Assembly (NCBI GenBank): GCA_045577555.1
Contig: JAZNIQ010000272.1
Location: 356-64,355, forward strand
Source of the DNA: Candidatus Fimenecus sp.
GTDB taxonomy: Bacteria; Bacillota; Clostridia; Oscillospirales; Acutalibacteraceae
Direction: 5' to 3'
Length of the DNA: 64,000 nucleotides
This document shows positions 1-64,000 of the stretch, in pieces. The translations under genes were made by a program, and so were the position numbers. The notes beneath the pieces were generated by a model. That model was not told the origin of the DNA, did no database searches, and saw nothing but the letters and a program-made list of their open reading frames with translations. Within the stretch, counting starts at the first letter, position 1. Each line of letters opens with the position of its first letter.

Positions 1-15
1 TCATAAATGCCCTCG

Positions 16-2016
16 TTATTTAACCTTTTTGAAAACTATGGCCGAGCGGTTTGGTAAGTAGCAGTTGAAACCGATAAAACCGTTATCACTACGCTTATAG
101 GTTTTATACTTACATTTGGTATCTACTCGCGAATAGCCGCCGTATTTACCGTCATCGCTGGATAAAACGGGCTTGTATGTACCGCCTAAATCAACGGGCA
201 CAAAATATCCCTCAAACGATTTTACGGGGTGGAAATTAAAGGCAAAAATATAATCGCCTTTTGAGAATATAAGCACCTTATCATCTTGATGCAACCACTT
301 GTTTATGGCTCTATTTCCCAGTATGTCATTTTCTTTAAGCAGTTTAATCATTGCTTTATCAAAATCGTTAAGCTCTCTGTAGCGAAGATTTTCATTGTCT
401 ACAAGACTCCACTGTCTGCGACAGTAGTGATAACTCCAGCCGTTGCCCTCGCGTGGGAAATCTATCCACTCGGGGTGGCCGAATTCATTGCCCATAAAAT
501 TGAGATATCCATCCCCCGAGAGCGCGGCGGTTACAAGGCGTATCATTTTATGCAGAGCAATTCCGCGGTCAACCACCAAATTGCCGCCGAACTTTTGCAT
601 ACCGGTATACATTTCGGCATCGCATAGCCTAAACATTATTGTTTTATCGCCTACGAGAGCTTGGTCGTGCGATTCACAGTAGCCGATGTTTTTCTCTTTC
701 GGTCTGCGGCTTGTAAGCTCGTACCAGAGCTTGCCGATATCCCAGTTTTCATCGGTGTATTCTTTAAGAAATTTTATCCATAAATCAGGCACACCCATTG
801 ATAAGCGGTAATCGAAACCAATACCGCCTATTTCTATAGGCAGGCACATTCCCGGCATACCCGACATATCTTCGGCAACCGATAGGGCATAGGGGTTTAT
901 TTCGTGTATCAGCTCGTTGGCAAGCTGTAAATATGTAACGGCATCGGTTGCGGTATTCATTGAAAAATACATATCATAGCCCGTAAATGCACTGCCAAGC
1001 CCGTGGTCGTGATAAAGCATTGAGGTTACGCCATCAAAACGGAAGCCATCAAAATGGAAAACCTCCATCCAGTATTTTATGTTAGATAAAAGGAAGTGTA
1101 TAACCTCATTTTTGTCGTAATTAAATAGCTTTGTACCCCAAGCCGAGTGGTCGCCCTTTGCACCCTCGTGGAAAAACTGGTACACGGTACCATCAAATTC
1201 ATTTGGGCCCTCGTTTGTGTTTTTTATTGCATGGGAATGTACAATATCGAGTAAGACCGTAATACCCATTTTATGCGCTGTGTCTATGAGCTTTTTAAGC
1301 TCACGGCTGTTGCCGTAACGGGAGGATGCCGCAAAAAAGTTAGACACCTGATAACCGAAGGAGCCATAGTAGGGATGCTCCATAATAGCCATAATTTGTA
1401 TGGTGTTGTAGCCGAGCTTTTTAATTCTCGGCAAAACATTTTTGCGAAACTCATTATAAGTGCTTATTCTGCCTTCCTCGCCCGACATACCGATATGGCA
1501 CTCGTAAATAAACGGGGTCTTGGCGGGCATAAAGCCATCATCCGTCCAGTTAAAAGGCGCGAATGTGTCCTCAATTTCGGCACACCAAAGAAAGTTTTCG
1601 GGGTCTTGCACAACGCGGGTGGCATAAAGCGGTATGCGGCGCAGCATTTGTCCGTTATGTATTACGATTGCCTGTACTTTTTGTCCCGCTTTTAAAGCGT
1701 TTTTACCTTTGAGCTGTATTTCAAAAACGCCGTTTTGGAGCCTTGTCAATTCGTGGCTTTCGGTGTTCCAACCGTTAAAATCGCCTGTAAGATACATTCT
1801 TTCAGCCGCGGGTGCCCACTCTCTGTATACCCAGCCATCAGCCGTTTTGTGAAAACCAAAAAACTTATGCCCGTTTGCAAAATCAGATATACTGCCGTGT
1901 TCTCCCAATAATTCCGCGCGTTTTTCGGTGTAAAGCTTAGTACGCAGTTCAATATCTTTTTTATACGGCGCAAGGTAGGGGTCTATTTCCAAAATGCTTT
2001 TTTCTATAATAGGCAT
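16..2016 (-). CDS. glgB: 1,4-alpha-glucan (glycogen) branching enzyme, GH13 family
   Basis: 666 aa ORF. GH13 catalytic regions are visible: FDGFRFDGVTSM (nucleophile Asp region), VAEDMSGMPG (acid/base Glu), CESHDQALVGDK (His-Asp region IV). N-terminal WVYREWAP..GDFNGWN is CBM48-like. Confidence 0.9.
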   Translation of the reverse strand: MPIIEKSILEIDPYLAPYKKDIELRTKLYTEKRAELLGEHGSISDFANGHKFFGFHKTADGWVYREWAPAAERMYLTGDFNGWNTESHELTRLQNGVFEIQLKGKNALKAGQKVQAIVIHNGQMLRRIPLYATRVVQDPENFLWCAEIEDTFAPFNWTDDGFMPAKTPFIYECHIGMSGEEGRISTYNEFRKNVLPRIKKLGYNTIQIMAIMEHPYYGSFGYQVSNFFAASSRYGNSRELKKLIDTAHKMGITVLLDIVHSHAIKNTNEGPNEFDGTVYQFFHEGAKGDHSAWGTKLFNYDKNEVIHFLLSNIKYWMEVFHFDGFRFDGVTSMLYHDHGLGSAFTGYDMYFSMNTATDAVTYLQLANELIHEINPYALSVAEDMSGMPGMCLPIEIGGIGFDYRLSMGVPDLWIKFLKEYTDENWDIGKLWYELTSRRPKEKNIGYCESHDQALVGDKTIMFRLCDAEMYTGMQKFGGNLVVDRGIALHKMIRLVTAALSGDGYLNFMGNEFGHPEWIDFPREGNGWSYHYCRRQWSLVDNENLRYRELNDFDKAMIKLLKENDILGNRAINKWLHQDDKVLIFSKGDYIFAFNFHPVKSFEGYFVPVDLGGTYKPVLSSDDGKYGGYSRVDTKCKYKTYKRSDNGFIGFNCYLPNRSAIVFKKVK

Positions 2017-2086
2017 AAAATTCCCTCCAGTCTTTTTATAATTCTATTATATTAGAAAGTTATTCCAAACTCAATATAAAAATTAA

Positions 2087-2116
2087 AAGAAATCAGACAG
2101 TTAGGCCTGATTTCTT
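2087..2116 (-). terminator. Rho-independent terminator after the membrane-protein gene
   Basis: aagaaatcag / ctgatttctt form a 10-bp stem with a 10-nt loop. On the minus strand it is followed by ttaattttt. Confidence 0.55.
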
Positions 2117-2832
2117 TTAAGTATTTGTTCAAGCTTTGGAAACCTTGGTGTCGCTTCAAAAAAGCGGTCAATCATTTTGCCCATAAAAGCAATGGTAGGG
2201 GAGTTAATTGCGGTGGTTATCAGTGTGCCTATACCAATACTATGGAATGATGAATACCAAATTGTTGACCAGTCAAACTCGGCGGCATCGCCCGATAAAG
2301 TAAATGCAAGGAGTACCGATATAATTAGCAGTGTTATATCAAAAACACTTTTAACTCTTGTTATGCTGATTTTAAAGCGGTCGGCAATTTCGGCAACAAA
2401 AAGCTCGTATACCTGAAGCGGCATATATGTACGGAAAAAACAGGCAACGCCAAAAGCCACCAAAACATCGCCCACAATAAGCATCAAATAGCGTAACCAC
2501 ACGGCATTAAACTCTATACTGCCAAAAAGCCATATAAATAAATTGAGTGTATATCCGTATAGCACCGCCACCGCAAAGGCAAGCAAGTATCGCCAATTAA
2601 ACCTGCCGACAATTATGCACATAATAATAAGCACAAAGCCTTGTATAATATATTCGGTAACGCCAACATTAAAGAATGCATTAAGCTCAGTTGCCACCTC
2701 TGCAACCACAAATGCGGGTGCGGCAATCATTGATACACCGAGGTTTGTTTTGCTGCAAATAGTTACCCCCAGTGCTACAAAAACTATTCCCAAAACCCAT
2801 AGTAATTCCGAAGCATTTTTTATCTTTTTCAT
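2101..2832 (-). CDS. Polytopic membrane protein (YitT/YczE-like, function unknown)
   Basis: 243 aa and almost entirely hydrophobic, with about 6-7 predicted TM segments. The family name is only a resemblance. Confidence 0.5.
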   Translation of the reverse strand: MKKIKNASELLWVLGIVFVALGVTICSKTNLGVSMIAAPAFVVAEVATELNAFFNVGVTEYIIQGFVLIIMCIIVGRFNWRYLLAFAVAVLYGYTLNLFIWLFGSIEFNAVWLRYLMLIVGDVLVAFGVACFFRTYMPLQVYELFVAEIADRFKISITRVKSVFDITLLIISVLLAFTLSGDAAEFDWSTIWYSSFHSIGIGTLITTAINSPTIAFMGKMIDRFFEATPRFPKLEQILKRNQA

Positions 2833-2902
2833 AAATATCCCTCGTAAAACACACGTAAATGTATATTAAACGACATTATATCACAAAAACTTGAAAAAGT
2901 AA

Positions 2903-2932
2903 ATCGACACACCTACAAATAGGTATGTCGAT
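2903..2932 (-). terminator. Terminator downstream of the ABC operon
   Basis: atcgacacacct / aggtatgtcgat form an 11/12-bp stem with a 6-nt loop. A T-rich run follows on the minus strand. Confidence 0.5.
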
Positions 2933-2959
2933 TGTTTAGAAAATTAGCTGTGTTTAATT

Positions 2960-3751
2960 TTAATCAACGTTAACGCCCTTGCTAAAGAGCTTTTTGTTAA
3001 TAAAGAATCCTAAAATCACCAAAAGCAAATAACTAATAGTTGAAAGGATAATCACAAATTTGATTATTTCGGGGCTTACAGTATCGGTTGTAAAAAACAA
3101 GTTCATAAAATTGCTATTGAAAATTGCAGGGATAAACAACAAAACTAAAATTATTGCTTGGCTTATCATATATGTTATAAATCCAAATAAAACCGAAAAA
3201 CCTATCTTTGCATTATTAAAACGATGCCCGATTATAACACCTGTAAAGCCGCACTGCAGCATGTTTAAAAGTTCTAAAAATAAAACTAAAATCAAAATGG
3301 CTAAAGCACCTGTAAAGGACAGTTTAATAGAGTTAAATATAGGGTTTAAAATTACTCTTAGACTCTCAAAACCATCTTTACTGTAATAGGCAACAAAAAG
3401 AGCAAAAATTATGACGAGAAAGCTGATAAATAGGGAAATAACGGCAGCTAACATTTTTGAAAAATATATAGAACTCTTCTTTACAGGTAACGTGTGGGTA
3501 AGATAGGATTCATCGCCGTATACTTTTTGGCGGAAATTTGCCCAAAGCCTAAAAGTGTTATTTACAATTATATTGAAAATTAACGAAATAGTGGCACCCG
3601 TGCAAATTTTTCCTACAATATCCATAAAAAACGAGTTCTCTATGTTAATAAAAATCCTCGTCAAAATGGCAAAGAACAAGGTTAGGATATAAAAAATACT
3701 TAAGAATTTAAGGTTCCATTTTAAATCATATTTTAAAAGCTTGCCTAACAT
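2960..3751 (-). CDS. ABC-2 type transporter permease
   Basis: 263 aa multi-TM protein. It overlaps the upstream ABC ATPase gene by 7 nt, consistent with translational coupling. Confidence 0.7.
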   Translation of the reverse strand: MLGKLLKYDLKWNLKFLSIFYILTLFFAILTRIFINIENSFFMDIVGKICTGATISLIFNIIVNNTFRLWANFRQKVYGDESYLTHTLPVKKSSIYFSKMLAAVISLFISFLVIIFALFVAYYSKDGFESLRVILNPIFNSIKLSFTGALAILILVLFLELLNMLQCGFTGVIIGHRFNNAKIGFSVLFGFITYMISQAIILVLLFIPAIFNSNFMNLFFTTDTVSPEIIKFVIILSTISYLLLVILGFFINKKLFSKGVNVD

Positions 3752-4443
3752 TTGAATGTCCTCCTAAAAATTTCGTCAATCGATCCGTTTTCGCTTGTGC
3801 GCAATTCATCGCAGTCGGAATGGAGTATGATTTTACCGTCATTTATAAAGATAACCTCATCTAAAATTCGCTCGATATCACTTATTAAGTGGGTGGAAAT
3901 AATAACACTAGCACCCTCATTGAAGTTAGAAAGTATGGTATCAAGAATATAGTCCCTCGTAGCCGGGTCAACGCCGCCAAGCGGCTCATCAAGTATATAA
4001 AGGTCGGCATTACGGCTCATAACCAGACAAAGTTGTACCTTTTCTTGCATACCCTTGCTCATTTTATTAAGTTTTAAATTAGCATCAAGACCCAAGTCGT
4101 TTAGTAATTTGTACGCCTTTTCGCTATCAAAGTTATCATAAAAATCGGCAAAGTATTTTATAATGTCCGAAACCCTCATAGATTTATCAAGATAGGTGCG
4201 TTCGGGCAAAAAAGCTATGATCTTTTTGCTTTCTACGCCCGGCTTCTTGCCGCAAACTAACACCTCGCCCGAGGTTGGCGTCAATAAATCGTTTATAAGC
4301 TTTATAAGGGTTGATTTTCCCGTTCCGTTTTTACCTAAAAGACCAATAATTTTGCCTTTTTCTACCGACAAATTTATATTGTCGAGTACCTTCTTTTCTC
4401 CAAAGCTTTTGCATAAGCCCTTGCACTCTAATAACGTGTTCAT
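3745..4443 (-). CDS. ABC transporter ATP-binding protein
   Basis: Walker A GKNGTGKST, signature-like MSKGMQEKV and Walker B LYILDEP. Confidence 0.9.
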   Translation of the reverse strand: MNTLLECKGLCKSFGEKKVLDNINLSVEKGKIIGLLGKNGTGKSTLIKLINDLLTPTSGEVLVCGKKPGVESKKIIAFLPERTYLDKSMRVSDIIKYFADFYDNFDSEKAYKLLNDLGLDANLKLNKMSKGMQEKVQLCLVMSRNADLYILDEPLGGVDPATRDYILDTILSNFNEGASVIISTHLISDIERILDEVIFINDGKIILHSDCDELRTSENGSIDEIFRRTFKC

Positions 4444-4805
4444 TTGTTACCTCCAAATTTCTTTAATTGCTCGGCTATATCGTCTGCCAAGTATCCAATA
4501 TTTTGCATATTCTTTAAATAGGTAAGGGTTAAATCCTCGGCATATTTTTGTTTAAAGTAGTCTATGAGGGAAGTATCATTCGTTACAAACTTGCCGTTCG
4601 TTCGCTCGGTAAAAATAAGCCCTAATTCTTCTAAATCTCCAAGGGCCTTTTGCATGGTGTTAGGGTTAACCTGAGATGCAAGCGCTAATTCTCTAACCGA
4701 TGGTAAACGCTCGCCTGATTTTAGCTCGCCCGATATTATAGCAATCTTTAATTTTTCAACAATTTGCATGTAAATCGGTGTAGCATTATTAAAATCAAAA
4801 ACCAT
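4440..4805 (-). CDS. GntR-family (YtrA-like) transcriptional regulator
   Basis: 121 aa. The winged-helix segment LPSVRELALASQVNPNTMQKAL is present. A 4-nt overlap with the ABC ATPase gives the typical ytrA-ABC operon layout. Confidence 0.85.
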   Translation of the reverse strand: MVFDFNNATPIYMQIVEKLKIAIISGELKSGERLPSVRELALASQVNPNTMQKALGDLEELGLIFTERTNGKFVTNDTSLIDYFKQKYAEDLTLTYLKNMQNIGYLADDIAEQLKKFGGNK

Positions 4806-5038
4806 AAGCCCCTCCTTGACTGTATTACTTGACTAACACAATAATACAACATAAATTTGTTTTTGTCAACAAAAAAATAGAACCATCCGCAAGGGAGACA
4901 CTTCGTAAAGAAGTTGTCTCCTTTTTTCAATATAAATAGAAATGACACTTTCCGGAACTGAAAGTGTCATAGTGGGTTACATACTTTCAGAAAGGCAAAT
5001 ACTTGCCGAAAATAAAGAATATCTTTCTCGGCTGGTAA

Positions 5039-5158
5039 AGTGATATTGCAAACTATCTTTTGCAGTGATATTTTTGCCTAACAGCAAAAGTGATATTGAA
5101 ACCTTGCGGTTTCAGTGATATTATATTCGCCTCTTAACTGTCCGAAGGACAATATCAC
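5039..5158 (+). repeat. Four tandem 25-nt units (AGTGATATT plus a 16-nt self-complementary spacer), then one inverted 8-mer
   Basis: AGTGATATT starts at 5039, 5064, 5089 and 5114, an exact 25-nt period. The spacers gcaaaCTATCTtttgc, tttgcCTAACAgcaaa and gaaaccTTGCggtttc each fold as hairpins. The inverted copy aatatcac lies at 5151-5158. Confidence 0.8.
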
Positions 5159-5243
5159 GATGCGAAGCATCATATAACTGCGAAGCAATATAACTCGCCG
5201 CAAGGCGAATATAACTGTGGCACCTTCCTTACGGAGGGTGCCA

Positions 5244-5280
5244 CAAGGGGTGGTTTTTATTTTGGCGCAGAGTTAGGGAT
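5244..5280. repeat. 37-nt direct repeat, copy A (terminator 3' arm plus tRNA acceptor/CCA end)
   Basis: caaggggtggtttttattttggcgcagagttagggat is identical to 5460-5496. Confidence 0.9.
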
Positions 5281-5459
5281 ACTCTGCGTCGGCACGCTTT
5301 TGACCGCTCCGAGCGGTGCCCAAAATCGTTTGCCTTACTCGAGACTTATGCCGCATCAAAACCTATCGCGGCTTTGATGTGGCGTCGCCGAACATTTTTC
5401 CCTTCGGCAAAAATAGTTCTCATCCGAGTCTAACACTCAGCAAAATAAAAAGCCACCCG

Positions 5460-5496
5460 CAAGGGGTGGTTTTTATTTTGGCGCAGAGTTAGGGAT
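5460..5496. repeat. 37-nt direct repeat, copy B
   Basis: Identical to 5244-5280. It overlaps the 3' end of the tRNA-like fragment. Confidence 0.9.
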
Positions 5497-5532
5497 TCGA
5501 ACCCTAGGTACTTGCGTACACAGCATTTCGAG
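5479..5532 (-). pseudogene. 3' half of a class II tRNA (Ser-CGA-like), truncated at the anticodon loop; att-type junction
   Basis: The reverse complement reads CTCGAAATGCTG-(GTACGCAAGTAC variable hairpin)-C-TAGGGTTCGAATCCCTA-ACTCTGC-G-CCA. The T-arm, acceptor 3' strand and CCA are present. No complementary 5' acceptor strand (GCAGAGT) and no 5' anticodon-stem strand lie upstream. Confidence 0.6.
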
Positions 5533-5711
5533 CAAAAGGCAGTATCTGCCGCACCGCCCCTCTCCGTCCCTGAAATGTGCAATACGTCCGTAGATTTTGC
5601 GAGAAATTGAAAAACTAATGATTTTTTGCGAGAAATTTGCGAGATAGATGCGAGAAATCCATTAAAAACCTTTGTGTGTTCTCGGGCAAAGAAAACACAA
5701 GGAGAATTAAA

Positions 5712-5969
5712 ATGAACCAAGAAAAACAAAGAGAAGCTTATGAAAAGATGCTTAAGAAATGCCCCGATATCTTAACCCCGATGAAAGCAAACCGATGGTC
5801 GCCTGTCGGCAAGAACACAATCTATGCCGCGCTCAAAAACGGTGAGATCGAATCCTATACCTATAAAGGCGGTTACATATTCACTAAAGATGCCTTCATA
5901 GATTACCTCGTTAAGACCGCAAACGATAAAGGCAAACGGTATACGATACGAGGTGATAAGAAATGTTGA
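5712..5969 (+). CDS. Excisionase-type helix-turn-helix DNA-binding protein
   Basis: ATG at 5712 is preceded by the RBS aaggag. The segment NTIYAALKNGEIESYTYKGGYIFTKDAFIDYL resembles Xis/MerR-like HTH_17. The upstream extension in the ORF track (5637) lacks an RBS. Confidence 0.6.
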   Translation: MNQEKQREAYEKMLKKCPDILTPMKANRWSPVGKNTIYAALKNGEIESYTYKGGYIFTKDAFIDYLVKTANDKGKRYTIRGDKKC

Positions 5970-6520
5970 GCAGCTTACCGCAAGTGCTGTCGGGTGAACA
6001 AGTGCGGTGCGCCTTGCATATCAGCAAACGTAAATGCGCGTGGATGCTGAACAACGGATTTATCAAATGCCAAAACACTGGAAAGAGAACGAGAAAATAT
6101 ACCGTGCTGAAGGAAGACCTGCTTACCTACATAGAGGACTCGGCAAAACATCCTGAAAAATACGTTACACCCCACGCCGAGTTCTCTACTGCAAAGTATG
6201 GAAACACACGAAAACCCCGACCACGCAAAATAGGATTTCCTTCCTCTCTGCCGTCAACCTTCCGCCCGTGGCTTGAAGCAGAATTCGAATCCTTCCCCGA
6301 TGCACTCACCGTACCGCAAGTCATCGTAACTACAGGCTATACTGATAACACAGTCAACCGCTGGCTTCGCCAAGGCCACCTGAAGTCCGTCCAAACCCAA
6401 ACCACAAGAATAATCCCAAAACTCTGGCTCATCGACTTCTACTGCTCCTACGGCTACACAATAACCAATATGTCCAATAAGCACATCAAACTTATGGAGA
6501 AGTATTTTAAGAGTAAATAA
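5963..6520 (+). CDS. Protein with two excisionase-like HTH repeats
   Basis: 185 aa with two similar segments: LSGEQVRCALHISKRKCAWMLNNGFIKC.. and LTVPQVIVTTGYTDNTVNRWLRQGHLKS... It overlaps the upstream gene by 7 nt. Confidence 0.5.
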   Translation: MLSSLPQVLSGEQVRCALHISKRKCAWMLNNGFIKCQNTGKRTRKYTVLKEDLLTYIEDSAKHPEKYVTPHAEFSTAKYGNTRKPRPRKIGFPSSLPSTFRPWLEAEFESFPDALTVPQVIVTTGYTDNTVNRWLRQGHLKSVQTQTTRIIPKLWLIDFYCSYGYTITNMSNKHIKLMEKYFKSK

Positions 6521-6644
6521 TAGTGACTGTCCATTGAAATTCACTGTCAATGGGCGGTCAATTCAACACTTTTTACCTTACATATATTATCACCTCACTT
6601 TTGATATAGGCATAATAAAAGCAGCATTCTAAAAAGAATACTGC

Positions 6645-6791
6645 TTAATCATTTACCCATATCTTAAACGCTTTTTTGCCATAGTTTTTTGCATATTCGA
6701 TTTGTCCGGTTTTAGGATTTTTTCGAGAAGCTCTAAAAATATAATGCCCTCTTTCTTGGACAATCGATTTTTCGCAAGTATCTTTTTTCAT
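6645..6791 (-). CDS. Small basic hypothetical protein (48 aa)
   Basis: The internal ATG (MKKDTCEKS..) is preceded by aaaggaggtgataac. The longer track ORF lacks an RBS. Confidence 0.4.
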   Translation of the reverse strand: MKKDTCEKSIVQERGHYIFRASRKNPKTGQIEYAKNYGKKAFKIWVND

Positions 6792-7046
6792 GTTATCACC
6801 TCCTTTTGGGCATAAAAAAAGCACCAACCCAGATTTCTCTGAAATTGATGCTTTCTTTATAAAAATAAAAGACTGCCAGTAGCAGTCTTTGAAATGGATA
6901 TACTTCTCCGCAGAAAATAATATCACATTTTCTTAAAAAAGTCAACAAAAACATTGATAAATAAAGGAAAAGTGTGATATTATGTATTAGAGTAATCACT
7001 CACACGAAAAAATCAAAACGTGACAAAAAGGACTTGAGATAGAGCA

Positions 7047-7733
7047 ATGCTGTTAAATTATAAAGAGGCTATAGAAGAATATGGCACTGATTATAAACTT
7101 CAAAAAGCACTTAAGAGGAAAGACCTTTATAAAATAGAAAAGGGCATATATTCAGATAGAGCTAATAATTTCACTCTATATGAGTTGCTATTAAAAAAAT
7201 ATCCTAATGCAGTTCTTGTTAAAGATAGTGCTTTTCACTTTATAAAGTTTTCAACGAGTGTACCGGAGAAAGTGCATTTAGGAACAGCAAGAAATGCGTT
7301 AAGAATTACCGATAAGCGTGTTCAACAGCATTTTTATAAAGACCTAAATAGCATAAAAACCAAAGCCAACAATAATGCTGATGATTTAGACGAGGATTAT
7401 ATAGATTTATTTTTCTCTAATTCAAAGTTTGAAATTTCCTATGAGAACATTCAAAAATATATCACCGACAACAATAATGAAGTTAGATTATTTAATTTGA
7501 AAAATTTATTATTTGATTTGTTGAGAGATCGCAATAAATATGACAGGTCGGTATTGTTTGATTTATTATCAAAATTCCGAGATTGCAATATTGTTATTGG
7601 CATAGACAGATTTTCTTTCGAAGATGAGTTTTTCAATATCATATATGATGAAGAATTGTATGATATGCTGGATGAAATTGCAAAAAAAGATTCCGATCGT
7701 GCCTTCGATCAAAGATATGCCAGTTGGTTTTAA
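7047..7733 (+). CDS. AbiEi-like antitoxin-domain protein with no AbiEii partner
   Basis: The N-terminus ..ALKRKDLYKIEKGIYSD matches the AbiEi N-terminal pattern (G-x-l-x-r-i-x-rGiY). No nucleotidyltransferase gene follows. Confidence 0.45.
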   Translation: MLLNYKEAIEEYGTDYKLQKALKRKDLYKIEKGIYSDRANNFTLYELLLKKYPNAVLVKDSAFHFIKFSTSVPEKVHLGTARNALRITDKRVQQHFYKDLNSIKTKANNNADDLDEDYIDLFFSNSKFEISYENIQKYITDNNNEVRLFNLKNLLFDLLRDRNKYDRSVLFDLLSKFRDCNIVIGIDRFSFEDEFFNIIYDEELYDMLDEIAKKDSDRAFDQRYASWF

Positions 7734-7778
7734 TAATTATCAAAAATTATAAACAATACTAAGATTATTTAAAAAGAT

Positions 7779-7810
7779 GTTGCGCATAAAAAGTATGCGC
7801 AACCTCTTTT
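7779..7810 (+). terminator. Rho-independent terminator
   Basis: gttgcgcata-aaaag-tatgcgcaac forms a 10-bp stem followed by ctctttt. Confidence 0.7.
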
Positions 7811-7877
7811 GTTTAATGATTCGGGAAAATATAATGGTTTATCAAAAAAGAATATAGTTATCGCTCTATTTTAACCA

Positions 7878-7906
7878 TTGCAATATTCTGGGCTTTATGA
7901 TATACT
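7878..7906 (+). promoter_or_regulatory. Sigma-70-type promoter of the BREX-like operon
   Basis: TTGCAA, a 17-nt spacer, then TATACT with a TGn extended -10. It sits 38 nt upstream of the HTH gene ATG. Confidence 0.55.
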
Positions 7907-7943
7907 TATTTTGTCGAATTATAACTTTTTATGAGGTGTACTT

Positions 7944-8153
7944 ATGGCTGTTAGTTACAAGAAACTATGGAAGCTTTTAATTGACCATGATATGAAGAAA
8001 AAAGACCTCGCCCGAGTAGCAGATATCAGTAACTATACTATTACAAAAATGAGCAAAGACGAAAATGTTACTGTTGAAACTCTCGGTAAAATATGTGCCG
8101 CTCTAAACTGCGGCGTGGACGATATTATGGAATTCATTCCCGAAGACAAATAA
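7944..8153 (+). CDS. XRE/Cro-family HTH transcriptional regulator
   Basis: 69 aa. KKKDLARVADISNYTITKMSKDENVTVETLGKICAALNCGVDDI is a typical short YozG-like XRE protein. Confidence 0.85.
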   Translation: MAVSYKKLWKLLIDHDMKKKDLARVADISNYTITKMSKDENVTVETLGKICAALNCGVDDIMEFIPEDK

Positions 8154-8172
8154 AGATTGATACAGGTGCGCT

Positions 8173-10683
8173 ATGTCTGAACGTAAAATGTGGGATAAAT
8201 ACGAGGCTGCAGTATTACTTGAAGCAGTATTAAATATTGAAAACAACATAGAAAGCAGGAACGATGCCGTCGAAAGAGTATCCAAACAACTTCGTTCCAT
8301 GGCGCAAAATCGGGGTTTGACTATTGATGACACCTATAGAAATACCAATGGTATCTCTATGCAAATGGTGGCGATGAAAGCGACTGCTTTTGATATTGAA
8401 TGCAAAATGAAGTCACATTCAAAAGTTTTTTGCGAAGTTGTCGCACTATACCATACCAACCAAGCTGAATACAATATCATTTTAAATCAGGCACACGGTT
8501 GGATTGATTACAGCGAGGAGAAACAGCATATGATGCACGAAGATAGCCCTACAATTTGCTCAAACCGAGATGCATTTTCTTCTTGGCTTCAAACCAAACA
8601 AATAAAAAAACCGGCTCCAAATCTTATTATAGCAGCTATCGATGAAGTATCGGAATATGCAACTAAGCACAACGTGTCAAAAGTTTCTGTTTGGGATATT
8701 CCAGATGAGGATAAGTTCAATACTTTTAGAACAAAAATGCAAGCAATGAGATTGTTTCGTTTGTCGCATAAAAATTCAGCGAAAATATTTGATATATCTT
8801 GGAAGTATTATGTTGATTTTTTGAAAGATAAAAAAGAAGACGGAATAAATGCTTCACAACGAAATGAACTCAAAAACTATGACTATTCTCCTTCGACAAA
8901 GCTCAGTTTTACAAAACCTGAACTGGTAATGTATTTTGGTGCAATAGATAGTAATGTTGCAAGCTGGAGAGATGTGTATAGGTCTGTGTTAAATTCTTTG
9001 TGTGAGGACTACCCATATCAAATTGGTGAACTGGCAAGAAATACCGAGTGTACATGGCTATCATTTAATGACAAAGATTTGCGAAGTCCGGTATTGGTTC
9101 GCAATGGCATGTATGCAGAAGGAAATAAAAGCGCAACAGAGATAGTTAGAACCATAAGATTATTATTGGATATATGTAAAGTCGATTATGAGAACGTTGT
9201 CATACGATATTTGGAAGGCAAAGATGGGCACGTCGCTGAATCTGTTGTAGCAACACATTCTGTGGAAGAAAACACTCTTACAGAATTGTCGGAAGTAGAT
9301 AAACGCCTCTACGAGGTAATTGAGAACCGGTACGTTTCCGGATTCTTACCAGGAGCAATTAATTTTAAGAAAATCAAGCGATTTTATGAAGAAATGTATT
9401 CTCAATCTTTAGAAATTGATGGAGAATCAATTGAAGAATCACTTAACAAAACCTGTTTGCAAGTAAACGGCAAATATTATGCGCCGTCGGCTTTGATGGA
9501 ATATGGATTAAAAATCCGAGCAAACGATTATATTGAGACTGCAATGCAAAGCAAGGGATATGTCTTTTTTGATAATATCCTGGATCATTTTGGTTATGAA
9601 ATGACAGAAAAAATCCCAGATGTTGTATTGTTGAAAAAATATTTGGAAAAAGAATATCCTCAGTATGCTGCTTTAGACGGATATCTTGCTATGAATGCAA
9701 CCGTTGTTATTGATGCTGCTAAGGAAGTTGAACAAATTTTATTTGAATCTGTATTTCCTATGTCTGTTGATAAAATTAAGGCATTGTTACCTCATTTGAC
9801 CGAAGGGGCTATTCAAAGGGTTATTTGGTCTGATGATAGAATTATTGTCACAAACAATAACGACAGATTCTTGATTGATTCCATGGGTATAACTGAAGAA
9901 GATCTTGAGTCAATCAAAAATCTTATCAACGAGGCACTTAATATTCACAACTGCATGTTTGGAAATGAATTGTTGACAAGGATACAAACCAAAATGCCTG
10001 GTTTGTATGAAAGCATTAGAGACTTTGGCGATAGAGGAATTCGTGGAGCTATAGCATATAAGCTTAAAGATAAATTTAAGTTTAATGCAAACATCATTTG
10101 CAAAAAAGAGACAAATATCGATAATGCTGAAGTTTTTAGATCTTTTGCAAAAAGCGAACGTTATTTTACGCTGTCTGCTCTAATCAATTTAAAAGAGCAA
10201 ATAGGAGTAGGTAATGTTTATTTTGAGGCGATCAATGAGGTTTCTTCACGCATTAATGATAATGATTATGTTCCCAATGAAGCGTTACAGTTTGATTCGG
10301 CAGCTATAGATGCTGTTCTTAATCAAATAGTAATTGGGAATATGTGTTCATTAAAAGAAGCGAGCAATTTTGCAATATATCCAAGCACATGTTATCCGTG
10401 GACAGAATATTTGCTTGAAAGTTATGTGGCTAAATATAGTGATGAGTTTAAGCTGTGCCATGGTGGATATGCTGAAGGAAAATGCTGCGGTGCTGTAGTA
10501 AAAAAAACCGTTTCATTGAATTCTATCGATGATGTGGTTACTGAATATCTTGTGCTTAACAGAGAAATTCAAACCGCAAAAGAGGCATTAGAACGTTTGG
10601 TTGAAGACGGTTTCATTGCTAGAAAACGGTACAAAAACATTGAAGATTTACTTATTATTGCCAAGGCCAGAAGAAAGGATTAA
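8173..10683 (+). CDS. Large uncharacterised protein, first big gene of the BREX-like operon
   Basis: 836 aa. It starts 19 nt after the HTH gene and ends 5 nt before brxP. I could find no Walker, methyltransferase (NPPY/DPPY), nuclease or helicase motif. Confidence 0.6.
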   Translation: MSERKMWDKYEAAVLLEAVLNIENNIESRNDAVERVSKQLRSMAQNRGLTIDDTYRNTNGISMQMVAMKATAFDIECKMKSHSKVFCEVVALYHTNQAEYNIILNQAHGWIDYSEEKQHMMHEDSPTICSNRDAFSSWLQTKQIKKPAPNLIIAAIDEVSEYATKHNVSKVSVWDIPDEDKFNTFRTKMQAMRLFRLSHKNSAKIFDISWKYYVDFLKDKKEDGINASQRNELKNYDYSPSTKLSFTKPELVMYFGAIDSNVASWRDVYRSVLNSLCEDYPYQIGELARNTECTWLSFNDKDLRSPVLVRNGMYAEGNKSATEIVRTIRLLLDICKVDYENVVIRYLEGKDGHVAESVVATHSVEENTLTELSEVDKRLYEVIENRYVSGFLPGAINFKKIKRFYEEMYSQSLEIDGESIEESLNKTCLQVNGKYYAPSALMEYGLKIRANDYIETAMQSKGYVFFDNILDHFGYEMTEKIPDVVLLKKYLEKEYPQYAALDGYLAMNATVVIDAAKEVEQILFESVFPMSVDKIKALLPHLTEGAIQRVIWSDDRIIVTNNNDRFLIDSMGITEEDLESIKNLINEALNIHNCMFGNELLTRIQTKMPGLYESIRDFGDRGIRGAIAYKLKDKFKFNANIICKKETNIDNAEVFRSFAKSERYFTLSALINLKEQIGVGNVYFEAINEVSSRINDNDYVPNEALQFDSAAIDAVLNQIVIGNMCSLKEASNFAIYPSTCYPWTEYLLESYVAKYSDEFKLCHGGYAEGKCCGAVVKKTVSLNSIDDVVTEYLVLNREIQTAKEALERLVEDGFIARKRYKNIEDLLIIAKARRKD

Positions 10684-10688
10684 TACCG

Positions 10689-13013
10689 ATGTATTCATAT
10701 GAATGGGATTCACAAACAGGCGGCTATATATTGAATGCCACACCGCTGGCATTCAGCAAAGAGCCACGCCCTGTTTACTATAAAGAATTAGATATTTTAG
10801 GATTTGATGCTAAATGGAATTATCCTAAGTCGGATGCTTATCCACTAATGTGGGCGGAGGCAAATAACTATTTTTACAGGGGAAGACTTGTTGCAAAAAC
10901 AAGAGGTGGCTCTATATGTCAGGCGCCTGAATTGATTTTTGTTGAAGATCCGGAGCCTAACGGTGAAGAATTACGCTTTGTAGATATTCCTGCTATGATA
11001 GAAAAAAACTTAGGAATAATTGAAAGTTTGACTCAAGAAACAATAAAGAAAATATATAACACTTATATCGATTATCAAAAGAAAGTAGACATATTTTATG
11101 TTGCCTTCTCTGGCGGTAAAGATAGCGTAGTAACTTTAGATTTGGTTCAAAGAGCCCTTCCTCATAATGCTTTTAAAGTTTTATTTGGCGATACAAAAAT
11201 GGAATTTCCAGATACATATAAATTGGTAGAAGAAATCCAAAGAACATGTGCGGAACAAAATATTGACTTTATTCGCGCAACTTCCCATTTTGAGCCACAA
11301 GAAAGTTGGAGAAAGTTCGGCCCTCCTGCACAGACCATTCGATGGTGTTGCAGTGTGCATAAGACATCTCCCCAGATCATTTTGCTAAGGGAGTTGCTTG
11401 GCAAGATAAACTTCACCGGGATGGCGTTTATTGGCGTTAGGGCAAGCGAAAGTGTAAGCAGAAATGATTATGATTTCGTGAGTTTAGGCGAAAAACATAA
11501 GGGACAGTATAGTTGTAATCCTATATTGGAATGGAATAGTGCAGAATTGTTTCTATATATTTATGCAAACAATCTTCCCATCAATGATTGTTATAAAAAA
11601 GGTAACAACAGAGCAGGTTGCTTGGTGTGCCCAAACGTTTCAGAAAAAAATGCCTTTTTCCGTAAGGCTTGCTATAAAAACGAAGTGGATAATTACCTAG
11701 ATATTATTAAAGACTTGTACAAAGATAGCATCGGTTCTAAGGAAAAGCTTGATGAATTTTTAAGTAATACCGGTTGGCGTGCACGATTGAATGGAAGAGA
11801 TATCTCTTTGAATAGCAATTATAACGAAATAGTAAGTTCCTCAAAGACGGAAATTACAGTAATTCATCCCAAAACAAATTGGCGTGAATGGATTAAAACT
11901 ATCGGCGTTTTGCAAAATGATCATTCGCCATATCAAATTCTTTTCAGAGGAGAATTACTACACTTTGCTTTGATTGAACAGGATGACATTATTAAAGTTG
12001 AGATTAGTGGTAGTTTATGTAAGCAAAAACCTATTTTTGTAAAGCTATTAAAGAATGTTTTCAGAAAAACAGCAAATTGTGTTGGGTGTAGAGAATGTGA
12101 AGCAGATTGCCATAACGGTTGTTTGAAAATTATTGACGGAGCAGTTATGATAAGCGATAGGTGCAAGCATTGTTCTGAATGCCACAAAGTTGATAATGGT
12201 TGTCTGGTTTATAAATCATTGGCAATGCCTAAAGGAGGAATGGGAATGGGACAAAAAAGTTTGAATTGCTATTCAACTCACGCTCCTAAATTGGATTGGA
12301 TAGCGCAGTATTTCAAATATAAGAACGAATTTGATTATAATCACGATCTTGGATCTCAAATGTATAGTTTCTTCAAGCGTTTTTTGAAGGATGCAGATTT
12401 GATAGATGAAAAAGGCTTTAGTAGAACTGCTAAGATTATCGAAAGAATTGGGTTGGATGATTTGTCGGCTTGGGGCTTGATCTTGTCAAATTTGGCATAC
12501 ACACCTCAAATTGGTTGGTTTGTCAAATCTTTTGGATTCAATGAGAATATTAGTAGAAGTTATGCTACTACATTGTTAGTTGACTGCGGTACACAGGAAA
12601 GAGCCGCTAATGATATATGGAGATCTTACTCACGTTTTATTGATCTGCCTTTTTCTCAAGTAGGACTTGGTATGCCCGATAGAGATTCTGGAAAAGCATC
12701 AGGTTTTACAAGAATCCCATGGTTGAATCCAGATCCCAAAGTGGTTCTTTATGCGCTGTATAAATTTTCTGAAGCGTGTGGCGATTATAAGCAGTTTTCG
12801 TTGACTCGCCTTTTGAACCATGAGATTGAAAGTGATGGCATTAGCCCGACACAAATCTTCGGCTTGGATAGAAAAACGATGGAAAGAGTTTTAAGTGGAC
12901 TTGCTAACAACTATCCTGAATTTATTTCTGTATCGTTTGTGTTAGATCTAGACAATATTAACTTGAAAGAAAAGACATCTGCAGATGTCTTGGCTTTATT
13001 CGAAGAGGAGTAA
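10689..13013 (+). CDS. brxP: PAPS-reductase/PP-loop ATP-pyrophosphatase family protein, BrxP-like (DndC/SspD-related), with a ferredoxin-like dicluster segment
   Basis: 774 aa. PP-loop FYVAFSGGKDSVVTLDLV and RWCCSVHK. Cys clusters CVGCRECEADC (Cx2Cx2Cx3C) and CKHCSECHKVDNGC. About 260 aa of unassigned C-terminal domain. Confidence 0.75.
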   Translation: MYSYEWDSQTGGYILNATPLAFSKEPRPVYYKELDILGFDAKWNYPKSDAYPLMWAEANNYFYRGRLVAKTRGGSICQAPELIFVEDPEPNGEELRFVDIPAMIEKNLGIIESLTQETIKKIYNTYIDYQKKVDIFYVAFSGGKDSVVTLDLVQRALPHNAFKVLFGDTKMEFPDTYKLVEEIQRTCAEQNIDFIRATSHFEPQESWRKFGPPAQTIRWCCSVHKTSPQIILLRELLGKINFTGMAFIGVRASESVSRNDYDFVSLGEKHKGQYSCNPILEWNSAELFLYIYANNLPINDCYKKGNNRAGCLVCPNVSEKNAFFRKACYKNEVDNYLDIIKDLYKDSIGSKEKLDEFLSNTGWRARLNGRDISLNSNYNEIVSSSKTEITVIHPKTNWREWIKTIGVLQNDHSPYQILFRGELLHFALIEQDDIIKVEISGSLCKQKPIFVKLLKNVFRKTANCVGCRECEADCHNGCLKIIDGAVMISDRCKHCSECHKVDNGCLVYKSLAMPKGGMGMGQKSLNCYSTHAPKLDWIAQYFKYKNEFDYNHDLGSQMYSFFKRFLKDADLIDEKGFSRTAKIIERIGLDDLSAWGLILSNLAYTPQIGWFVKSFGFNENISRSYATTLLVDCGTQERAANDIWRSYSRFIDLPFSQVGLGMPDRDSGKASGFTRIPWLNPDPKVVLYALYKFSEACGDYKQFSLTRLLNHEIESDGISPTQIFGLDRKTMERVLSGLANNYPEFISVSFVLDLDNINLKEKTSADVLALFEEE

Positions 13014-13019
13014 TTTGAT

Positions 13020-16000
13020 ATGAATAAATATGGCTATTATTTTGATATTGACGAAGAATTTTTCTCTGCCGTCAATCGAGAATTAATTGAAGAAGGAAAA
13101 GTTGATTGGCACAAGTTTTTCCCTCATGAGACTTTCGTAAAGTTGATTAAAGATACTGTAAGTGTTTTGACAAAGCAGCATCTTTCTATCTGGGTAGAAG
13201 GTGGTTATGGTACAGGTAAGTCTTATGCAGCCCTGACATTGAAAAAGCTTCTCGAAGCCAGCGAAGAAGAAACAAAGGCGTATTTTCAGAGATATAGTTT
13301 GGATAATGATCTGTTAAACAAGTTCTTAGGAGCAAAATCTCAGGGTCAGAAGATTGTCACAGTTCATCGTTATGGAGCGCAATCCATCTTGAATGAACAG
13401 GATCTTGTGCTTGCAATTCAGGAAAGCATAAAAGAATCTTTGATTCAAAATAATGTTGAGTATTTGGGCGAAACTTCTTTGAAGGATTCTGTTATTAAAT
13501 GGCTTTCCAACACTTCGAACAAAAATTATTTTAATAGTATAATCAAGGACGAATTTCCTACGGAATTTGGTGGTGATGATGTAGATCGTATCATCGAAAA
13601 GCTGAAATCGTATGATAAAGACAAACTCATCGTCTTGATGAACAAAATTTTCAAGGTCGCCAAGATCAAAGGAATCCATGCTATGACTCTCGATAAGGAA
13701 GCTATGGTTGTATGGATTAAAGATATAATCAAGATAAATAATCTTAAAGCAATCGTATTCATTTGGGATGAGTTTACGAAATACTTTGAAAACAACATGA
13801 GTGATTTGACTACATTCCAAAAACTTGCAGAATTGAGCGAAACGGCTCCGTTTTATCTGGTAATTGTAACTCATAAGTCGGAAGGTATTTTTGCGGAAAA
13901 CGATAATGACAAAAAGTTGCTCGGAAGATTTGTCAACCCTACATGTCTTATAGAGTTGCCCGATACTATGGCTTTTAGGCTTATGGCTGAAGCCATGGAG
14001 AAGGTAAAAGAACCCTCGATCAACGAAGAGTGGGAAGAAATGGTGGGAGATCTGTTTAACAGAACCAATACTTCCAGAGAACTTGTTTTAAAGCAGCTTC
14101 AGAAGAAAGATCCGAAGTTTACTATGAATGATATGGCAAGAATATTGCCTATGCATCCTTATGCCGCACTGCTTTTAAAGCACTTATCTGCTCAGTTTGC
14201 TTCAAACCAAAGAAGTATGTTTGACTTTATCAAAAATGATAAGGGCGAGGAAATTCATGGCTTCCAGTGGTATATCAAGAATTATGGCCCTGAAGACGAC
14301 GAGCCGTTATTTACAATTGATATGCTGTGGAATTTCTTCTATGAAAATGGAAAAGATCAGTTGTCGAGCGATGTTAGAACAATTCTGAATCATTACAATA
14401 ATTCTCATCCCGGAGATTTGATGGAGCCTCAGAGAAGAGTTCTGAAAACCGTTCTTCTCATGACAGCAATATCGCAGTCCTTGGGCGATAGCGTTGATTT
14501 GTTTATCCCTACAGATACAAACATTGCCAATGCATTTGAGGGAATTGAAAATTTGGAAGGTGCACAAGCAATTAATGCGGCTCGTTCTTTAGTGGATCTT
14601 CACGTTCTTTATAGAAAGAAGCTCAAAGATAACAAAGAATGCTTTGCTCCTTTGATGGCGGCTGTAGATACCAGTAAAAAGGCTGAGTACGAGGGACAAA
14701 TTGACCAGTATACCACGACAAAATTGGTTGATGATGCTGGATTTAATAGCGACGATAATATTAAAAATCCTACAGGTAAATTGCTTTTTACTTCTCCTAT
14801 TGCCAATCGCTTCAAAATTGTGTTGGTGGGTCAAGATGCGTTTGGTCAGAGAGTGCGCTTGATACGCAACAATCCTATTCCTGGGAAGATTCCAGTTGTT
14901 ATTGGATTCGCCAAGAATGATACTGAATGTGCGTTGCTGAGTAAACTTGTTAAGGAATACATAGGTAATCCTGAATATGATGAGTGTAATATTATCTATG
15001 TGATAGCAAAGACTCCTCTTGGTGCAGATTTGTATGCAAGATATAAGGACAATCTATCAGATAGCATGACATTTGCAGGAAATGACAAGGGCAGTGAGGC
15101 AGAGAGAAGAAAAGAAGCACTCAAGATATTGAATTTGGAGTGGGGTAATAGGCTCGAATCGGGTGCCTATGACGTTTCTTGGAAAAAGAACAATGGAGAA
15201 TATTGCAATGAATACATTCCAGATTTCAGTAGCTTAAAAGATTACTTGTTGCATACAGTTGACAGAGATTTTTACCCTTGCGGATTTGAGTGGAGATTCG
15301 CTCTTGCAGCTAATATGTATAAGTCTTCGCTTCAAGCAAAGCAAGGTGTAAAAAGCGCGGTTAATGGTTCTTGCGAGGGAACCTTCAACAATCCCAATAA
15401 ACTGTTGAAAACCGAACAGGTTGCTGAGAGTGCTTGGGGAACTTCACATCTGGATCGATACTGGGAAACCAATCCCGGATTGGCAATCAGTATGCTGAAG
15501 AGTGCTATTGAGAAGAAAATCAACGCTGATTTTGCATCTGAAGGAAGAGTGTCGATAAGCAGCATCTATGACATTGCTAAATCGAAGCCTTTTGGATTGA
15601 TGCCGTGTAATATTACAGCGTTTATTCTTGGTTTTGTTCTCAGAGAATACACATCTGATCAATATCGCTATACAGATGATCAAACTTCCGATGTTATGAA
15701 TGTTGTACATCTGCAAGTGATGATTGATGAAATCATTAAAATCCAAGAAACGCCGGACAAGCGATACAGAGATAAGTACATTGTTACAATGACTCCCGCT
15801 GAAAGAGAATTCCAAAATGTTGTTTCAAACGTTTTTGGAATCCCAGCGGAGTTGTGCACTTCAATTCAAAATACACGTGACAGAGTGAGAAATAAGATGA
15901 AAGAATTATCTTTCCCCATGTGGACTCTGAAGTGTATAACAGAGGAATTGAATATTGTAAGCGAAAAATCGGTAATTGACACTGCTATTGAATTGTTTGT

Positions 16001-17270
16001 GGAATTAGCGAACAGCGGTAACGTTAGTGAAGTTGATATCGCAAATAATATTGGCAAGCTATCGTTATCTGAAAAGTCTCTTGTTGGAGATTTGAAAAGC
16101 ATTGTAACAAAAGAAAATTGTCGTAACGGAATGGCGAAATATCTTGTCGAGTATAAAAACGGGGAACTTATAACCTTGGCTCAGAAAATCCAGGATGGCG
16201 GACAGTATTTGAATGTTGTTGCAAGCAAATTTACTGATGCTGATGCGGCAAATTGGGTCTGGAACCAGGGTACTGCAAATCAAAGAATTGATGAAGTGAT
16301 TATTGAGTATTCCATTATAGATGAAACTAATTCTTTGTTGAATGTTAATAACTTCAATCTTAAAGGAACTCTTGAATCCTGGAAAAACCAATGCAATCTT
16401 ATTCGCATTTCTTTTGAATCTATGAAGGAAAAAATCGGTGCTTTAACTCAATTTATGTCCTTGTTGAAAGAATTGAAGTCTATTGGTCAGTTGCTTCCTT
16501 CCAAAGAAAAAGAATTCTATACTCAATTGAGCGTGAATAGAGCCGAGTTTAAGAGCTTTTTTGAGAACCAAAAGACTATTTTCAAAGAGGTTTGTGCGTT
16601 TTCTCTTGAAGGCATAGACTCCGAAGGCATTGACGATATTTTTAAGCAAATAGCTCACGCCTTCACAATGTCCAAAGGGGATTATACAACGCTAATTGAT
16701 AACCTTGTTCAGGAGTATAAGAAAAATCAAAAGAAAGAGCAACTGAAAAAAATTTGGCTTGATAAAACAGGAACAGAATCTCCGCGAGCTTGGTCGGAAC
16801 AGCACAAAACTCCTATTCTTGCAGTGATTCCCAATGCTGAACTTGCAAAGGCAAAAAAAGCATTTGCATGTTTTGTAAACTCCGCTTTGTCAGATGCGGA
16901 AGTATCGGATGCTATCACTTATCTTACAAATGCAAAATTCTTTGACGTTTTAGCAAATGACAAGCTTGTAGATGAGGCATTCAAAAACGGAATTCTTAAA
17001 GAATATGCCACCATTTTGACCGACTATAATGCGATTAGAAATTATTTGTTAAAATATTTCTTTGATGTTTATGATTGGTTTGGAAACAATATGGTGGACG
17101 AGCGAATCAAAGCATACGCAGAACATGAATATAGTGTTTCCCAAAACAGCAAGGTTGTTGAAATAATCAAGAGCATGGATGATGCCGAATTGAAAAAATA
17201 TCTTGTTGATTTGGCTCAAGATAATGTTTTATTAGGAATACAAATACTTAAAAGTAAGGGTAGTAAATAA
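13020..17270 (+). CDS. brxC: Giant P-loop ATPase, BrxC/PglY-like
   Basis: 1416 aa. Walker A WVEGGYGTGKSYAAL and Walker B-like AIVFIWDEF. Its position between brxP and pglZ matches the BREX type 4 gene order. Confidence 0.65.
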   Translation: MNKYGYYFDIDEEFFSAVNRELIEEGKVDWHKFFPHETFVKLIKDTVSVLTKQHLSIWVEGGYGTGKSYAALTLKKLLEASEEETKAYFQRYSLDNDLLNKFLGAKSQGQKIVTVHRYGAQSILNEQDLVLAIQESIKESLIQNNVEYLGETSLKDSVIKWLSNTSNKNYFNSIIKDEFPTEFGGDDVDRIIEKLKSYDKDKLIVLMNKIFKVAKIKGIHAMTLDKEAMVVWIKDIIKINNLKAIVFIWDEFTKYFENNMSDLTTFQKLAELSETAPFYLVIVTHKSEGIFAENDNDKKLLGRFVNPTCLIELPDTMAFRLMAEAMEKVKEPSINEEWEEMVGDLFNRTNTSRELVLKQLQKKDPKFTMNDMARILPMHPYAALLLKHLSAQFASNQRSMFDFIKNDKGEEIHGFQWYIKNYGPEDDEPLFTIDMLWNFFYENGKDQLSSDVRTILNHYNNSHPGDLMEPQRRVLKTVLLMTAISQSLGDSVDLFIPTDTNIANAFEGIENLEGAQAINAARSLVDLHVLYRKKLKDNKECFAPLMAAVDTSKKAEYEGQIDQYTTTKLVDDAGFNSDDNIKNPTGKLLFTSPIANRFKIVLVGQDAFGQRVRLIRNNPIPGKIPVVIGFAKNDTECALLSKLVKEYIGNPEYDECNIIYVIAKTPLGADLYARYKDNLSDSMTFAGNDKGSEAERRKEALKILNLEWGNRLESGAYDVSWKKNNGEYCNEYIPDFSSLKDYLLHTVDRDFYPCGFEWRFALAANMYKSSLQAKQGVKSAVNGSCEGTFNNPNKLLKTEQVAESAWGTSHLDRYWETNPGLAISMLKSAIEKKINADFASEGRVSISSIYDIAKSKPFGLMPCNITAFILGFVLREYTSDQYRYTDDQTSDVMNVVHLQVMIDEIIKIQETPDKRYRDKYIVTMTPAEREFQNVVSNVFGIPAELCTSIQNTRDRVRNKMKELSFPMWTLKCITEELNIVSEKSVIDTAIELFVELANSGNVSEVDIANNIGKLSLSEKSLVGDLKSIVTKENCRNGMAKYLVEYKNGELITLAQKIQDGGQYLNVVASKFTDADAANWVWNQGTANQRIDEVIIEYSIIDETNSLLNVNNFNLKGTLESWKNQCNLIRISFESMKEKIGALTQFMSLLKELKSIGQLLPSKEKEFYTQLSVNRAEFKSFFENQKTIFKEVCAFSLEGIDSEGIDDIFKQIAHAFTMSKGDYTTLIDNLVQEYKKNQKKEQLKKIWLDKTGTESPRAWSEQHKTPILAVIPNAELAKAKKAFACFVNSALSDAEVSDAITYLTNAKFFDVLANDKLVDEAFKNGILKEYATILTDYNAIRNYLLKYFFDVYDWFGNNMVDERIKAYAEHEYSVSQNSKVVEIIKSMDDAELKKYLVDLAQDNVLLGIQILKSKGSK

Positions 17271-17272
17271 TT

Positions 17273-19561
17273 ATGTTATTAGAACGCTGCATAGAAAAAA
17301 TTGAGAAGCATAATCACAAAAATCCCAACAAAGTAATTTTTGTAAATTTCAATAATATCGAGCATTTAAAGGCATTCAAGGAGCACTTTATATTTGGTAG
17401 CAACTTCGTTGGAGTTGCTACCAATAAAGGTGCTGATAAATTGCCTACATATGACGAGATACTTAGTGTTATTGAAAATAGTGCAAATAATACCTTTGTT
17501 GAAGGGATAGGGGCCTATTTGCGCCTGTTTGGGCAAAAACAAGTTGAGTCCATATTAAACCAGTTAATAAATACCTCAATGAGTTCAAATGCAGTAGTTT
17601 TACTTTTTCAATGCGAGGAAGTATTGCAGCAACTAATAAAAAAAGATCCACGAGTAGAAACACGAGTAATTTTGGTGGATGGAGAAAAAGATCAACTACC
17701 AAAAATTACATTTATCAAAGAAGATATAGCAAGGTCTATAGATCAAAATGTTTACTTTGGTGTGGCATCTTTGATTGACAAGTTGGATGAAAGCTTGTCA
17801 GAGCATATATATGTTAGTACACATTTTGGAAAAAAAGATTTTGCAGAATCCCTCTATAATATTGATGAGTTGACATCTTTCTTTGAGATTATTAGAACGG
17901 ATTATATAACATCTTTATTGCAAAGCGATGAGAATTGTTTAAATCCGTCTCAGTGGAAGAGCATAGCCATTGGTTGTAAAGAATGCGGAAGCTTTGAGGA
18001 CTATTTCCATAAGATTATTGGAACAACTGATTCGGTTGATCTATATATGAAATCGTGGCCAAGCTTATCTGATGATAAAAAAGCCGCACTTTTCATTATG
18101 CTTAAAACAAATGCGGCCTGTTGTAACAATAGATGCTTGAGGGTTGCCGTTGCTAATTGCGATAACATAGATGGGTTGCTTTTAGAGGTGTACAAAACCA
18201 TTATCGACGAAAACACCAAGAGCAAGGCGTTTTGGACGTTTTACGATGAGAGAAAGCAAGTACTTCAAGCAATAGGAATGAATGAGCATATTGCAAATAC
18301 GTTTTGTAACTATGCAGAATCTTATGAAGAAAATGCACTTTTTGCACTAACCGATATCACTCAGGCAGAGAAAAAACTGACATTAAAATTAATAGCCAAA
18401 TTTAATAATAAATTTACTAAAAAAGAGTTGCTTGGATTACTGAAACACACTTACAATGATTTGTATTTGTATCTCTTGAATTATGATTATCAGATCCAGG
18501 AGATAGACAGTTATTTTAATGAATATAAGTATTTGAAAGTTGTTAATTCGGTAACTGATAATTTCAGAGATAGAGTTTTGCAAGAGGCAACACAAAGAAA
18601 CTTTTATAGAGTTTTACCAACCAGAAGTGAAAGGCTTGGAGCGTTAGAAAAGGATAATTCCATTTTGTATTTCGTGGATGCCTTGGGATTGGAGTATATG
18701 AGCTTTATTGCTAAGAAGGCGTCAGAAATGCAAATGATGATGAGCGTTGATTTTTGCCATTGTGATTTGCCGTCAATTACTCCTCTCAATAAAGAATTCT
18801 TGAATGTTTTCAAAAATGCAGGTGCAGACATAATTGATAACATAAAAGATATTGACGATATTAAACATTCAGGAACTCTTGATTATGACTATAGAAAAAG
18901 TCCATATCCAACCTATCTTGCAGATGAGTTGGATAAACTTCAGCAAATCTTAGAAAAAATCAATAACAAGTTAGGGACAACATACGATCGGGCATTTATC
19001 ATATCTGACCATGGGGCGAGTCGTCTTGCTGTAATAAGCGGCAAAGAAACGAAATGGGAAATGATTAATAAGGGTGAGCATTGTGGAAGATGCTGCAAAG
19101 TTTCCGAACATATTGTCGATGAACCAAATGAATATATGACCGAAGAAAACGGATACTGGGTTTTGGCTAATTATGATAGAATTAAGGGTGGTAGACCCGG
19201 TACGGTTGAAGTTCATGGCGGTGCAACACTTGAGGAAGTATGTGTGCCTATAATCGAATTCACAAGAATGCCTGAAAACATTAAAATTGATGTTATTACC
19301 AAGTTGGTCGAGACTGCATACAAAAAGAAGCCTGTACTTAAATTTACCGCAAATTGTAAATTAACCAATGTTTCAATTACCATTGGCGATAAGAGATTTG
19401 TTGCAATCTCTGAGGATAAGAAACATTTTTCAGTTGAATTGCATGGAATCAGATTAGAAAAAGAGTATACATTTGATGTTTGGTCTAACAGCAATGTGAT
19501 TTGCGGAAATTTGAAGTTTAGATTGAAATCTGCTGGAATGGTGGATAATGATATACTTTAA
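17273..19561 (+). CDS. pglZ: PglZ-domain (alkaline-phosphatase superfamily) protein
   Basis: 762 aa. ILYFVDALGLEYMSF and FIISDHGASRL resemble PglZ metal-site motifs. The gene starts 2 nt after brxC. Confidence 0.75.
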   Translation: MLLERCIEKIEKHNHKNPNKVIFVNFNNIEHLKAFKEHFIFGSNFVGVATNKGADKLPTYDEILSVIENSANNTFVEGIGAYLRLFGQKQVESILNQLINTSMSSNAVVLLFQCEEVLQQLIKKDPRVETRVILVDGEKDQLPKITFIKEDIARSIDQNVYFGVASLIDKLDESLSEHIYVSTHFGKKDFAESLYNIDELTSFFEIIRTDYITSLLQSDENCLNPSQWKSIAIGCKECGSFEDYFHKIIGTTDSVDLYMKSWPSLSDDKKAALFIMLKTNAACCNNRCLRVAVANCDNIDGLLLEVYKTIIDENTKSKAFWTFYDERKQVLQAIGMNEHIANTFCNYAESYEENALFALTDITQAEKKLTLKLIAKFNNKFTKKELLGLLKHTYNDLYLYLLNYDYQIQEIDSYFNEYKYLKVVNSVTDNFRDRVLQEATQRNFYRVLPTRSERLGALEKDNSILYFVDALGLEYMSFIAKKASEMQMMMSVDFCHCDLPSITPLNKEFLNVFKNAGADIIDNIKDIDDIKHSGTLDYDYRKSPYPTYLADELDKLQQILEKINNKLGTTYDRAFIISDHGASRLAVISGKETKWEMINKGEHCGRCCKVSEHIVDEPNEYMTEENGYWVLANYDRIKGGRPGTVEVHGGATLEEVCVPIIEFTRMPENIKIDVITKLVETAYKKKPVLKFTANCKLTNVSITIGDKRFVAISEDKKHFSVELHGIRLEKEYTFDVWSNSNVICGNLKFRLKSAGMVDNDIL

Positions 19562-19572
19562 GGAGAAATGAA

Positions 19573-21072
19573 ATGAAGGAAGAATTGGTCGAAAAATTGC
19601 AAGAATGTTTTGGACAAATGGTTGTCTATAAAGACTTAAGTAAGAGTAATTTCTTCTCTGCGTTAAGTTTACCTTCATTCTTGAGAGATTGGTTGCTTAA
19701 AAAATTTGAGGATGAAAACGGCGAATATGATATAGAAGAAGTAAGTGCGTTTATTAAAACTTATTTGCCTCGCAAAGATGATTGGGTTAGCATTAAGAAC
19801 AGAATTATTTGCGAGAACGAAAGAGTGAAATTCTTAACTAAAATTAGTGTTGATATCAGTATTAAAACGCAAGAGATTACTTTTTCTCTTCCCGAATTTG
19901 GTCTTACAAATAAAGAAACCATTATCGAAGAAAGCGTGTGGGCGCAATATAGTTCTGAGTTGGTTGCTGGCAAGGAAGTATGGGGAATTGTAGAGTTGGG
20001 GTATCGTTCACCTGATGCATATGATGTTACTTGGGAAGATAATAGCAATGGTACCAAAGCAAAAGGCGGAAAACAAGGAAAAATTAAATTAACTAAGTTT
20101 ACTAATTTCTGTCCGTATACTATCGATATTGAATTTTTTAAGGATATCAGAAATGAGTTTAACATTCACGAATGGATAGATGTCTTACTGGGAGCTATTG
20201 ACTATAACGCAGATGGATATCAAACCGAAAAAGAGAAACTTGCTATGGTGACTCGTTTACTACCATTTGTAGAAAAGAGGATCAACCTAATTGAATTGGC
20301 TCCTAAAGGAACAGGAAAGTCGTATTTGTTCGGAAGAATTAGCAAATATGGTAATTTAACAGCAGGTACTATGTCTCGTGCAAAATTATTTTACGATTTA
20401 AGCAAAAGAACATATGGACTTATATATAATAATGACTATGTTGCGTTTGATGAAATACAAAAATTGGCCTTTGCCGATCCCGATGAAATGAGTCAAACAT
20501 TTAAGGGATATATGGAACAAGGCATAGTGTCTTTTGGCGGTCATAGTGGAACGCCTGAAGCAGGAGTAATTTTGCTTGGAAACATACCGCAAGATAACAT
20601 GAATGAATTTGTTCCTATGTTTGGCACCTTGCCAGAACTGTTCAAAGAAAGTGCCCTTCTTGATAGATTCCATGGATTCATCAAAGGATGGGATATACCG
20701 AGAATGAAAGAAAATATGAAAATCTGTGGATGGGCTTTGAATACTGCGTATTTCTGCGAAATTATGCATTTGATGAGAGATGACGTAAGTTACCGTGCAG
20801 TAGTAGATGAATTGCTTGAATACGATGCAAACTCTGACACTAGAGATGTTGAGGCTGTTAAGCGTATAGCAACAGGATACCTGAAGTTGCTATTCCCGAA
20901 TGTTAGAACTGCGTCTGATATTAAGGTGAAAGATTTCAAAGAATACTGCGTAAGACCTGCAGCTAATATGCGTGGAATTATAAAATATCAAATGGGTCTG
21001 CTTGATCAAGAATATCGCGGTAAAGATGTGCCCAAGTTTTCAATCAGGGAGATAGCTAAAGATGATGAGTAA
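19573..21072 (+). CDS. brxL: BrxL-like AAA+/Lon-related protein (short form)
   Basis: 499 aa. The N-terminus FGQMVVYKDLSK..LPSFLRDWLLKKF resembles the BrxL N-terminus. Walker A ELAPKGTGKSYLF and Walker B VAFDEIQ. I saw no clear Lon Ser-Lys protease domain. Confidence 0.65.
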   Translation: MKEELVEKLQECFGQMVVYKDLSKSNFFSALSLPSFLRDWLLKKFEDENGEYDIEEVSAFIKTYLPRKDDWVSIKNRIICENERVKFLTKISVDISIKTQEITFSLPEFGLTNKETIIEESVWAQYSSELVAGKEVWGIVELGYRSPDAYDVTWEDNSNGTKAKGGKQGKIKLTKFTNFCPYTIDIEFFKDIRNEFNIHEWIDVLLGAIDYNADGYQTEKEKLAMVTRLLPFVEKRINLIELAPKGTGKSYLFGRISKYGNLTAGTMSRAKLFYDLSKRTYGLIYNNDYVAFDEIQKLAFADPDEMSQTFKGYMEQGIVSFGGHSGTPEAGVILLGNIPQDNMNEFVPMFGTLPELFKESALLDRFHGFIKGWDIPRMKENMKICGWALNTAYFCEIMHLMRDDVSYRAVVDELLEYDANSDTRDVEAVKRIATGYLKLLFPNVRTASDIKVKDFKEYCVRPAANMRGIIKYQMGLLDQEYRGKDVPKFSIREIAKDDE

Positions 21073-21265
21073 TGTAAAGTGTGCATTTTGCGATAAAGAT
21101 AATCTTTCAAATGATGAGATTGGATTAACAAAAAAACTCATTGATAAAAATCCGAGTAAATACTACTGTATTGATTGCATGGCTGAGTATCTGGATGTAA
21201 CAGTAGAGGAACTCTACGATAAAATCGAAGAGTTTAAAGATGAAGGCTGCACATTATTCAAGTAA
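21062..21265 (+). CDS. Small Cys-rich (zinc-ribbon-like) protein
   Basis: 67 aa with CAFC..(33 aa)..CIDC and a C-terminal GC. It overlaps the brxL stop by 11 nt. Confidence 0.55.
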   Translation: MMSNVKCAFCDKDNLSNDEIGLTKKLIDKNPSKYYCIDCMAEYLDVTVEELYDKIEEFKDEGCTLFK

Positions 21266-21274
21266 GGAGTTATT

Positions 21275-22405
21275 ATGAAGCAATTCATTTATGCCGACAA
21301 TGCGGCAACTACAAAATTAGATATTGATGCATTTGAGGCAATGAAGCCGTTCTTGCTCTATGAGTACGGAAACGCTTCTCAACTGTACTCCTTTGCGCGG
21401 AAACCGAAGCAAGCTTTGAAAGAGGCACGTGCTACAATTGCCCAGTGTATCAACGCAGAACCAGAGGAGATATTTTTTACTTCCGGCGGTACGGAAAGTG
21501 ATAATTGGGCAATTAAAGGCGTAGTTTTTTCCGACTCTAAAAAACACGCTATAATCACCTCACAAATCGAACATCACGCTGTATTAAAGACTTGTGAAGA
21601 TGTTGAAAAGATTGGATGCCCCATTGCTTATTTGCCCGTTACTAAAGAAGGCGTTGTTACGCCAGAAGCCTTAAGTTCCGTAATTACGCCCAATACATGC
21701 CTTGTTTCCATCATGTTCGCAAACAACGAGATTGGAACAATAGAGCCAATTGAGCAGCTATGTGAAATTGCTCACCGCAATGGAGCGTTATTCCATACCG
21801 ATGCCGTTCAAGCCGTAGGTCATATTCCAATTGATGTAAAGGAACTGGGAGTAGATATGTTGTCTGCTTCTGCGCATAAATTCAATGGTCCCAAGGGAAT
21901 CGGATTTTTGTACATAAAAAAAGGAACACTTGTCGCTTCATACGCAAGTGGCGGTGCTCAGGAATTCGGCCTGCGCGCCGGTACAGAGAACGTTGCTTCA
22001 ATCGTGGGTATGGCGGTTGCACTTAAGAAAAATTGTGACAATCTCGCGAAAAATATTCAACACATGGAGAATATAGAATCTCAACTGTTAGACAATTTAT
22101 CTTCTTCTGGTTTGGAGTTTATTAGAAATGGCAGCCCATATCATATCCCCGGAAACATTAGTCTCTCATTTAAGAACGCCGATGGAGAAGCATTGCTTCA
22201 TCGATTGGATTTAATGGGAATATGTGTTTCAACTGGCGCAGCATGTGATACGACAAACACCCAAACCTCTCATGTGCTTACTGCTATTGGGTTAGATCAA
22301 GAATATGCACAAGGAACAATTAGAATTTCTTTAGGCGTTCACAATAGCAATCAGGAGATAGAATTAATTGCAAACGCACTTCATTCTATTAGAAATAAGA
22401 ATTGA
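21275..22405 (+). CDS. Cysteine desulfurase (NifS/IscS/DndA class, PLP-dependent)
   Basis: 376 aa. PLP lysine SASAHKFNGPKGIGFL, catalytic loop CVSTGAACD and N-terminal IYADNAATT. Confidence 0.9.
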   Translation: MKQFIYADNAATTKLDIDAFEAMKPFLLYEYGNASQLYSFARKPKQALKEARATIAQCINAEPEEIFFTSGGTESDNWAIKGVVFSDSKKHAIITSQIEHHAVLKTCEDVEKIGCPIAYLPVTKEGVVTPEALSSVITPNTCLVSIMFANNEIGTIEPIEQLCEIAHRNGALFHTDAVQAVGHIPIDVKELGVDMLSASAHKFNGPKGIGFLYIKKGTLVASYASGGAQEFGLRAGTENVASIVGMAVALKKNCDNLAKNIQHMENIESQLLDNLSSSGLEFIRNGSPYHIPGNISLSFKNADGEALLHRLDLMGICVSTGAACDTTNTQTSHVLTAIGLDQEYAQGTIRISLGVHNSNQEIELIANALHSIRNKN

Positions 22406-22413
22406 GGATATAT

Positions 22414-23379
22414 ATGGCAATAACCATGAAAGAATACAATTTCTTAACATCAAAATATAGGATTGATCGAAAATTATATAAATATTTTTCAGATATCAAC
22501 AAAGCTATTAGTTGCATTCAGAGACGAGCTGTTCATCTTGACGATCCCCAAAAATTCAATGATCCTTTTGAGGCATATTATTGCTGCTATTTTTATTCCA
22601 TTAATTCAACTATGGACAAGAAGAGCAATATAATAGCAAAGATCCATTCTTATATTGCTAAAGCAGCATCACTAAATTCACAACTCTATAAAAATATAAT
22701 GGATGCAATGATGCTATATATGATCAACAAATTTGATGCCGATGATAGCATGTGCGAAAGTACAAGTGTTATCCAAGAAGTGTATGTAGCTTTAGGGGAT
22801 GTAGAGTTCTCATTTGATTATTTTTGTGAAGCCATCGATTTTGGCTTTAGAGAAACAAATCCTTATATTGCAATAGATTGCAAAATGTCTTGTTTCAGTG
22901 AGATATGCGACTCTATGTTAATGTGGTCATATTATGCAGACTCGCACAAGGGGATTTGTATAGAGTATGATCTTTCTAAATTGCCGAAAACTCCAACCAA
23001 TCAAAAGATAATTGATTCACTTACAAAAGTACAATATAGCCCTAACCGTATTGACTGTTTGCATGGAGAGGCTGAAGATAATGTGGTTAAAATTTTAACC
23101 TCAAAGTCAGATGTTTGGTCTCATGAACAGGAATGGCGGATTGTATGTGAAACGAATAATGAGTGGTTACCCTTTGATTGTATTAGTGGGGTTTATTTAG
23201 GAAAAAAATTTAATTTGAAATCACCTCTATACAAAAAACTTGTTGATTCTTTGGAAGAAATACAAGGCCTAAAAATATACAAAGCAAAATTACATACAAC
23301 AAAATATCAGTTAGAGTTTTCGGAAGAAGTAGATCTTGATTTTTATAGAATGTTCAAGTCTCGTCTCAGTAACACTTAA
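22414..23379 (+). CDS. DUF2971-family protein
   Basis: LYKYFS, FNDPFE, FSE..MLMWSYYADSHKGICIEYD and SDVWSHEQEWRIV match the DUF2971 signature order. ATG at 22414 follows gagga; the track's TTG at 22402 is less likely. Confidence 0.7.
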   Translation: MAITMKEYNFLTSKYRIDRKLYKYFSDINKAISCIQRRAVHLDDPQKFNDPFEAYYCCYFYSINSTMDKKSNIIAKIHSYIAKAASLNSQLYKNIMDAMMLYMINKFDADDSMCESTSVIQEVYVALGDVEFSFDYFCEAIDFGFRETNPYIAIDCKMSCFSEICDSMLMWSYYADSHKGICIEYDLSKLPKTPTNQKIIDSLTKVQYSPNRIDCLHGEAEDNVVKILTSKSDVWSHEQEWRIVCETNNEWLPFDCISGVYLGKKFNLKSPLYKKLVDSLEEIQGLKIYKAKLHTTKYQLEFSEEVDLDFYRMFKSRLSNT

Positions 23380-23450
23380 AAACAATTTGTAGAACAACCC
23401 TGGACTATTAAAACCCTTTGTGATATTGTTTCGTATCACAAAGGAGGTTT

Positions 23451-23957
23451 ATGTTTATGAAAGAGGAAAAGAGAAATAAAATGATTTGTTTTCACGATCC
23501 GGACAAGGAGTATGGCTTTTTAAGTAATTGGTATATGTCGGATTTTATTGAAGATGGAAGGCTGTATACATCTGTGGAACAATACTTAATGTATGGGAAA
23601 GCGATGGTCTTTAAAGACGAAGAGATGCAGCAAGCAATCCTTAACACACATGACGTTGCTGAAATAAAACAATACGGTAGACAAGTCAAAGCATATAACG
23701 AAACGGTATGGAACGGACTTAGGCAGTTAGTGCTATATCGTGGATTGTGGTTAAAATTCAGTCAAAACGAAGAATTAAAACAAAAATTGATTGACACAGG
23801 CAATGACATACTTGTGGAGTGTGCGAGAACAGACAAAATCTTCGCATGCGGTATGTCGATGAAAGATCCAATAAGATTTGATATGAACAAATGGTCTGGC
23901 AAAAATTTACTTGGTTTTGCACTGATGGACTTGCGTGAACAATTGAAGAAAAAGTAA
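23451..23957 (+). CDS. NADAR (YbiA/DUF1768) family protein
   Basis: FLSNWYMSDF..DGRLYTSVEQYLMYGKA..F.D, KQYGRQV and LKFSQNEELKQKL. The start may instead be the ATG at 23457. Confidence 0.75.
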   Translation: MFMKEEKRNKMICFHDPDKEYGFLSNWYMSDFIEDGRLYTSVEQYLMYGKAMVFKDEEMQQAILNTHDVAEIKQYGRQVKAYNETVWNGLRQLVLYRGLWLKFSQNEELKQKLIDTGNDILVECARTDKIFACGMSMKDPIRFDMNKWSGKNLLGFALMDLREQLKKK

Positions 23958-23976
23958 TTTCGAAGTTAAAACCAAG

Positions 23977-24010
23977 GCGTCGCAGAAATGCGGCGCTTTT
24001 GCTTTTTTAT
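23977..24010 (+). terminator. Terminator ending the BREX-like operon
   Basis: gcgtcgc-agaaat-gcggcgc stem-loop followed by ttttgctttttt. Confidence 0.6.
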
Positions 24011-24081
24011 ATCGAAAAAACGCTGGACTTGTAAAAGGTGTTGTGGTATGTGTTTGTGTTGCAAAAGGAGGTGCAACGCAC

Positions 24082-24366
24082 ATGACAACACTTGAAGATT
24101 TATATTATGGCAACATCAGTCCACACGAAAGGTATATCAAGCGAGGAACGAGAGTGGATAAGCTCGTAAAGCTGATATGCAAGAATGAGGATGAATTGAC
24201 GGCAGGGTTAACAGAGAAGCAAAAAGAAACTTTTGAAAAATTCAAAGACTGCACAAGTGAGCTATCCTGCATCACCGAGCGAGAAGCGTTCAGTTCGGGG
24301 TTCATCCTTGCCACTCGCATAATGGCGGAAGTGATGCAAGGGTTAGAGCAGGTCGAAGATATATGA
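24082..24366 (+). CDS. Conserved small hypothetical protein, paralog A
   Basis: ATG at 24082 follows aaaggagg. The 94 aa protein is highly similar to the 32295-32588 product (TLEDLYYGNISPHERYIKRGTRVDKLVKLICKNE...). Confidence 0.65.
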   Translation: MTTLEDLYYGNISPHERYIKRGTRVDKLVKLICKNEDELTAGLTEKQKETFEKFKDCTSELSCITEREAFSSGFILATRIMAEVMQGLEQVEDI

Positions 24367-25022
24367 GGAAACTAATTATCCTTCTTCTCTGCTGTGGGGT
24401 GCTCATCAGTATGGTAGCATGCGGTGGCAACACCGTATCACCATCTACCGAAAGTTCGTCATCAATTGCATTGGAAATAATAATGACGGAAATACTGCAT
24501 GTAACGACGGTAGAACCGACAGAGAAAGAAAAAGAAACAGTTTCTATTGAGAGTCAGGAACAAATAAGTGAGCCAACCCATACCACACCTACAGCAACGG
24601 TAAAGTCAATAGAAGAAATAAAACATTCTGTAGAAACAAATACGTCAAAGGATAAAGTTGCTTATCATGTTGTGGAAACAGTGACAAACACAATATCGCA
24701 GTATACAGAAAATGAAACGACTGTAATTGGACCGACAAAGGAAATTACACCAGTACAAGAAGCTCAACAACACGAGTTTGATATTTATTATTGGATAACG
24801 TTTGCCAAGGAGTATGCTTTAAGCGTTGGTTTGACATTGGATAGTGAAGCAGTGAGTTGTTGGGACAACCCCATCAGCGCAAACAGTCGATGCATATATC
24901 TTGAAAGAGATATCATAAGCCGACTGGATCGTTATGCAAAGGATGAGGATGTTACTGATGTGTGGATCTGGGCAGAACCCATAGGCGACGATTGTTACAA
25001 TATTTATATTGGCTATGCATAA
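24363..25022 (+). CDS. Lipoprotein (unknown function)
   Basis: Signal peptide MRKLIILLLCCGVLISMVAC-GG with a lipobox Cys, followed by a Ser/Thr/Glu-rich linker. Confidence 0.7.
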   Translation: MRKLIILLLCCGVLISMVACGGNTVSPSTESSSSIALEIIMTEILHVTTVEPTEKEKETVSIESQEQISEPTHTTPTATVKSIEEIKHSVETNTSKDKVAYHVVETVTNTISQYTENETTVIGPTKEITPVQEAQQHEFDIYYWITFAKEYALSVGLTLDSEAVSCWDNPISANSRCIYLERDIISRLDRYAKDEDVTDVWIWAEPIGDDCYNIYIGYA

Positions 25023-25292
25023 AGATGGCTTCCGTCGCAGCGAAGGTCACTGGCCGTATGTTGGCAGCTTCAAGTATTCCTACATCGCCATAGGCGTAGT
25101 TAAAGCCAATGATAAATGGCATGTCTGCATACTGATGAGTGAAGAAAATTACGGTGAATAAAAACTTAAACTTAAAATAAAAACAATTCCTATCGCAAGT
25201 TTTAAATGGCTTGCGATATTTTTTGTAAAAAAATGTTACAAGAAATTCATTTTGGAATATTAATATAAGGAGTATACATGGAAATATTAATC

Positions 25293-25321
25293 TTGACATT
25301 TAAAGAAAAAATGGATATAAT
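25293..25321 (+). promoter_or_regulatory. Consensus sigma-70 promoter
   Basis: TTGACA, exactly 17 nt, then TATAAT. Confidence 0.7.
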
Positions 25322-25327
25322 ATAGAT

Positions 25328-25448
25328 ACAAAAGATTTTTTCTTTTGTTTTTAGGCTGACGAAGCCACAATACCAGTTGAAATTAGACCGACGAGGTCAC
25401 CCAAGTCAAACTTGGTAAAGGTCATAGAGCGATCTATGACCTTTTTTT
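25328..25448 (+). ncRNA. Candidate ~120-nt structured RNA or leader between the promoter and an intrinsic terminator
   Basis: Two hairpins, ggct-GACGA-agcc (25354) and gacc-GACGA-ggtc (25386), have identical loops and compensatory stem changes. The terminator ggtcatag-agcgat-ctatgacc plus T7 ends at 25448, 18 nt before the next ATG. Confidence 0.4.
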
Positions 25449-25466
25449 CATGGAGGAATCATAATT

Positions 25467-26087
25467 ATGAAGAAGTATATATTATCAATTTCCAAACTTA
25501 ATGCATTAACATTATCTACTGATGAGAGTGAAGTGGATAGATATTCGGAATCTGATATACATTGGGCAACTAACAAATCGGGAAAACCTGTTAATAGGAA
25601 AATAAAAAAAGGAGATATATATCAATTTGAATTTGGAAAAAATTATGTCCCGGAAATGTCATATGAACACCGAGGATTAGTTATTGGACAATCTGGCAGA
25701 TTGATTTATGTTCTCCCAATTTTTTCTTATATTTCTTCTAAGTTTATCAAGGAGATGCCATGTCATATTGTGGATAATCCCAATGGAAAAAGTGATTATT
25801 ATTTGTTAAAAAGAAGTGAGTTTCCTTTTTTGAATCACGATTCAATTGTAAAATTAAATGATATTCGAACAGTTAGTTGTCTTAGAATAAAATACTCACA
25901 CTCTGCTCGAATAGAGCCCAGTTCTGATACATATAAATTTATTGAAAAAAGCACATTTACAAAATACTTCGGAAATATTTCATACGATTATGAACAATTA
26001 AAAAAAGAAAAAGAGCAATTAACAAATGATTTGATAAAATTAAAAGCGGAGAATTTAGAACTGCAAACCAAAAAAGAAGAATGCTAA
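25467..26087 (+). CDS. MazF/PemK-like toxin-fold protein with a C-terminal coiled coil
   Basis: KKGDIYQFEFG..EHRGLVIGQ..IYVLPIFS and VKLNDIRTVSCLRI follow the MazF pattern (GDIy..RPalV..vvPiTs..dqiRtv). The C-terminus is QLKKEKEQLTNDLIKLKAENLELQ. No adjacent antitoxin ORF. Confidence 0.45.
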   Translation: MKKYILSISKLNALTLSTDESEVDRYSESDIHWATNKSGKPVNRKIKKGDIYQFEFGKNYVPEMSYEHRGLVIGQSGRLIYVLPIFSYISSKFIKEMPCHIVDNPNGKSDYYLLKRSEFPFLNHDSIVKLNDIRTVSCLRIKYSHSARIEPSSDTYKFIEKSTFTKYFGNISYDYEQLKKEKEQLTNDLIKLKAENLELQTKKEEC

Positions 26088-26343
26088 TTTATGTGAAATT
26101 TTAAACCCACAGATTAAAATTAAAATGGTTTGATTTGTTGCCTTTGCAAATCAATGCAAACCGAACGAACTTCAAATCGCCGGTTTTTTATTACCAAAGG
26201 TGCATGCGGATTTTAAGGTGTCATGTCACCGTAAAAAATAATTATAACATAATAAGAATAGATAACCGTAAGTTATTGAAAGTTTTTTCAAATAATTTAC
26301 GGTTATTTTTTTTGCGAAAATGGGGCTACAAAACCCCTACTTT

Positions 26344-26720
26344 TTGACATTAGGTGAAAGGACAATTTTTTGAAAACGGTTTTAAAAATTGCTTTCCCGT
26401 GCTCTACCCTAATGAGGAGAGAAAATTTTTTTAGAAAACGGTTATATTTTTTGCATTTTCCTGCTCTACCCATTGAGAGATATTTTAAAAAAAGTTGCCC
26501 CTTTTGTTTGTTCTCGTGCTCTACCCATTGGGGAGAGAAAATATTCGGCAGAAAATTATTTTTTCAAAAAAGCCTGTACAAAAGTGCGGTTTTTGGACAT
26601 TAGGTGAAAGGAAATTTTAAAAGTGGTTTACAAAATCGAATTTTCCTGCTCTACCCTATGAGAGATTATTTTTTGAAAATGGTTCTAAAAATCGATTTCT
26701 CATGCTCTACCCATTGAGGA
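26344..26720 (+). repeat. Iteron-like direct repeats upstream of the RepA-like ATPase gene
   Basis: TGCTCTACCC(t/a)(a)TGAG cores at 26400, 26462, 26517, 26647 and 26703, each within a ~55-bp unit TTTTGAAAAyGGTT..AAAAATyG.TTTyC.TGCTCTACCC. A second repeat, ttgacattaggtgaaagga, lies at 26344 and ~26594. Confidence 0.75.
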
Positions 26721-26786
26721 GGTGGTTATTGCAAAAATTACAACACCCACAAAAATCAAAACAAATTAAGGAAAGGAAGTGGCGGA

Positions 26787-27746
26787 ATGTCAGAAACAAT
26801 TATCAGAAAAATGTCGGAGGTGGAACTCCAAGAGGTGCAGTGGCTATGGAAACCATATATTCCTTTTGGGAAGCTCGTTATTATTCAGGGGGATCCCGGC
26901 GAGGGTAAAACCACATTTGCTTTAAGACTTGCCGCTGCTTGTTCGTCAGGTGTGGCTCTGCCCGGTATGGAAACTACGGAACCCTTCAATGTGATTTACC
27001 AAACAGCAGAGGACGGACTCGGCGACACAATCAAGCCAAGGCTTATTGAAGCAGGCGCAGATGAGAATATGGTGCTCAACATTATTGAGAACACCGATCC
27101 TCTTTCTCTGTCGGATGAGCGCATCGAAAAAGCAATAACCGAAACGGGTGCTCGGCTTATGATACTCGATCCTATTCAGGGTTATATCGGAGAGGATGTA
27201 GATATCAACAGAGCAAACGAAATACGAACAGTGCTGAAAAAGGTCGCAACCGTTGCTGACAGGACAGGCTGTGCAATCGTATTGGTGGGTCACCTTAACA
27301 AAGCCAAAGGCGCAAGCTCACAGTACCGCGGTCTTGGTTCCATTGACTTTCGTGCAGCGGCTCGCAGTGTGTTACTTGTCGGACGGCTTCGCAAAGAACC
27401 CAACGTGCGCATCATCGTTCACGATAAATCTTCGTTGGCACCTGAGGGAAAGTCGATGGCATTCAATCTCGGAAACGATCAAGGCTTTTATTGGCTTGAC
27501 GGTTACAGCGAGATAACCTCAGATGAATTGCTCTGCGGTTATTCTGCCGAAACCAAAACGGCAGTTGCGGAAGAACTGATTAGGGATATGCTTGATGACG
27601 GAAAAGAGGTTATGGCAGATGAAATCTTCCGTACGGCGGAGAGCAAAAACATATCGCGCCGAACAGTGAACGAAGCCAAAAAGAAAATACCTAATATCCG
27701 AACCCGAAAGGTTGGTAAAGGCTGGGCGTGGTCGATACCCGAATAA
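26787..27746 (+). CDS. RecA-fold AAA_25/RepA-like ATPase (element replication/maintenance)
   Basis: Walker A IIQGDPGEGKTTFAL, Walker B LMILDPIQ and VLVGHLNK. Typical of small integrative/mobilisable elements. Confidence 0.7.
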   Translation: MSETIIRKMSEVELQEVQWLWKPYIPFGKLVIIQGDPGEGKTTFALRLAAACSSGVALPGMETTEPFNVIYQTAEDGLGDTIKPRLIEAGADENMVLNIIENTDPLSLSDERIEKAITETGARLMILDPIQGYIGEDVDINRANEIRTVLKKVATVADRTGCAIVLVGHLNKAKGASSQYRGLGSIDFRAAARSVLLVGRLRKEPNVRIIVHDKSSLAPEGKSMAFNLGNDQGFYWLDGYSEITSDELLCGYSAETKTAVAEELIRDMLDDGKEVMADEIFRTAESKNISRRTVNEAKKKIPNIRTRKVGKGWAWSIPE

Positions 27747-28174
27747 AGATTGCAACATTGCAGTGTGTTCTCTCTGCATTGTAAAAATGATGACACTCAG
27801 AGTCATTTGCAGTGTTGCATTGTTAATTTCATTCGCGAAAATAACGCCGTATTTCGCCCTGTGTGACGTGTTTGACCTCACAGTCGAGCAAACACCCACT
27901 CAAACCAAAGTCAAGCGATTTTGGGCGACTTTGACATCGAGTTAAGGTTAAAGAGTCGATGTGGTAGCACACTGGATGAAAACAAAGCAGGAGAAAGGAA
28001 GGGCGTCCCGTTTTGCCGCCCTTCCGCAACACATCGGACGGCAACGCCGACCGTTTGGGGCTTTTTGAGCCTTGAATACAGCAAAAATCAGGTGTCACCC
28101 CTAATTTCTCGAAAATCCCCTTAGTAGCACACCTGAAATAAGTAATAAATACAACAAAAAAAGGAGAATGAAAA

Positions 28175-28585
28175 ATGCCTGTATCAAAAGAAAAAGTAAA
28201 AATCATAGCACACCTCTATCCCGATACCGTAAAGATGGTTGACAATATGTTTCGACAAGCAGATTGCAGGTCGAGATCGCAATTCATTGAACAAGCCGTT
28301 CGTTATTATGCCGGCTATCTAATGGCGGACGATGACACATCGTACCTACCAATAGCAATGCTCTCAACAATGAAAAGTATTGTAGCTGAGAGCGAGAATA
28401 AAATCAGTCGAACTTTTTTCAAAGTGGCGGTTGAGTTGGCGATGGTTCACAACTGCTTTGCCTATTCGCATCAAGACATTACCGCTGAAAATCTTGCACG
28501 ACTTCGTGAATCGGTTGAGCATGAAGTGAAATGCACTAACGGCATGCTAACATTAGAAGATGCTGTTGAGTGGCAAAAAAGATAA
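28175..28585 (+). CDS. Ribbon-helix-helix (CopG-like) DNA-binding protein
   Basis: The N-terminus KEKVKIIAHLYPDTVKMVDNMF..SRSQFIEQAVRYY has a beta-strand/helix/helix pattern. Confidence 0.5.
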   Translation: MPVSKEKVKIIAHLYPDTVKMVDNMFRQADCRSRSQFIEQAVRYYAGYLMADDDTSYLPIAMLSTMKSIVAESENKISRTFFKVAVELAMVHNCFAYSHQDITAENLARLRESVEHEVKCTNGMLTLEDAVEWQKR

Positions 28586-28622
28586 TGAAGAATAACTAAA
28601 AAATGATGAAAGGAGAATCTTC

Positions 28623-28937
28623 ATGAGTTGCAGATATTATTTCAAAATGTTTAAGAATGAACCCGATGTGTTAACCGTTCCGGATGTGGTAAGGCTGTTG
28701 CAATTCGGGAAGAACACGGTTTACAGTCTTATCAAAGACGGGCGTATCAATAGCATCAAGCAGGGCAAGAAAATTATTGTGCCGAAGGTATGTTTGGTTG
28801 AGTTTTTAACCAACGCAGGCAACTATCAGACTCCGTCCCCGACAGTCCCAAATAATCTCTGGACTTATGAAGATGGTTGTGATAGTGTTGGTGTTGCCCG
28901 AGAAGACAAAGGACAACTTCAAAAGAAAGGAGCGTGA
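28623..28937 (+). CDS. xis: Excisionase-family HTH protein
   Basis: LTVPDVVRLLQFGKNTVYSLIKDGRINSIKQGKKIIVPKVCLVEFL. The gene ends 4 nt before the integrase gene. Confidence 0.7.
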   Translation: MSCRYYFKMFKNEPDVLTVPDVVRLLQFGKNTVYSLIKDGRINSIKQGKKIIVPKVCLVEFLTNAGNYQTPSPTVPNNLWTYEDGCDSVGVAREDKGQLQKKGA

Positions 28938-28941
28938 GTAA

Positions 28942-30129
28942 ATGAAACGAATCACAGGACGACTGACCGAGAAAAACAAAAAGTGGTATGCGGTCATCAA
29001 TCTATACGACACCGAAGGCAAACGCAAAGAAAAGTGGATGGGTCTGAACCTTGATACGACAAGAGGAAATAAGCGTGAGGCGGAATACCGCCTCCGTGAA
29101 ATCCTCGAACAGTACAACACTGACGACCTATACAAGCGTGAGAATATGTCACACGCCGACAAAGAGCGTAGCCGAGTGGCGCACATGCAGGTGGCGGATT
29201 ACCTTCCCGAGTGGTTGGAGTCGCACAAGGTGAATGTGAGCGAAACGACCTACGAAGGCTACAAGCTGATGATAGAGTCGAGAATGATTCCGTTCTTCCG
29301 TGAGTGCGGTGACCTCAAGGTCAAGGATATTACGGGTGATGAAATCAACGATTATTATATCCGAATCCGTAATGACGGGCTCAAAGGCACGACCGCTCAA
29401 CGCCATCACGCGCTGTTGCATCTGGCTTTCAAGTCGGCGGTCAAGCGAAGAATCATACCGAGCAACCCCGTCGAGCAAGCTGACAGACCAAAGGCGCAAC
29501 AATATATCGGCAAATATTATAACGCCAGTGAACTAAAAGAGTTGCTTGACAAGACGGTGAACGATCCCATACACATCGTAATATTCCTCGCAGCTTACTA
29601 CGGACTCAGGCGAAGCGAAGTGCTTGGTCTCAAATGGTCGGCGGTAGATTTTGAAAACAAGACGGTCAGCATCAGTCACAAGGTGGTGCAGAATGATAAA
29701 GGCGTTGTGGGAATGGACGTTATGAAAACAAAATCTTCCTACCGCACTCTGCCTTTAATACCGCAGGTGGAAGAAGCGTTACTTGCTGAGCGAGAAAAGC
29801 AAGAGGAAATGAAAAGGGTGATGCGCCGAGGTTACTGCAAAAAATATACCGACTACATCTGCGTAGATGCAATCGGTGAACTGATAAAACCAAACTACGT
29901 GACCGACCATTTCAAAGTGGTGCTGAAAGAAAAGGGATTGAAACCCGTCCGCTTTCACGACCTCAGGCACAGTTGTGCTTCACTACTGCTCGCAAACGGT
30001 GTACCGATGAAAATGATTCAGGACTGGCTCGGTCACTCTGATATGGGAACAACAGCAAACATTTATAGCCATATCGACAGCGAAAGCAAAAAAGCAAGTG
30101 CGATGGCAATTGGCTCGGCTTTGGGATAA
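28942..30129 (+). CDS. int: Tyrosine recombinase / phage-type integrase
   Basis: 395 aa. GLRRSEVLGLKW (Arg I), RFHDLRHSCASLL (H-x-x-R) and HSDMGTTANIYSH (His/Tyr). N-terminal SAM-like domain. Confidence 0.9.
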   Translation: MKRITGRLTEKNKKWYAVINLYDTEGKRKEKWMGLNLDTTRGNKREAEYRLREILEQYNTDDLYKRENMSHADKERSRVAHMQVADYLPEWLESHKVNVSETTYEGYKLMIESRMIPFFRECGDLKVKDITGDEINDYYIRIRNDGLKGTTAQRHHALLHLAFKSAVKRRIIPSNPVEQADRPKAQQYIGKYYNASELKELLDKTVNDPIHIVIFLAAYYGLRRSEVLGLKWSAVDFENKTVSISHKVVQNDKGVVGMDVMKTKSSYRTLPLIPQVEEALLAEREKQEEMKRVMRRGYCKKYTDYICVDAIGELIKPNYVTDHFKVVLKEKGLKPVRFHDLRHSCASLLLANGVPMKMIQDWLGHSDMGTTANIYSHIDSESKKASAMAIGSALG

Positions 30130-30138
30130 AAAGATAAG

Positions 30139-30162
30139 GGCTGAACCCAAACGGGTTCAGCC
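30139..30162. terminator. Bidirectional hairpin between the convergent int and HEPN genes
   Basis: ggctgaaccc-aaac-gggttcagcc forms a 10-bp stem. Confidence 0.5.
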
Positions 30163-30199
30163 AACATCGATAATATCATTCTAAAAAGTTTTAAAATAA

Positions 30200-30976
30200 T
30201 TAATATGCAGATATAGCTCTTTTTCTGAGATATGAATGCATATCCAAATTAGTTTCGTGCTTTTCGTTGTATTGCTTGAGTTTTTCGGTTAACGTGGGAC
30301 CAATTAACATATGTTGTTTTAAAAACAAATCAAAAGCATTGGTAAAATCAATTGCTAAAGAATTGAAATGGTCTGCGATTTCATTAGTGAAATATATTTG
30401 AGATGAACCAATATCCTTAATCTTATCAGACAGCAGTCCCTTCTTAATTAAATAAGTTTCAGCTTTCTTATATCCGCCATTATACACTTCCTCTTTGCCA
30501 TCGGTAAAGTAAGCGTCAACCTCATAAAAATGAATTTGTCTGCCATGGGCGATTACATTTCTAAATTGATACAGGACATTGATGCCTTCTATAAACGGAG
30601 AGATAGTAGCATTGGTTTTAAAAGATACATCAGTTAATAGTTCAAATATGGCATTATAGTTATCTATACCAGTAGATTGTGAAATGCGGCGGTTTAAAAA
30701 TTCAATTATATTATTTAGAAAGATATTTTTAGGCTTGCGGAGTTCGAATTCCTTAAAATCTATTTCTCCATATATTTCTTGATAATAACCTAATAGCAAC
30801 TTGCCCCTATCCTCTAAAAAACCTTCAATAAAGCAGGCGGAGCTTAAGATAATATTTAAGTTGATAGCAGCATTTAATTTTCTGCAAGTTATAGATTCTC
30901 TTGAATTGATATTGAAATCTATAATATCACGATAATATGAAAAAATAGGTTCATCATAAATAAAATATTTTGCCAT
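30200..30976 (-). CDS. HEPN-domain protein (RiboL-PSP-like), putative RNase/abortive-infection effector
   Basis: 258 aa. The Rx4H motif in YQFRNVIAHGRQ is characteristic of HEPN. The rest is alpha-helical. Confidence 0.5.
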   Translation of the reverse strand: MAKYFIYDEPIFSYYRDIIDFNINSRESITCRKLNAAINLNIILSSACFIEGFLEDRGKLLLGYYQEIYGEIDFKEFELRKPKNIFLNNIIEFLNRRISQSTGIDNYNAIFELLTDVSFKTNATISPFIEGINVLYQFRNVIAHGRQIHFYEVDAYFTDGKEEVYNGGYKKAETYLIKKGLLSDKIKDIGSSQIYFTNEIADHFNSLAIDFTNAFDLFLKQHMLIGPTLTEKLKQYNEKHETNLDMHSYLRKRAISAY

Positions 30977-31053
30977 AACTTTATACCCCCATCACTATTG
31001 AACATTATACTACAAAAAGAAAACAACCGCAATCCTAAGATTACGGTTGTCCT

Positions 31054-31109
31054 TGGCGGAGACGGCGAGATTCGAACTCGCGGGGGATTGCTCCCTAACT
31101 GATTTCGAG
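31054..31109 (-). pseudogene. 3' half of tRNA-Ser(CGA)-like gene, truncated at the anticodon loop; att-type junction
   Basis: The reverse complement reads CTCGAAA-TCAGT-T-AGGGAGCAATCCCC-CGCGAGTTCGAATCTCGC-CGTCTCC-G-CCA. No GGAGACG 5' acceptor strand and no ACTGA 5' anticodon stem lie upstream. The terminator acaaccg..cggttgt is at 31023-31050. Confidence 0.6.
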
Positions 31110-31157
31110 TGCAACCCACTGCTCCTTAATAGCCCTTAATGGACCTTGCTCTAACTC

Positions 31158-31292
31158 AAAACGGGAACTCTAATTTTCAGTATTTATGCGGCATTTTTCG
31201 AGTTTTCCTGATAAAACGGGAACTTTTGAAAAATCGTGTCGAGAGTTCCTTTTTTGCATCGTTGTTAGAAACAACTGTTAGAATTGTTAGAA
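31158..31292 (+). repeat. Short direct repeats next to the att junction (AAAACGGGAACT x2 plus an inverted partial copy; TGTTAGAA x3)
   Basis: aaaacgggaact at 31158 and 31213. gagagttcc (inverted) at 31241. tgttagaa at 31263, 31276 and 31285. Related gaaacaggaactttt and gaaaacgagaacttt at 32697 and 32718. Confidence 0.6.
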
Positions 31293-31858
31293 AGTTCGAG
31301 TTGACCTAATGGGCATTTTCTTGCACCACTCGAACTGATATTCTACAATCTTTCTTTCGATTATTATACTACTCTGTTATAATGAATGTCAAGGATTTGA
31401 AAAGACTGCTCTATTAAAAAATCCGCCCACAAAAAATAGTGGACGGATTTTTTGTCTAATAATGTGACGGTGTGCAAACACATCATTAAACATAGTTTTA
31501 TCTTTGTTAAATAAAATTTTAAGGACGAATTTAAAATACAAAGCAGATAACACCAACCCTACTCCGTTGTGGCTATATATTAAAGTGGATTAAGTACATA
31601 CATAATAATTATTACAAAAACAACCGTATATCACACCGTTAAATATAGCATACCTAACTGTATCTTTTATTTCAAGTTTTTCTGCTACACACATTTACTT
31701 GCCACCCGTCCTCTTCCAATTCTTAAAAAAGCAAAGGATAAACACGAGATTCTTTTCGGATGTTATTGCACGTCCATTTTCTTTTTTATGTATTATGAAA
31801 AGCAGACGGGTGGTTGGCAAATACTTTGTCAACTTTTGAAGAACTTTGTAAAAATAGC

Positions 31859-31887
31859 TTGTCTAAAGAGGAACTTTATGGTATAAT
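31859..31887 (+). promoter_or_regulatory. Sigma-70 promoter with an extended -10
   Basis: TTGTCT, a 17-nt spacer, then TGgTATAAT. Confidence 0.5.
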
Positions 31888-32109
31888 ATGAGTAACAACT
31901 TAATAAATTACATATTTTATTTGACTTACATAATTATCTGCTGATGGCGGATTCTTATGTGGGTCTTTTTTTATTTCATTTTAGACCATATACTTGCTTT
32001 CTGGCAGCAAGTATTCTCCTTCATTTTTCTCCACTATTCCTCCATCATCATATAGGCACTGTTGCCAGAACAGTGCCGGTTACATACTTAGAAAGGAGAT
32101 TATGAAAGT

Positions 32110-32295
32110 ATGAAGATTTTAGTTTTACAATTTGAAGAACGCGAGGGGCATTATGTTTTTACACCGTCCCTCCCAGAAGGCGAGGTTGTTATCAATTTAC
32201 CGCCTGAGGCAAAATTTGTAACAATTGTCCATAACAACAGTATGACACAAATTTTCGCTACCAATGGACCATCTGTGGAAGGTTGGGTGGTTTGA
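32110..32295 (+). CDS. Small hypothetical protein (61 aa)
   Basis: RBS gaaaggag upstream. Its stop overlaps the start of the following paralog gene. Confidence 0.4.
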   Translation: MKILVLQFEEREGHYVFTPSLPEGEVVINLPPEAKFVTIVHNNSMTQIFATNGPSVEGWVV

Positions 32296-32588
32296 TGAGA
32301 ACAACGCTTGAAGATTTATATTATGGCAACATCAGTCCGCACGAAAGATACATTAAACGTGGGACACGAGTCGATAAGCTCGTTAAATTGATATGCAAGA
32401 ATGAGGAAGAACTAAATGTCGGTCTGACAGACAAACAAAAAGAAACCTTTGAGAAATTCAAAGATTGCACCAACGAACTTTCTTGCATCACCGAGGGTGA
32501 AGCTTTCAGTTCAGGGTTCATTCTTGCCACTCGTATAATGGCAGAAGTGATGCAAGCGTCTGTCACCCCACACATTGATGATGAGTAA
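32295..32588 (+). CDS. Conserved small hypothetical protein, paralog B
   Basis: MRTTLEDLYYGNISPHERYIKRGTRVDKLVKLICKNEEEL.. is near-identical in its first ~90 aa to the 24082-24366 product. Confidence 0.65.
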   Translation: MRTTLEDLYYGNISPHERYIKRGTRVDKLVKLICKNEEELNVGLTDKQKETFEKFKDCTNELSCITEGEAFSSGFILATRIMAEVMQASVTPHIDDE

Positions 32589-32747
32589 TGAGGTGAAAAG
32601 ATATGAAATATGTAAAAGTTCTCTTTTTGCATAAAAAGAGAACACCAAAATCCCCATTTTACAAGGCTTTTTAAAACCTACCCCCAAAAAGGGTCTGAAA
32701 CAGGAACTTTTCTCGTCGAAAACGAGAACTTTATCAAGGAGGTAACT

Positions 32748-33320
32748 ATGACTTCAAGACCGCTTACCATGGAAGAATATAAACTCATTATCCAAACGAT
32801 GTATGAACAAGGTCATTGTGGTTTTCGTCCAAATCCTACTATTGCTTTGATATTAACAATTGAAGGGTCTTGCGGATTAAGAATCAATGACTGTCTTCGC
32901 ATCCGACTAAGCGATATTTATAAAACAGATGACAACAAGTTTCGCATTAAGATTAAAGAGCAAAAAACCGGCAAATATCGAGATAGTTTTTTCTATGACG
33001 ACCTATACTATAAACTTTCGGAATATTGTGTTGAGCACGGAAGGAAAAAAGATGAACCGATTTTTCAATTGTCCAGCAGACAAGTTAATAAATATTTAAA
33101 CAAAATCACTTCGTATTTAGGTTTGTCTGGCAACATAAGTTCGCATAGTTTCAGAAAGCTCTTTGCGACTGAAATTTTTCGTCTCACAGATATCCACACT
33201 GTTTCCTCAGTTTTGAATCACAGTAATATTAATACTACCGTTAGGTATTTAGCAAAAAACCCAAATGTTGATTCGGCACTTGAAAAATGTGGTAGTAAAT
33301 TGATTATTTTTGAAGAATGA
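32748..33320 (+). CDS. Short tyrosine recombinase (catalytic domain only)
   Basis: 190 aa. GLRINDCLRIRL (Arg), HSFRKLFATEIF (H-x-x-R) and LNHSNINTTVRYL (His..Tyr). Confidence 0.75.
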   Translation: MTSRPLTMEEYKLIIQTMYEQGHCGFRPNPTIALILTIEGSCGLRINDCLRIRLSDIYKTDDNKFRIKIKEQKTGKYRDSFFYDDLYYKLSEYCVEHGRKKDEPIFQLSSRQVNKYLNKITSYLGLSGNISSHSFRKLFATEIFRLTDIHTVSSVLNHSNINTTVRYLAKNPNVDSALEKCGSKLIIFEE

Positions 33321-33882
33321 TATGAAAAAGATTTTTAATATTTTACTTTCCTTTTTGCTAGTGGTACTAATTTGTGCTTCTTTTGTAACGACTTATTATC
33401 AAAACAGAAGTGGTACGGTCAGTGCTGCTACTTGTAATGTGACTAACGATAACAAAGAGTATATCATTGACCGCTATGGAGATTGCGAGACCGCAGAAGA
33501 ACTCATTATACGACTGAACGATGAAATTTGTGCAGAATACACTTACTATCGTCCTCTCATCGTTTTTCAGTATTTTGATTTTAATGATTTTAGCACAACA
33601 AAGCGAGGATTGTGTTTCGATTACGCATCTTATCTTAAGACAGTTTTTAATGTTATATTTCCTTCTGCAAAGGTATATGTTTGCGATGTTCGTATTGATT
33701 TTTTCAATTATCACAGTTACAACTTCATCGAGTTGGATTCCGGACGATATTTTGTTGATTTGACTACTGACCTAATAAGATATCAAAATGGTAAGGAAAG
33801 AATCATTTATGAAGATATTGGAACCTTGTCGTTCGATGAATATACAAGTCAGTATAATGAGAAAATACTAAATTATCATTAA
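33310..33882 (+). CDS. Membrane-anchored transglutaminase-like cysteine-protease-fold protein
   Basis: N-terminal TM helix. Candidate Cys-His-Asp triad pattern: RGLCFDYASYL .. NYHSYNFIEL .. FVDLT. Confidence 0.45.
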   Translation: MKNDMKKIFNILLSFLLVVLICASFVTTYYQNRSGTVSAATCNVTNDNKEYIIDRYGDCETAEELIIRLNDEICAEYTYYRPLIVFQYFDFNDFSTTKRGLCFDYASYLKTVFNVIFPSAKVYVCDVRIDFFNYHSYNFIELDSGRYFVDLTTDLIRYQNGKERIIYEDIGTLSFDEYTSQYNEKILNYH

Positions 33883-33888
33883 ATAAAG

Positions 33889-34263
33889 GTGGTGCTTATG
33901 AACATAGCAATTATTTTCTTTGTGGCAATAGCGAATGGTTTTCTTCAAGCAATGACCAAAAATATTATCTACGGCTACGTCTTTTTTGTTTTCACATTAG
34001 GAGCGATGGCAATTGACCTGTACGACAAAAAATTCGGAAGAATCTTTATGACTCTAACTTTTTGCTTATATGCTTTATTACTTTTTATTTGTGTTCATAA
34101 TCATTTTGTTTATGATGTTATTCTTTATGATTATATTATTCTTTCTGTTGAAACAATTATTGTTGCTATATTAACCGTAATTGCGATATTACCCCAAGCC
34201 AAGACAACCCCCAGAGCTCATCGCTCTGGGGGTTGTTCTATATTGCTTACTTTAACCATCTAA
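33889..34263 (+). CDS. Small integral membrane protein
   Basis: 124 aa with about 4 hydrophobic helices. Confidence 0.5.
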   Translation: MVLMNIAIIFFVAIANGFLQAMTKNIIYGYVFFVFTLGAMAIDLYDKKFGRIFMTLTFCLYALLLFICVHNHFVYDVILYDYIILSVETIIVAILTVIAILPQAKTTPRAHRSGGCSILLTLTI

Positions 34264-34341
34264 GAATACCCAAGGACATTGTTAAGTTAAAAGAACTGTC
34301 ATCCACAATAGGCACTACGTGCATATGTAAGTCGCAAATCT

Positions 34342-35283
34342 TTAATTCCACGCTTTGCTCGCCCTTTCACACAACTCTTCAATATACTCTCGTTTAATAA
34401 GAGTGTTTCGCCATTCTTCTGGAATGCTGTCATAACCATATAATGCACCTGCAAGACCGCCTGCAATGGCAGCAACGGTATCTGTGTCATCGCCAAGATT
34501 TACTGCCTTCAATACACAATCCTTATAATTGTCTGTTGTTATCAGACACCAAACTGCAGCTTCAAGAGTATCAACCACATAGCCTGTGCTTTTGATTTCA
34601 GAAGCAGGGGTTTTGTCGAAATCAGGCGAAAACAGTCGTTTGTACATATCGTGTTCGGGACTTTCATCATATCTGCAATCCGCCCACCCCAAGGCGAAGT
34701 TCACGGAATCTTTTCTCGGAACGTCTAAAAGACGGAACAAAATGAGCGTATATATTTTGCAAGCGAGTTTAGAGCGCTCATGAGCATGAGTCAAGGAAGA
34801 TGCTTGCTCTATAATATTTTCCCAATCACAATGAGTTTTTCTGTTGTATGCGGCCATAAGGGCAAAGGGGTGTATTCTCATCAGAGAACCGTTTCCGTTG
34901 GAATATTCTTCATTGCCACCGCTTTCGGTCGCCTCTGTTCCTTTGGTGAAATAACTGATAATCGCATTCAGGCAGGTGCGGCCAACATCAAATGCTTCAC
35001 CGGAAGGGGTATATTCGCCGTCATCGAGCCATTTGCCGAAGTTATCCATTATCTTATCCCAATTGATTTCGCCGTCTGCAATACAGTCTAATGCCGCAAG
35101 AGACATACTCGTGTCATCGGACCAAGTACCTGCGGGATAAGGGTATGTACCGAACCCTTCCATATCGGTAACAGGGTTTTCTGCAATCTCTTCACGAGAT
35201 GCAAATTCGACCGGTACGCCGAGAGCATCGCCCACAGCGTGACCTATCATTACAGCTTTTATTTTATTGGCGCCTAATTCCAT
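34342..35283 (-). CDS. ADP-ribosylglycohydrolase (ARH/DraG family)
   Basis: IGHAVGDALGVPVEF, WSDDTSM and NLGDDTDTVAAIAGGLAGALYG. Confidence 0.85.
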   Translation of the reverse strand: MELGANKIKAVMIGHAVGDALGVPVEFASREEIAENPVTDMEGFGTYPYPAGTWSDDTSMSLAALDCIADGEINWDKIMDNFGKWLDDGEYTPSGEAFDVGRTCLNAIISYFTKGTEATESGGNEEYSNGNGSLMRIHPFALMAAYNRKTHCDWENIIEQASSLTHAHERSKLACKIYTLILFRLLDVPRKDSVNFALGWADCRYDESPEHDMYKRLFSPDFDKTPASEIKSTGYVVDTLEAAVWCLITTDNYKDCVLKAVNLGDDTDTVAAIAGGLAGALYGYDSIPEEWRNTLIKREYIEELCERASKAWN

Positions 35284-35308
35284 AGCATATCTCCTAGTTA
35301 AACACTTT

Positions 35309-36331
35309 CTATTTTTTATAATTACCTTTTAGTTTGTTTAATTTGTTTAAAATTTGATTTTGCTTTACGTTTCTTTCAAGATTTAAAATTTCCCGTTTAA
35401 GAAAGATAAAGAAATCTTGATTTATAGACTTGATATAAATATCACTATAATACTCAATAGTTTTTTCAAGTATTAACTCTCTTTTATTAATAAACTTACT
35501 TATTAAGGTGTTTTTTATAAATCCAAAATAAACTCTTTCGAAATTCTTTCGTAAATTATGAGCAATACAATAGGATAAATACTCTGAAACAACTTCTGGA
35601 AAACTGTAATAAAAAGATTTTTGAAAAATCAAATCTTCAAGTTCGGGATGTTGTGACAAATATTTATAAGTATAGTCTTCGTGTGTTGCCAAATCACGAT
35701 AACCAAATTGACTTAAAATATAATTGCAAATTATCCAAGATTGAGTAGTGCCTTGGGTCTCAAGGTCACTTGTTAGAGCATGAGGAAAATTATCTAATAT
35801 CCAAAGCCAAATGGATAGTCCGAGTTTTTTATGAACTCGATAACATTTCAAAACCGCATCTTCAAAACATTCACATTCTACTTTTGGAAAAAGTTTTTCG
35901 ATTTCAGGAAATTTACTATATATAGCATCCCTTATGCTATAATCACCATAAGGGTTCTTGCATTTGCTTTCAATAGTTATTTGCAATTTATGGTGGTTTG
36001 CAAGCACTTCTTCAATAGGTTTTCCATCATACATAAGACCTGTTTTGGGACCTATAGTAAGGGTTAGTTTGCTTATATCAAAGTTACTTGGTAAAAGTAA
36101 AGCACCATCTTCATCGACATCATCACTAAAATCAAAATATTCTTCGTCACCATATTCATCTTCTAAATCGTCATCGTCATTCAAAACAGAGTAGTCATCA
36201 TCGTTGCTACCCATAATCCGTTGATAATCATCTTCTTCATTCATATATTCAACAAAATCGACCCTACCATCACCATCTAAATCCCCAAGACCGCCTGTTA
36301 AGAAACCATAATCCTCATCGTCGTTAAACAT
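35309..36331 (-). CDS. Hypothetical protein with one N-terminal EF-hand loop and a strongly acidic region
   Basis: DLDGDGRVDFVE fits DxDxDGxVxxxE. It is followed by NDDDDLEDEYGDEEYFDFSDDVDEDG. The remaining ~230 aa are unassigned. Confidence 0.55.
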   Translation of the reverse strand: MFNDDEDYGFLTGGLGDLDGDGRVDFVEYMNEEDDYQRIMGSNDDDYSVLNDDDDLEDEYGDEEYFDFSDDVDEDGALLLPSNFDISKLTLTIGPKTGLMYDGKPIEEVLANHHKLQITIESKCKNPYGDYSIRDAIYSKFPEIEKLFPKVECECFEDAVLKCYRVHKKLGLSIWLWILDNFPHALTSDLETQGTTQSWIICNYILSQFGYRDLATHEDYTYKYLSQHPELEDLIFQKSFYYSFPEVVSEYLSYCIAHNLRKNFERVYFGFIKNTLISKFINKRELILEKTIEYYSDIYIKSINQDFFIFLKREILNLERNVKQNQILNKLNKLKGNYKK

Positions 36332-36444
36332 AATGGAACCTCCTAATCATTGTGGCAATTATTCCGAAAAATGCTAAAACTATTGCTATAAAAACTAATA
36401 CGTTTTTTCTTTTAATAATATTATACATCGTACAGACAAGCTTT

Positions 36445-36726
36445 TCAACTTTGGCAAATCCAAATAATAAATAGAATAATTGCAGGGATAATTAGAAATG
36501 GTATTTGTAGGCAAAACAAAACTATGATAATCCAATGAGTAACTGTCATATTTCTGAGCCAACCCTTGAAGCCACTTTGCTTTTGTGGTGTATAACCACT
36601 TGAACTGTGCCCTTTTTTATAAATGTGTTCAAAATCATAGCAGTCGCTATCATATTCAACAAAATCTACTTTTCCATCACGATTAGTGTCTGCATAATCG
36701 CCTGTGATGCCTTTATAATCTTCCAT
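36445..36726 (-). CDS. Small membrane protein with an N-terminal EF-hand loop
   Basis: DTNRDGKVDFVE is a canonical EF loop. The C-terminal TM helix is HWIIIVLFCLQIPFLIIPAIILFIIWI. Confidence 0.5.
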   Translation of the reverse strand: MEDYKGITGDYADTNRDGKVDFVEYDSDCYDFEHIYKKGHSSSGYTPQKQSGFKGWLRNMTVTHWIIIVLFCLQIPFLIIPAIILFIIWICQS

Positions 36727-36791
36727 TTGTCAGAACCCCTTTCTTTGTTCTGACTTAATTATAAAACACTCGCTGTCCCATAAAACGGACT

Positions 36792-37472
36792 TTATTTTGA
36801 TTTTTTACCTCTTTTTTGATAATCGGCGTTGATTTCCTCGCTCCAATCGGCACAAACTGCATCACAGTTACGGATACTGCAAACTGCTTTGGAAACAGAT
36901 TCATAAAGAATCTGTGTGCCTTGACCATCCGCATTGTAATTAACTGCACGGTCTCTATCGATACCGTATTTTGCTGCCGTTTCAACTGCATCTATATTGG
37001 CGCCAATGAAGAGGAACTCCCAACCGTATCTTTCTTTTTGACGCTCAATCATATACTTTACACGGTCGCTGGTGTATTTATGACTTGCATTCTCCTGACC
37101 GTCGGTGGTGATTATAAACATCGTGTGTGCCGGTACATCTTCGGGACGAGCATACTTGTGAACATTACCAATATGGTGAATCGCACCGCCAAGAGCATCG
37201 ATAAGAGCAGTACAACCACGAACGGTGTATTCCTCATCAGTCATAGGTTTAATTTCAGAGAGTTTAACTCTATCGTGAAGAACTTCGCTGTAATTATCAA
37301 AGAGTACGGTAGATACCAAGCACTCTCCATCTTCCTTACGTTGCTTTTCTATCATAGAGTTGAATCCGCCGATGGTGTCTGCTTCCAGTCCCGACATAGA
37401 ACCGCTACGGTCCAAAATAAATACCAATTCTGTGATGTTGTTCATTTTCTTTTCCATTTCATTTTCCTCCAA
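36792..37472 (-). CDS. von Willebrand factor A (vWA) domain protein
   Basis: MIDAS motif FILDRSGSMSG, then ..TAL.. and ITTDGQEN. Confidence 0.8.
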   Translation of the reverse strand: MEENEMEKKMNNITELVFILDRSGSMSGLEADTIGGFNSMIEKQRKEDGECLVSTVLFDNYSEVLHDRVKLSEIKPMTDEEYTVRGCTALIDALGGAIHHIGNVHKYARPEDVPAHTMFIITTDGQENASHKYTSDRVKYMIERQKERYGWEFLFIGANIDAVETAAKYGIDRDRAVNYNADGQGTQILYESVSKAVCSIRNCDAVCADWSEEINADYQKRGKKSK

Positions 37473-37586
37473 AAAAATAATGTGGTCGCAGGTCCTTTGT
37501 GAACCTTACAACCACATTGTAATGGATTATTTAATTGAAATGGTCGCTCGCTGAGAGACTTTTAAAACTGTTCGATAAATTGGAAT

Positions 37587-38129
37587 TTATCGTTTTATTC
37601 TTCTCGCGCATTGTATTAGTCTATAAATCCCATACCCCACGATTACACCAATAGTGTTCAAGATTAAATCATCTATATCTGTCGCTCTCACACTAAACGG
37701 CAATTGGATAATTTCTATGCAAAGAGAAATACCGATGCCTGCCAAAAGCACCTTCCCAAATGTATTGAGGCGCTTATAAACAATCGGCAAAACAATTCCA
37801 CTCGGAACAAACATCGCTGCATTTCCAATCACATTCAACAAAAGGTCTCGTTTGCTGACATAGTCAAATAGATTCACGAGAGGTAATAAATTGATTCTAA
37901 ACGGAAATGCTGTCGCAATATCAAATACAAGCGGTTGAATTTGCCCATCCACTTTGGACATTGGGAAGAATGTAAATCGGAAAATAACGGCCAAATTGAT
38001 ATACATAAGAAGCAAGACTGCCTCTCGCTTCCAGTCTATCTGTTTTTGCTTAATCCATATAGCAATCCTAATTATTAGCCAGATTGCTGTAAAAACAATT
38101 TCTAAAAACAGGAACGGTATTTCAACCAT
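37587..38129 (-). CDS. VanZ-family membrane protein
   Basis: 180 aa with 4-5 TM segments. NVIGNAAMFVPSGIVLP and ATDIDDLILNTIGVIVGY are typical of VanZ. Confidence 0.7.
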   Translation of the reverse strand: MVEIPFLFLEIVFTAIWLIIRIAIWIKQKQIDWKREAVLLLMYINLAVIFRFTFFPMSKVDGQIQPLVFDIATAFPFRINLLPLVNLFDYVSKRDLLLNVIGNAAMFVPSGIVLPIVYKRLNTFGKVLLAGIGISLCIEIIQLPFSVRATDIDDLILNTIGVIVGYGIYRLIQCARRIKR

Positions 38130-38158
38130 AAACTACACCCTCATAAATTCTTATTTAT

Positions 38159-39223
38159 CTAACAGCCTAACAACACCTGGTCAAACTCAAACAGCGCTTC
38201 ATTGATTTCGAAAATATCATAGATTTCCTTTTGAATAAAATAACGGATAATTTTATCAAAAGTAAAACTACGAGACAGAGTCAGACCGGCAGAAGCAAGT
38301 AAGTCTTGAGTCTCATCTAAATTCAATTTAAGTGCTATTGCAAATGCAACGGCAGTTTGTTTAGACGGTCTGTATGTATCAGGGTTACATTTGATTTTTG
38401 AGAATGTCTTTTTATCAATGTTGGCCTTCTTGTAGCATTCAACGTCGGTCATACCTCGTTCATCAATCAAGTCGAACAATTTGTATGCGAAAGACTTGTC
38501 CATCGCCTTCATATATTCGTGCAATGTTTTGTTTGCGGCACTGCCGGTAGGCACTGCGCGAATCTCGGACATCATCGAGGGTATGGCATCGAAGTCTCCT
38601 AAATTCTCAAGGTCTTCACATACACATTCCTTGCAACTCAGTATCGCAGAAGCATTAAACTTTTCAAGTTCTGCGATGCAATCCTCATCGTGCTCTTCAA
38701 CATACTTGTCATCGATAATTTCGCTAATCTCAGTGAAGAGTTTCTTACTAAATTCATACGATGTACGGTCAAAGACACAGATATAAACCATCAATTCGTG
38801 CTCAAACAGGAATTCGGTAATTATCTGTATGGCAAATTTCAAAACTTGGTCTTTAGGATAACCATAAACACCGGAAGAAATAAGGGGGAAAGCAACAGAG
38901 TTGCATCCGTGAGCTACTGCAAGTTTAAGAGACTCAATATAGCAGGATTTAAGAATAATGCTTTCACCAACAAGGCCACCGCGCCAAGTCGGACCAGAGG
39001 TATGGATGATGTATCGAGCATCGAGATTATATCCTTTTGTGATTTTTGCTTGTCCAAGGCCAAGAGGAGCAATTCTTGCACACTCTGCATCAAGTTCGGG
39101 TCCCGCACCCTCGTGCACAGCAAGGTCAACACCACTGAAACCAACCATTTCTTCATTGGTCGTATTTACAATGGCATCCACTTGCATTTTAGTAATATCT
39201 TGTCGAATTATCTGTAGTGGCAT
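38159..39223 (-). CDS. Macro-domain protein fused to a C-terminal HTH-like domain
   Basis: The N-terminus IIRQDITKMQVDAIVNTTNEEMVGFSGVDLAVHEGAGPEL is the macro ADP-ribose-binding signature. The C-terminus ERGMTDVECYKKANIDKKTFSKIK..SKQTAVAFAIALKLNLDETQDLL is XRE-like. Confidence 0.8.
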   Translation of the reverse strand: MPLQIIRQDITKMQVDAIVNTTNEEMVGFSGVDLAVHEGAGPELDAECARIAPLGLGQAKITKGYNLDARYIIHTSGPTWRGGLVGESIILKSCYIESLKLAVAHGCNSVAFPLISSGVYGYPKDQVLKFAIQIITEFLFEHELMVYICVFDRTSYEFSKKLFTEISEIIDDKYVEEHDEDCIAELEKFNASAILSCKECVCEDLENLGDFDAIPSMMSEIRAVPTGSAANKTLHEYMKAMDKSFAYKLFDLIDERGMTDVECYKKANIDKKTFSKIKCNPDTYRPSKQTAVAFAIALKLNLDETQDLLASAGLTLSRSFTFDKIIRYFIQKEIYDIFEINEALFEFDQVLLGC

Positions 39224-39244
39224 ATTAAGCTCCTTTCCTTGGTA

Positions 39245-42200
39245 TTATGAAAGTTCGGATAATTTAGTAAAATGCCCATTATTGCATTTAACGTATATAC
39301 CAAATTGCCCAACCCCAGCATAGATGTCTTTTCCACATGCAGAGCACTTGGCATTGACCTTATCTAAATACTTATTCATTGTGTGTACGGACAGTAAATC
39401 AAACGAACCACATGAAGAGCATTTAAGTATGTATTTTCCGCTGTGACCTCTGCTCAAGTCCATCGGAGCACCACATTTTTTGCAAGTCTCCGTATCGTGA
39501 ATGAATTCGGTTAATCCCTTGCCGGCGGAGTTATTTGCTTTTTCGATAAGTTTAATTCTTGTGCCCTTATCATCTACTCGATAATCTAAATCACAAAGAG
39601 AAGAAATCATTTCATTCGTATGTTTACCTGTGATTCTAAAAATCGGACTTTTGGGTGCAAGGAATCTATAATTCTTATCTTCGAAGAATAATTCCGATAA
39701 TGGAAATCCGTACCAAATAACTCTATCATCAACAACGATAAGTGGGAATGATGCATCCTTTGATTTGAACAAAAGACCTTTCCATGTGTCACTAAGCCCT
39801 GCAATCTCTTTAGTTTTTCCAATGACCGCAACACCGGAACGAGCCTGTATTTTCAATTCATCAGCAATAATATTTTCGTATTGAGGGTTTAGTTTGTCGG
39901 TTGGCAAAGTTATAACTATTTGCTTCTTTGCTGATTTAATATCTTTAAGCAACAATTCCAATGCATCCGTTGCAGAATAATAAGGTTTAATATTCTTGCC
40001 GAAATCGAGAGTTTGAATATATTCGATTAAACGATTATCTTTCATTTCGACAACAGTATTGTTTGCCTTAATATGTTCCAACAGTTTAAAATATGTGTTC
40101 TGTGTTTCGTGGAACTTGTTATTCCAAAAGCGTGTATTAGCTAATGTTATAAATTTGCACCTTGCACGTGTTAGTGCTACGTTTATCAACCGCAACACAG
40201 ACCCATTATCATTTTTGGCAACCAGCCAACCAGGTTTAACAAACGGATAACTTTCTACAGCATCAAACACAACCACATTACGTTCTGAACCTTGGAACTG
40301 ATGAACGGTTGCACAAGAAACGGAAGTGGATTCATTTTGTCTATAATCCTGTATAATTGCACGAATAAGTCTTGTTTGTGCGGCATAAGGAGTTATAACA
40401 CCGACTTTTTCTTCATTTTTGAAATTTAATCCGTTCTGTGCAGATTCGGATTTTAATGCTATTGCAAAAGATAGAAGTGCACTTAAAATATTAAATCTCG
40501 AATTGTCGGCATTTTTACTGGCAGCACAAAATGTTCCATATAAATCCACCAGTGCCATTGCAGTTTCCGGCAACGGGTCACGAGAAACCACAGAATTCCA
40601 TTTTGTAGCGACACTTGAATGGTCTTTCAAAAGGCCTTTATAAATTCGGTGATTTGAAAATCTCGATATATGTGGATGCATTCTGCGTTGTTCGTTCAGC
40701 ATAACGAGCCATGGGTGATTATATATTTCATTATATCTGCAAATGTTTAGAAAAGAGAAAATGTCGCTCTGCAGGATATCTTTTGCCTTCTCTGCCTGCA
40801 CAATAGGTGCAAGTTGTCGGAAATCTCCTACACAAATGAATTTTTCCTTTGAAAATGTGGCGGCACAGAGTAGTTGTGGTACATAGGCCATACTAACCTC
40901 ATCAAACATAACCACATCATACTTTTTGTTGTCAAACAACTTGTCCATGTAAATTTTGGATACAGTCGTTGCAACAACCTGAGCTTTCGCCGTGAGCATT
41001 TGGGCTTCGGCTTTAAGTTTTGTGCGAATACCCTTGAGTATTTTTTCAAGTTCTTTTCTTCTTGCTGCTTTGGCAGTGTCCTGCTTAAACTGTAGTTCGA
41101 TTTTCAGTTTTTTACTTTCTTCTGAAATCGCAAGGTATTGTGTTTTTAACTCAGGGTAGCTATTCAGTGCAAAATTGAACGCTACACAATTATCGTTTTT
41201 ACTTAATTCTTCATCTCTTACATAACCATATCGAAGCACTTTGCCTTTGGAGAGAATAGGTGCTAAGTGGTTTTGTGAAAATTGATTTGAAATTTGCTTT
41301 ACAACATTGTCTACTGAGATATTACTATGTGATACAATGAGCACTGTTTTGCCCATTGAAACAAAGCGCTCGGTCATTTGAGCCATTGTATATGTTTTAC
41401 CGGTTCCGGGTGGTCCCCAAATGACCGTAATATCTTCTTCAAGGGCATGTTGGATTGCTACATCTTGTCCACGCTTTACAGATGTGACATCTGAAACTTT
41501 GTCTGCCAGAGTGGGACCTTGATGAAACAACTTCCATGCAATATGATTGTTGGGATTGATTGCTTTTACTCTATCACGAAGTTTTTCGAGCAATTTCCAC
41601 GGTTCAACACTAATCTGAGCAGAAGGTACAACATCGCCAATATTATGCTCTAAGGATACTATGATTTGAAATCCATCACATACAATAACGGTACCATTAA
41701 CAGTTTCTAAACCACGAATAACAGACACGGGTGCATCATCAGAAAGATATAACTCGGATTCTAGTTCAAATGAATAGCAAAACTCATTTGAGTTTGGGGT
41801 TAATAAACGACCGTCGGTAACTTTGTGTTTTTTGCCTCCATGGTGTTTAAGAAAAAATAGTTCACTCGATATTGCATCAATATATTTATCAAAATCGTGA
41901 TTTTGAGGGGGCGTTTGTTGTTTTTCCTTTTTCTCAGAGTTTTCTTTTCCGATTGCTTCCATCTGTTCTACCGCAGCATTAAATTCCGTCATAAAAAGGT
42001 CTTTTTCTTGCTCGGTCATATCAGCAATTGCAATGCTTTTTAGCAGAGTGGGTTTATTACGTTCACAAAAATAAGTTACGTCAACGGAGTCTCCGTCCAT
42101 GGTTAGAATATTGATAACGAGTGTAAACGAACTTTTAAGCAATCGTCTTTCGTCGATAACTGCTGTGGATTTTGCATTGCCAAAGAAATTTGATTGTCCC

Positions 42201-42409
42201 TTGGGATTAACCGTAGCAACATTACCGAGTTTATCGGTAACGGTGCATTCTTTTACCATATACTTTACCGGGTGTGATTTCCCAATGAAGCTAACGGAAA
42301 ACTCAATATTTATAAAAGGTTCAACGACAGTGATTTTCGGTAGCATAACCTTAAACGGACAATCGTTAAAGGTCTGTTGAACTGATTTGTATTTCCTCAT
42401 TGGTTTCAC
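39245..42409 (-). CDS. Upf1/DNA2-like SF1 helicase with an unknown N-terminal domain, a degenerate PLD-like segment and two C-terminal zinc ribbons
   Basis: 1054 aa. IWGPPGTGKTY, VVMFDEVSM, LNEQRRMHP and VHQFQGSERNVVVFD. The C-terminus has CKKCGAPM..KCSSCG and KCSACGKD..KCNNGH. Confidence 0.8.
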   Translation of the reverse strand: MKPMRKYKSVQQTFNDCPFKVMLPKITVVEPFINIEFSVSFIGKSHPVKYMVKECTVTDKLGNVATVNPKGQSNFFGNAKSTAVIDERRLLKSSFTLVINILTMDGDSVDVTYFCERNKPTLLKSIAIADMTEQEKDLFMTEFNAAVEQMEAIGKENSEKKEKQQTPPQNHDFDKYIDAISSELFFLKHHGGKKHKVTDGRLLTPNSNEFCYSFELESELYLSDDAPVSVIRGLETVNGTVIVCDGFQIIVSLEHNIGDVVPSAQISVEPWKLLEKLRDRVKAINPNNHIAWKLFHQGPTLADKVSDVTSVKRGQDVAIQHALEEDITVIWGPPGTGKTYTMAQMTERFVSMGKTVLIVSHSNISVDNVVKQISNQFSQNHLAPILSKGKVLRYGYVRDEELSKNDNCVAFNFALNSYPELKTQYLAISEESKKLKIELQFKQDTAKAARRKELEKILKGIRTKLKAEAQMLTAKAQVVATTVSKIYMDKLFDNKKYDVVMFDEVSMAYVPQLLCAATFSKEKFICVGDFRQLAPIVQAEKAKDILQSDIFSFLNICRYNEIYNHPWLVMLNEQRRMHPHISRFSNHRIYKGLLKDHSSVATKWNSVVSRDPLPETAMALVDLYGTFCAASKNADNSRFNILSALLSFAIALKSESAQNGLNFKNEEKVGVITPYAAQTRLIRAIIQDYRQNESTSVSCATVHQFQGSERNVVVFDAVESYPFVKPGWLVAKNDNGSVLRLINVALTRARCKFITLANTRFWNNKFHETQNTYFKLLEHIKANNTVVEMKDNRLIEYIQTLDFGKNIKPYYSATDALELLLKDIKSAKKQIVITLPTDKLNPQYENIIADELKIQARSGVAVIGKTKEIAGLSDTWKGLLFKSKDASFPLIVVDDRVIWYGFPLSELFFEDKNYRFLAPKSPIFRITGKHTNEMISSLCDLDYRVDDKGTRIKLIEKANNSAGKGLTEFIHDTETCKKCGAPMDLSRGHSGKYILKCSSCGSFDLLSVHTMNKYLDKVNAKCSACGKDIYAGVGQFGIYVKCNNGHFTKLSELS

Positions 42410-42469
42410 CCCTTAGTGGTTTTATAATAATGCTAAATGATTTTCAAGTGGAATCAAGCTCGGATTATT

Positions 42470-44413
42470 TTATAAAATATCACAAGCATTCTTTAAATAA
42501 CCAATCATTTCTTCTTCATGAGCCTTGAAAGCGGTTTCTTTCCAATAAAGACTTGCAACCTTGTCACCATTCTTTTCGGTGAGTTCGCTCATGATACGAA
42601 GTTTAATGCTACCTTTGGCTATCATATCTTTGAAGGTGCTTTTCTTGGCTTCGGGAGACATATTTGAAAATTTGGAGTTTACATTTCTCTGTATGATGCA
42701 GAGGTTACCAAATTGGTCTACTCCGTCTTTCCATTGCTCGAAAGTTCCTTCAGAAGGATTTTGCGGATACCAGTGCTCAACAGAGTTTCTAAATTCAAAC
42801 ACAAAATCACTATATTTTTTCTTGCCATTTTGACGGTCGTAATACCAAAGCAGATAGTCAAGATAATTAAATACAATGTGTGGTGTGTTTACTCCCATTG
42901 CATATTCACCGTCAGCACAAATATCGAAGAAATTTTCTTTAACGGCATCAATAGCAATGTTTTCTGAAACTTCGTCAAATGTGGTTATATCATCATTCTT
43001 TAAGTGTTCGCAATCAGACTCAGATAACCAAATAAGCAGCTTTGTTATCCAGTGCATTACCTTCGGAGAAGTATAAGATACACGCAATGCAGATTGCATC
43101 ATAATGTTTGTTTTGGTTCTCCAATCGTTTGTAGACGCCCATTCGCCAGTTCGGGTAAACTTGGAATTTCTATAATATGGCTTCTTTTTAGATTGCTGAC
43201 CGGAAACATAGAGACTTTTTAAACTCCATTCGCCATCTGCGCTGTCGTTTGCATATTCTCTCTTGACGATATATTTGTCGAACAGGAAACGAGTTCTCAA
43301 CAAGCACACAATAAAGGTGCGAGCAAACTCTTCCTTACTGTCGGAAATCTTTCCATTCGAAGAAACGCCATAGGTAATAACTCTATTAAAAGCATCTAAG
43401 AGTTTCTTGTCATCAAGGAGCTCATCTATTATCTTTGCCTCTGCTTTTTCGTGAGTTATTCCGTTGATGTTTATATATACTTTCAAAGCGTGCAACAAGA
43501 AATATGGGAATTCTATTACGCTTTCAAAACGGACACGAACATCTCCGTCAACATAACCTTCATCATCTTCGACTTTGAAATTTTTATCAATTAAATCAGA
43601 GATGCGATGACCAGTGGTTTCCTGTGTTGCTTCGGTTATTGCTTTTTTATATTTCTGCCAACTGTTTGAGGGCAAACTGTTCCATTCGGAACCAAAGATG
43701 GATTCTCTAACTACATTATTTTTGCTTACAAAGTGCATTTGAACATATCCTGTCATATCACTGCAAGCATCCCAAATTTTTGCAAACAATCCTTTTTCAG
43801 CATCATCATTTAGATAACTCATAAGTGTAGCTTTCAAAATGTCATGTTGCTCTAATTGCTCGCCTCTGGTATTCATTATTTCAAAATAACGGTTGAGGTC
43901 TGTGTTTTCCGGAACTTCAATTCTATAAACGATAACTTTCGAAAGTTTTTTGATAAAAGATTCTTTATCGAAATCGGCTCTTTCCAACTCGTGAGATAAA
44001 ATCTTTATTCCTCTTTGAATACCAGGCTCAATTCTGTCCATATCCAGTTTGCTACGGTTTTCGAGAAGAAGCTCTTCAATGTTTCTAAGAGTATAATTAG
44101 ATTTTTCTCTACAAGCAAAAGTAAGAGTAGGTTTTGCCTTGATTCCAAGACAGTTTAACAATAAATATAGAGAAGTGAGGCGCTGTTGTCCGTCAACAAC
44201 TTCGTATCTACCGTTCTGCTCGGACACAATCAGTGAGCCGATATAGTAGTTAGCATCTTCGGCAACATCTTCTATGTCTTCGACTAATTGTGTAAGTTGT
44301 TTATCTTCCCATGCATATGCACGCTGGTACAGAGGGATAATATACTCCATTTCGGTATCAAAAATATTATTATTTTCACCGATAATATGAAGTTCGGTTA
44401 CTAAACTACTCAT
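42470..44413 (-). CDS. DUF262-DUF1524 (GmrSD/SspE-type) putative modification-dependent nuclease
   Basis: N-terminal IPLYQRAYAWEDKQ and VDGQQRLTSLYLL. The C-terminal His-Me finger-like segment is FRNSVEHWYPQNP..GNLCIIQRNVNSKFSN. Confidence 0.75.
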   Translation of the reverse strand: MSSLVTELHIIGENNNIFDTEMEYIIPLYQRAYAWEDKQLTQLVEDIEDVAEDANYYIGSLIVSEQNGRYEVVDGQQRLTSLYLLLNCLGIKAKPTLTFACREKSNYTLRNIEELLLENRSKLDMDRIEPGIQRGIKILSHELERADFDKESFIKKLSKVIVYRIEVPENTDLNRYFEIMNTRGEQLEQHDILKATLMSYLNDDAEKGLFAKIWDACSDMTGYVQMHFVSKNNVVRESIFGSEWNSLPSNSWQKYKKAITEATQETTGHRISDLIDKNFKVEDDEGYVDGDVRVRFESVIEFPYFLLHALKVYININGITHEKAEAKIIDELLDDKKLLDAFNRVITYGVSSNGKISDSKEEFARTFIVCLLRTRFLFDKYIVKREYANDSADGEWSLKSLYVSGQQSKKKPYYRNSKFTRTGEWASTNDWRTKTNIMMQSALRVSYTSPKVMHWITKLLIWLSESDCEHLKNDDITTFDEVSENIAIDAVKENFFDICADGEYAMGVNTPHIVFNYLDYLLWYYDRQNGKKKYSDFVFEFRNSVEHWYPQNPSEGTFEQWKDGVDQFGNLCIIQRNVNSKFSNMSPEAKKSTFKDMIAKGSIKLRIMSELTEKNGDKVASLYWKETAFKAHEEEMIGYLKNACDIL

Positions 44414-45720
44414 TGTGCACCTCCGTATCCGTTGATTTCCTTAATAGTGTTGTATAGTTCTTTCCACTTTTCGTGTGACGGTGCATCTGGGTCTCGACGT
44501 ACATTTATTTGTAAACCGGAAATCTCGTGGTGCATACGGGCAAGACTGATTTTTGAGAAGATTCCAATTGTATTGGTGTACCTTGAATTCTCATCACCGA
44601 TTGCATATTTGTTTACGCTATCAAAGCCCAGATTTTCCATATCCACACGGAGCATAAATGCCCAAGAGAAAAGTTTTTTAACTGCCATTTCGTCAAAGTT
44701 ATGGAATTTATCATAGTAGCAAAGGAGAGCACAATAAAACAGATTTTTAGTGTATCCAAATCCGGCAGAACCGAATTTTACCTTGTCCATATCTTCGGGT
44801 GAATCGACGTCTTTTCCGCCGCAGATAACTTGTTTTATTTCTTTGAAGCGCGGATTATTGCATATCTCAGCTTTAATATCTCGCAAGAGATACATATAAT
44901 GCTCAACCATTTCAAAGAAATCATTGCCTGCAATAAACGGTTCTGTAATCTGGAAATAAGGCATAGCCTTGCTTGCACGCCTTGCATAGGAATATGTTGA
45001 ACTTTCAGCAATTCCTTTGTAGGTGTCAATTTCTTTTGCTGTGAAGGGTTTGCTTTTGTTACCTCTGCTCCAATTCCAAATTGGGAATAAGTACAAATCA
45101 AATAGTTCCTTTATTTTCTCTGTATCTTTTGCTTCCCATTTCGTAACAGCGTGTTCCATTTCATAAGGGTATTTCTTCATCTCACGAAGATGGTATGCTT
45201 TCAAAAGGTCGTGCGGGTCTAATGCTTTACCTCTTGTGTTTTGAGAGTCGAAAAGTTGGAATGCTTCGGTTACTTTATCAACACAAACGACAACAACTTC
45301 CAAGATATTTTCAAAAGCGTGAATAAAGTCTTTTTTTACATCATCGCTTTTTAATGAAAACCATTCTCGGATGAATGAATAGTTGCGGTGAATATTGTAC
45401 TGAGTAGTCTTATTTGTAAAGTCTTTTTCAAGAATGGAACACTTGAAGTTGGGCTCGATGCATTGCTTTAGAAGCACCAAAGAAATGATTCTTTGCTGCC
45501 CATCAACAATGCCATATATATCATCCTTGTTTTTATGTAAGATAATAGTTCCTATGCGATATTTAAACTCAGTTCTATATCTATCCGCATCACTAATTGC
45601 GTTTGTGATATCAAGAAATAAGTCATCGATATTTTGAATATCCCACTTATACGGTCTTTGATAATCTGGGATGTTCAAATTCATACTGAGCAGTTCATTT
45701 ATGCTTTTAATCTCAGCCAT
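44410..45720 (-). CDS. DUF262 (ParB-like NTPase/nuclease superfamily) protein without DUF1524
   Basis: IPDYQRPYKWDIQNI and VDGQQRIISLVLL. A 4-nt overlap (ATGA) links it to the downstream DUF262-DUF1524 gene. Confidence 0.75.
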   Translation of the reverse strand: MAEIKSINELLSMNLNIPDYQRPYKWDIQNIDDLFLDITNAISDADRYRTEFKYRIGTIILHKNKDDIYGIVDGQQRIISLVLLKQCIEPNFKCSILEKDFTNKTTQYNIHRNYSFIREWFSLKSDDVKKDFIHAFENILEVVVVCVDKVTEAFQLFDSQNTRGKALDPHDLLKAYHLREMKKYPYEMEHAVTKWEAKDTEKIKELFDLYLFPIWNWSRGNKSKPFTAKEIDTYKGIAESSTYSYARRASKAMPYFQITEPFIAGNDFFEMVEHYMYLLRDIKAEICNNPRFKEIKQVICGGKDVDSPEDMDKVKFGSAGFGYTKNLFYCALLCYYDKFHNFDEMAVKKLFSWAFMLRVDMENLGFDSVNKYAIGDENSRYTNTIGIFSKISLARMHHEISGLQINVRRDPDAPSHEKWKELYNTIKEINGYGGAQ

Positions 45721-45763
45721 GTACTTATTTCACCTCCAATGTTTCGACTTAAAAATTATGTAA

Positions 45764-48700
45764 TTACGCTACCGAACCAACCCAACCGTAGCCTTGAACT
45801 GCCATATCTACGAAGTGATTAATAAGCAGGTCAACCTTGGAATTAAAGGAAACCTTGTCGTAAGATTCGGGTAGGTCAGCATCAAGTGAGTCTTTAACAA
45901 CTTTGATAACACGACCCTTCGGTTGCTCATCCTTATACCAATCAATCATAAACAGACTTTGCTTATTCTCGGTCAGTTTCTTATAAAGGTTCTTTGCCGA
46001 AAGTTTTACTTTCTGTTCTTCTGCTTTTGTCAGTTTCTTACCGGCAATAAGCAGGTCGTAGATTTCCAGTTCTTCTTCAGTAAGACCTTCGGTATTGGCT
46101 CTTTTTTCTTCCTTCTGCAGGTCTTCAAGCAGTTTTACAAGCTGCTCGTAATAGTCCTCGTTCTCGGAACTGCCAGCATTGTAAGAATCAATGATGTTCT
46201 TATAACGCTGTGAGAATTTAAGACGAGTACGGTTCTTATTAAGCATCTGCAAAAGTGCCTGCTCGATAAACTTTTTAAGGTCATCAATCTCGATTGCCTT
46301 GTATTTGGCAGTACGGATTTCTTTTCGCAGCTCATCAGCATCGATTTTCGAAAGGTCAATTACCTTTGACTGATAGATAACAAGCTCTTGCTCATCTTCC
46401 ATGTCGTTTTCGGCAGTAACGCTTGAATCCAAGAGTTGACTCATTCTCATTCGCGCTCTTTCGACCTTTTCGTCATCGATTGTGCGGTAAAATAGGCCGT
46501 GCAAATATACAAGCGGAGAAAATTTCTCGTTAAACCATTTCTTTTCAAACACTTCGGGTTTTGAAGCTTCATAAAGGTTCATCAAAGTATTGAGTATAAC
46601 CTTAAACTGCTCTGTACCTTGGTCTTTTGCTACGATAGTATCGTAAGCACTTCTAAGCTCATCAAGTCTGTCCAATGTGTTGGATTCGCCAATAATCTTA
46701 TCCAGACTGATGTCAAGTGATTGCAAGAAGGTTTCTGCTTCAACAATGGTCGCATCGATATATTCAATTAGCTTGTCGATGTCCTTGGCAGGATACTCTG
46801 TACCGTCATCGCCGGTAGCATATTCGGACAGTGCCTTCTTCATATACTTGAAGACGTTTACATAGTCCACAACCATACCGCTGGACTTGCCTTGATACAA
46901 ACGGTTCGCACGAGCGATTGCCTGCATCAATGTGTGTCCCTTCATAGGTTTGTCCAAATACAAAGTAGAAAGATTTTCAACGTCAAAACCGGTCAGCCAC
47001 ATAGCACATACAAATACTAAATGTAACGGGTCGGTAACGTCCTTGAATCTATCTTCGATATCTTTACCATCGGGAGTGATGGCATTCATCTTTGCTCGGT
47101 GAGTGGCAATATCAAGTCCTTGCTTTGCAAACTTATCGTTCTCATCCGCATCTTCGGAAATGATAACTGCCATTTCCACCTTGTTCATGTAATCAAGGAT
47201 TGCGGTAAATCTGTCTCTCTCTTCCTTGGTTTTAGCAGTGTTTCTTTCCTTGATGACGTTCTGCTTTTCGATTGCCCAGTAATGTTGCACCTTGTCGTAC
47301 ATTTTAACGGCGGTAAACTTATCTACCGATACAACCATACCCTTACCCAAGAAACCTCGTCTGGGGAAGTGATAAGCGATATCCTGAGCGATTTTATCGA
47401 GTCTGTCTTCACGCTTGATAACCTCTAAAATGCGGGAAGCAGAATTTTCGAGCAATCTGGTTTCGTCTTCGTTGAGATTCTCTTCTTCGATGATATCTAA
47501 TACGTCATCGTCGAGGAAGTCATTTTGAAGTCCAACGGACGGAACACGTCTTGAATAATAAAGTGGAACGGTAGAACCGTCAGCTACAGACTGTGCAAAG
47601 TTATACTCTGAAACGTAGTTTCCGAACCATTGGTTAGTAAGACGCTTGGCACCGAGCAGAGGTGTTCCGGTAAATGCGATGTAATTAGCATTAGGTAATG
47701 CCGTTCTCATATTCTCTGCAAGGTCTTTATATTGAGTTCTGTGTGCTTCATCAACAAGCACTATGATATCGTCACGGGTGGAAAGGACAGGATACTGTTT
47801 TCCTTTTTCGTAACGGAATTTATGTATGAGAGTAAAGATAAAGGATTTGTTTGTCTGTAAGAACTCTCGCAGTTGCTTGCCGTTCTTTGGCTGGCATTCT
47901 TCGCCTTCACCGATAACACCGGTGCGAACAAAGTTCTTATGTATCTGAGTATCAAGGTCATCACGGTCGGTGATAACAAGGAAGGTAAAGTTTCCGTGTA
48001 GCTTTCTTTTAACCTTGCGGGCAAACATAACCATAGAGTAGGATTTGCCTGAACCTTGTGTGTGCCAGAACACACCAAGTTTACCTTTGAGTTCTTTGCG
48101 GTTCTCCATAGATTCCATAAGATTATTAACACCTAAATACTGGTGGTTCTTTGCAATAATCTTAATGGACTCATTCTGGAAGAGGATGAAATTTTCTATG
48201 TAGTCGATAAGGCGATTCTTATCGAGCAAACCATCCACAAAGAAGCGAACCGAACTGTTATTGGCATCACTTACATTTTGCAGAGCTTCACGGTCAAGAC
48301 CTTCTTTTTCGGATTCAACCTTTAACCACTCGAAGAAATGATTATAGGTGGTATTAAATGCACCCAGTCTTGTTTCAAGACCGTTGGAGAGCACACATAT
48401 CTGATTGAATGCAAAAAGGTTAGGAATATCCTTCTTGTAGTCCTGCAGATTTTTGTTGTATGCTTCCTCAACCTTAACAATACTGTTCTTGAGTTCAATG
48501 AACACAAGGGGCAGACCGTTTACAAAGATAAGAATATCAGGTCTTCTGTAATATGCTTTGCCTTGTATCCACATCTGTGAAACAGCAGTAAATTTGTTAT
48601 TGGTCGGCTTATCAAAATCAATGAGCTTTACAAAATCAAAGTCTTCCTTGCTGTTTTTGCGAACGGTGATTTTAATTCCGTTGCGAAGTTGGTTGTATAA

Positions 48701-48988
48701 CTTGTAGTTTGTTGCAACAATATCCGTTCCGGTAAAATCACGGCGAAGGTCTTTGACAATATTTTTAATATACTGCTCGTCGATAGTGGGGTTTATCTTT
48801 TTAAGAGATTCTTCAAGAACGCTCGGCAAAACACACTCCCTTTTAGAGGAGCGTCTCGTTCCGTCGTTCAAATCATCTCGCTTGTTTGGGTCGGCATCAC
48901 AGGTTATGATGTCGTACTCGAAAGGAGCCTCTTTCAGTTTTGAGAGTATGGCACGTTCAATATCGTCTTCTGATATGAAGTTTCTCAT
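45764..48988 (-). CDS. hsdR: Type I restriction enzyme R subunit
   Basis: 1074 aa. VFWHTQGSGKSYSM (Walker A), VLVDEAHRTQY (DEAH), and an N-terminal PD-(D/E)xK-like IFVNGLPLVFIELK. Confidence 0.9.
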   Translation of the reverse strand: MRNFISEDDIERAILSKLKEAPFEYDIITCDADPNKRDDLNDGTRRSSKRECVLPSVLEESLKKINPTIDEQYIKNIVKDLRRDFTGTDIVATNYKLYNQLRNGIKITVRKNSKEDFDFVKLIDFDKPTNNKFTAVSQMWIQGKAYYRRPDILIFVNGLPLVFIELKNSIVKVEEAYNKNLQDYKKDIPNLFAFNQICVLSNGLETRLGAFNTTYNHFFEWLKVESEKEGLDREALQNVSDANNSSVRFFVDGLLDKNRLIDYIENFILFQNESIKIIAKNHQYLGVNNLMESMENRKELKGKLGVFWHTQGSGKSYSMVMFARKVKRKLHGNFTFLVITDRDDLDTQIHKNFVRTGVIGEGEECQPKNGKQLREFLQTNKSFIFTLIHKFRYEKGKQYPVLSTRDDIIVLVDEAHRTQYKDLAENMRTALPNANYIAFTGTPLLGAKRLTNQWFGNYVSEYNFAQSVADGSTVPLYYSRRVPSVGLQNDFLDDDVLDIIEEENLNEDETRLLENSASRILEVIKREDRLDKIAQDIAYHFPRRGFLGKGMVVSVDKFTAVKMYDKVQHYWAIEKQNVIKERNTAKTKEERDRFTAILDYMNKVEMAVIISEDADENDKFAKQGLDIATHRAKMNAITPDGKDIEDRFKDVTDPLHLVFVCAMWLTGFDVENLSTLYLDKPMKGHTLMQAIARANRLYQGKSSGMVVDYVNVFKYMKKALSEYATGDDGTEYPAKDIDKLIEYIDATIVEAETFLQSLDISLDKIIGESNTLDRLDELRSAYDTIVAKDQGTEQFKVILNTLMNLYEASKPEVFEKKWFNEKFSPLVYLHGLFYRTIDDEKVERARMRMSQLLDSSVTAENDMEDEQELVIYQSKVIDLSKIDADELRKEIRTAKYKAIEIDDLKKFIEQALLQMLNKNRTRLKFSQRYKNIIDSYNAGSSENEDYYEQLVKLLEDLQKEEKRANTEGLTEEELEIYDLLIAGKKLTKAEEQKVKLSAKNLYKKLTENKQSLFMIDWYKDEQPKGRVIKVVKDSLDADLPESYDKVSFNSKVDLLINHFVDMAVQGYGWVGSVA

Positions 48989-49010
48989 AATCTCCCTCCC
49001 TTTTTCAAAA

Positions 49011-50060
49011 TTACAATTTCATAAATGCCAAAATATCTTTGAAATTATTACTGATATGCTCTGACAAAGGTAGTCCTTTGTTATCTTTGATAAACTCAAA
49101 GAACTCAGGCAAATCCAATAGGATTCTTTGAATAATGCCTTTTTCTTTAATTTGGTGCACGGCATATACATCGTCACCAATAGCGTCTATTTGGGCCTGT
49201 AAGTCTTTCTGATAGTTGTTCCAATACACAGAATATGAAGTTTGTCCATCAGGGGAATAAACCTTTGCTCCAATATCGTGTTCAGGTTTCTCTTTGTAAT
49301 ACACAATATCATCATCAGAAAGAACAATGAAAATTAACTTGTTTTTATACTGGGAATCTTTTACTACTTCCATTACTTCAAAAATGCAATTCCTTGACTT
49401 CAAGTAATGGTCGCTTATAAGCATTATTACAAAATCGTGTGTTTCAATAGACTGCATAAAGTTTTTAAAACTTTCATGGTATTTAACATCACGAACATCA
49501 CGAGAAATTTTCACTTTACCTTCAACAGTTGGTTGAAACTTTTCTTCCACCAAATCGGCAATGTCCGAATCTTTTTGGCAATACGAGAGGAACACTGTTG
49601 TGAGTTTTGTTTCTTCTTTCTCTGGTACATCATCGGCATCTATAAGTTCCATTTCGAGATGATTCCTTAGTATATCTACAAACGGTCCGATAGCTTTTCT
49701 GATAAATGCGGAAATGAGGTCTTTAAATTTCCTACTACTTGAATATCCTTCTCCTAAACTATACAACTGTCTTTTGCCTGACAAAGCATATTCTATTAAC
49801 TGATAACCATAATCAACCAAATCTTCTTCATTGTCAGGTAATGTAAGCATATCGCTCCAAAATTTATTTTCGTATATTTCATCAAAATCATAATCATTCT
49901 TATGACAGCTTTTAATATACTCTGCTATGACTTCAGTATTATTGATAAAGTCATAGTACATTTTTATGTAGTTAATTTCTTCTTGCGAATCAACTTTCAG
50001 CATCTGAGAAGACAGAGTTCTGTATTTTAGTGATATTTTCTTAAGTTCGCTTTTTTTCAT
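49011..50060 (-). CDS. TIR-domain protein with an unknown N-terminal helical domain
   Basis: The C-terminal half VFLSYCQKDSDIADLVEEKF..HDFVIMLISDHYLKSRNCIFEVMEVV is a bacterial TIR pattern with the conserved Glu. The gene is nested between hsdS and hsdR. Confidence 0.7.
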   Translation of the reverse strand: MKKSELKKISLKYRTLSSQMLKVDSQEEINYIKMYYDFINNTEVIAEYIKSCHKNDYDFDEIYENKFWSDMLTLPDNEEDLVDYGYQLIEYALSGKRQLYSLGEGYSSSRKFKDLISAFIRKAIGPFVDILRNHLEMELIDADDVPEKEETKLTTVFLSYCQKDSDIADLVEEKFQPTVEGKVKISRDVRDVKYHESFKNFMQSIETHDFVIMLISDHYLKSRNCIFEVMEVVKDSQYKNKLIFIVLSDDDIVYYKEKPEHDIGAKVYSPDGQTSYSVYWNNYQKDLQAQIDAIGDDVYAVHQIKEKGIIQRILLDLPEFFEFIKDNKGLPLSEHISNNFKDILAFMKL

Positions 50061-50515
50061 ATTGTAGTGCCTCCACAGATAGGACAGTATATTCCTATTT
50101 CTTTATCAAAGTTTTGAGTTTTTACATTCACATTACAACAATCCATCTTTACCAACTCATAAACTTTTGACGGTTCAAACAGTTCTTTTTCCGGTTCTGG
50201 TTTTGATTTTTTGGTTGTAACTTTTATAAATTTGCTTTTATTAAGTCCTTTGAAACTTTTATCAAGCATCGCATCAATTTGTGCCAGAGCATAGTTTGCA
50301 GCGACTTGTTGCATTTTTTCTAAAACCTCGGTGCAAAAGAAGGTGTTGGTGTCATTGGGGAGACCGCAGATAGGACAGAAGAAGTGCAGATGTTCTTCAT
50401 TTTCGTAAGTATCCTTATGCAACATAAATCTGTTCTTACAAAAATCACATTCCATTTCTAAATATCCATCTTCATCTAACGGGATATCTATTGTAAAGGT
50501 TTTTGTGTCGCTCAC
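50057..50515 (-). CDS. Double zinc-ribbon small protein
   Basis: 152 aa. CDFC..(24 aa)..CPIC and CC..(19 aa)..CPIC. A 4-nt overlap links it to the TIR gene. Confidence 0.55.
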   Translation of the reverse strand: MSDTKTFTIDIPLDEDGYLEMECDFCKNRFMLHKDTYENEEHLHFFCPICGLPNDTNTFFCTEVLEKMQQVAANYALAQIDAMLDKSFKGLNKSKFIKVTTKKSKPEPEKELFEPSKVYELVKMDCCNVNVKTQNFDKEIGIYCPICGGTTI

Positions 50516-50517
50516 AC

Positions 50518-51729
50518 CTACACCTCCAATTTGCCACTCATTAAGCGCGGTAATAATAGGTCACGCTGTTTGATAAGGTTTTCGTTTTCGTTCATAACAT
50601 TCTTAATTTGAGCAAAGATATCTTTTGTACAATTATGGAATTCCTGAATCAACTCACGATTAGGTAGTAAGAATTTCATTTTCTTAATAATAGTCGAGTT
50701 GACCGCATTTCCTATTGCAGAGGTGTTGCCTAAATTTTGATAATTGAAGAGCTTCAAATATAGGTAAGTATATTCTAATAACTCCTTGTCATTAGTTTTA
50801 AAGTGTGCTATTGCTTCATTTGTGCAAGATTGTTTTGTTGTGATAGATACACGACCAACAGATAATTTAAAACTAAGTAAAACTGTATCTTCTTCAACCA
50901 TTGGCATATTTACCTTTTTGATTGCTTCATCAGTTAAATATTCCGAAGATTTTGTTACAAACATGTTGTCTTTCATATCGGAAATTGAAACCCACAAAGC
51001 ATCGTCTTTATTGGTTGTGAAATAATCAAATTGCTTTCTATCAGGAGTTCTACCAATGGTAATATCGAAAAGATTTTGTGCTTGATAAATTTCCCAACCT
51101 TTGGGAATACCATTATCAAATTCTGCGTTTTCATAGCCAGGGAAACGGAAACGGACGAACCATTCTTTGTAAAGATTCTCTGCCATCTGCTCCAACAACT
51201 TAATACGCTTGTTGTTGTTTTCGATGAGTTCATCGTATGAGGAAAGAACATTGGCGATTTTGTTCTGGATTTCAATGCTCGGAAGAGGAACCTTTATTTT
51301 AACTAATTCTTTTCCACGAATTCCGGCTTGTGCACACTGATTAATGATTGTTTTTACTGGGTTATAAGGAAGTTGAAAAAGATAGTAGTAAAACCAAGGG
51401 TTACAAATTTCTTCGTTTAATCTGACTCTTATAAGATGAGATTCAAAGGTTGTTTCCTCGCCTAATTGTTTAACAATAGAACACTTTCCGGCACCTTCTG
51501 CCACAAGTGATTGTCTCGCAAATAACAAATCGTTTTCTTGAACAAGAAATTTTTCCTTCTCTTTTTGAGAAAGTTGAACTCGTTCCATAGGCATATCGCT
51601 AATGATATCGTTAGCGAAAAGTTCGCCCATGTTAATCATTTTATATCCTGCGCCACGAACAGCACTTGGACGAGACACACCGTTTGATGAAGGGATGGAA
51701 TAGAGTTCACCAAATCTTACATATTCCAT
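50518..51729 (-). CDS. hsdS: Type I restriction-modification S (specificity) subunit
   Basis: 403 aa with two TRD halves separated by the conserved helix LPSIEIQNKIANVLSSYDELIENNNKRIKLLEQMAENLYKEWFV. The C-terminal repeat is LLPRLMSGKLEV. Confidence 0.85.
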   Translation of the reverse strand: MEYVRFGELYSIPSSNGVSRPSAVRGAGYKMINMGELFANDIISDMPMERVQLSQKEKEKFLVQENDLLFARQSLVAEGAGKCSIVKQLGEETTFESHLIRVRLNEEICNPWFYYYLFQLPYNPVKTIINQCAQAGIRGKELVKIKVPLPSIEIQNKIANVLSSYDELIENNNKRIKLLEQMAENLYKEWFVRFRFPGYENAEFDNGIPKGWEIYQAQNLFDITIGRTPDRKQFDYFTTNKDDALWVSISDMKDNMFVTKSSEYLTDEAIKKVNMPMVEEDTVLLSFKLSVGRVSITTKQSCTNEAIAHFKTNDKELLEYTYLYLKLFNYQNLGNTSAIGNAVNSTIIKKMKFLLPNRELIQEFHNCTKDIFAQIKNVMNENENLIKQRDLLLPRLMSGKLEV

Positions 51730-51732
51730 AAA

Positions 51733-53799
51733 TTACTCTCCCAACAAATCTTTCAAATTATTATTAATCTTTGTTGCCAAAGAGTATGCTTCTTCATTAA
51801 GGGTTGAAAGAACTTCATTGAGTGAAAGCATCTCGGACTTGAACTCTTCTTCGGTCATTCCGTCATCTTCGATGACAACACCAACGTATCTACCGGCATT
51901 AAGAGAATAGTCTTGGTCTTCAATGCCATCTTCACCTTTAAGGGATGCAGCTTTGCAAAGACCGATTACATCTCTGTATTCGCCATCAGGGAAACGTTCA
52001 ATGAGCCAAAGAATGTTATCGATGAAATAAAGAATATCATCTGCAATATCTTTGATTTCCTTATGCAAATCAAAGTATTCAAATGCGGTCTTGTGTAATT
52101 TAGGTTCATCATCTAAATTATGATGAATCCCTCTTTCTACAAGGTGCAACTGCTCCCATAATTCTTCAACATCTTTTGCAAACAAAGACCTTTGCGCCTG
52201 AACGTTTGTTGTAGTAGATATAGCAGCAATAAAATCATCGTGTTTGAAGGAGTCATATCCCATATAATCCGCAGGTTTTTCTTCGGATTTATAGCCATCA
52301 TCATTAAATACTTCAGCGCATCTGTTATTAACAGCTGTAGCAAGTTTGCTAACCTTGATTGCAAAATCATTTTTTAAAGAAATGTACTCATTAAACAAGG
52401 TTTGTACTGTTGCTTTATATTCATCCACAAGGTCTATAAATGATTGCTTGTCACCGTTGTAGAGTCTCGTAATAATACCTAAATTCTTAATCTGCTCGTC
52501 AGAGAATTTTCGGTGTGCTCGGTCAACCTGAGTGAACACGTTGCGGGCATCGATAAAGAGGATGGTATCCTTTTTATCGGTCTGCGGTTTGGTCTTGTCA
52601 AAGAACCAAAGGGTCGCAGGGAGAGTAACCGAAGTGAACATATTGGAAGGAAGCGTTACCATCTGAGAGATAACACCTTCTTCAATCAGTTTCTTTCTGA
52701 TTTCATATTCGGAACCCGAAGCATCGGATGCAGAGTTTGCCATAACAAGTGCAGCACGGCCATTATCGTTCAAAGCAGAGGCAAAATATCCAATCCAAAG
52801 GTAGTTTGCATTGGGTACGGTTTCTTTCTTATCAGAGTCTTTCTTTCCACTCTTGGTCTTATTTCTGGGCACACCATAGGTATTGAAACGAGCATCGTCG
52901 ATAACCTTTTCTACAACAACCTCATCTACGTTGAAGGGAGGGTTTGCCATAACATAGTCAAAAGAACCAAAAGCATCGTAGGGGTCAGAATAGAAAGAGT
53001 TTGCTTCGGTAATCTCACCACGAACATTGTTGAGGAGAAGATTCATCTTTGCCAACTTTACGGTATCGGGTTCTTTTTCAACACCGTAGCAACGGAATTT
53101 CATCTGTTCTTCGGCGCTTGCATTATGCTCGTGCATATAACGTGCAGCCTGAACGAACATACCGCCTGAACCACAAGCAGGGTCTAAGAACTTCTTATCA
53201 CCACATTCGGGGTTAAGAACATTTACCATATAACGAACAACGGTAGCAGGCGTATAGAATGCGCCACCGTCTTTACCTTCGGACAATGCGAAGTTGCCAA
53301 GGAAGTATTCATAAATTTCACCAAAGATATCAATGGTGCAGTTTTCGGGAATATCCTTAAAAATACGAACAATGTTAGAGAGCAGTTCCGGTTCTTCTTC
53401 GGGAACGAGTTGCGCATAAACCTCTTTGGGAAGCACACCGGACATTTTGGGGTTCTCGTCCTCAATAGCTTCCATTGCTTCTTTTACGATGATTGCCTTG
53501 TTAGCATCATCGGGAGCATTGTTTATATAATCGTAATATGCCTTTTCAGGGAGGTAGAAACCGCACTTCTCGATGGAGATTTCTTTAATAGTCTTTTCGG
53601 CTCTGCCACCCTTGGTGCGGTTATATTCTGCTTCGATTTCATCCTTGTGTTGCTTGAAGAGAATATCAGCATAGCGAAGGAAGATAAGACCCAAGATAGG
53701 CTGACCGTATTTATTGGCGGCAAGATGAGCACCTGCACGAAGAACGTCGGCAGCGTGCCACAGATTTTCTTTTAATGTTTTAAGTTCTCTATCGGTCAT
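51733..53799 (-). CDS. hsdM: Type I R-M N6-adenine DNA methyltransferase subunit (long form)
   Basis: 688 aa. FLDPACGSGGMF (motif I), VMANPPFNV (motif IV) and the HsdM N-terminal LWHAADVLRG-like segment. Confidence 0.9.
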   Translation of the reverse strand: MTDRELKTLKENLWHAADVLRAGAHLAANKYGQPILGLIFLRYADILFKQHKDEIEAEYNRTKGGRAEKTIKEISIEKCGFYLPEKAYYDYINNAPDDANKAIIVKEAMEAIEDENPKMSGVLPKEVYAQLVPEEEPELLSNIVRIFKDIPENCTIDIFGEIYEYFLGNFALSEGKDGGAFYTPATVVRYMVNVLNPECGDKKFLDPACGSGGMFVQAARYMHEHNASAEEQMKFRCYGVEKEPDTVKLAKMNLLLNNVRGEITEANSFYSDPYDAFGSFDYVMANPPFNVDEVVVEKVIDDARFNTYGVPRNKTKSGKKDSDKKETVPNANYLWIGYFASALNDNGRAALVMANSASDASGSEYEIRKKLIEEGVISQMVTLPSNMFTSVTLPATLWFFDKTKPQTDKKDTILFIDARNVFTQVDRAHRKFSDEQIKNLGIITRLYNGDKQSFIDLVDEYKATVQTLFNEYISLKNDFAIKVSKLATAVNNRCAEVFNDDGYKSEEKPADYMGYDSFKHDDFIAAISTTTNVQAQRSLFAKDVEELWEQLHLVERGIHHNLDDEPKLHKTAFEYFDLHKEIKDIADDILYFIDNILWLIERFPDGEYRDVIGLCKAASLKGEDGIEDQDYSLNAGRYVGVVIEDDGMTEEEFKSEMLSLNEVLSTLNEEAYSLATKINNNLKDLLGE

Positions 53800-53802
53800 T
53801 AA

Positions 53803-54702
53803 TTATACCTCCAATACTGCCAAATACTCGCCAAGGCGTTCGTTTACATATTGGGCAATCATATCTATCATCTTGTTCGGGTTGCCATCTTTGTAATAGG
53901 CATCGAATGCATCGTAATAGCGCTTACGGTCTGCAAATTTTACGTTAATGGGCGGATAACCGCACTTGATAAGTTCAAGATTCATCAAAAGACGACCTGT
54001 ACGACCGTTACCGTCAATAAACGGATGGATGCCTTCAAATTCCAAATGGAAACGAGCAACACGCTCGATATCGTGAAGAACACCTTTTCGCTCGTTGTCG
54101 ATGGCAAGAAGCTCTGCCATTTTGGGTTCAATCAGATACGGTTGCACTGGCTCTGTGAAAGCACCCATTATGCGAACGGGAATTCTACGATAAACACCTT
54201 TATCTTCAGGGCGATTCATCAGAACCAGAGCATGGATATTTTTAATTACACTCTCAGACAGGGGCATATCCTTTTTAGCAATATCTTGAACATAAAGGAA
54301 TGCATCACGATGACCAACTGCTTCCAGATGGTCTTTGAGAGGTTTCTTATCAATAGTCATACCTTCCAGTGCCATAGCAGTCTCTTTTAGAGTAAGAGTG
54401 TTTCCTTCAATCGCATTGGAGTTGTATGTGAACTCAACCATAAATTCGTCGCGCAGACGTTCTACTTCACCGGCAGTGAGGGGGCGCATGGCGGCGAGTT
54501 TTTCTTTTTTATAATCAACTTCCATTATTACGTTGTTCTTGCTACGGCGACCGTCAAGGGGTTTAAGTGCATTTTCGGGAACCATATATAATTTGCCCTT
54601 GCGAATTACACCTTCAACCTTGCCTTCGGCACATAAAATACGGGCTCTGCGAGCAGAAATGCCCCATTTTTCGGCAGCTTCAGATACTTTAATATAGTTC
54701 AT
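53803..54702 (-). CDS. Fic-family protein with an N-terminal HTH
   Basis: Fic motif HPFIDGNGRTGRLLMN. The N-terminus IKVSEAAEKWGISARRARILCAEGKV is MerR/excisionase-like. Confidence 0.85.
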   Translation of the reverse strand: MNYIKVSEAAEKWGISARRARILCAEGKVEGVIRKGKLYMVPENALKPLDGRRSKNNVIMEVDYKKEKLAAMRPLTAGEVERLRDEFMVEFTYNSNAIEGNTLTLKETAMALEGMTIDKKPLKDHLEAVGHRDAFLYVQDIAKKDMPLSESVIKNIHALVLMNRPEDKGVYRRIPVRIMGAFTEPVQPYLIEPKMAELLAIDNERKGVLHDIERVARFHLEFEGIHPFIDGNGRTGRLLMNLELIKCGYPPINVKFADRKRYYDAFDAYYKDGNPNKMIDMIAQYVNERLGEYLAVLEV

Positions 54703-54923
54703 TCGGAATCCTCCTAAAATGATTACATTATAACAGAATACAGTATATCACATTTCGGGAATAATAGCAATAGGAGTTTTCAAAAAATTCAAATATTATT
54801 CCTCAAAATATTTTGTGAAGGAATAGTCAATCTTGTCAATCGAATTTCTTGATTTAAAAACAAAAATACGCGAGATTCATGATAGTACCTTATTTCAATA
54901 TTTAATTTTTTGGAGGAATTATC

Positions 54924-55280
54924 ATGAAAAACACACAAATAAAAAGAGGCCAAATCTATTACTGCGACATTCCCAAAACAGCAGGCAGCGTGTACCATTC
55001 ACGCCGTCCCGTGCTTATTATCTCAAACAATCGCAATAATTTTTTCTCAAGATGCATCACCGGAATTCCGTTGACATCGAAACTGGGAAAAAATACCTTG
55101 CCGACGCATGTAACCATACATACAGATTGTGGGGTGAGTCGTGAATCGATTGCGATGTGCGAAAATGTTTGCAATTATTCGAAAGAGTCACTCTGTGATT
55201 TCATATGTGAAATTGATGAGAACTCAGAGGTGATGAAGCAGATTGAAAAAGCATTACTAATTCAAGTTGGAATGGCCTAA
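54924..55280 (+). CDS. MazF/PemK-family toxin, solitary
   Basis: IKRGQIYYCDIPK..SRRPVLIISNN and TGIPLTSK. The terminator agcaaaaccatcgg..ccggtggttttgct follows at about 55284-55320. Confidence 0.75.
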   Translation: MKNTQIKRGQIYYCDIPKTAGSVYHSRRPVLIISNNRNNFFSRCITGIPLTSKLGKNTLPTHVTIHTDCGVSRESIAMCENVCNYSKESLCDFICEIDENSEVMKQIEKALLIQVGMA

Positions 55281-55665
55281 AAGCAGCAAAACCATCGGAA
55301 CCGAGTCCGGTGGTTTTGCTTATTATATTTCTTGATTAATTTTTCAAATGAATCTATGCTATATATACAGTAAGAATTTACTGTAGGTGTACTTTTTTCA
55401 TTTTAATTCCTCTTTTTTAATATTTAATTGGCAATGAAGACGGCGAGCTCAAACAGGGCTCGTTATCTTTTTTAAGTCAGCAGAACTATACTTGAAATTC
55501 AACAATAATTGCGCTAACTTTACAATGTGCAAACGCACATTTCTCCATATAAGTTGAAATTTTGGGATAGAAAATGCCGTGGGTTTTATAACCTGCGGTA
55601 TTTTTCTTTTTGCCGCTTTCAATCCCCAAAAACAATACTTGAAATTTTTTTAGCTGTAGTGAAAA

Positions 55666-55706
55666 CTTTCGTCAATTCCGGTACAACCGGAAAATTTTGA
55701 CGAAAG
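55666..55706 (+). promoter_or_regulatory. Nested palindrome overlapping the dcm RBS
   Basis: The outer arms ctttcgtcaa (55666) and ttgacgaaag (55697) are perfect. The inner palindrome is ttccgg-tacaa-ccggaa. The 3' arm overlaps the RBS aaaggagg (55703-55710). Confidence 0.45.
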
Positions 55707-55719
55707 GAGGTATGCAATT

Positions 55720-56712
55720 ATGCATATCTCAACATTAAAATTCATCGATTTATTTGCTGGTATCGGTGGTATCCGTTTAGGATTTGAACAAGCATTTGGA
55801 AACGAAATTAAAACTGTCTTTGTTAGCGAGATTGATGCGAAGGCACAGGAAACTTATAAAGCGAATTTTGGAACAGATGTATCCATCGCTGGTGACATTA
55901 CTCAAATCCCCGCAGAGAGCGTTCCAGAGTTTGACATCTGTCTTGCAGGGTTTCCTTGTCAAGCATTTTCCGTTGCTGGAAAGAGACTCGGATTTGAAGA
56001 CACAAGAGGAACTTTGTTCTACGATGTTGCTCGCATTTGTAAAGAGCACAAACCTAAAGTTATTTTCTGCGAAAATGTCAAAGGACTTCTTAAACATGAC
56101 AAAGGAAAAACTTATCAGGTTATCAAGAACACATTCGAGGAATTAGGTTATACGTTATATGAGAAAGTTCTTAATAGCAGGAATTTTGGTGTACCGCAAC
56201 AGCGTGAACGTATTTATATTGTCGCATTCCGAAATGATATAGATTCTTCTGACTTTGAATTCCCAAAGTATACAGATAGCAGCAAACGTCTTCGTGACAT
56301 TATCGAAGAGACTCCTGTTGATGGAAAATATTATCTCTCTGAACAGTATCTTAACTGCTTAATAGAACACCGCAGACGCCATGAAGAAAAAGGACACGGT
56401 TTCGGATATGAGGTTTTAAGTTGGGACGGTGTATCTAACACGCTCGTTTGTGGCGGTTCTGGAAGAGAAAAGAATCTTATTATTGACGAACGCCAGAAAG
56501 ATTTTTCCAATGTTAAAAACAAGGGCAAAATCAACGATAAGGGTCTTCGAGTTCTAACACCAAGAGAGATGGCAAGACTACAAGGATTTGGTGATGACTT
56601 TATTCTTCCAGTTGCCGACACCCACCTTTATAAACAGATGGGTAATTCCGTATCCGTACCAGTTATCTGTGCTATTGCAGAGAAAATTAAAGAAGTATTG
56701 GATTCTCAATAA
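55720..56712 (+). CDS. dcm: DNA (cytosine-5) methyltransferase
   Basis: Motif I FIDLFAGIGG, motif IV GFPCQAFSVAG, motif VI ENVKGL, motif VIII QRERIYIVAF and motif X GNSVSVPV. Confidence 0.92.
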   Translation: MHISTLKFIDLFAGIGGIRLGFEQAFGNEIKTVFVSEIDAKAQETYKANFGTDVSIAGDITQIPAESVPEFDICLAGFPCQAFSVAGKRLGFEDTRGTLFYDVARICKEHKPKVIFCENVKGLLKHDKGKTYQVIKNTFEELGYTLYEKVLNSRNFGVPQQRERIYIVAFRNDIDSSDFEFPKYTDSSKRLRDIIEETPVDGKYYLSEQYLNCLIEHRRRHEEKGHGFGYEVLSWDGVSNTLVCGGSGREKNLIIDERQKDFSNVKNKGKINDKGLRVLTPREMARLQGFGDDFILPVADTHLYKQMGNSVSVPVICAIAEKIKEVLDSQ

Positions 56713-56727
56713 TAACCCATAAAAAAC

Positions 56728-56758
56728 AGGTGACGGAATTAACCGTCACCTTGTTTTT
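56728..56758. terminator. Bidirectional terminator between convergent genes
   Basis: aggtgacgg-aattaa-ccgtcacct is flanked by A6 and T5. Confidence 0.7.
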
Positions 56759-57287
56759 ACATCTTAACATCTTTCAGAATATCAGTGTGTGCTCCTATCA
56801 GGAACACCGCATACAAAGTCGTCATTATTTCGTCCAACCGTCCATCCATCTTTATTTCACTATTCATTTGATGGGTAAGACAGATTGATTCATGAATGAT
56901 TAAATCGCGCGAAGATGTGTAAAGCGTGTTTAGTTTATCGCCACCCGCATCAAGCAAAAGACCAATCATTTTTTCTTCATTGTGAAATGTGTTGCTGGTA
57001 ATTATTTTGATAGTATTTTGCACGTTTTCACATTCATCACCATCGCTCATACATTCCAATAAGAACCGTGCAAATACTCCTGAAGCATAAGCATTTTTTA
57101 GAATTGTATCAGGCACTTTAAAGTAGTCGCCTTTTAAATTGTAGGTGTCAACTAAAAGTTGTCCACAGTAAAATACTGCAAAAAACTTATACTTGGAATT
57201 GTGAAACGCTGGGAGGTTGGTTGGTAGGTCAAGAACTTTAATTGCGTTCTCAACAAGACAGTCAAACAAAGAATTTTTAATGTTCAT
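56757..57287 (-). CDS. Hypothetical protein convergent with dcm
   Basis: 176 aa ORF with no recognisable motif. Confidence 0.4.
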   Translation of the reverse strand: MNIKNSLFDCLVENAIKVLDLPTNLPAFHNSKYKFFAVFYCGQLLVDTYNLKGDYFKVPDTILKNAYASGVFARFLLECMSDGDECENVQNTIKIITSNTFHNEEKMIGLLLDAGGDKLNTLYTSSRDLIIHESICLTHQMNSEIKMDGRLDEIMTTLYAVFLIGAHTDILKDVKM

Positions 57288-57557
57288 AAGAATTCTCCTT
57301 TCTATTTTTGGAGTCTCATGTTAGCGCGTATATACCCCAAAAGTCAAGGCCTTTCTGTCCAACCGACATCCTTTACTTCGTGATTCTTAAAATAGTCGAT
57401 TGTGTTTAAAATGAAATTTTGTAAACGATTGTGGTAAATATAGAAACGATAATACGTCGATATCCATAGGTTTTGCTGAGTCCGTAGCATAAAAAATGGC
57501 CCCGTTTTCTAAGTTGGTAATACATGGGGCAAACGATTTTAAAAACGATTAAATCGT

Positions 57558-57583
57558 AATTGTATTTTTTAAAAAATACAATT
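57558..57583. repeat. Perfect 26-bp AT-rich palindrome
   Basis: aattgtattttttaaaaaatacaatt. It is preceded by four AAACGAT copies (57423, 57444, 57531, 57543). Confidence 0.85.
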
Positions 57584-57635
57584 TAACCTATAAGCATAAA
57601 GAAGCACTGCCGATTGCCGGCGGTGCTTCTTTGGG

Positions 57636-57803
57636 TTATTCGGTTATGTCAATGTCAAAATAAATAGAAATCTCATCATTGTAACGGTACTTGCGTTTGT
57701 ATTCTTTGGACTTTCTTTTAATAAAAAATTTCTCAAAAAGACTAATTATCTTATCAAATTTATGTACATCTTCGGGCGTTCCCGACACTCTTAATTTTAC
57801 CAT
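57636..57803 (-). CDS. Small hypothetical protein (55 aa), below the ORF-track cutoff
   Basis: MVKLRVSGTPEDVHKFDKIISLFEKFFIKRKSKEYKRKYRYNDEISIYFDIDITE. It lies directly downstream of 57820-58146 on the same strand and is followed by the hairpin gaagcaccgcc..ggcagtgcttc at 57601-57629. Confidence 0.4.
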   Translation of the reverse strand: MVKLRVSGTPEDVHKFDKIISLFEKFFIKRKSKEYKRKYRYNDEISIYFDIDITE

Positions 57804-57819
57804 TCAGACCACTCCTTTC

Positions 57820-58146
57820 TTAAAAAGCAACGGACAAATATCCACCATCTCGCAAGGCATCGTTAATAGTTTCAATCACTTGATTCTTATAAGCGTATGC
57901 ACTTGTTAAAGAGATGGATAATGTTTTACTAATTTCTTTTGTAATGCTCTTGTAATTGCCGGCTCGGTAATTCAATACAGCAGTTAAATATGCACAACCA
58001 AAGCGAAGCTCGTTACTGGTTCGTACAACCTTTAATCCTTCTTTATATTGTTGAAGAAGCATCTCTAATAAATCTCTGAATTCACCGTTATATACTGCGA
58101 GAGTAAACACATTACTTTCATCTAAAATTTTATTTAATGGTTCCAT
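57820..58146 (-). CDS. Hypothetical protein, possibly HTH regulatory
   Basis: 108 aa. ITKEISKTLSISLTSAYAYKNQVIETI is HTH-like. Confidence 0.35.
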   Translation of the reverse strand: MEPLNKILDESNVFTLAVYNGEFRDLLEMLLQQYKEGLKVVRTSNELRFGCAYLTAVLNYRAGNYKSITKEISKTLSISLTSAYAYKNQVIETINDALRDGGYLSVAF

Positions 58147-58341
58147 TCATATCACCTCGAAAAATTTATTTTATATCAAAATATTGACATGAAATATTTT
58201 TTAAATCAAGTATTTCACTTTTTTGAAACAAGAAATTCGCATTGCGAAAATTTACTTTGTTTTTCATATATTTAAAAACTTGAAATTATTTTGAAAGCCT
58301 TTTAATTTTTTTAAAAAACAAAATCAAAGTGAGGTGATGTT

Positions 58342-59472
58342 ATGGCACACTATGTACCCTGTGATTTATCGGTCGATACCGTTACGTTGAACTGGTATAG
58401 CATTTATGATTTGGTGCTAAATGATTGGAAATACGAACCGGCTTCAGAGACAGTTCCGTATGACCATTTTGTGAAGTTTATGAAAGACGGAGCCACAGTT
58501 AATTATACTCCTTGTTGTTCAATGGTATCGGTATCATTCAGCGCAAGTAGAATTGCTAACAAATTCAATTGCTATGAATACACCAACGACCAATACGATT
58601 ATGTTAAAGAACAAATTGAGCAAGCGGTATATCAGGCCACGAAGATACCTTTATGCTTTGAAGAAGGAATCGTATCTCGTTTTGACGTATATAAATCGGT
58701 AATTATGATGTCAATGGATGATTGTAAGAAAGTTATCGCTTGGTTACAAAAGCAACCTACTATCGGAAAATACAAGAGAGCACCACAAGAAGATACAGGA
58801 GAGCGCAGATATTTTAAATCAGGACTTACTTTTAATGCATATATAAAAAACTATGACCCACATATCCCCAAACATATAAGAGCAACCTTACCACCTACAC
58901 TTAGAGTAGAAATTCAGGGAAGAAAAAGTTTTAGAAGAAAATTGCTTGGAAAACAAGTGACGGCAACTATACTCAAGTATCCAGCAAAATGGGTTCAATA
59001 TTATAACGATGCTATAAACAGATTTAAGTTGTCTGGAACAGTTATTGACCACAAGGATTTCGAAGTGGTTGCTGCCGAAGTAATGGAAACTGAAAATCAA
59101 CGAATGAGAACCTCAACGATTACCAAAAACATTCAATTATTAAATAGATTCATTTCTGGTGATAACAAGAAGCGCAGTAAGGCGATAGGACTACTTAATA
59201 AGATATACGATTATGATATCTGTCCATTTCCGTTTGATTCCCCTGAAATCATCAAAAATCAAACATTAACCGCCGGTGCTGTTATCAGCACCGAAAAGCA
59301 ACAAGAACTTGAACACAATGAAGAAATATTAGAACGAACGTTATTATTGTTCAGAGAATGTCTGAGCAGAAAGGAAGCAAATATATGCAAAAATATTATC
59401 TACTATATAACAAATATAATCCCAACCGTCTCCAGTTGGGAACGAACTATAGAGATAAAAGACTCTTCATAG
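58342..59472 (+). CDS. Putative rolling-circle replication initiator (phage/plasmid Rep-like)
   Basis: 376 aa. The N-terminus DTVTLNWYSI resembles the start of gene II/X-type Rep proteins. It is preceded by a 190-bp AT-rich region containing the ttcgca-t-tgcgaa palindrome. The assignment is weak. Confidence 0.3.
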   Translation: MAHYVPCDLSVDTVTLNWYSIYDLVLNDWKYEPASETVPYDHFVKFMKDGATVNYTPCCSMVSVSFSASRIANKFNCYEYTNDQYDYVKEQIEQAVYQATKIPLCFEEGIVSRFDVYKSVIMMSMDDCKKVIAWLQKQPTIGKYKRAPQEDTGERRYFKSGLTFNAYIKNYDPHIPKHIRATLPPTLRVEIQGRKSFRRKLLGKQVTATILKYPAKWVQYYNDAINRFKLSGTVIDHKDFEVVAAEVMETENQRMRTSTITKNIQLLNRFISGDNKKRSKAIGLLNKIYDYDICPFPFDSPEIIKNQTLTAGAVISTEKQQELEHNEEILERTLLLFRECLSRKEANICKNIIYYITNIIPTVSSWERTIEIKDSS

Positions 59473-59669
59473 CGCATTTGCGGATAACATATATATTTTA
59501 TTTTTCATCTTCTATTTTAAGAGTTACGAAAAGAGGACGGAAAAACAAAAATCAGACCATGTAATAATCCATTTTTTAAAATACTAAATGGTACATGGTC
59601 TTTTCGGCATGTGTTTTGATTTTTGTAATATTCATAGATGAAGTTTTGAATTTTTTTCATATAAACGTA

Positions 59670-59708
59670 ATCGCTATACAACTTTTGAGGTTGTATAGCG
59701 ATTTTTTT
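59670..59708 (+). terminator. Strong hairpin terminator
   Basis: atcgctatacaac-ttttgag-gttgtatagcgat forms a 13-bp stem followed by T7. Confidence 0.7.
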
Positions 59709-59713
59709 GAATC

Positions 59714-60625
59714 TTATTTACGATATTTCAAGTTGCGTTGATACTTTTCATATTTCAACATTTCTCGATGAGACTGGAAGATGATAGCCCACCATCTGTC
59801 AAAGAGTTTATTGCCTTCCTCAATTTCTTCTTCATCTTCGGAAGCTCTTAACTCTTGTGCTTTTTCATACATCTCCAATTCAATGCCTGCTTCTCTACCA
59901 ATTTCGTTTAGAGGAAGATAAGCATATTCTCGTGGATGTTCTATTTTGAAATTATACATTTTAATTCCATTTTCAGTAACTTCTCCGATTCTTGCGGCAA
60001 TGTTACTGATACCAAATTCTTCATCTTCTTTGGCAATTCTATCCACCCATGCATCTGTGTGTATGTATTCGGCAACTCGCTTTAAAAAAGTATTGCGACT
60101 AATTCCGAGTTCTTTAAGCACCTCAGCCATACTTTTTTCGCCGCGCTCGTGTTGCCAATATGCTTCAACACTTGCTTTATCGACCATTTGCCAACCATCT
60201 TTTTTGTATTGTGTCGAAGAAATATTATTGAGTATTTCAATATTCTTTTCGATAGGTACATCGGTCTTTTTATTAAATTCAATATCTACTGTCGAAATTT
60301 CATTAACAGTTAAAACGTTACAATCGTTGAAATAGCAAATAAGCAATTCGTTTTTAGAATCAATTATTTGCATATAGCTTTCAGCGAGTTCATCTTTTTT
60401 TCCAAGTGCCGATACATCAGATACAATAATAACATTTTCCGGTTGAGATAGTATTGATTTAAAATTGGGTTTTTCACGGTTCCAAGTAGAACAGATATCA
60501 ATTATAACCTCATCTACTTCAAAAATTTTTGCTAATTCCATAGCCTTTTTATATTTTCTTGTTTGTTGTGCTTCCTCCATCGTTTTCATACGATTTCCAG
60601 AAATACATGTATAAATATATCGCAT
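59714..60625 (-). CDS. Divergent resolvase-like protein with a central HTH
   Basis: The N-terminus YIYTCISGN..EEAQQ.. / NVIIVSDVSALGKK parallels the serine-recombinase layout, but the YxRVS Arg is replaced by Cys. HTH SMAEVLKELGISRNTFLKRV. Confidence 0.35.
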   Translation of the reverse strand: MRYIYTCISGNRMKTMEEAQQTRKYKKAMELAKIFEVDEVIIDICSTWNREKPNFKSILSQPENVIIVSDVSALGKKDELAESYMQIIDSKNELLICYFNDCNVLTVNEISTVDIEFNKKTDVPIEKNIEILNNISSTQYKKDGWQMVDKASVEAYWQHERGEKSMAEVLKELGISRNTFLKRVAEYIHTDAWVDRIAKEDEEFGISNIAARIGEVTENGIKMYNFKIEHPREYAYLPLNEIGREAGIELEMYEKAQELRASEDEEEIEEGNKLFDRWWAIIFQSHREMLKYEKYQRNLKYRK

Positions 60626-60719
60626 TACACGACCTCCCTTTTAATCGTTTTGATATGGTAAGTATACACTATATTTTGCTCGATGTCAATATATGGTTGA
60701 AATATTTTACAAAAAGGTC

Positions 60720-60748
60720 TTGACAAATTCGAGTTTGTGTAGTATACT
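60720..60748 (+). promoter_or_regulatory. Sigma-70 promoter flanked by ATATGGTTGAAA direct repeats
   Basis: TTGACA, a 17-nt spacer, then TATACT. atatggttgaaa lies at about 60691 and 60770 on either side. Confidence 0.6.
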
Positions 60749-60886
60749 CTAATCACTCGATATGGTTGAAAGATTTGAAAAACACAAAGAAATATATCCT
60801 TGGGTTATTCATATCATATGGCTTTTCTGCAGAAACCAAAACAACTACTGTTGAATTAAATTTAAAAGAAATGGAGGTTTTACATA

Positions 60887-61387
60887 ATGAGTAAAGCACA
60901 AAACTTCTCCCAAAAAGAGAAGACTACATTCGATGATGTATTAGCAATCATCGATAACATTGGCGAAGAAAAAATTCGCAGTATCATATCCACCTCTGAT
61001 GGAAGCATTCACGAAATTGCAAGACAACTATATACTAACAAGTTTAGTGAGCTTGTATTTTATCCTTGGAGTCATAAACCGTTTAATGAGTATGACCCAG
61101 AAAGCTATTGTACGGGATTGGAAATTGAAGCGACTTTTTATTTCAATTCAGACGAAATAGAAAACCTCAGGGTAAATGGGACTCGCTTCGTAACTATTTG
61201 GTTATTGGAAAACGGCACTGTTCAAAAAATTAGAATTGACGGTGGAGAGTTGTGGCGTGATGGTCAACCAGATGAAACGCTTTACATAAACAAGTTAAAA
61301 GAACGCTACGAGACCAATCCAGAACTTTTCGCAGTTTCAGAGTTTTTTGAAGTTGATAATCAGAGAGGTGCATCATTATGGGAGTAA
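60887..61387 (+). CDS. Hypothetical protein
   Basis: 166 aa with RBS ggagg upstream. First gene of a co-directional cluster. Confidence 0.5.
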   Translation: MSKAQNFSQKEKTTFDDVLAIIDNIGEEKIRSIISTSDGSIHEIARQLYTNKFSELVFYPWSHKPFNEYDPESYCTGLEIEATFYFNSDEIENLRVNGTRFVTIWLLENGTVQKIRIDGGELWRDGQPDETLYINKLKERYETNPELFAVSEFFEVDNQRGASLWE

Positions 61388-61875
61388 GTATGTATCTTTT
61401 GAAATGTCCTAAGTCATTTTTCGACCGCAAAAATGAATCGGGATTTGAGGATGAACTTTACGAGGCTTTCCACGGTCCTTGGATTGGCGAAAAAAACGGT
61501 GAAAACTCTTTTATTAAGAGAATGTATGATTGGTATAGTGTGTATCCAATCGCCGAGTGGTTTATTCGAAACAACACTCAAATACGAGGAGATATTCCTT
61601 GTATGGAAATGACCGAGAAAAAACTTCTGGAGCTTTTGGATGCATGCAAAGAGATTCTTCGTAGTGGCGTCAATTCGGATGGTAGTCCGAACGCTGAAGC
61701 GTGTCATGAAATACTTGGGCTTCCAGGTTCACCGAATGATGACTATTTTAAGAATTATCTCGAATATGATGATTGGTTTTTGAAAGAAATCAAATCCACC
61801 GCACGAGCACTTCGAAAGTTGTTCAAAACGACTGACTTTGAAACTGAAACAATTTTCTTCTGGGGCGCCTGGTAG
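61378..61875 (+). CDS. Hypothetical protein
   Basis: 165 aa. It overlaps the upstream gene by 10 nt. Confidence 0.5.
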   Translation: MGVSMYLLKCPKSFFDRKNESGFEDELYEAFHGPWIGEKNGENSFIKRMYDWYSVYPIAEWFIRNNTQIRGDIPCMEMTEKKLLELLDACKEILRSGVNSDGSPNAEACHEILGLPGSPNDDYFKNYLEYDDWFLKEIKSTARALRKLFKTTDFETETIFFWGAW

Positions 61876-61920
61876 CATCATCTTGCAATTCATTAACAAC
61901 GAAGAAAAGGAGAAAACACA

Positions 61921-62130
61921 ATGATAACAAAAGAGAAAACTAATGGTGCGCATATTGCTAATCAAACGAAACGTGGTTATAAACGCACAGTGATGGTTTG
62001 GCATTCACACGCAAACTCTTGCATGATTCACGAGTACAATCCAATTAATGGATGTACATTGAGAGTGGTCATACATAATCCTTCAAGTAAATCTAATAAG
62101 AAGCAAAAATCTCGTTTTGCTACTTATTAA
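61921..62130 (+). CDS. Small basic hypothetical protein
   Basis: 69 aa with RBS aaaggag upstream. Confidence 0.4.
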   Translation: MITKEKTNGAHIANQTKRGYKRTVMVWHSHANSCMIHEYNPINGCTLRVVIHNPSSKSNKKQKSRFATY

Positions 62131-62193
62131 TTTTTTAATCATTTTTTGCCGGGTGGATGCAATCCATCCACCCGTAGATTATCGAAAGGGGTG

Positions 62194-62613
62194 ATGATAA
62201 CGAAAAAGGACTTTGACGAAAAAGACATTGAGGCTATCGAGCGAATGAAGTTGCTTGATATCTATGATGAAACCATTGAGCAATATGCAAACTGGGGTTA
62301 TATTACCAGAAGTGACCCGCCCCTTGGCGCTTTGTTTTGGGTAAGTGACGAAGAACTTGCCGAGATTAGAGCTTGGGAATCAGAGCATAATGCCAAAGTA
62401 TATCACGTCATCAGAACATTTACTTCGATTGGAACGATGGACTCATATCTTTATGTTAGCAACAACAAAAACGAATGGGAAATTGACCGCCAACTAATTA
62501 AGGCAGGTGAACCTGTTGTCTATGTCGTTAATCGAGATGACCCATTCGGCTCCGAGTTTGGAGCAATAGGTGTTAGGACAACCCTTGCCAAAGGGCTTGT
62601 CAGAACCTGGTAA
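62194..62613 (+). CDS. Hypothetical protein
   Basis: ATG at 62194 follows aaagggg. The upstream part of the track ORF covers a 10-bp-stem hairpin (about 62152-62176) and is probably not coding. Confidence 0.5.
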   Translation: MITKKDFDEKDIEAIERMKLLDIYDETIEQYANWGYITRSDPPLGALFWVSDEELAEIRAWESEHNAKVYHVIRTFTSIGTMDSYLYVSNNKNEWEIDRQLIKAGEPVVYVVNRDDPFGSEFGAIGVRTTLAKGLVRTW

Positions 62614-62695
62614 CCCAAAGGACTCTGCTTGTCAAGCAGGGTTACATATAAATTTTACTATTATAAAGATTCATATTAATAAAGGAGCGATTATA

Positions 62696-63205
62696 ATGGC
62701 TTTAATCATAAACAAACAAATTGACAAAGATTCCGAGAAGAAAACTATGGACGCCGTAGTTGAAATAATCAATGGAAAATTACGACTATTGTTATTGACG
62801 GAAAATCCCACAGAAGAACTTTTAGACACTATTACTCAAAGTTACATAAAAGTAAGCGTATGGGACGCTAAAACCATTAAGTTTCTTCTCTTTAAAGCAG
62901 GCAATAATGTTGGGGCCTTTGCTTGGTTAAAATGGGATGATTTTTCCGAAGAAATTGTAAAGGAAAATGTTTTTTGCATTGATATTTATGACAAAAAAAC
63001 AAAGACAGTTTTTGCTGAGATTAAGGTGAAAATGAAATCAGATTTTGCAAAGCGAATCAACGAACTAATTAAAGCTGATAAAGATTGTGCATACGATTTC
63101 ATGGGAAATTTAGATACACTTATGTCAGATGAATTCAATAAAGCAATACAGCTCTCATTGAACGAATTATTTTACAAAGCACATCATCATTTCCCTCTCG
63201 ACTGA
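62696..63205 (+). CDS. Hypothetical protein
   Basis: ATG at 62696 (MALIINK..) follows aaaggag. The track start at 62570 overlaps the previous gene and lacks an RBS. Confidence 0.5.
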   Translation: MALIINKQIDKDSEKKTMDAVVEIINGKLRLLLLTENPTEELLDTITQSYIKVSVWDAKTIKFLLFKAGNNVGAFAWLKWDDFSEEIVKENVFCIDIYDKKTKTVFAEIKVKMKSDFAKRINELIKADKDCAYDFMGNLDTLMSDEFNKAIQLSLNELFYKAHHHFPLD

Positions 63206-63276
63206 GACAAAAATGAAATCAAACAAAATATTAATTTATACAACAAAAATATTACATATGAAGGGAATAATTTCAA

Positions 63277-63891
63277 ATGATAAAAATTAACGATAGAAAC
63301 ATTAACGATATTTTTAAGGATGAGGACATTATTGAAAAATACAATGATATAATGTCTATTTTATACGCTTCATTTATCAAAATTAATGATATTGAAAAAA
63401 CAGTTGAATCGATGGTTCGTTTTATGGAAGCGTTAACCCTGTTTTTAAGATTGAATAGTAGCAGTCTTTTAAGCCGCGAGCAAATACCAATGGAGTTAAT
63501 TATTCGCTATTCTACTGATAAATCGTTGAGTAACGAAGGAATGCTTGGTGTTGAGATACTTGCAGATGATTCTAGTTACGAACAATATATCACCCAAAAT
63601 GCTTTTTACATAAAGAAAGAACTATATTACTACGCAGAATGTATATATGAAGTTGAAAGACCTATAAATCCTTTTGTTGAATATATGCAACGCTTAATAT
63701 CCAGTGCGTTGCAAGCACTCAATTCCTACAAAGGCGATACACTGCTATCAAATGAAATACTTTTAGCGTTGTATTATCTTTGCGAGGAAATTAGCATAAC
63801 TGGTGTTTTTAAAAACAATGATGATGCAAATTTCTTTGCCGAAGAAGAATCAAAATGGGTATTTATGAAGCCGACTAACGAAATTAACTAA
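63277..63891 (+). CDS. Hypothetical protein
   Basis: 204 aa, followed by the hairpin ctggcggg..cccgccag at 63899-63925. Confidence 0.5.
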   Translation: MIKINDRNINDIFKDEDIIEKYNDIMSILYASFIKINDIEKTVESMVRFMEALTLFLRLNSSSLLSREQIPMELIIRYSTDKSLSNEGMLGVEILADDSSYEQYITQNAFYIKKELYYYAECIYEVERPINPFVEYMQRLISSALQALNSYKGDTLLSNEILLALYYLCEEISITGVFKNNDDANFFAEEESKWVFMKPTNEIN

Positions 63892-64000
63892 CTTGTATCT
63901 GGCGGGTGGACAACCTGCCCGCCAGAGCAGTTTCCTTAATTGATAAATGCAGAAATATTACCGGAATTTAAAACCTACATACACTTGTCACCGCACAAGT

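What the first reader, a model, noticed from the sequence alone, without database searches (positions are those of the whole stretch)
7878..24010. BREX type 4-like operon physically fused to a sulfur-mobilisation module (cysteine desulfurase), suggesting a phosphorothioate-type self mark
Seen in the sequence: ten plus-strand genes lie between one promoter (7878) and one terminator (23977), with gaps of -11 to +19 nt apart from a 71-nt gap before the NADAR gene. The order is XRE HTH, an unknown 836 aa protein, a PP-loop PAPS-reductase protein (SGGKDS), a 1416 aa P-loop ATPase, PglZ, a BrxL-like AAA+, a 67 aa Zn-ribbon protein, a NifS/DndA-type cysteine desulfurase, DUF2971 and NADAR. I found no SAM-methyltransferase motif anywhere in the operon. 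Established knowledge: BREX type 4 is defined by brxP (PAPS reductase domain), brxC/pglY, pglZ and brxL, with brxP in place of the PglX methylase. In the Dnd and Ssp systems, a cysteine desulfurase (DndA/SspA) and a PAPS-reductase-like ATP pyrophosphatase (DndC/SspD) together insert sulfur into the DNA backbone. Inference: co-transcribing a cysteine desulfurase with BrxP suggests this BREX variant marks self DNA by a sulfur-based, PT-like modification. That would make it a hybrid of BREX and Dnd/Ssp logic with three or four extra components. To my knowledge the chemistry of type 4 BREX has not been shown experimentally.
Basis: partly seen in the sequence, partly recalled or inferred. Interest (0 to 1): 0.88.

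Follow-up and report, generated by a model that had tools for sequence, protein, structure and literature searches.

The report
Phosphorothioate-type BREX with own desulfurase
This is a real type 4 BREX phage-defence operon that carries its own cysteine desulfurase to put sulfur into the DNA backbone, but papers from 2024-2026 already showed this chemistry and this gene association, so the locus is a further example and not a discovery.

Summary
Ten tightly packed plus-strand genes (7944-23957) encode an XRE regulator, an 836-aa unknown protein, BrxP, BrxC, type-4 PglZ, short BrxL, a 67-aa Zn-ribbon protein, a cysteine desulfurase, DUF2971 and NADAR. No methyltransferase is present.

The inference of a phosphorothioate self mark is very probably right, but it is not new. 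Yuan et al. (Nat Commun 2026; preprint 2024) showed that BrxP and BrxC make phosphorothioate. [quoted passage not shown]

My own checks agree. Desulfurase relatives at 74-93% identity always follow BrxL and the Zn-ribbon gene, even where BrxC and PglZ are only about 30% identical.

Three things are not in the papers I read:
- The 836-aa protein is a multi-winged-helix DNA-binding protein. It lies directly upstream of BrxP in all eight operon types I could inspect, and its family has about 3,300 clusters.
- DUF2971 (a predicted DarT-like ADP-ribosyltransferase) plus NADAR is a swappable tail cassette. It is not part of the sulfur chemistry.
- Related operons carry PARG, Macro or NUDIX genes in the same position.

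The operon sits next to an integrase module inside a defence island.

The parts
7878..7906 (+). Candidate sigma-70 promoter (TTGCAA, 17 nt, TATACT, with TG extension)
   Evidence: It matches 9 of 12 consensus positions and lies in the only sizeable intergenic gap, after the terminator at 7779-7803. Promoter-like sites are not enriched over shuffled sequence, so this is plausible but not shown.
7944..8153 (+). XRE/Cro-type HTH regulator (69 aa)
   Evidence: HTH_26 8.5e-21. A homologous small HTH gene is called at the head of the operon in the p836-anchored loci L001-L005 and L022 and is detected by tblastn in L006/L007.
8173..10683 (+). p836: multi-winged-helix DNA-binding protein with a swappable N-terminal part of about 230 aa. 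A conserved partner of BrxP.
   Evidence: No family hit. AF2 model with mean pLDDT 84. Foldseek hits are tandem winged-helix proteins: UFL1, SelB C-terminus, Dcc1, RPC62. It lies directly upstream of BrxP in the window and in seven further operon types, down to 23% identity. An exhaustive profile search found 3,344 clusters. Long members carry RNA-polymerase alpha-CTD and sigma-70 region 4 modules. Nucleotide homology to L006/L007 starts only at window 8866.
10689..13013 (+). BrxP: PP-loop PAPS-reductase domain, two ferredoxin-type Cys motifs and a DUF4007/SspB-like C-terminus
   Evidence: PADLOC BrxP 7.7e-232, SspD 1.7e-10, DndC 1.5e-07. PAPS_reduct 1.4e-31; DUF4007 19.7 bits, below the cut-off of 27. 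SGGKDS motif, plus C464-x2-C-x2-C-x3-C474 and C492-x2-C-x2-C498.
13020..17270 (+). BrxC/PglY ATPase (SspC-like)
   Evidence: PADLOC BrxC 1.3e-258; SspC models down to 2.6e-22. Walker A GYGTGKS.
17273..19561 (+). PglZ, type-4 form
   Evidence: NCBIfam NF033445 BREX-4 PglZ, 381 bits against a cut-off of 140. DUF7864, DUF7863 and DUF7862.
19573..21072 (+). BrxL, short form (AAA+ only, no Lon protease domain)
   Evidence: TIGR02688 386.5 bits against 329.3. BrxL_N and BrxL_ATPase.
21062..21265 (+). 67-aa Zn-ribbon protein, partner of the desulfurase
   Evidence: Two CxxC pairs. tblastn finds it (58-92% identity) between BrxL and the desulfurase in each of the six intact operon types examined that carry the desulfurase. 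It matches the 'small zinc-finger protein' of PMC12839542.
21275..22405 (+). Dedicated DndA/SspA-type cysteine desulfurase (class V PLP enzyme)
   Evidence: PADLOC DndA 4.2e-132 and SspA 3e-131. Best PDB matches are cysteine desulfurases, with SspA 6m4j at 5.6e-62 and DndA 3vax at 3e-53. K202 and C324 are present. Relatives at 74-93% identity all lie after BrxL in BREX-4 operons.
22402..23379 (+). DUF2971 protein (PADLOC candidate PDC-S31), predicted in the literature to be a DarT-like ADP-ribosyltransferase
   Evidence: DUF2971 5.1e-10 and PDC-S31 4.7e-38. The family-invariant Y178 and E242-x-E244 are kept. The ART prediction comes from PMC12522546. It recurs in BREX-4 tails in L011, L023 and L027.
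23415..23444 (+). 12-bp hairpin between DUF2971 and NADAR that overlaps the NADAR ribosome-binding site. It has no T-run.
   Evidence: It lies just past the point (23393) where homology to L027 ends.
23451..23957 (+). NADAR ADP-ribosyl hydrolase. This is the window's variant of a swappable hydrolase slot.
   Evidence: NADAR 1.3e-45. PDC-M42C 1.5e-68. L027-L030 have PARG and Macro genes at this position. The breakpoint is 14 nt after the DUF2971 stop codon.
23974..23999 (+). Intrinsic terminator that closes the operon
   Evidence: 11-bp stem with 6 G-C pairs, followed by a T-run.

Best explanation
The region is a type 4 (phosphorothioate-based) BREX defence operon that carries a complete counterpart of the SspABCD modification machinery.

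Proposed mechanism:
- The PLP-dependent desulfurase (21275-22405) takes sulfur from L-cysteine as a persulfide on Cys324. Its 67-aa Zn-ribbon partner is conserved with it.
- The sulfur passes to BrxP. BrxP combines an SspD-like PP-loop ATP pyrophosphatase, two ferredoxin-type Fe-S motifs and an SspB-like DNA-binding tail.
- BrxP works with the SspC-like ATPase BrxC to replace a non-bridging phosphate oxygen with sulfur at specific host sequences.
- PglZ and the short BrxL then act against incoming DNA that lacks the mark.
- The XRE protein probably regulates the operon.
- p836 is a modular multi-winged-helix DNA-binding protein that probably helps with target recognition or sensing.
- DUF2971 plus NADAR is a separate cassette appended to the operon. 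It is probably an ADP-ribosyltransferase and hydrolase pair in the manner of DarT/DarG.

What is shown in the literature for homologues: PT synthesis by BrxP plus BrxC with a desulfurase supplied in trans.
What is inferred: PT at this locus, the roles of PglZ and BrxL in restriction, and the roles of p836, the Zn-ribbon protein, DUF2971 and NADAR.
For: - All four defining BREX-4 genes are present, with full-length, high-scoring matches, and no methyltransferase.
- BrxP matches SspD and DndC models, and weakly DUF4007/SspB. BrxC matches SspC.
- The desulfurase has intact catalytic residues and matches SspA and DndA structures.
- Relatives of the desulfurase at 79-84% identity from independent samples (P0151, P0084, P0157) all sit after BrxL and the 66-aa gene in BrxP-BrxC-PglZ-BrxL operons.
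- It stays 74-93% identical where BrxC is 34% and PglZ 28% identical.
- DndB-family genes lie next to it in L007 and L015. An SRA_ScoMcrA-domain gene lies in the tail of L023.
- Published experiments: BrxP and BrxC are necessary and sufficient for PT when a desulfurase is present (PMC12914056).
- Published genomics: desulfurase with zinc-finger protein in 56% of type-4 taxa (PMC12839542).
- p836.
- Tail cassette.
Against: - No measurement exists on DNA from this organism.
- The DUF4007 match in BrxP is below Pfam's cut-off (19.7 against 27 bits).
- The desulfurase scores below the curated cut-offs of NifS (450.8 against 530.75), IscS and DndA (330 against 480). It is therefore a clade of its own and not an equivalog of a characterised enzyme.
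- In B. salyersiae the system works with a housekeeping SufS, so a dedicated desulfurase is not strictly required.
- The archaeal BREX-4 on Methanosphaera plasmid pNP174 has neither a desulfurase nor p836.
- The ART assignment of DUF2971 could not be reproduced by HMM searches against the PDB or Pfam.
- Eighty distant DUF2971 loci show no hydrolase or BREX neighbours.
Confidence: 0.85

Rival explanations
1. The desulfurase is a housekeeping NifS/IscS-type enzyme for Fe-S cluster or thio-cofactor synthesis that only happens to lie next to BREX here.
For: Its best NCBIfam match is NifS (TIGR03402, 450.8 bits). Its best PDB matches are general cysteine desulfurases.
Against: - It is below the NifS, IscS and DndA equivalog cut-offs.
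- No NifU/IscU scaffold gene lies beside it. It overlaps or abuts its neighbours by +9 and -4 nt.
- Every relative I looked up (P0151, P0084, P0157), the copies in L006/L007 and those in L027-L030 sit after BrxL and the Zn-ribbon gene in BREX-4 operons.
- DndB genes are adjacent in two lineages.
- The association is published for 255 of 457 taxa.
Confidence: 0.03
2. The desulfurase mainly loads the Fe-S clusters of BrxP, as DndA assembles the cluster of DndC. It would then not be the direct donor of the sulfur that ends up in DNA.
For: BrxP has two ferredoxin-type CxxCxxCxxxC motifs. The type-4 PAPS reductase is described as carrying a conserved Cys-rich 4Fe-4S-like region. The title of You et al. 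2007, as cited, says that DndA assembles DndC as an iron-sulfur protein.
Against: In the Dnd and Ssp systems the desulfurase is regarded as the sulfur donor for PT. The two roles do not exclude each other.
Confidence: 0.2
3. DUF2971 and NADAR are an integral effector arm of this BREX-4 variant, not an independent stacked module. The ART-like protein would ADP-ribosylate invader DNA that lacks PT, and the hydrolase would protect or reset host DNA.
For: - This DUF2971 subclade (38-93% identity) was found only in BREX-4/desulfurase tails: window, L011, L023 and L027.
- The gene overlaps the desulfurase gene by 4 nt.
- It lies inside the block that is 97% identical to L027.
- ADP-ribose hydrolases recur in these tails: NADAR, PARG, Macro, NUDIX.
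Against: - Many BREX-4 operons with the desulfurase lack DUF2971 (L006, L007, L008, L015).
- PARG occurs without DUF2971 in L008.
- PADLOC lists DUF2971 proteins as a single-gene candidate system.
- Tail genes are exchanged between divergent operons, which is typical of independent cargo.
- ART activity is unproven.
Confidence: 0.15

Closest known systems
Type 4 BREX (brxP-brxC-pglZ-brxL), shown to synthesise phosphorothioate in Bacteroides salyersiae (Yuan et al., Nat Commun 2026, PMC12914056)
   Same: The same four core genes in the same order, no PglX methyltransferase, BrxP as an SspD-SspB-type fusion, BrxC as an SspC homologue, and a regulator gene at the head.
   Different: The B. salyersiae operon relies on a desulfurase encoded elsewhere (SufS) and contains an mcrA-type gene. 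The window encodes its own desulfurase and Zn-ribbon protein, has p836 upstream of BrxP and has no McrA-type reader. Its relatives are gut Clostridia, not Bacteroidota.
Type-4 BREX with cysteine desulfurase as 'sixth core component' plus a small zinc-finger protein (Rakesh and Krishnan, NAR 2026, PMC12839542)
   Same: The BrxL, Zn-finger, desulfurase arrangement is exactly the published association. PglZ has the N-terminal extension and BrxP the Cys-rich ferredoxin-like insert described there.
   Different: The text and supplements of that paper held here do not mention NADAR, DUF2971 or DndB. The sections I read (34, 35 and 38) describe no separate multi-wHTH protein upstream of BrxP.
SspABCD phosphorothioation module (SspA desulfurase, SspB DUF4007, SspC ATPase, SspD PAPS reductase)
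   Same: All four functions are represented: the desulfurase matches the SspA model at 3e-131, BrxP matches SspD and weakly SspB, and BrxC matches SspC. A Treponema plasmid Ssp-like locus shows the same co-operonic desulfurase.
   Different: SspB and SspD are fused in BrxP. The restriction partners are PglZ and BrxL, not SspE or SspFGH.
DarTG toxin-antitoxin defence (DarT ADP-ribosylates DNA; DarG1 carries a NADAR hydrolase, DarG2 a macrodomain)
   Same: A predicted DarT-like ART (DUF2971, per PMC12522546) is followed directly by a NADAR hydrolase. In the nearest relative it is followed by PARG-like and Macro-domain genes. This mirrors the NADAR or macrodomain alternatives of DarG.
   Different: DUF2971 is not the DarT family, and I found no HMM-level link to any ART family. 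Most DUF2971 genes have no hydrolase neighbour. Toxin-antitoxin behaviour is untested.

Membership tests
BREX type 4 | brxP: a PAPS-reductase-domain protein in place of the PglX methyltransferase | tested here: met
   PADLOC BrxP 7.7e-232 over residues 1-771; PAPS_reduct 1.4e-31; SGGKDS PP-loop. No methyltransferase domain or motif in any of the ten proteins.
BREX type 4 | brxC/pglY large ATPase | tested here: met
   PADLOC BrxC 1.3e-258 over the full length; Walker A present.
BREX type 4 | pglZ of the type-4 kind | tested here: met
   NCBIfam NF033445 'BREX-4 system phosphatase PglZ', 381.1 bits against a cut-off of 140.
BREX type 4 | brxL | tested here: met
   TIGR02688 386.5 bits against a cut-off of 329.3; BrxL_N and BrxL_ATPase.
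BREX type 4 | Phosphorothioate modification of host DNA and exclusion of phage | not testable with these tools
   Shown for homologous systems only (PMC12914056). It needs LC-MS/MS, PT-seq and phage assays on this system.
Dnd/Ssp-type PT sulfur-mobilising desulfurase (DndA/SspA) | Class V PLP fold with the PLP lysine and the persulfide-forming cysteine | tested here: met
   Aminotran_5 1.4e-82; SAHK with K202; C324 aligned to the active-site loop of solved desulfurases; SspA 6m4j 5.6e-62 and DndA 3vax 3e-53.
Dnd/Ssp-type PT sulfur-mobilising desulfurase (DndA/SspA) | Scores as an equivalog of DndA (TIGR03235) | tested here: not met
   330 bits against a cut-off of 480. It is also below the NifS cut-off (450.8 against 530.75) and the IscS cut-off (329 against 643.2). 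It is a separate, BREX-4-linked clade.
Dnd/Ssp-type PT sulfur-mobilising desulfurase (DndA/SspA) | Conserved genomic linkage to the PAPS-reductase/ATPase modification genes | tested here: met
   In each of the six other intact operon types examined downstream of BrxL that carry a desulfurase, it directly follows BrxL and the Zn-ribbon gene; the one exception is L007, where a 180-aa gene and a DndB gene intervene. The association is published for 56% of type-4 taxa.
SspB/DUF4007 DNA-binding module (as the C-terminus of BrxP) | Match to DUF4007 above the family threshold | tested here: inconclusive
   PF13182 19.7 bits against a cut-off of 27, residues 651-764. PADLOC SspB E = 0.0074. The literature assigns this region to DUF4007 by HHpred and structure.
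DarTG-like ART/hydrolase toxin-antitoxin pair | Toxin is an ADP-ribosyltransferase of the DarT family | tested here: not met
   The protein is DUF2971, not DarT. Profile searches against the PDB and Pfam gave no ART hit. ART-like status rests on PMC12522546 and on the retained Y178 and E242-x-E244.
DarTG-like ART/hydrolase toxin-antitoxin pair | An adjacent ADP-ribosyl hydrolase (NADAR or macrodomain) | tested here: met
   NADAR 1.3e-45, starting 71 nt downstream. PARG-like and Macro genes occupy the same slot in L027-L030.
DarTG-like ART/hydrolase toxin-antitoxin pair | Toxicity of the transferase that the hydrolase neutralises | not testable with these tools
   Needs expression experiments.

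The most novel reading that the evidence does not exclude

1. p836 would be a seventh conserved subunit. It is a multi-winged-helix protein with a swappable N-terminus that sets or senses target specificity.
2. An ADP-ribosylation layer would be functionally coupled to BREX-4. It would consist of the DUF2971 ART-like enzyme together with interchangeable NADAR, PARG, Macro or NUDIX hydrolases. Sulfur marking and DNA ADP-ribosylation would then cooperate in telling self from non-self.
Probability: 0.2. Interest if true: 0.6.

Novelty: new member of a known kind. Interest (0 to 1): 0.3.

Why it matters
The main idea is that type 4 BREX writes a sulfur mark and that some versions carry their own sulfur donor. 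This is now established knowledge, so the locus mostly confirms published work in another lineage, gut Clostridia. What is left is modest but usable:
- A complete, self-contained PT-BREX operon with its regulator and its own desulfurase. It would suit heterologous reconstitution without relying on host SufS or IscS.
- A large unannotated family of DNA-binding proteins (p836, about 3,300 clusters) tied to BrxP. It could explain the species-specific incompatibilities that Yuan et al. met when they swapped BrxC between species.
- A recurrent set of ADP-ribose-processing genes at the 3' end of these operons. This hints at a second layer of defence, or of counter-counter-defence.

Tried and rejected
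- **Exact-sequence look-ups.** BrxP and p836 from the window are not on record, so the source record could not be named. Cluster look-ups gave no names either. The taxon is inferred only from close relatives (Acetatifactor and Eubacteriales MAGs).
- **Reference-genome scan.** I therefore could not repeat an unbiased count of desulfurase presence across taxa and rely on the published 56%.
- **p836, sequence level.** The PDB sequence search and PHROGs gave nothing.
- **p836, N-terminal third.** A separate model of residues 1-370 was poor beyond residue 222 and gave no significant fold hit.
- **p836 and BrxP.** hhalign of p836 against the DUF4007-like tail of BrxP showed no relation.
- **DUF2971 as an ART.** The profile search against the PDB gave only spurious RhoGEF hits, and a permissive Pfam scan of 27 members found only DUF2971 itself.
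- **L008 233-aa protein.** It precedes PARG but is not a divergent DUF2971.
- **Element ends.** No exact direct repeats of 13 nt or more flank the putative integrative element between 4.4-7.9 kb and 30.1-34.3 kb, and the window has no tRNA gene. The ends of the element remain undefined.
- **Housekeeping NifS.** Considered and rejected (see the rival explanations).
- **Supplementary data.** None are held for Yuan et al., so I could not compare p836 with their 'unknown Bs02795 gene'.

Full report
**Observation.** GC skew is positive throughout the block. A strong intrinsic terminator follows the last gene at 23974-23999, and a bidirectional terminator at 7779-7803 closes the upstream unit. The promoter at 7878 matches only 9 of 12 consensus positions, and promoter-like sites are not enriched over shuffled sequence, so it is plausible mainly by position.

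Profile searches confirm every domain call:
- HTH_26.
- BrxP: PADLOC 7.7e-232; PAPS_reduct.
- BrxC: 1.3e-258.
- PglZ: the NCBIfam 'BREX-4' model, 381 bits against a cut-off of 140.
- BrxL: TIGR02688 above its cut-off; a short form without a Lon domain.
- Class V aminotransferase/cysteine desulfurase.
- DUF2971.
- NADAR.

Motif checks show the following:
- The SGGKDS PP-loop and two CxxCxxCxxxC-type motifs in BrxP.
- A Walker A motif in BrxC.
- Two CxxC pairs in the 67-aa protein.
- The PLP lysine (K202) and active-site cysteine (C324) in the desulfurase.
- No methyltransferase motif in any of the ten proteins.

**What is already known.**

Yuan et al. (Nat Commun 2026; bioRxiv June 2024; PMC12914056) report the following:
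- Bacteria with brxPCZL, but without dnd or ssp genes, carry phosphorothioate dinucleotides.
- Deleting brxC abolishes them.
- brxP plus brxC suffice in Bacteroides thetaiotaomicron, which supplies a SufS desulfurase.
- BrxP is in effect an SspD-SspB fusion and BrxC an SspC homologue.

Rakesh and Krishnan (NAR 2026; PMC12839542) surveyed 457 type-4 taxa. [quoted passage not shown]

The arrangement BrxL, 67-aa Zn-ribbon protein, desulfurase seen here is that published arrangement.

**Independent check of the desulfurase linkage.**
- The window's BrxP also matches SspD and DndC models, and weakly DUF4007/SspB. BrxC matches SspC models.
- The 120 best desulfurase homologues listed are 77-98% identical.
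- I looked up three of them, at 79-84% identity and from independent samples. Each lies directly after BrxL and a 66-aa gene in a BrxP-BrxC-PglZ-BrxL operon.
- The two loci retrieved through PglZ also have the pair.
- A table of all loci shows the desulfurase at 74-93% identity and the Zn-ribbon protein at 58-92%, even where BrxC has fallen to 34% and PglZ to 28%.
- The enzyme scores below the curated cut-offs for NifS, IscS and DndA, so it forms its own BREX-4-linked clade.
- DndB-family genes sit beside it in two lineages. A gene with the SRA domain of the PT-dependent nuclease ScoMcrA sits in a third tail.
- The desulfurase is not universal. An archaeal BREX-4 on Methanosphaera plasmid pNP174 lacks it. 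A Treponema plasmid shows the analogous Ssp operon with its own SspA-type gene.

The 'coincidental housekeeping NifS' alternative is effectively excluded.

**The 836-aa protein.**
- It has no hit in Pfam, PADLOC, NCBIfam, PHROGs or PDB sequences.
- The word-indexed search found 63 homologues, none annotated.
- Besides the window, all seven operon types I could inspect place it directly upstream of BrxP, down to 23% identity. A small HTH gene usually precedes it.
- An AlphaFold2 model from 31 sequences has mean pLDDT 84. Its Foldseek hits are proteins built from tandem winged-helix domains: UFL1, the SelB C-terminus, Dcc1, RPC62 and YcaQ. No catalytic fold appears.
- An exhaustive profile search found 3,344 representative clusters, 1,492 of them at E <= 1e-30. 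They share a conserved C-terminal core of about 500 aa and have N-termini of very variable length.
- Long members carry RNA polymerase alpha-CTD-like and sigma-70 region 4 modules, which are also DNA-binding.
- Compared with the close relatives L006 and L007, nucleotide homology begins only at window 8866, and the two N-terminal modules occur in a different order.
- The N-terminal third gave no fold match. The protein is unrelated to the DUF4007 tail of BrxP.

I read p836 as a modular DNA-binding subunit for recognition or sensing. The papers I read do not describe it. I could not compare it with the unnamed gene Bs02795 of B. salyersiae, which was dispensable for PT synthesis.

**The tail genes.**
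- A 2025 survey predicts that DUF2971 is a DarT-like, DNA-acting ADP-ribosyltransferase with a conserved tyrosine and an ExE motif (PMC12522546).
- The window protein keeps the family-invariant Y178 and E242-x-E244.
- I could not reproduce the ART link with HMM searches against the PDB or Pfam.
- NADAR is the hydrolase family that reverses ADP-ribosylation of DNA bases and forms the antitoxin of DarTG1.
- The nearest relatives (L027-L030) are 97% identical to the window at the DNA level from BrxP to position 23393. That point is 14 nt past the DUF2971 stop codon, and the sequences diverge after it. Where the window has NADAR, they have a PARG-like gene and a Macro-domain gene.
- DUF2971 of this subclade recurs after the desulfurase in L011, and after a NUDIX gene in L023.
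- PARG-like genes that are 79% identical occur in operons whose cores are only 34-45% identical. L007 has a NUDIX gene after the desulfurase.
- Eighty distant DUF2971 loci from metagenomes show no such neighbours.

So the 3' end of these operons is a slot where ADP-ribose-related cassettes are exchanged. DUF2971 plus NADAR looks like a DarTG-style pair. I see no reason to link it to sulfur chemistry. Whether it is functionally coupled to BREX-4 or merely stacked on it remains open.

**Context.**
- After the terminator come DUF6809, an AAA_25 protein, RHH and HTH_17 proteins and a tyrosine integrase (24043-30129). The divergent BREX-4 locus L008 has a similar module (DUF6809, AAA_25, HTH_17 and integrase) in the same position. 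The operon is therefore probably cargo of an integrative element. I found no att-like repeats and no tRNA gene.
- Further along, the window is a defence island. It holds an ADP-ribosylglycohydrolase, a Macro protein (53-61% identical to the tail Macro of L027), an SF1-type helicase, two GmrSD-type genes, a type I R-M system with a TIR gene inserted between hsdS and hsdR, Fic, and a C5-methyltransferase.
- The only Rfam hit is a Gut-1 sRNA at 5147-5217.

**Verdict.** However, the finding was published in 2024-2026 for homologous systems, including the desulfurase and zinc-finger association. This locus is a new member of a known kind. Residual interest lies in p836 and in the ADP-ribose cassette slot.

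Noticed in passing
window 24043-30129 (+): An integrative-element module lies directly after the BREX-4 terminator: DUF6809, two unknown genes, an AAA_25 ATPase, RHH, HTH_17 and a tyrosine integrase (28942-30129). The divergent BREX-4 locus L008 has a similar module (DUF6809, AAA_25, HTH_17 and integrase) after its operon. No att repeats and no tRNA gene were found.
   Followed up: partly
window 45764-53799 (-): A type I restriction-modification system: HsdM 51733-53799, HsdS 50518-51729 and HsdR 45764-48988. A TIR-domain gene (49011-50060) and a 152-aa gene are inserted between hsdS and hsdR. A Fic gene lies next door at 53803-54702.
   Followed up: no
window 39245-45720 (-): A 1054-aa AAA_11/AAA_12 helicase is followed by two GmrSD-type genes. 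One has GmrSD_N and GmrSD_C, the other GmrSD_N and DUF7834. This looks like a type IV restriction-like module.
   Followed up: no
window 34342-39223 (-): More ADP-ribose enzymes lie outside the operon: an ADP-ribosylglycohydrolase (34342-35283) next to a 340-aa unknown gene, and a 354-aa Macro-domain protein (38159-39223). The Macro protein is 53-61% identical to the one that follows DUF2971 and PARG in the BREX-4 tail of L027-L030.
   Followed up: partly
L007 14017-15804; L015 11140-12913: A DndB-family gene, preceded by an unknown gene of about 180 aa, lies next to the BREX-4 desulfurase in two lineages. It is before the desulfurase in L007 and after it in L015. DndB is the regulator of Dnd-type PT modification.
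   Followed up: partly
L023 3997-9005: This looks like a BREX-4 remnant: a p836-like fragment, BrxL, the desulfurase, an SRA_ScoMcrA-domain gene, NUDIX and DUF2971. BrxP, BrxC and PglZ are missing upstream. An AbiEii toxin-antitoxin pair follows.
   Followed up: no
loci L004-L017 compared with the window: The desulfurase (79-84%) and BrxL (about 60%) are far better conserved than BrxC (34%), PglZ (28%) and p836 (about 34%) in the same operons. Either the specificity and sensor parts evolve quickly, or the 3' module is exchanged between operons.
   Followed up: partly
window 23415-23444 (+): A 12-bp hairpin without a T-run overlaps the NADAR ribosome-binding site (…CACAAAGGAGG), just past the recombination breakpoint at 23393. 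It might control NADAR translation.
   Followed up: no
window 5147-5217 (-): A Gut-1 sRNA (Rfam RF01706, 57.2 bits against a gathering score of 50) lies upstream of the island. This fits a gut-microbiome origin.
   Followed up: no
window 32748-33320 (+) and 55720-56712 (+): A short (190 aa) phage-integrase-family ORF that may be a fragment of a second integrase, and a C5 cytosine DNA methyltransferase with no obvious partner nuclease.
   Followed up: no

Follow-up and report, generated by a model that had tools for sequence, protein, structure and literature searches.

A TIR-domain variant of the candidate phage-defence pair PDC-M14 between hsdS and hsdR of a type I restriction-modification operon

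Layout of the locus

We analyzed a stretch of 64,000 nucleotides (the window) from a genome of Candidatus Fimenecus sp., in which a co-directional array of genes on the minus strand encodes a complete type I restriction-modification (R-M) system. The first gene of the array is a Fic/HTH gene (53803..54702, 299 aa; Pfam Fic, 4e-19, and HTH_17; PADLOC PDC-S04/SoFic-like). It lies 3 nt upstream of hsdM (53799..51733, 688 aa; Pfam HsdM_N and N6_Mtase; PADLOC MTase_I, 2e-192), which is followed by hsdS (51729..50518, 403 aa). HsdS has two target-recognition domains and was matched by Pfam Methylase_S in two stretches and by PADLOC Specificity_I (4e-86). hsdR (48988..45764, 1074 aa) matched Pfam HSDR_N, SWI2_SNF2, T1R_D3-like and T1RH-like_C, and PADLOC REase_I (1.7e-170). 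By their Pfam domains all three Hsd genes are full length and hsdR is intact.

Two further genes of the same strand lie between hsdS and hsdR. The upstream gene (50515..50057, GTG start) encodes a 152-aa zinc-ribbon protein, hereafter ZnR, and the downstream gene (50060..49011) a 349-aa TIR-domain protein. An earlier note, made from the DNA letters alone, had placed such a pair inside a type I operon at this site, and the Pfam and PADLOC matches of the neighbors proved it right. The open reading frames also reproduced its coordinates and spacings: the ZnR stop and TIR start codons overlap by 4 nt in an ATGA (50057-50060), 2 nt separate hsdS from ZnR (50516-50517) and 22 nt separate the TIR gene from hsdR (48989-49010). 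The ribosome-binding site of ZnR, GGAGGTG, is located within the 3' end of hsdS. The best sigma-70-like match upstream of the Fic gene (54810..54839, minus strand; TTGACA-18-CAAAAT, 10/12) is a putative operon promoter by consensus match only, and promoter-like sites in the region were no more frequent than in shuffled sequence. Between hsdS and hsdR we found no terminator and no promoter better than chance. On this layout, the ZnR-TIR pair is most likely co-transcribed with hsdMSR.

The two genes are not chance open reading frames, because a database search returned 155 homologues of ZnR and 374 of the TIR protein, and the two genes were adjacent, in the same order, in every locus long enough to hold both. 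The exact sequence of the window's TIR protein is absent from the database records. The order Fic-hsdM-hsdS-ZnR-TIR-hsdR was also seen in loci L057-L075. The window HsdR is the sole member of its 90% cluster.

A zinc-ribbon protein and an adaptor with a swappable terminal domain

The double zinc ribbon that the earlier note had read in ZnR is present. An alignment of homologues revealed eight invariant cysteines (C23, C26, C47 and C50; C126, C127, C144 and C147), and the AF2 model (pLDDT 78) consists of two beta-ribbon units with a helix and a low-confidence linker between them. Ribbon 1 spans residues 18-55 (window 50351-50464, minus strand) and ribbon 2 residues 120-150 (window 50066-50158, minus strand); the helix covers residues 62-91 and the Lys-rich linker residues 92-119. 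Sequence profiles and Foldseek searches of PDB and BFVD gave no Pfam, NCBIfam or PDB fold match to ZnR and returned only generic ribosomal zinc ribbons. Ribbon 1 showed a short, non-significant match to the Hsp33 zinc redox-switch domain (E 0.05). ZnR is acidic (pI 5.0), which makes nucleic-acid binding improbable, and it is thus probably not a nucleic-acid binder. The protein had been called unassigned, but it can be assigned: the PADLOC profile PDC-M14A aligns with it along its full length (E 2e-38), pairing residues 1-149 with positions 1-149 of the 152 in the profile.

The same family accounts for the N-terminus of the TIR protein. Its first ~140 residues had likewise been left unassigned, but the first ~141 also belong to PDC-M14: in the best PDC-M14B model (E 2.8e-31), residues 1-141 align to positions 3-143 of a 267-position profile, its N-terminal half. 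This half is a predicted all-alpha domain that we call the adaptor (residues 1-145, 49626..50060, minus strand), with AF2 helices spanning residues 3-141 at a pLDDT of ~90. It contains a conserved motif, G105-Y106...D114...F119...P126-F127. Five PDC-M14B models match the protein and none reaches beyond profile position ~152, because the canonical C-terminal domain is replaced by a TIR domain and a helical module. Searches of Pfam, NCBIfam, PDB profiles and Foldseek PDB/BFVD connected the adaptor to no known fold or family, and their only matches were to the TIR domain.

The TIR domain covers residues ~152-255 (49296..49607, minus strand; Pfam TIR_2 at residues 156-250, E 2.4e-11). Foldseek matched it to the TIR domains of BtpA, MyD88, TLR2, RUN1 and L6 with probabilities of 0.97-1.0 (AF2 pLDDT 86.9). 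We confirmed the conserved glutamate that had been noted within CIFEV (C225-I-F-E228-V). This residue, Glu228, is encoded by a GAA codon (49377..49379, minus strand) in the context SRNCIFEV and is invariant, as are other TIR motif residues, in 40 homologues of 59-93% identity. It fits the conserved motif S-x-W/N-C-x-x-E, and in a profile alignment it coincides with the Glu of WCLDEL, the plant TIR motif (7xoz). Published work on plant and bacterial TIR domains identifies the Glu at this position as catalytic, which makes Glu228 the putative catalytic residue. From this one conserved Glu and the fold we infer that the TIR domain is an NADase; some TIR domains are scaffolds or producers of signaling nucleotides. 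The protein ends in a C-terminal helical extension (residues 256-349 and stop codon, 49011..49295, minus strand; AF2 helices 270-294, 301-326 and 332-346). Together, TIR domain and extension (residues 137-348) are ~31% identical to Bacillus cereus plasmid TIR proteins, which have a different N-terminus and a different partner.

PDC-M14 (CAS_00078, FAM_02625>>FAM_00494, count 247) is a candidate system found by "guilt-by-embedding" in BREX, DISARM or type I R-M, and belongs to a set of 145 candidates described as untested (Payne et al. 2024, bioRxiv 10.1101/2024.01.29.577857). The same study lists a rarer combination (FAM_02625>>FAM_00644, count 14), in which this A family is paired with a different B family and which did not reach its cut-off (10.1101/2024.01.29.577857). 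The name PDC-M14 occurred in no paper's main text, and no later validation or renaming was found in the literature searched. The family is thus a candidate for defense by guilt by association.

We asked which domains accompany the adaptor. It is carried by 168 representative proteins, joined to various C-terminal domains. We clustered the C-terminal regions of the 112 proteins with at least 70 aa beyond the adaptor: 99 were canonical, 9 were TIR proteins (the window protein among them) and a few were singletons, one of which (P0363) has a HEPN-like Hypoth_Ymh/TIGR02391 domain after the adaptor. The C-terminal region of the window protein grouped with the TIR proteins, not with the 99 canonical ones. 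The canonical C-terminus is a helical domain of ~120 aa for which a Pfam scan of 80 members gave no common family. In one locus (L017) a canonical and a TIR pair coexist, and both have a ZnR of their own. The TIR gene of another (L012) is split, showing that the cassette is able to decay. Since TIR fills a slot that other terminal domains occupy in relatives, it is more readily understood as a toxic output than as a signal generator. By homology, then, the window pair is a TIR-armed variant of the catalogued candidate phage-defense pair PDC-M14.

Genomic settings and cassette borders

We surveyed ~110 loci, which reduced to 31 lineages at 90% clustering, 29 of them with informative flanks. The earlier note had proposed searching hsdS-hsdR intervals for TIR and zinc-ribbon pairs. 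Such insertions do recur, in 13 of the 29 informative lineages and in two divergent HsdMR lineages, but the other 16 are outside type I R-M. In these type I settings the pair follows hsdS immediately in 24 of 32 loci, and Fic-M-S-Z-T-R operons (Z and T standing for the ZnR and TIR genes) include some whose HsdR is as low as 37-40% identical to that of the window. Other lineages carry the pair directly behind NgoPII/Dcm, Bpu10I/MTase or Eco57I-like type IIG genes; further settings are the vicinity of type III or LlaJI R-M genes, an ICE-like region, the neighborhood of a transposase and non-R-M defense islands. In all, at least 17 of 30 lineages (L011 counted) have R-M genes as neighbors of the cassette, which is beyond what plain autonomy needs and hints at a functional link.

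A rough NJ tree placed only non-type-I lineages on its deepest branches, and lineages that left type I operons retain intact genes. In one clade the TIR gene is followed directly by a conserved third gene of 244 aa; this gene is missing from the window and from every type I-embedded lineage. Canonical PDC-M14 pairs also occur by themselves, as on a plasmid of Clostridium estertheticum. The carriers are often mobile, with serine-recombinase/TnpV elements at many insertion sites, Mob_Pre elements, an ICE-like region and plasmids. The family is also common in gut and rumen Clostridia, and a single allele (P0032) is found in 713 indexed blocks of the assembly collection. We rejected a phage origin of the pair: an annotated phage collection gave no match to it, and the sole IMG/VR contig with the pair resembles a recombinase-borne R-M island.

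To locate the borders of the unit, we compared the loci at the DNA level. Among L013, L016, L055 and L056, the shared DNA was limited to positions 9998-11511/11526 of the loci, which is the cassette itself; L016 and L056 have a common backbone with different R-M genes upstream of the cassette. Homology between loci ends exactly at the cassette borders and the neighboring R-M genes are swapped. The cassette is thus a unit of 1.5 kb that begins and ends with its own start and stop codons, and the comparison revealed no promoter or operator region conserved along with it. Between the window and L116, the ZnR-TIR block has 87.9% DNA identity (versus 74% for hsdM and 70% for hsdR); exchange need not be the cause of this higher conservation, which stronger purifying selection could also produce. 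Between the window and L005 or L057, the block is the sole DNA-level homology. As judged from these alignments, the pair moves or persists as a self-contained cassette, usually co-directional behind R-M genes.

A model for the pair and its relation to known systems

Taken together, these results suggest that the pair is an autonomous, promoterless two-gene cassette of the PDC-M14 family, of abortive-infection type and with a TIR NADase as effector, a reading to which we assign a probability of about 0.6. ZnR and the adaptor domain of the TIR protein would form a complex, as suggested by the translational coupling through ATGA and by one natural in-frame fusion of ZnR and adaptor (P0378); within it, ZnR is most likely the sensor or regulator. 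Until a phage-derived cue is perceived, the complex would keep the TIR domain in an inactive state. Activated TIR domains would then associate and hydrolyze NAD+ via Glu228, so that the infected cell is arrested. The position between hsdS and hsdR would supply transcription from the R-M operon, co-mobilization and a second layer of defense behind restriction. An obligate dependence on HsdMSR is not part of this model.

The earlier note had suggested a closer tie to the type I enzyme, on the precedent of PrrC. In a guard of the PrrC or Ronin kind, ZnR-TIR would lie latent on the surrounding R-M enzyme and be freed when a phage inhibits restriction, with NAD+ depletion as a suicide backup. In the prr locus, prrC occupies the slot between hsdS and hsdR homologues, and the literature bears out the precedent that had been invoked, both the embedding of PrrC in EcoprrI and its masking by that enzyme; RonA, held by HsdMS, is another. 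A guard of this kind would fit the finding that all 13 type I-embedded lineages carry the pair in the hsdS-hsdR interval, its probable co-transcription with an intact hsdMSR, the retention of the Fic-M-S-Z-T-R architecture across operons with HsdR only 37-40% identical to the window's, and the several non-type-I lineages in which the pair still lies immediately behind type II or IIG R-M genes. However, the type I, NgoPII, Bpu10I, Eco57I-like, type III and LlaJI neighbors are structurally unrelated, which makes a single masking partner implausible. The same cassette sequence also lies behind different R-M genes on one backbone, some lineages are found on an ICE-like region, beside a transposase or in non-R-M defense islands, and neither protein of the pair has an ABC-ATPase or any other domain for which docking on R-M enzymes is known. 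Thus, the pair, its placement, the TIR glutamate and the zinc ribbons all stood, but the dedication to type I was not supported, given 13 of 29 lineages, basal non-type-I branches and swapped R-M neighbors. We consider a guard of the type I enzyme unlikely: the data do not call for a PrrC-like role, nor would such a role be confined to type I, and a conditional coupling to R-M status may exist in the window's clade. A wider reading makes the cassette a general "restriction-failure alarm", which would respond to a signal shared by infections that escape restriction of whatever type, or sense anti-restriction proteins directly. This would explain why a promoterless cassette recurs immediately behind type I, II, IIG and III R-M genes; we hold it as a speculative possibility. 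If true, the cassette would be a portable counterpart of PrrC, Ronin and PARIS, independent of R-M type and with a new zinc-ribbon sensor.

Two other readings concern what the TIR domain does. In a toxin-antitoxin module, TIR would be the toxin and ZnR a labile antitoxin, and the pair would stabilize a mobile R-M island, phage defense being secondary. A small upstream gene that overlaps a larger one with a toxic-type domain, the mobility of many carriers (serine-recombinase/TnpV and Mob_Pre elements, ICE-like region, plasmids) and swapped effectors with a constant partner, as is typical of toxin-antitoxin families, agree with such a module. Yet ZnR would at best bind the conserved adaptor and not the variable toxin, a better fit for a sensor or regulator than for a classic antitoxin; the neighbors are overwhelmingly defense genes; and the cassette travels without a promoter or operator region, whereas type II modules normally autoregulate their own promoter. 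We therefore doubt that addiction is the main role. It is highly improbable that the pair works like Thoeris, with TIR making an NAD-derived messenger for an effector elsewhere, such as a Macro-domain protein or an unrecognized partner. PADLOC ThsB models matched weakly, and the TIR core only (4.1e-5 and 3.2e-3). A Macro-domain protein (38159-39223, ~10 kb from the pair, without a PADLOC match) and an ADP-ribosylglycohydrolase (34342-35283) are encoded 10-15 kb downstream on the same strand, and the 244-aa third gene of one clade might have supplied a partner. However, no SIR2/SLOG or Macro-TM protein adjoins the pair in the window or in other loci, relatives replace TIR with non-signaling terminal domains, and the third gene is missing from the window and all type I-embedded lineages. 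We rejected the Macro-domain protein and the glycohydrolase as ThsA-like partners because they lie 10-15 kb off and are not near the pair elsewhere, where a Macro protein appeared only once, as a partial open reading frame at a contig edge. The earlier note was thus correct that the pair has no ThsA-like partner beside it: its neighbors are hsdS and hsdR.

If the autonomous-cassette reading holds, the family represents a small, portable three-part immune design, in which a zinc-ribbon partner and a helical adaptor are combined with a killing domain that can be exchanged, with a sensing part unrelated to any characterized one. The commoner form of PDC-M14 is without a recognizable enzymatic domain, so that the TIR form, with NAD+ loss as the easiest biochemical read-out, would offer a natural entry to the family. 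Its recurrent placement behind unrelated R-M systems would also help to tell apart two ideas on embedded cassettes, borrowed transcription and mobility or a response to defeated restriction.

SPARTA TIR-APAZ, TIR-SAVED and the TIR effectors of CBASS and Pycsar are sensor-coupled TIR NADases, with which the window pair likely has a common logic: a sensing module controls the assembly of an NAD+-destroying TIR. The sensing module of the window, a double zinc ribbon with a ~145-aa adaptor, has no detectable relation to Argonaute, SAVED, STING or CARF, or to the partners in the E. coli TIR-I to TIR-IX systems (PMC11350192). Like Thoeris, the window has a bacterial TIR protein in a defense island with weak similarity to ThsB models; unlike Thoeris, it is without ThsA, and its TIR is fused to a family-specific adaptor, paired with ZnR and set in an effector slot that relatives fill with non-TIR domains. 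Ronin, composed of RonA and an HsdMS decoy (Silas et al. 2023, bioRxiv 10.1101/2023.04.06.535777), also ties a killing effector to type I R-M subunits and is proposed to fire on anti-restriction proteins. However, Ronin has hsdS and hsdM without hsdR and a small membrane effector that is always linked, whereas the window has an intact hsdR, a soluble 349-aa TIR effector and a facultative linkage.

With PrrC/EcoprrI the pair has in common an abortive-infection-type effector gene in an hsdMSR operon, apparently co-transcribed with an intact R-M system. PrrC, an anticodon nuclease masked by a type Ic R-M enzyme, combines an ABC-type NTPase and a ribonuclease domain in one protein, whereas the window has two proteins and a TIR effector; Pfam and PADLOC revealed no ABC-type NTPase or anticodon-nuclease domain in either. 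PrrC is almost exclusively embedded in type I R-M (Payne et al., 10.1101/2024.01.29.577857), but more than half of the lineages of the pair lie outside. It has already been published that genes embedded in type I R-M make defense candidates, PrrC being the precedent, and PDC-M14 was found by this very route. PDC-M14 itself shares with the window pair the full-length A protein, the adaptor of B and the A-then-B order with overlapping stop and start codons; the window B protein differs in carrying a ~200-aa TIR and helical module in place of the canonical ~120-aa domain.

The ZnR-TIR pair and its neighbours in the window

We examined the operon that holds the pair, which is encoded entirely on the minus strand. 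Pfam and PADLOC showed that hsdM (53799..51733), hsdS (51729..50518, with two target-recognition domains) and hsdR (48988..45764) are intact, confirming the nesting of the pair between hsdS and hsdR reported in the earlier note; its gene coordinates, the overlap and the 2-nt and 22-nt gaps also proved right in every detail. The 152-aa zinc-ribbon protein (ZnR, 50515..50057) starts at a GTG two bases past the hsdS stop codon, and its GGAGGTG ribosome-binding site lies within the final hsdS codons. At its 3' end, the TGA stop shares an ATGA with the start codon of the gene for the 349-aa TIR protein (50060..49011), and hsdR starts 22 nt after that gene ends. A Fic/HTH gene ends 3 nt ahead of hsdM, and the top promoter-like site lies upstream of this gene. 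A scan of 49000-50600 revealed no terminator-like site and no promoter better than chance. With the tight spacing, this makes co-transcription of the pair with the R-M genes almost certain.

Pfam placed a TIR_2 domain at aa 156-250 of the TIR protein (E 2.4e-11). Glu228, in the motif 'SRNCIFEV', was invariant across 40 homologues (59-93% identity) and, in a profile alignment, fell on the Glu of 'WCLDEL', a plant TIR motif, bearing out the conserved Glu context (CIFEV) noted earlier. In an AF2 model (pLDDT 86.9), the all-alpha domain at aa 3-141 is joined by a floppy linker (aa 146-150) to the TIR domain, and a helical tail (aa 270-346) completes the four parts. ZnR has eight invariant cysteines (CxxC...CxxC then CC...CxxC), and in its AF2 model a long helix and a Lys-rich linker of low confidence lie between two ribbons, in agreement with the double zinc ribbon originally described. 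ZnR is acidic (pI 5.0), which favours a protein over a nucleic acid as its ligand. Ribbon 1 (50351-50464) has a short, non-significant resemblance (E 0.05) to the Hsp33 zinc redox-switch domain, in which 'IPLDEDGFIEMECDFCKNRFMLH' aligns with a 21-letter stretch.

ZnR and the N-terminus of the TIR protein had been left unassigned; both can be assigned with PADLOC. ZnR matched PDC-M14A end to end (2e-38), and aa 1-141 of the TIR protein matched positions 3-143 of the 267 in the PDC-M14B profile (2.8e-31), its N-terminal half, hereafter the adaptor. Foldseek recovered TIR domains alone and nothing for the adaptor.

The window holds other genes of note. A BREX-like cluster (8173-21072, plus strand) encodes, in order, an 836-aa protein with no family match, BrxP (PAPS-reductase type, E 7.7e-232), BrxC/PglY (1416 aa), PglZ and BrxL, a composition that we take to resemble type 4 BREX; next come genes for an Aminotran_5 protein (21275-22405) and a DUF2971 protein (22402-23379). 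Divergent genes for a PemK/MazF-type toxin (54924-55280) and a C-5 cytosine DNA methyltransferase (55720-56712) lie just upstream of the operon on the plus strand. On the minus strand, 43 nt downstream of hsdR, two overlapping GmrSD-like genes (42470-45720) encode GmrSD_N+DUF7834 (436 aa) and GmrSD_N+GmrSD_C (647 aa) proteins that match the PADLOC HEC-06, Orf5 and SspE-like models; such genes also follow hsdR in two other loci with the pair (L050 and L070). In the minus-strand interval 34342-42409, the gene for an SF1 helicase (1054 aa, MkoA-like, Cys-rich ribbons at its C-terminus) precedes one for a Macro-domain protein (38159-39223), and an ADP-ribosylglycohydrolase gene (ARH, 34342-35283) lies beyond. 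These ADP-ribose-handling enzymes are thus on the same strand as the putative TIR NADase. In the other loci, Macro and ARH genes were absent from the vicinity of the pair, except that L050 has a partial Macro-like ORF at its edge, and we rejected Macro and ARH as Thoeris-like partners of the pair.

An exchangeable domain in the PDC-M14 family

PDC-M14 is one of 145 "phage defence candidates" that Payne et al. selected for embedding in BREX, DISARM or type I R-M systems. It is tabled as CAS_00078 (FAM_02625>>FAM_00494, count 247), and its A family is also tabled with a second B family, FAM_00644, whose count of 14 is under the cut-off (bioRxiv 10.1101/2024.01.29.577857). A literature search found PDC-M14 by name in the main text of no paper.

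We used the adaptor alone to query 1.84 billion representative proteins and recovered 168. We then clustered the C-terminal regions of the 112 sequences with at least 70 aa past the adaptor, the window's own protein included. The canonical ~120-aa helical domain, which matched no known family, was present in 99, and a TIR domain in nine, counting the window's; the rest were a few singletons. One singleton (P0363, 304 aa) joins the adaptor to a Hypoth_Ymh/TIGR02391 domain with an 'RNPSAH' motif, a predicted third effector type in the family; this domain was reportedly assigned to the HEPN superfamily by Anantharaman et al. in 2013. Another protein (P0378, 297 aa) is an in-frame fusion of ZnR (aa 1-149) and adaptor (aa 150-293) and may be truncated, because no effector domain follows. 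The TIR and tail module (aa 137-348) is ~31% identical to Bacillus cereus plasmid proteins that have another N-terminus and adjoin a large ATP-binding protein. A canonical PDC-M14 pair and a ZnR-TIR pair (3378-4614 and 10001-11499) lie ~5 kb apart in one Christensenellaceae chromosome region (L017), each with a separate ZnR paralogue. The anatomy is therefore a fixed zinc-ribbon partner, a fixed adaptor and an exchangeable terminal domain, which argues that the TIR domain is a toxic output rather than a signal generator.

Genomic settings and borders of the cassette

Species genomes supplied 22 loci, metagenomes 80, IMG/VR 1 and exact look-ups 11. The ZnR and TIR genes were adjacent wherever the available sequence can show it. 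Clustering of the TIR proteins at 90% identity gave 31 lineages, 29 with informative flanks: 13 in type I R-M operons, five in a cassette with a 244-aa third gene and 11 in other settings. Thus, the hsdS-hsdR slot highlighted in the earlier note does recur, but the R-M link is facultative and reaches beyond type I.

In type I operons, the pair always occupied the hsdS-hsdR interval, directly after hsdS in 24 of 32 loci and directly before hsdR in 21 of 27. Further embedded genes, encoding an RVT_1 reverse transcriptase, a KAP NTPase with a Ser/Thr kinase, or unknown proteins of 167, 258 and 646 aa, can lie to either side of it. The host operons fall into two HsdMR lineages, one sharing 55-65% and the other 37-42% identity with the window's; in both, ZnR and TIR keep 54-65% identity.

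Elsewhere, the pair lay directly behind NgoPII and Dcm (L013), Bpu10I and an MTase (L056), another MTase (L055) or Eco57I/MmeI-like type IIG enzymes (L016, L084, L104 and also L011, which is not among the informative lineages because its contig breaks off early). Other settings included an ICE-like region with TraG and NlpC/P60 (L017), an IS256-type transposase (L021) and an Abi_C protein (L109). With L011 counted, at least 17 of 30 lineages had R-M genes flanking the cassette. The 244-aa gene directly followed the TIR gene in L018 (6107-6841), L019, L020, L073, L105 and ~20 metagenome loci; its product matched nothing in Pfam, PADLOC or NCBIfam and may be a third component. This clade never occurred within a type I operon, and its islands carry type III R-M, LlaJI, AbiH, SIR2 and Schlafen/AlbA_2 genes. 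In a rough NJ tree, non-type-I lineages were basal and type I-embedded lineages formed a large derived group, within which the third-gene clade and the L001 lineage were nested as apparent exits from type I operons. In one type I-embedded locus (L012, 10417-11492), the TIR gene is an apparent pseudogene, broken into one ORF for the adaptor (184 aa) and another for TIR (150 aa).

L013, L016, L055 and L056 share a nearly identical cassette (88-91% at the DNA level). The similarity runs from the ZnR start codon through the TIR stop codon and ends there, so the unit is ~1.5 kb long and lacks flanking regulatory DNA of its own. L016 and L056 share a backbone on both sides, with different R-M genes immediately upstream. 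Between the window and L116, its closest relative on a long contig, the cassette is 87.9% identical (TIR protein 89%), versus 74% for hsdM and 70% for hsdR. L116 (3678-18839) has two further genes between the TIR gene and hsdR; its type I operon holds seven embedded genes (DUF5655, 296-aa, 160-aa, ZnR, TIR, KAP NTPase and Ser/Thr kinase), and the element also carries Mob_Pre and TnpV. Another allele (P0032), indexed in 713 collection blocks, rides on a TnpV/serine-recombinase element that occupies numerous sites in chromosomes. Its loci (L023-L032) read HTH-TnpV-HTH-hsdM-167aa-hsdS-ZnR-TIR-RT-hsdR-...-large serine recombinase and, in isolates as well as gut metagenomes, adjoin a wide variety of chromosomal genes; this 'stuffed' type I R-M island is highly mobile. 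The cassette is typically 0-50 nt from a co-directional upstream gene. Its siting in or behind constitutively expressed R-M operons has a simple, non-mechanistic explanation in a need for read-through transcription, and co-mobilisation offers a second.

Proposed mechanism and relation to known systems

The strict pairing of the genes, their modular build, the hallmarks of a TIR domain, the coupling to the operon and the autonomy of the cassette are documented here and lead us to propose, with a probability of about 0.6, that ZnR-adaptor-TIR is a phage-cue-triggered, NAD+-hydrolysing defence cassette, the most likely mechanism overall. ZnR would bind the adaptor and restrain the TIR protein; once a phage cue arrived, TIR domains would assemble and Glu228-dependent NAD+ hydrolysis would halt the infected cell.

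A PrrC/Ronin-like guard of the R-M enzyme would account for the position in the operon and the striking bias to R-M neighbours. However, the linkage is facultative, the neighbouring R-M enzymes are structurally diverse and the pair also stands alone, making this role unlikely. A portable, R-M-type-independent "restriction-failure alarm" is a further reading, of similarly low probability. The gene layout and the mobile carriers fit a TA-type addiction module, yet the promoter/operator is missing, and we regard this reading as improbable too. Thoeris-like signalling is the most remote, since there is no conserved receptor and the window's Macro and ARH genes do not travel with the pair.

The pair is a TIR effector-swapped variant of the catalogued candidate system PDC-M14; it is not a new category, nor is it an ordinary annotated family. 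The embedding logic of the earlier note was already in print (Payne et al., bioRxiv 10.1101/2024.01.29.577857). What this analysis adds is the three-part modular architecture, the exact cassette borders and an R-M association that reaches past type I yet is facultative.
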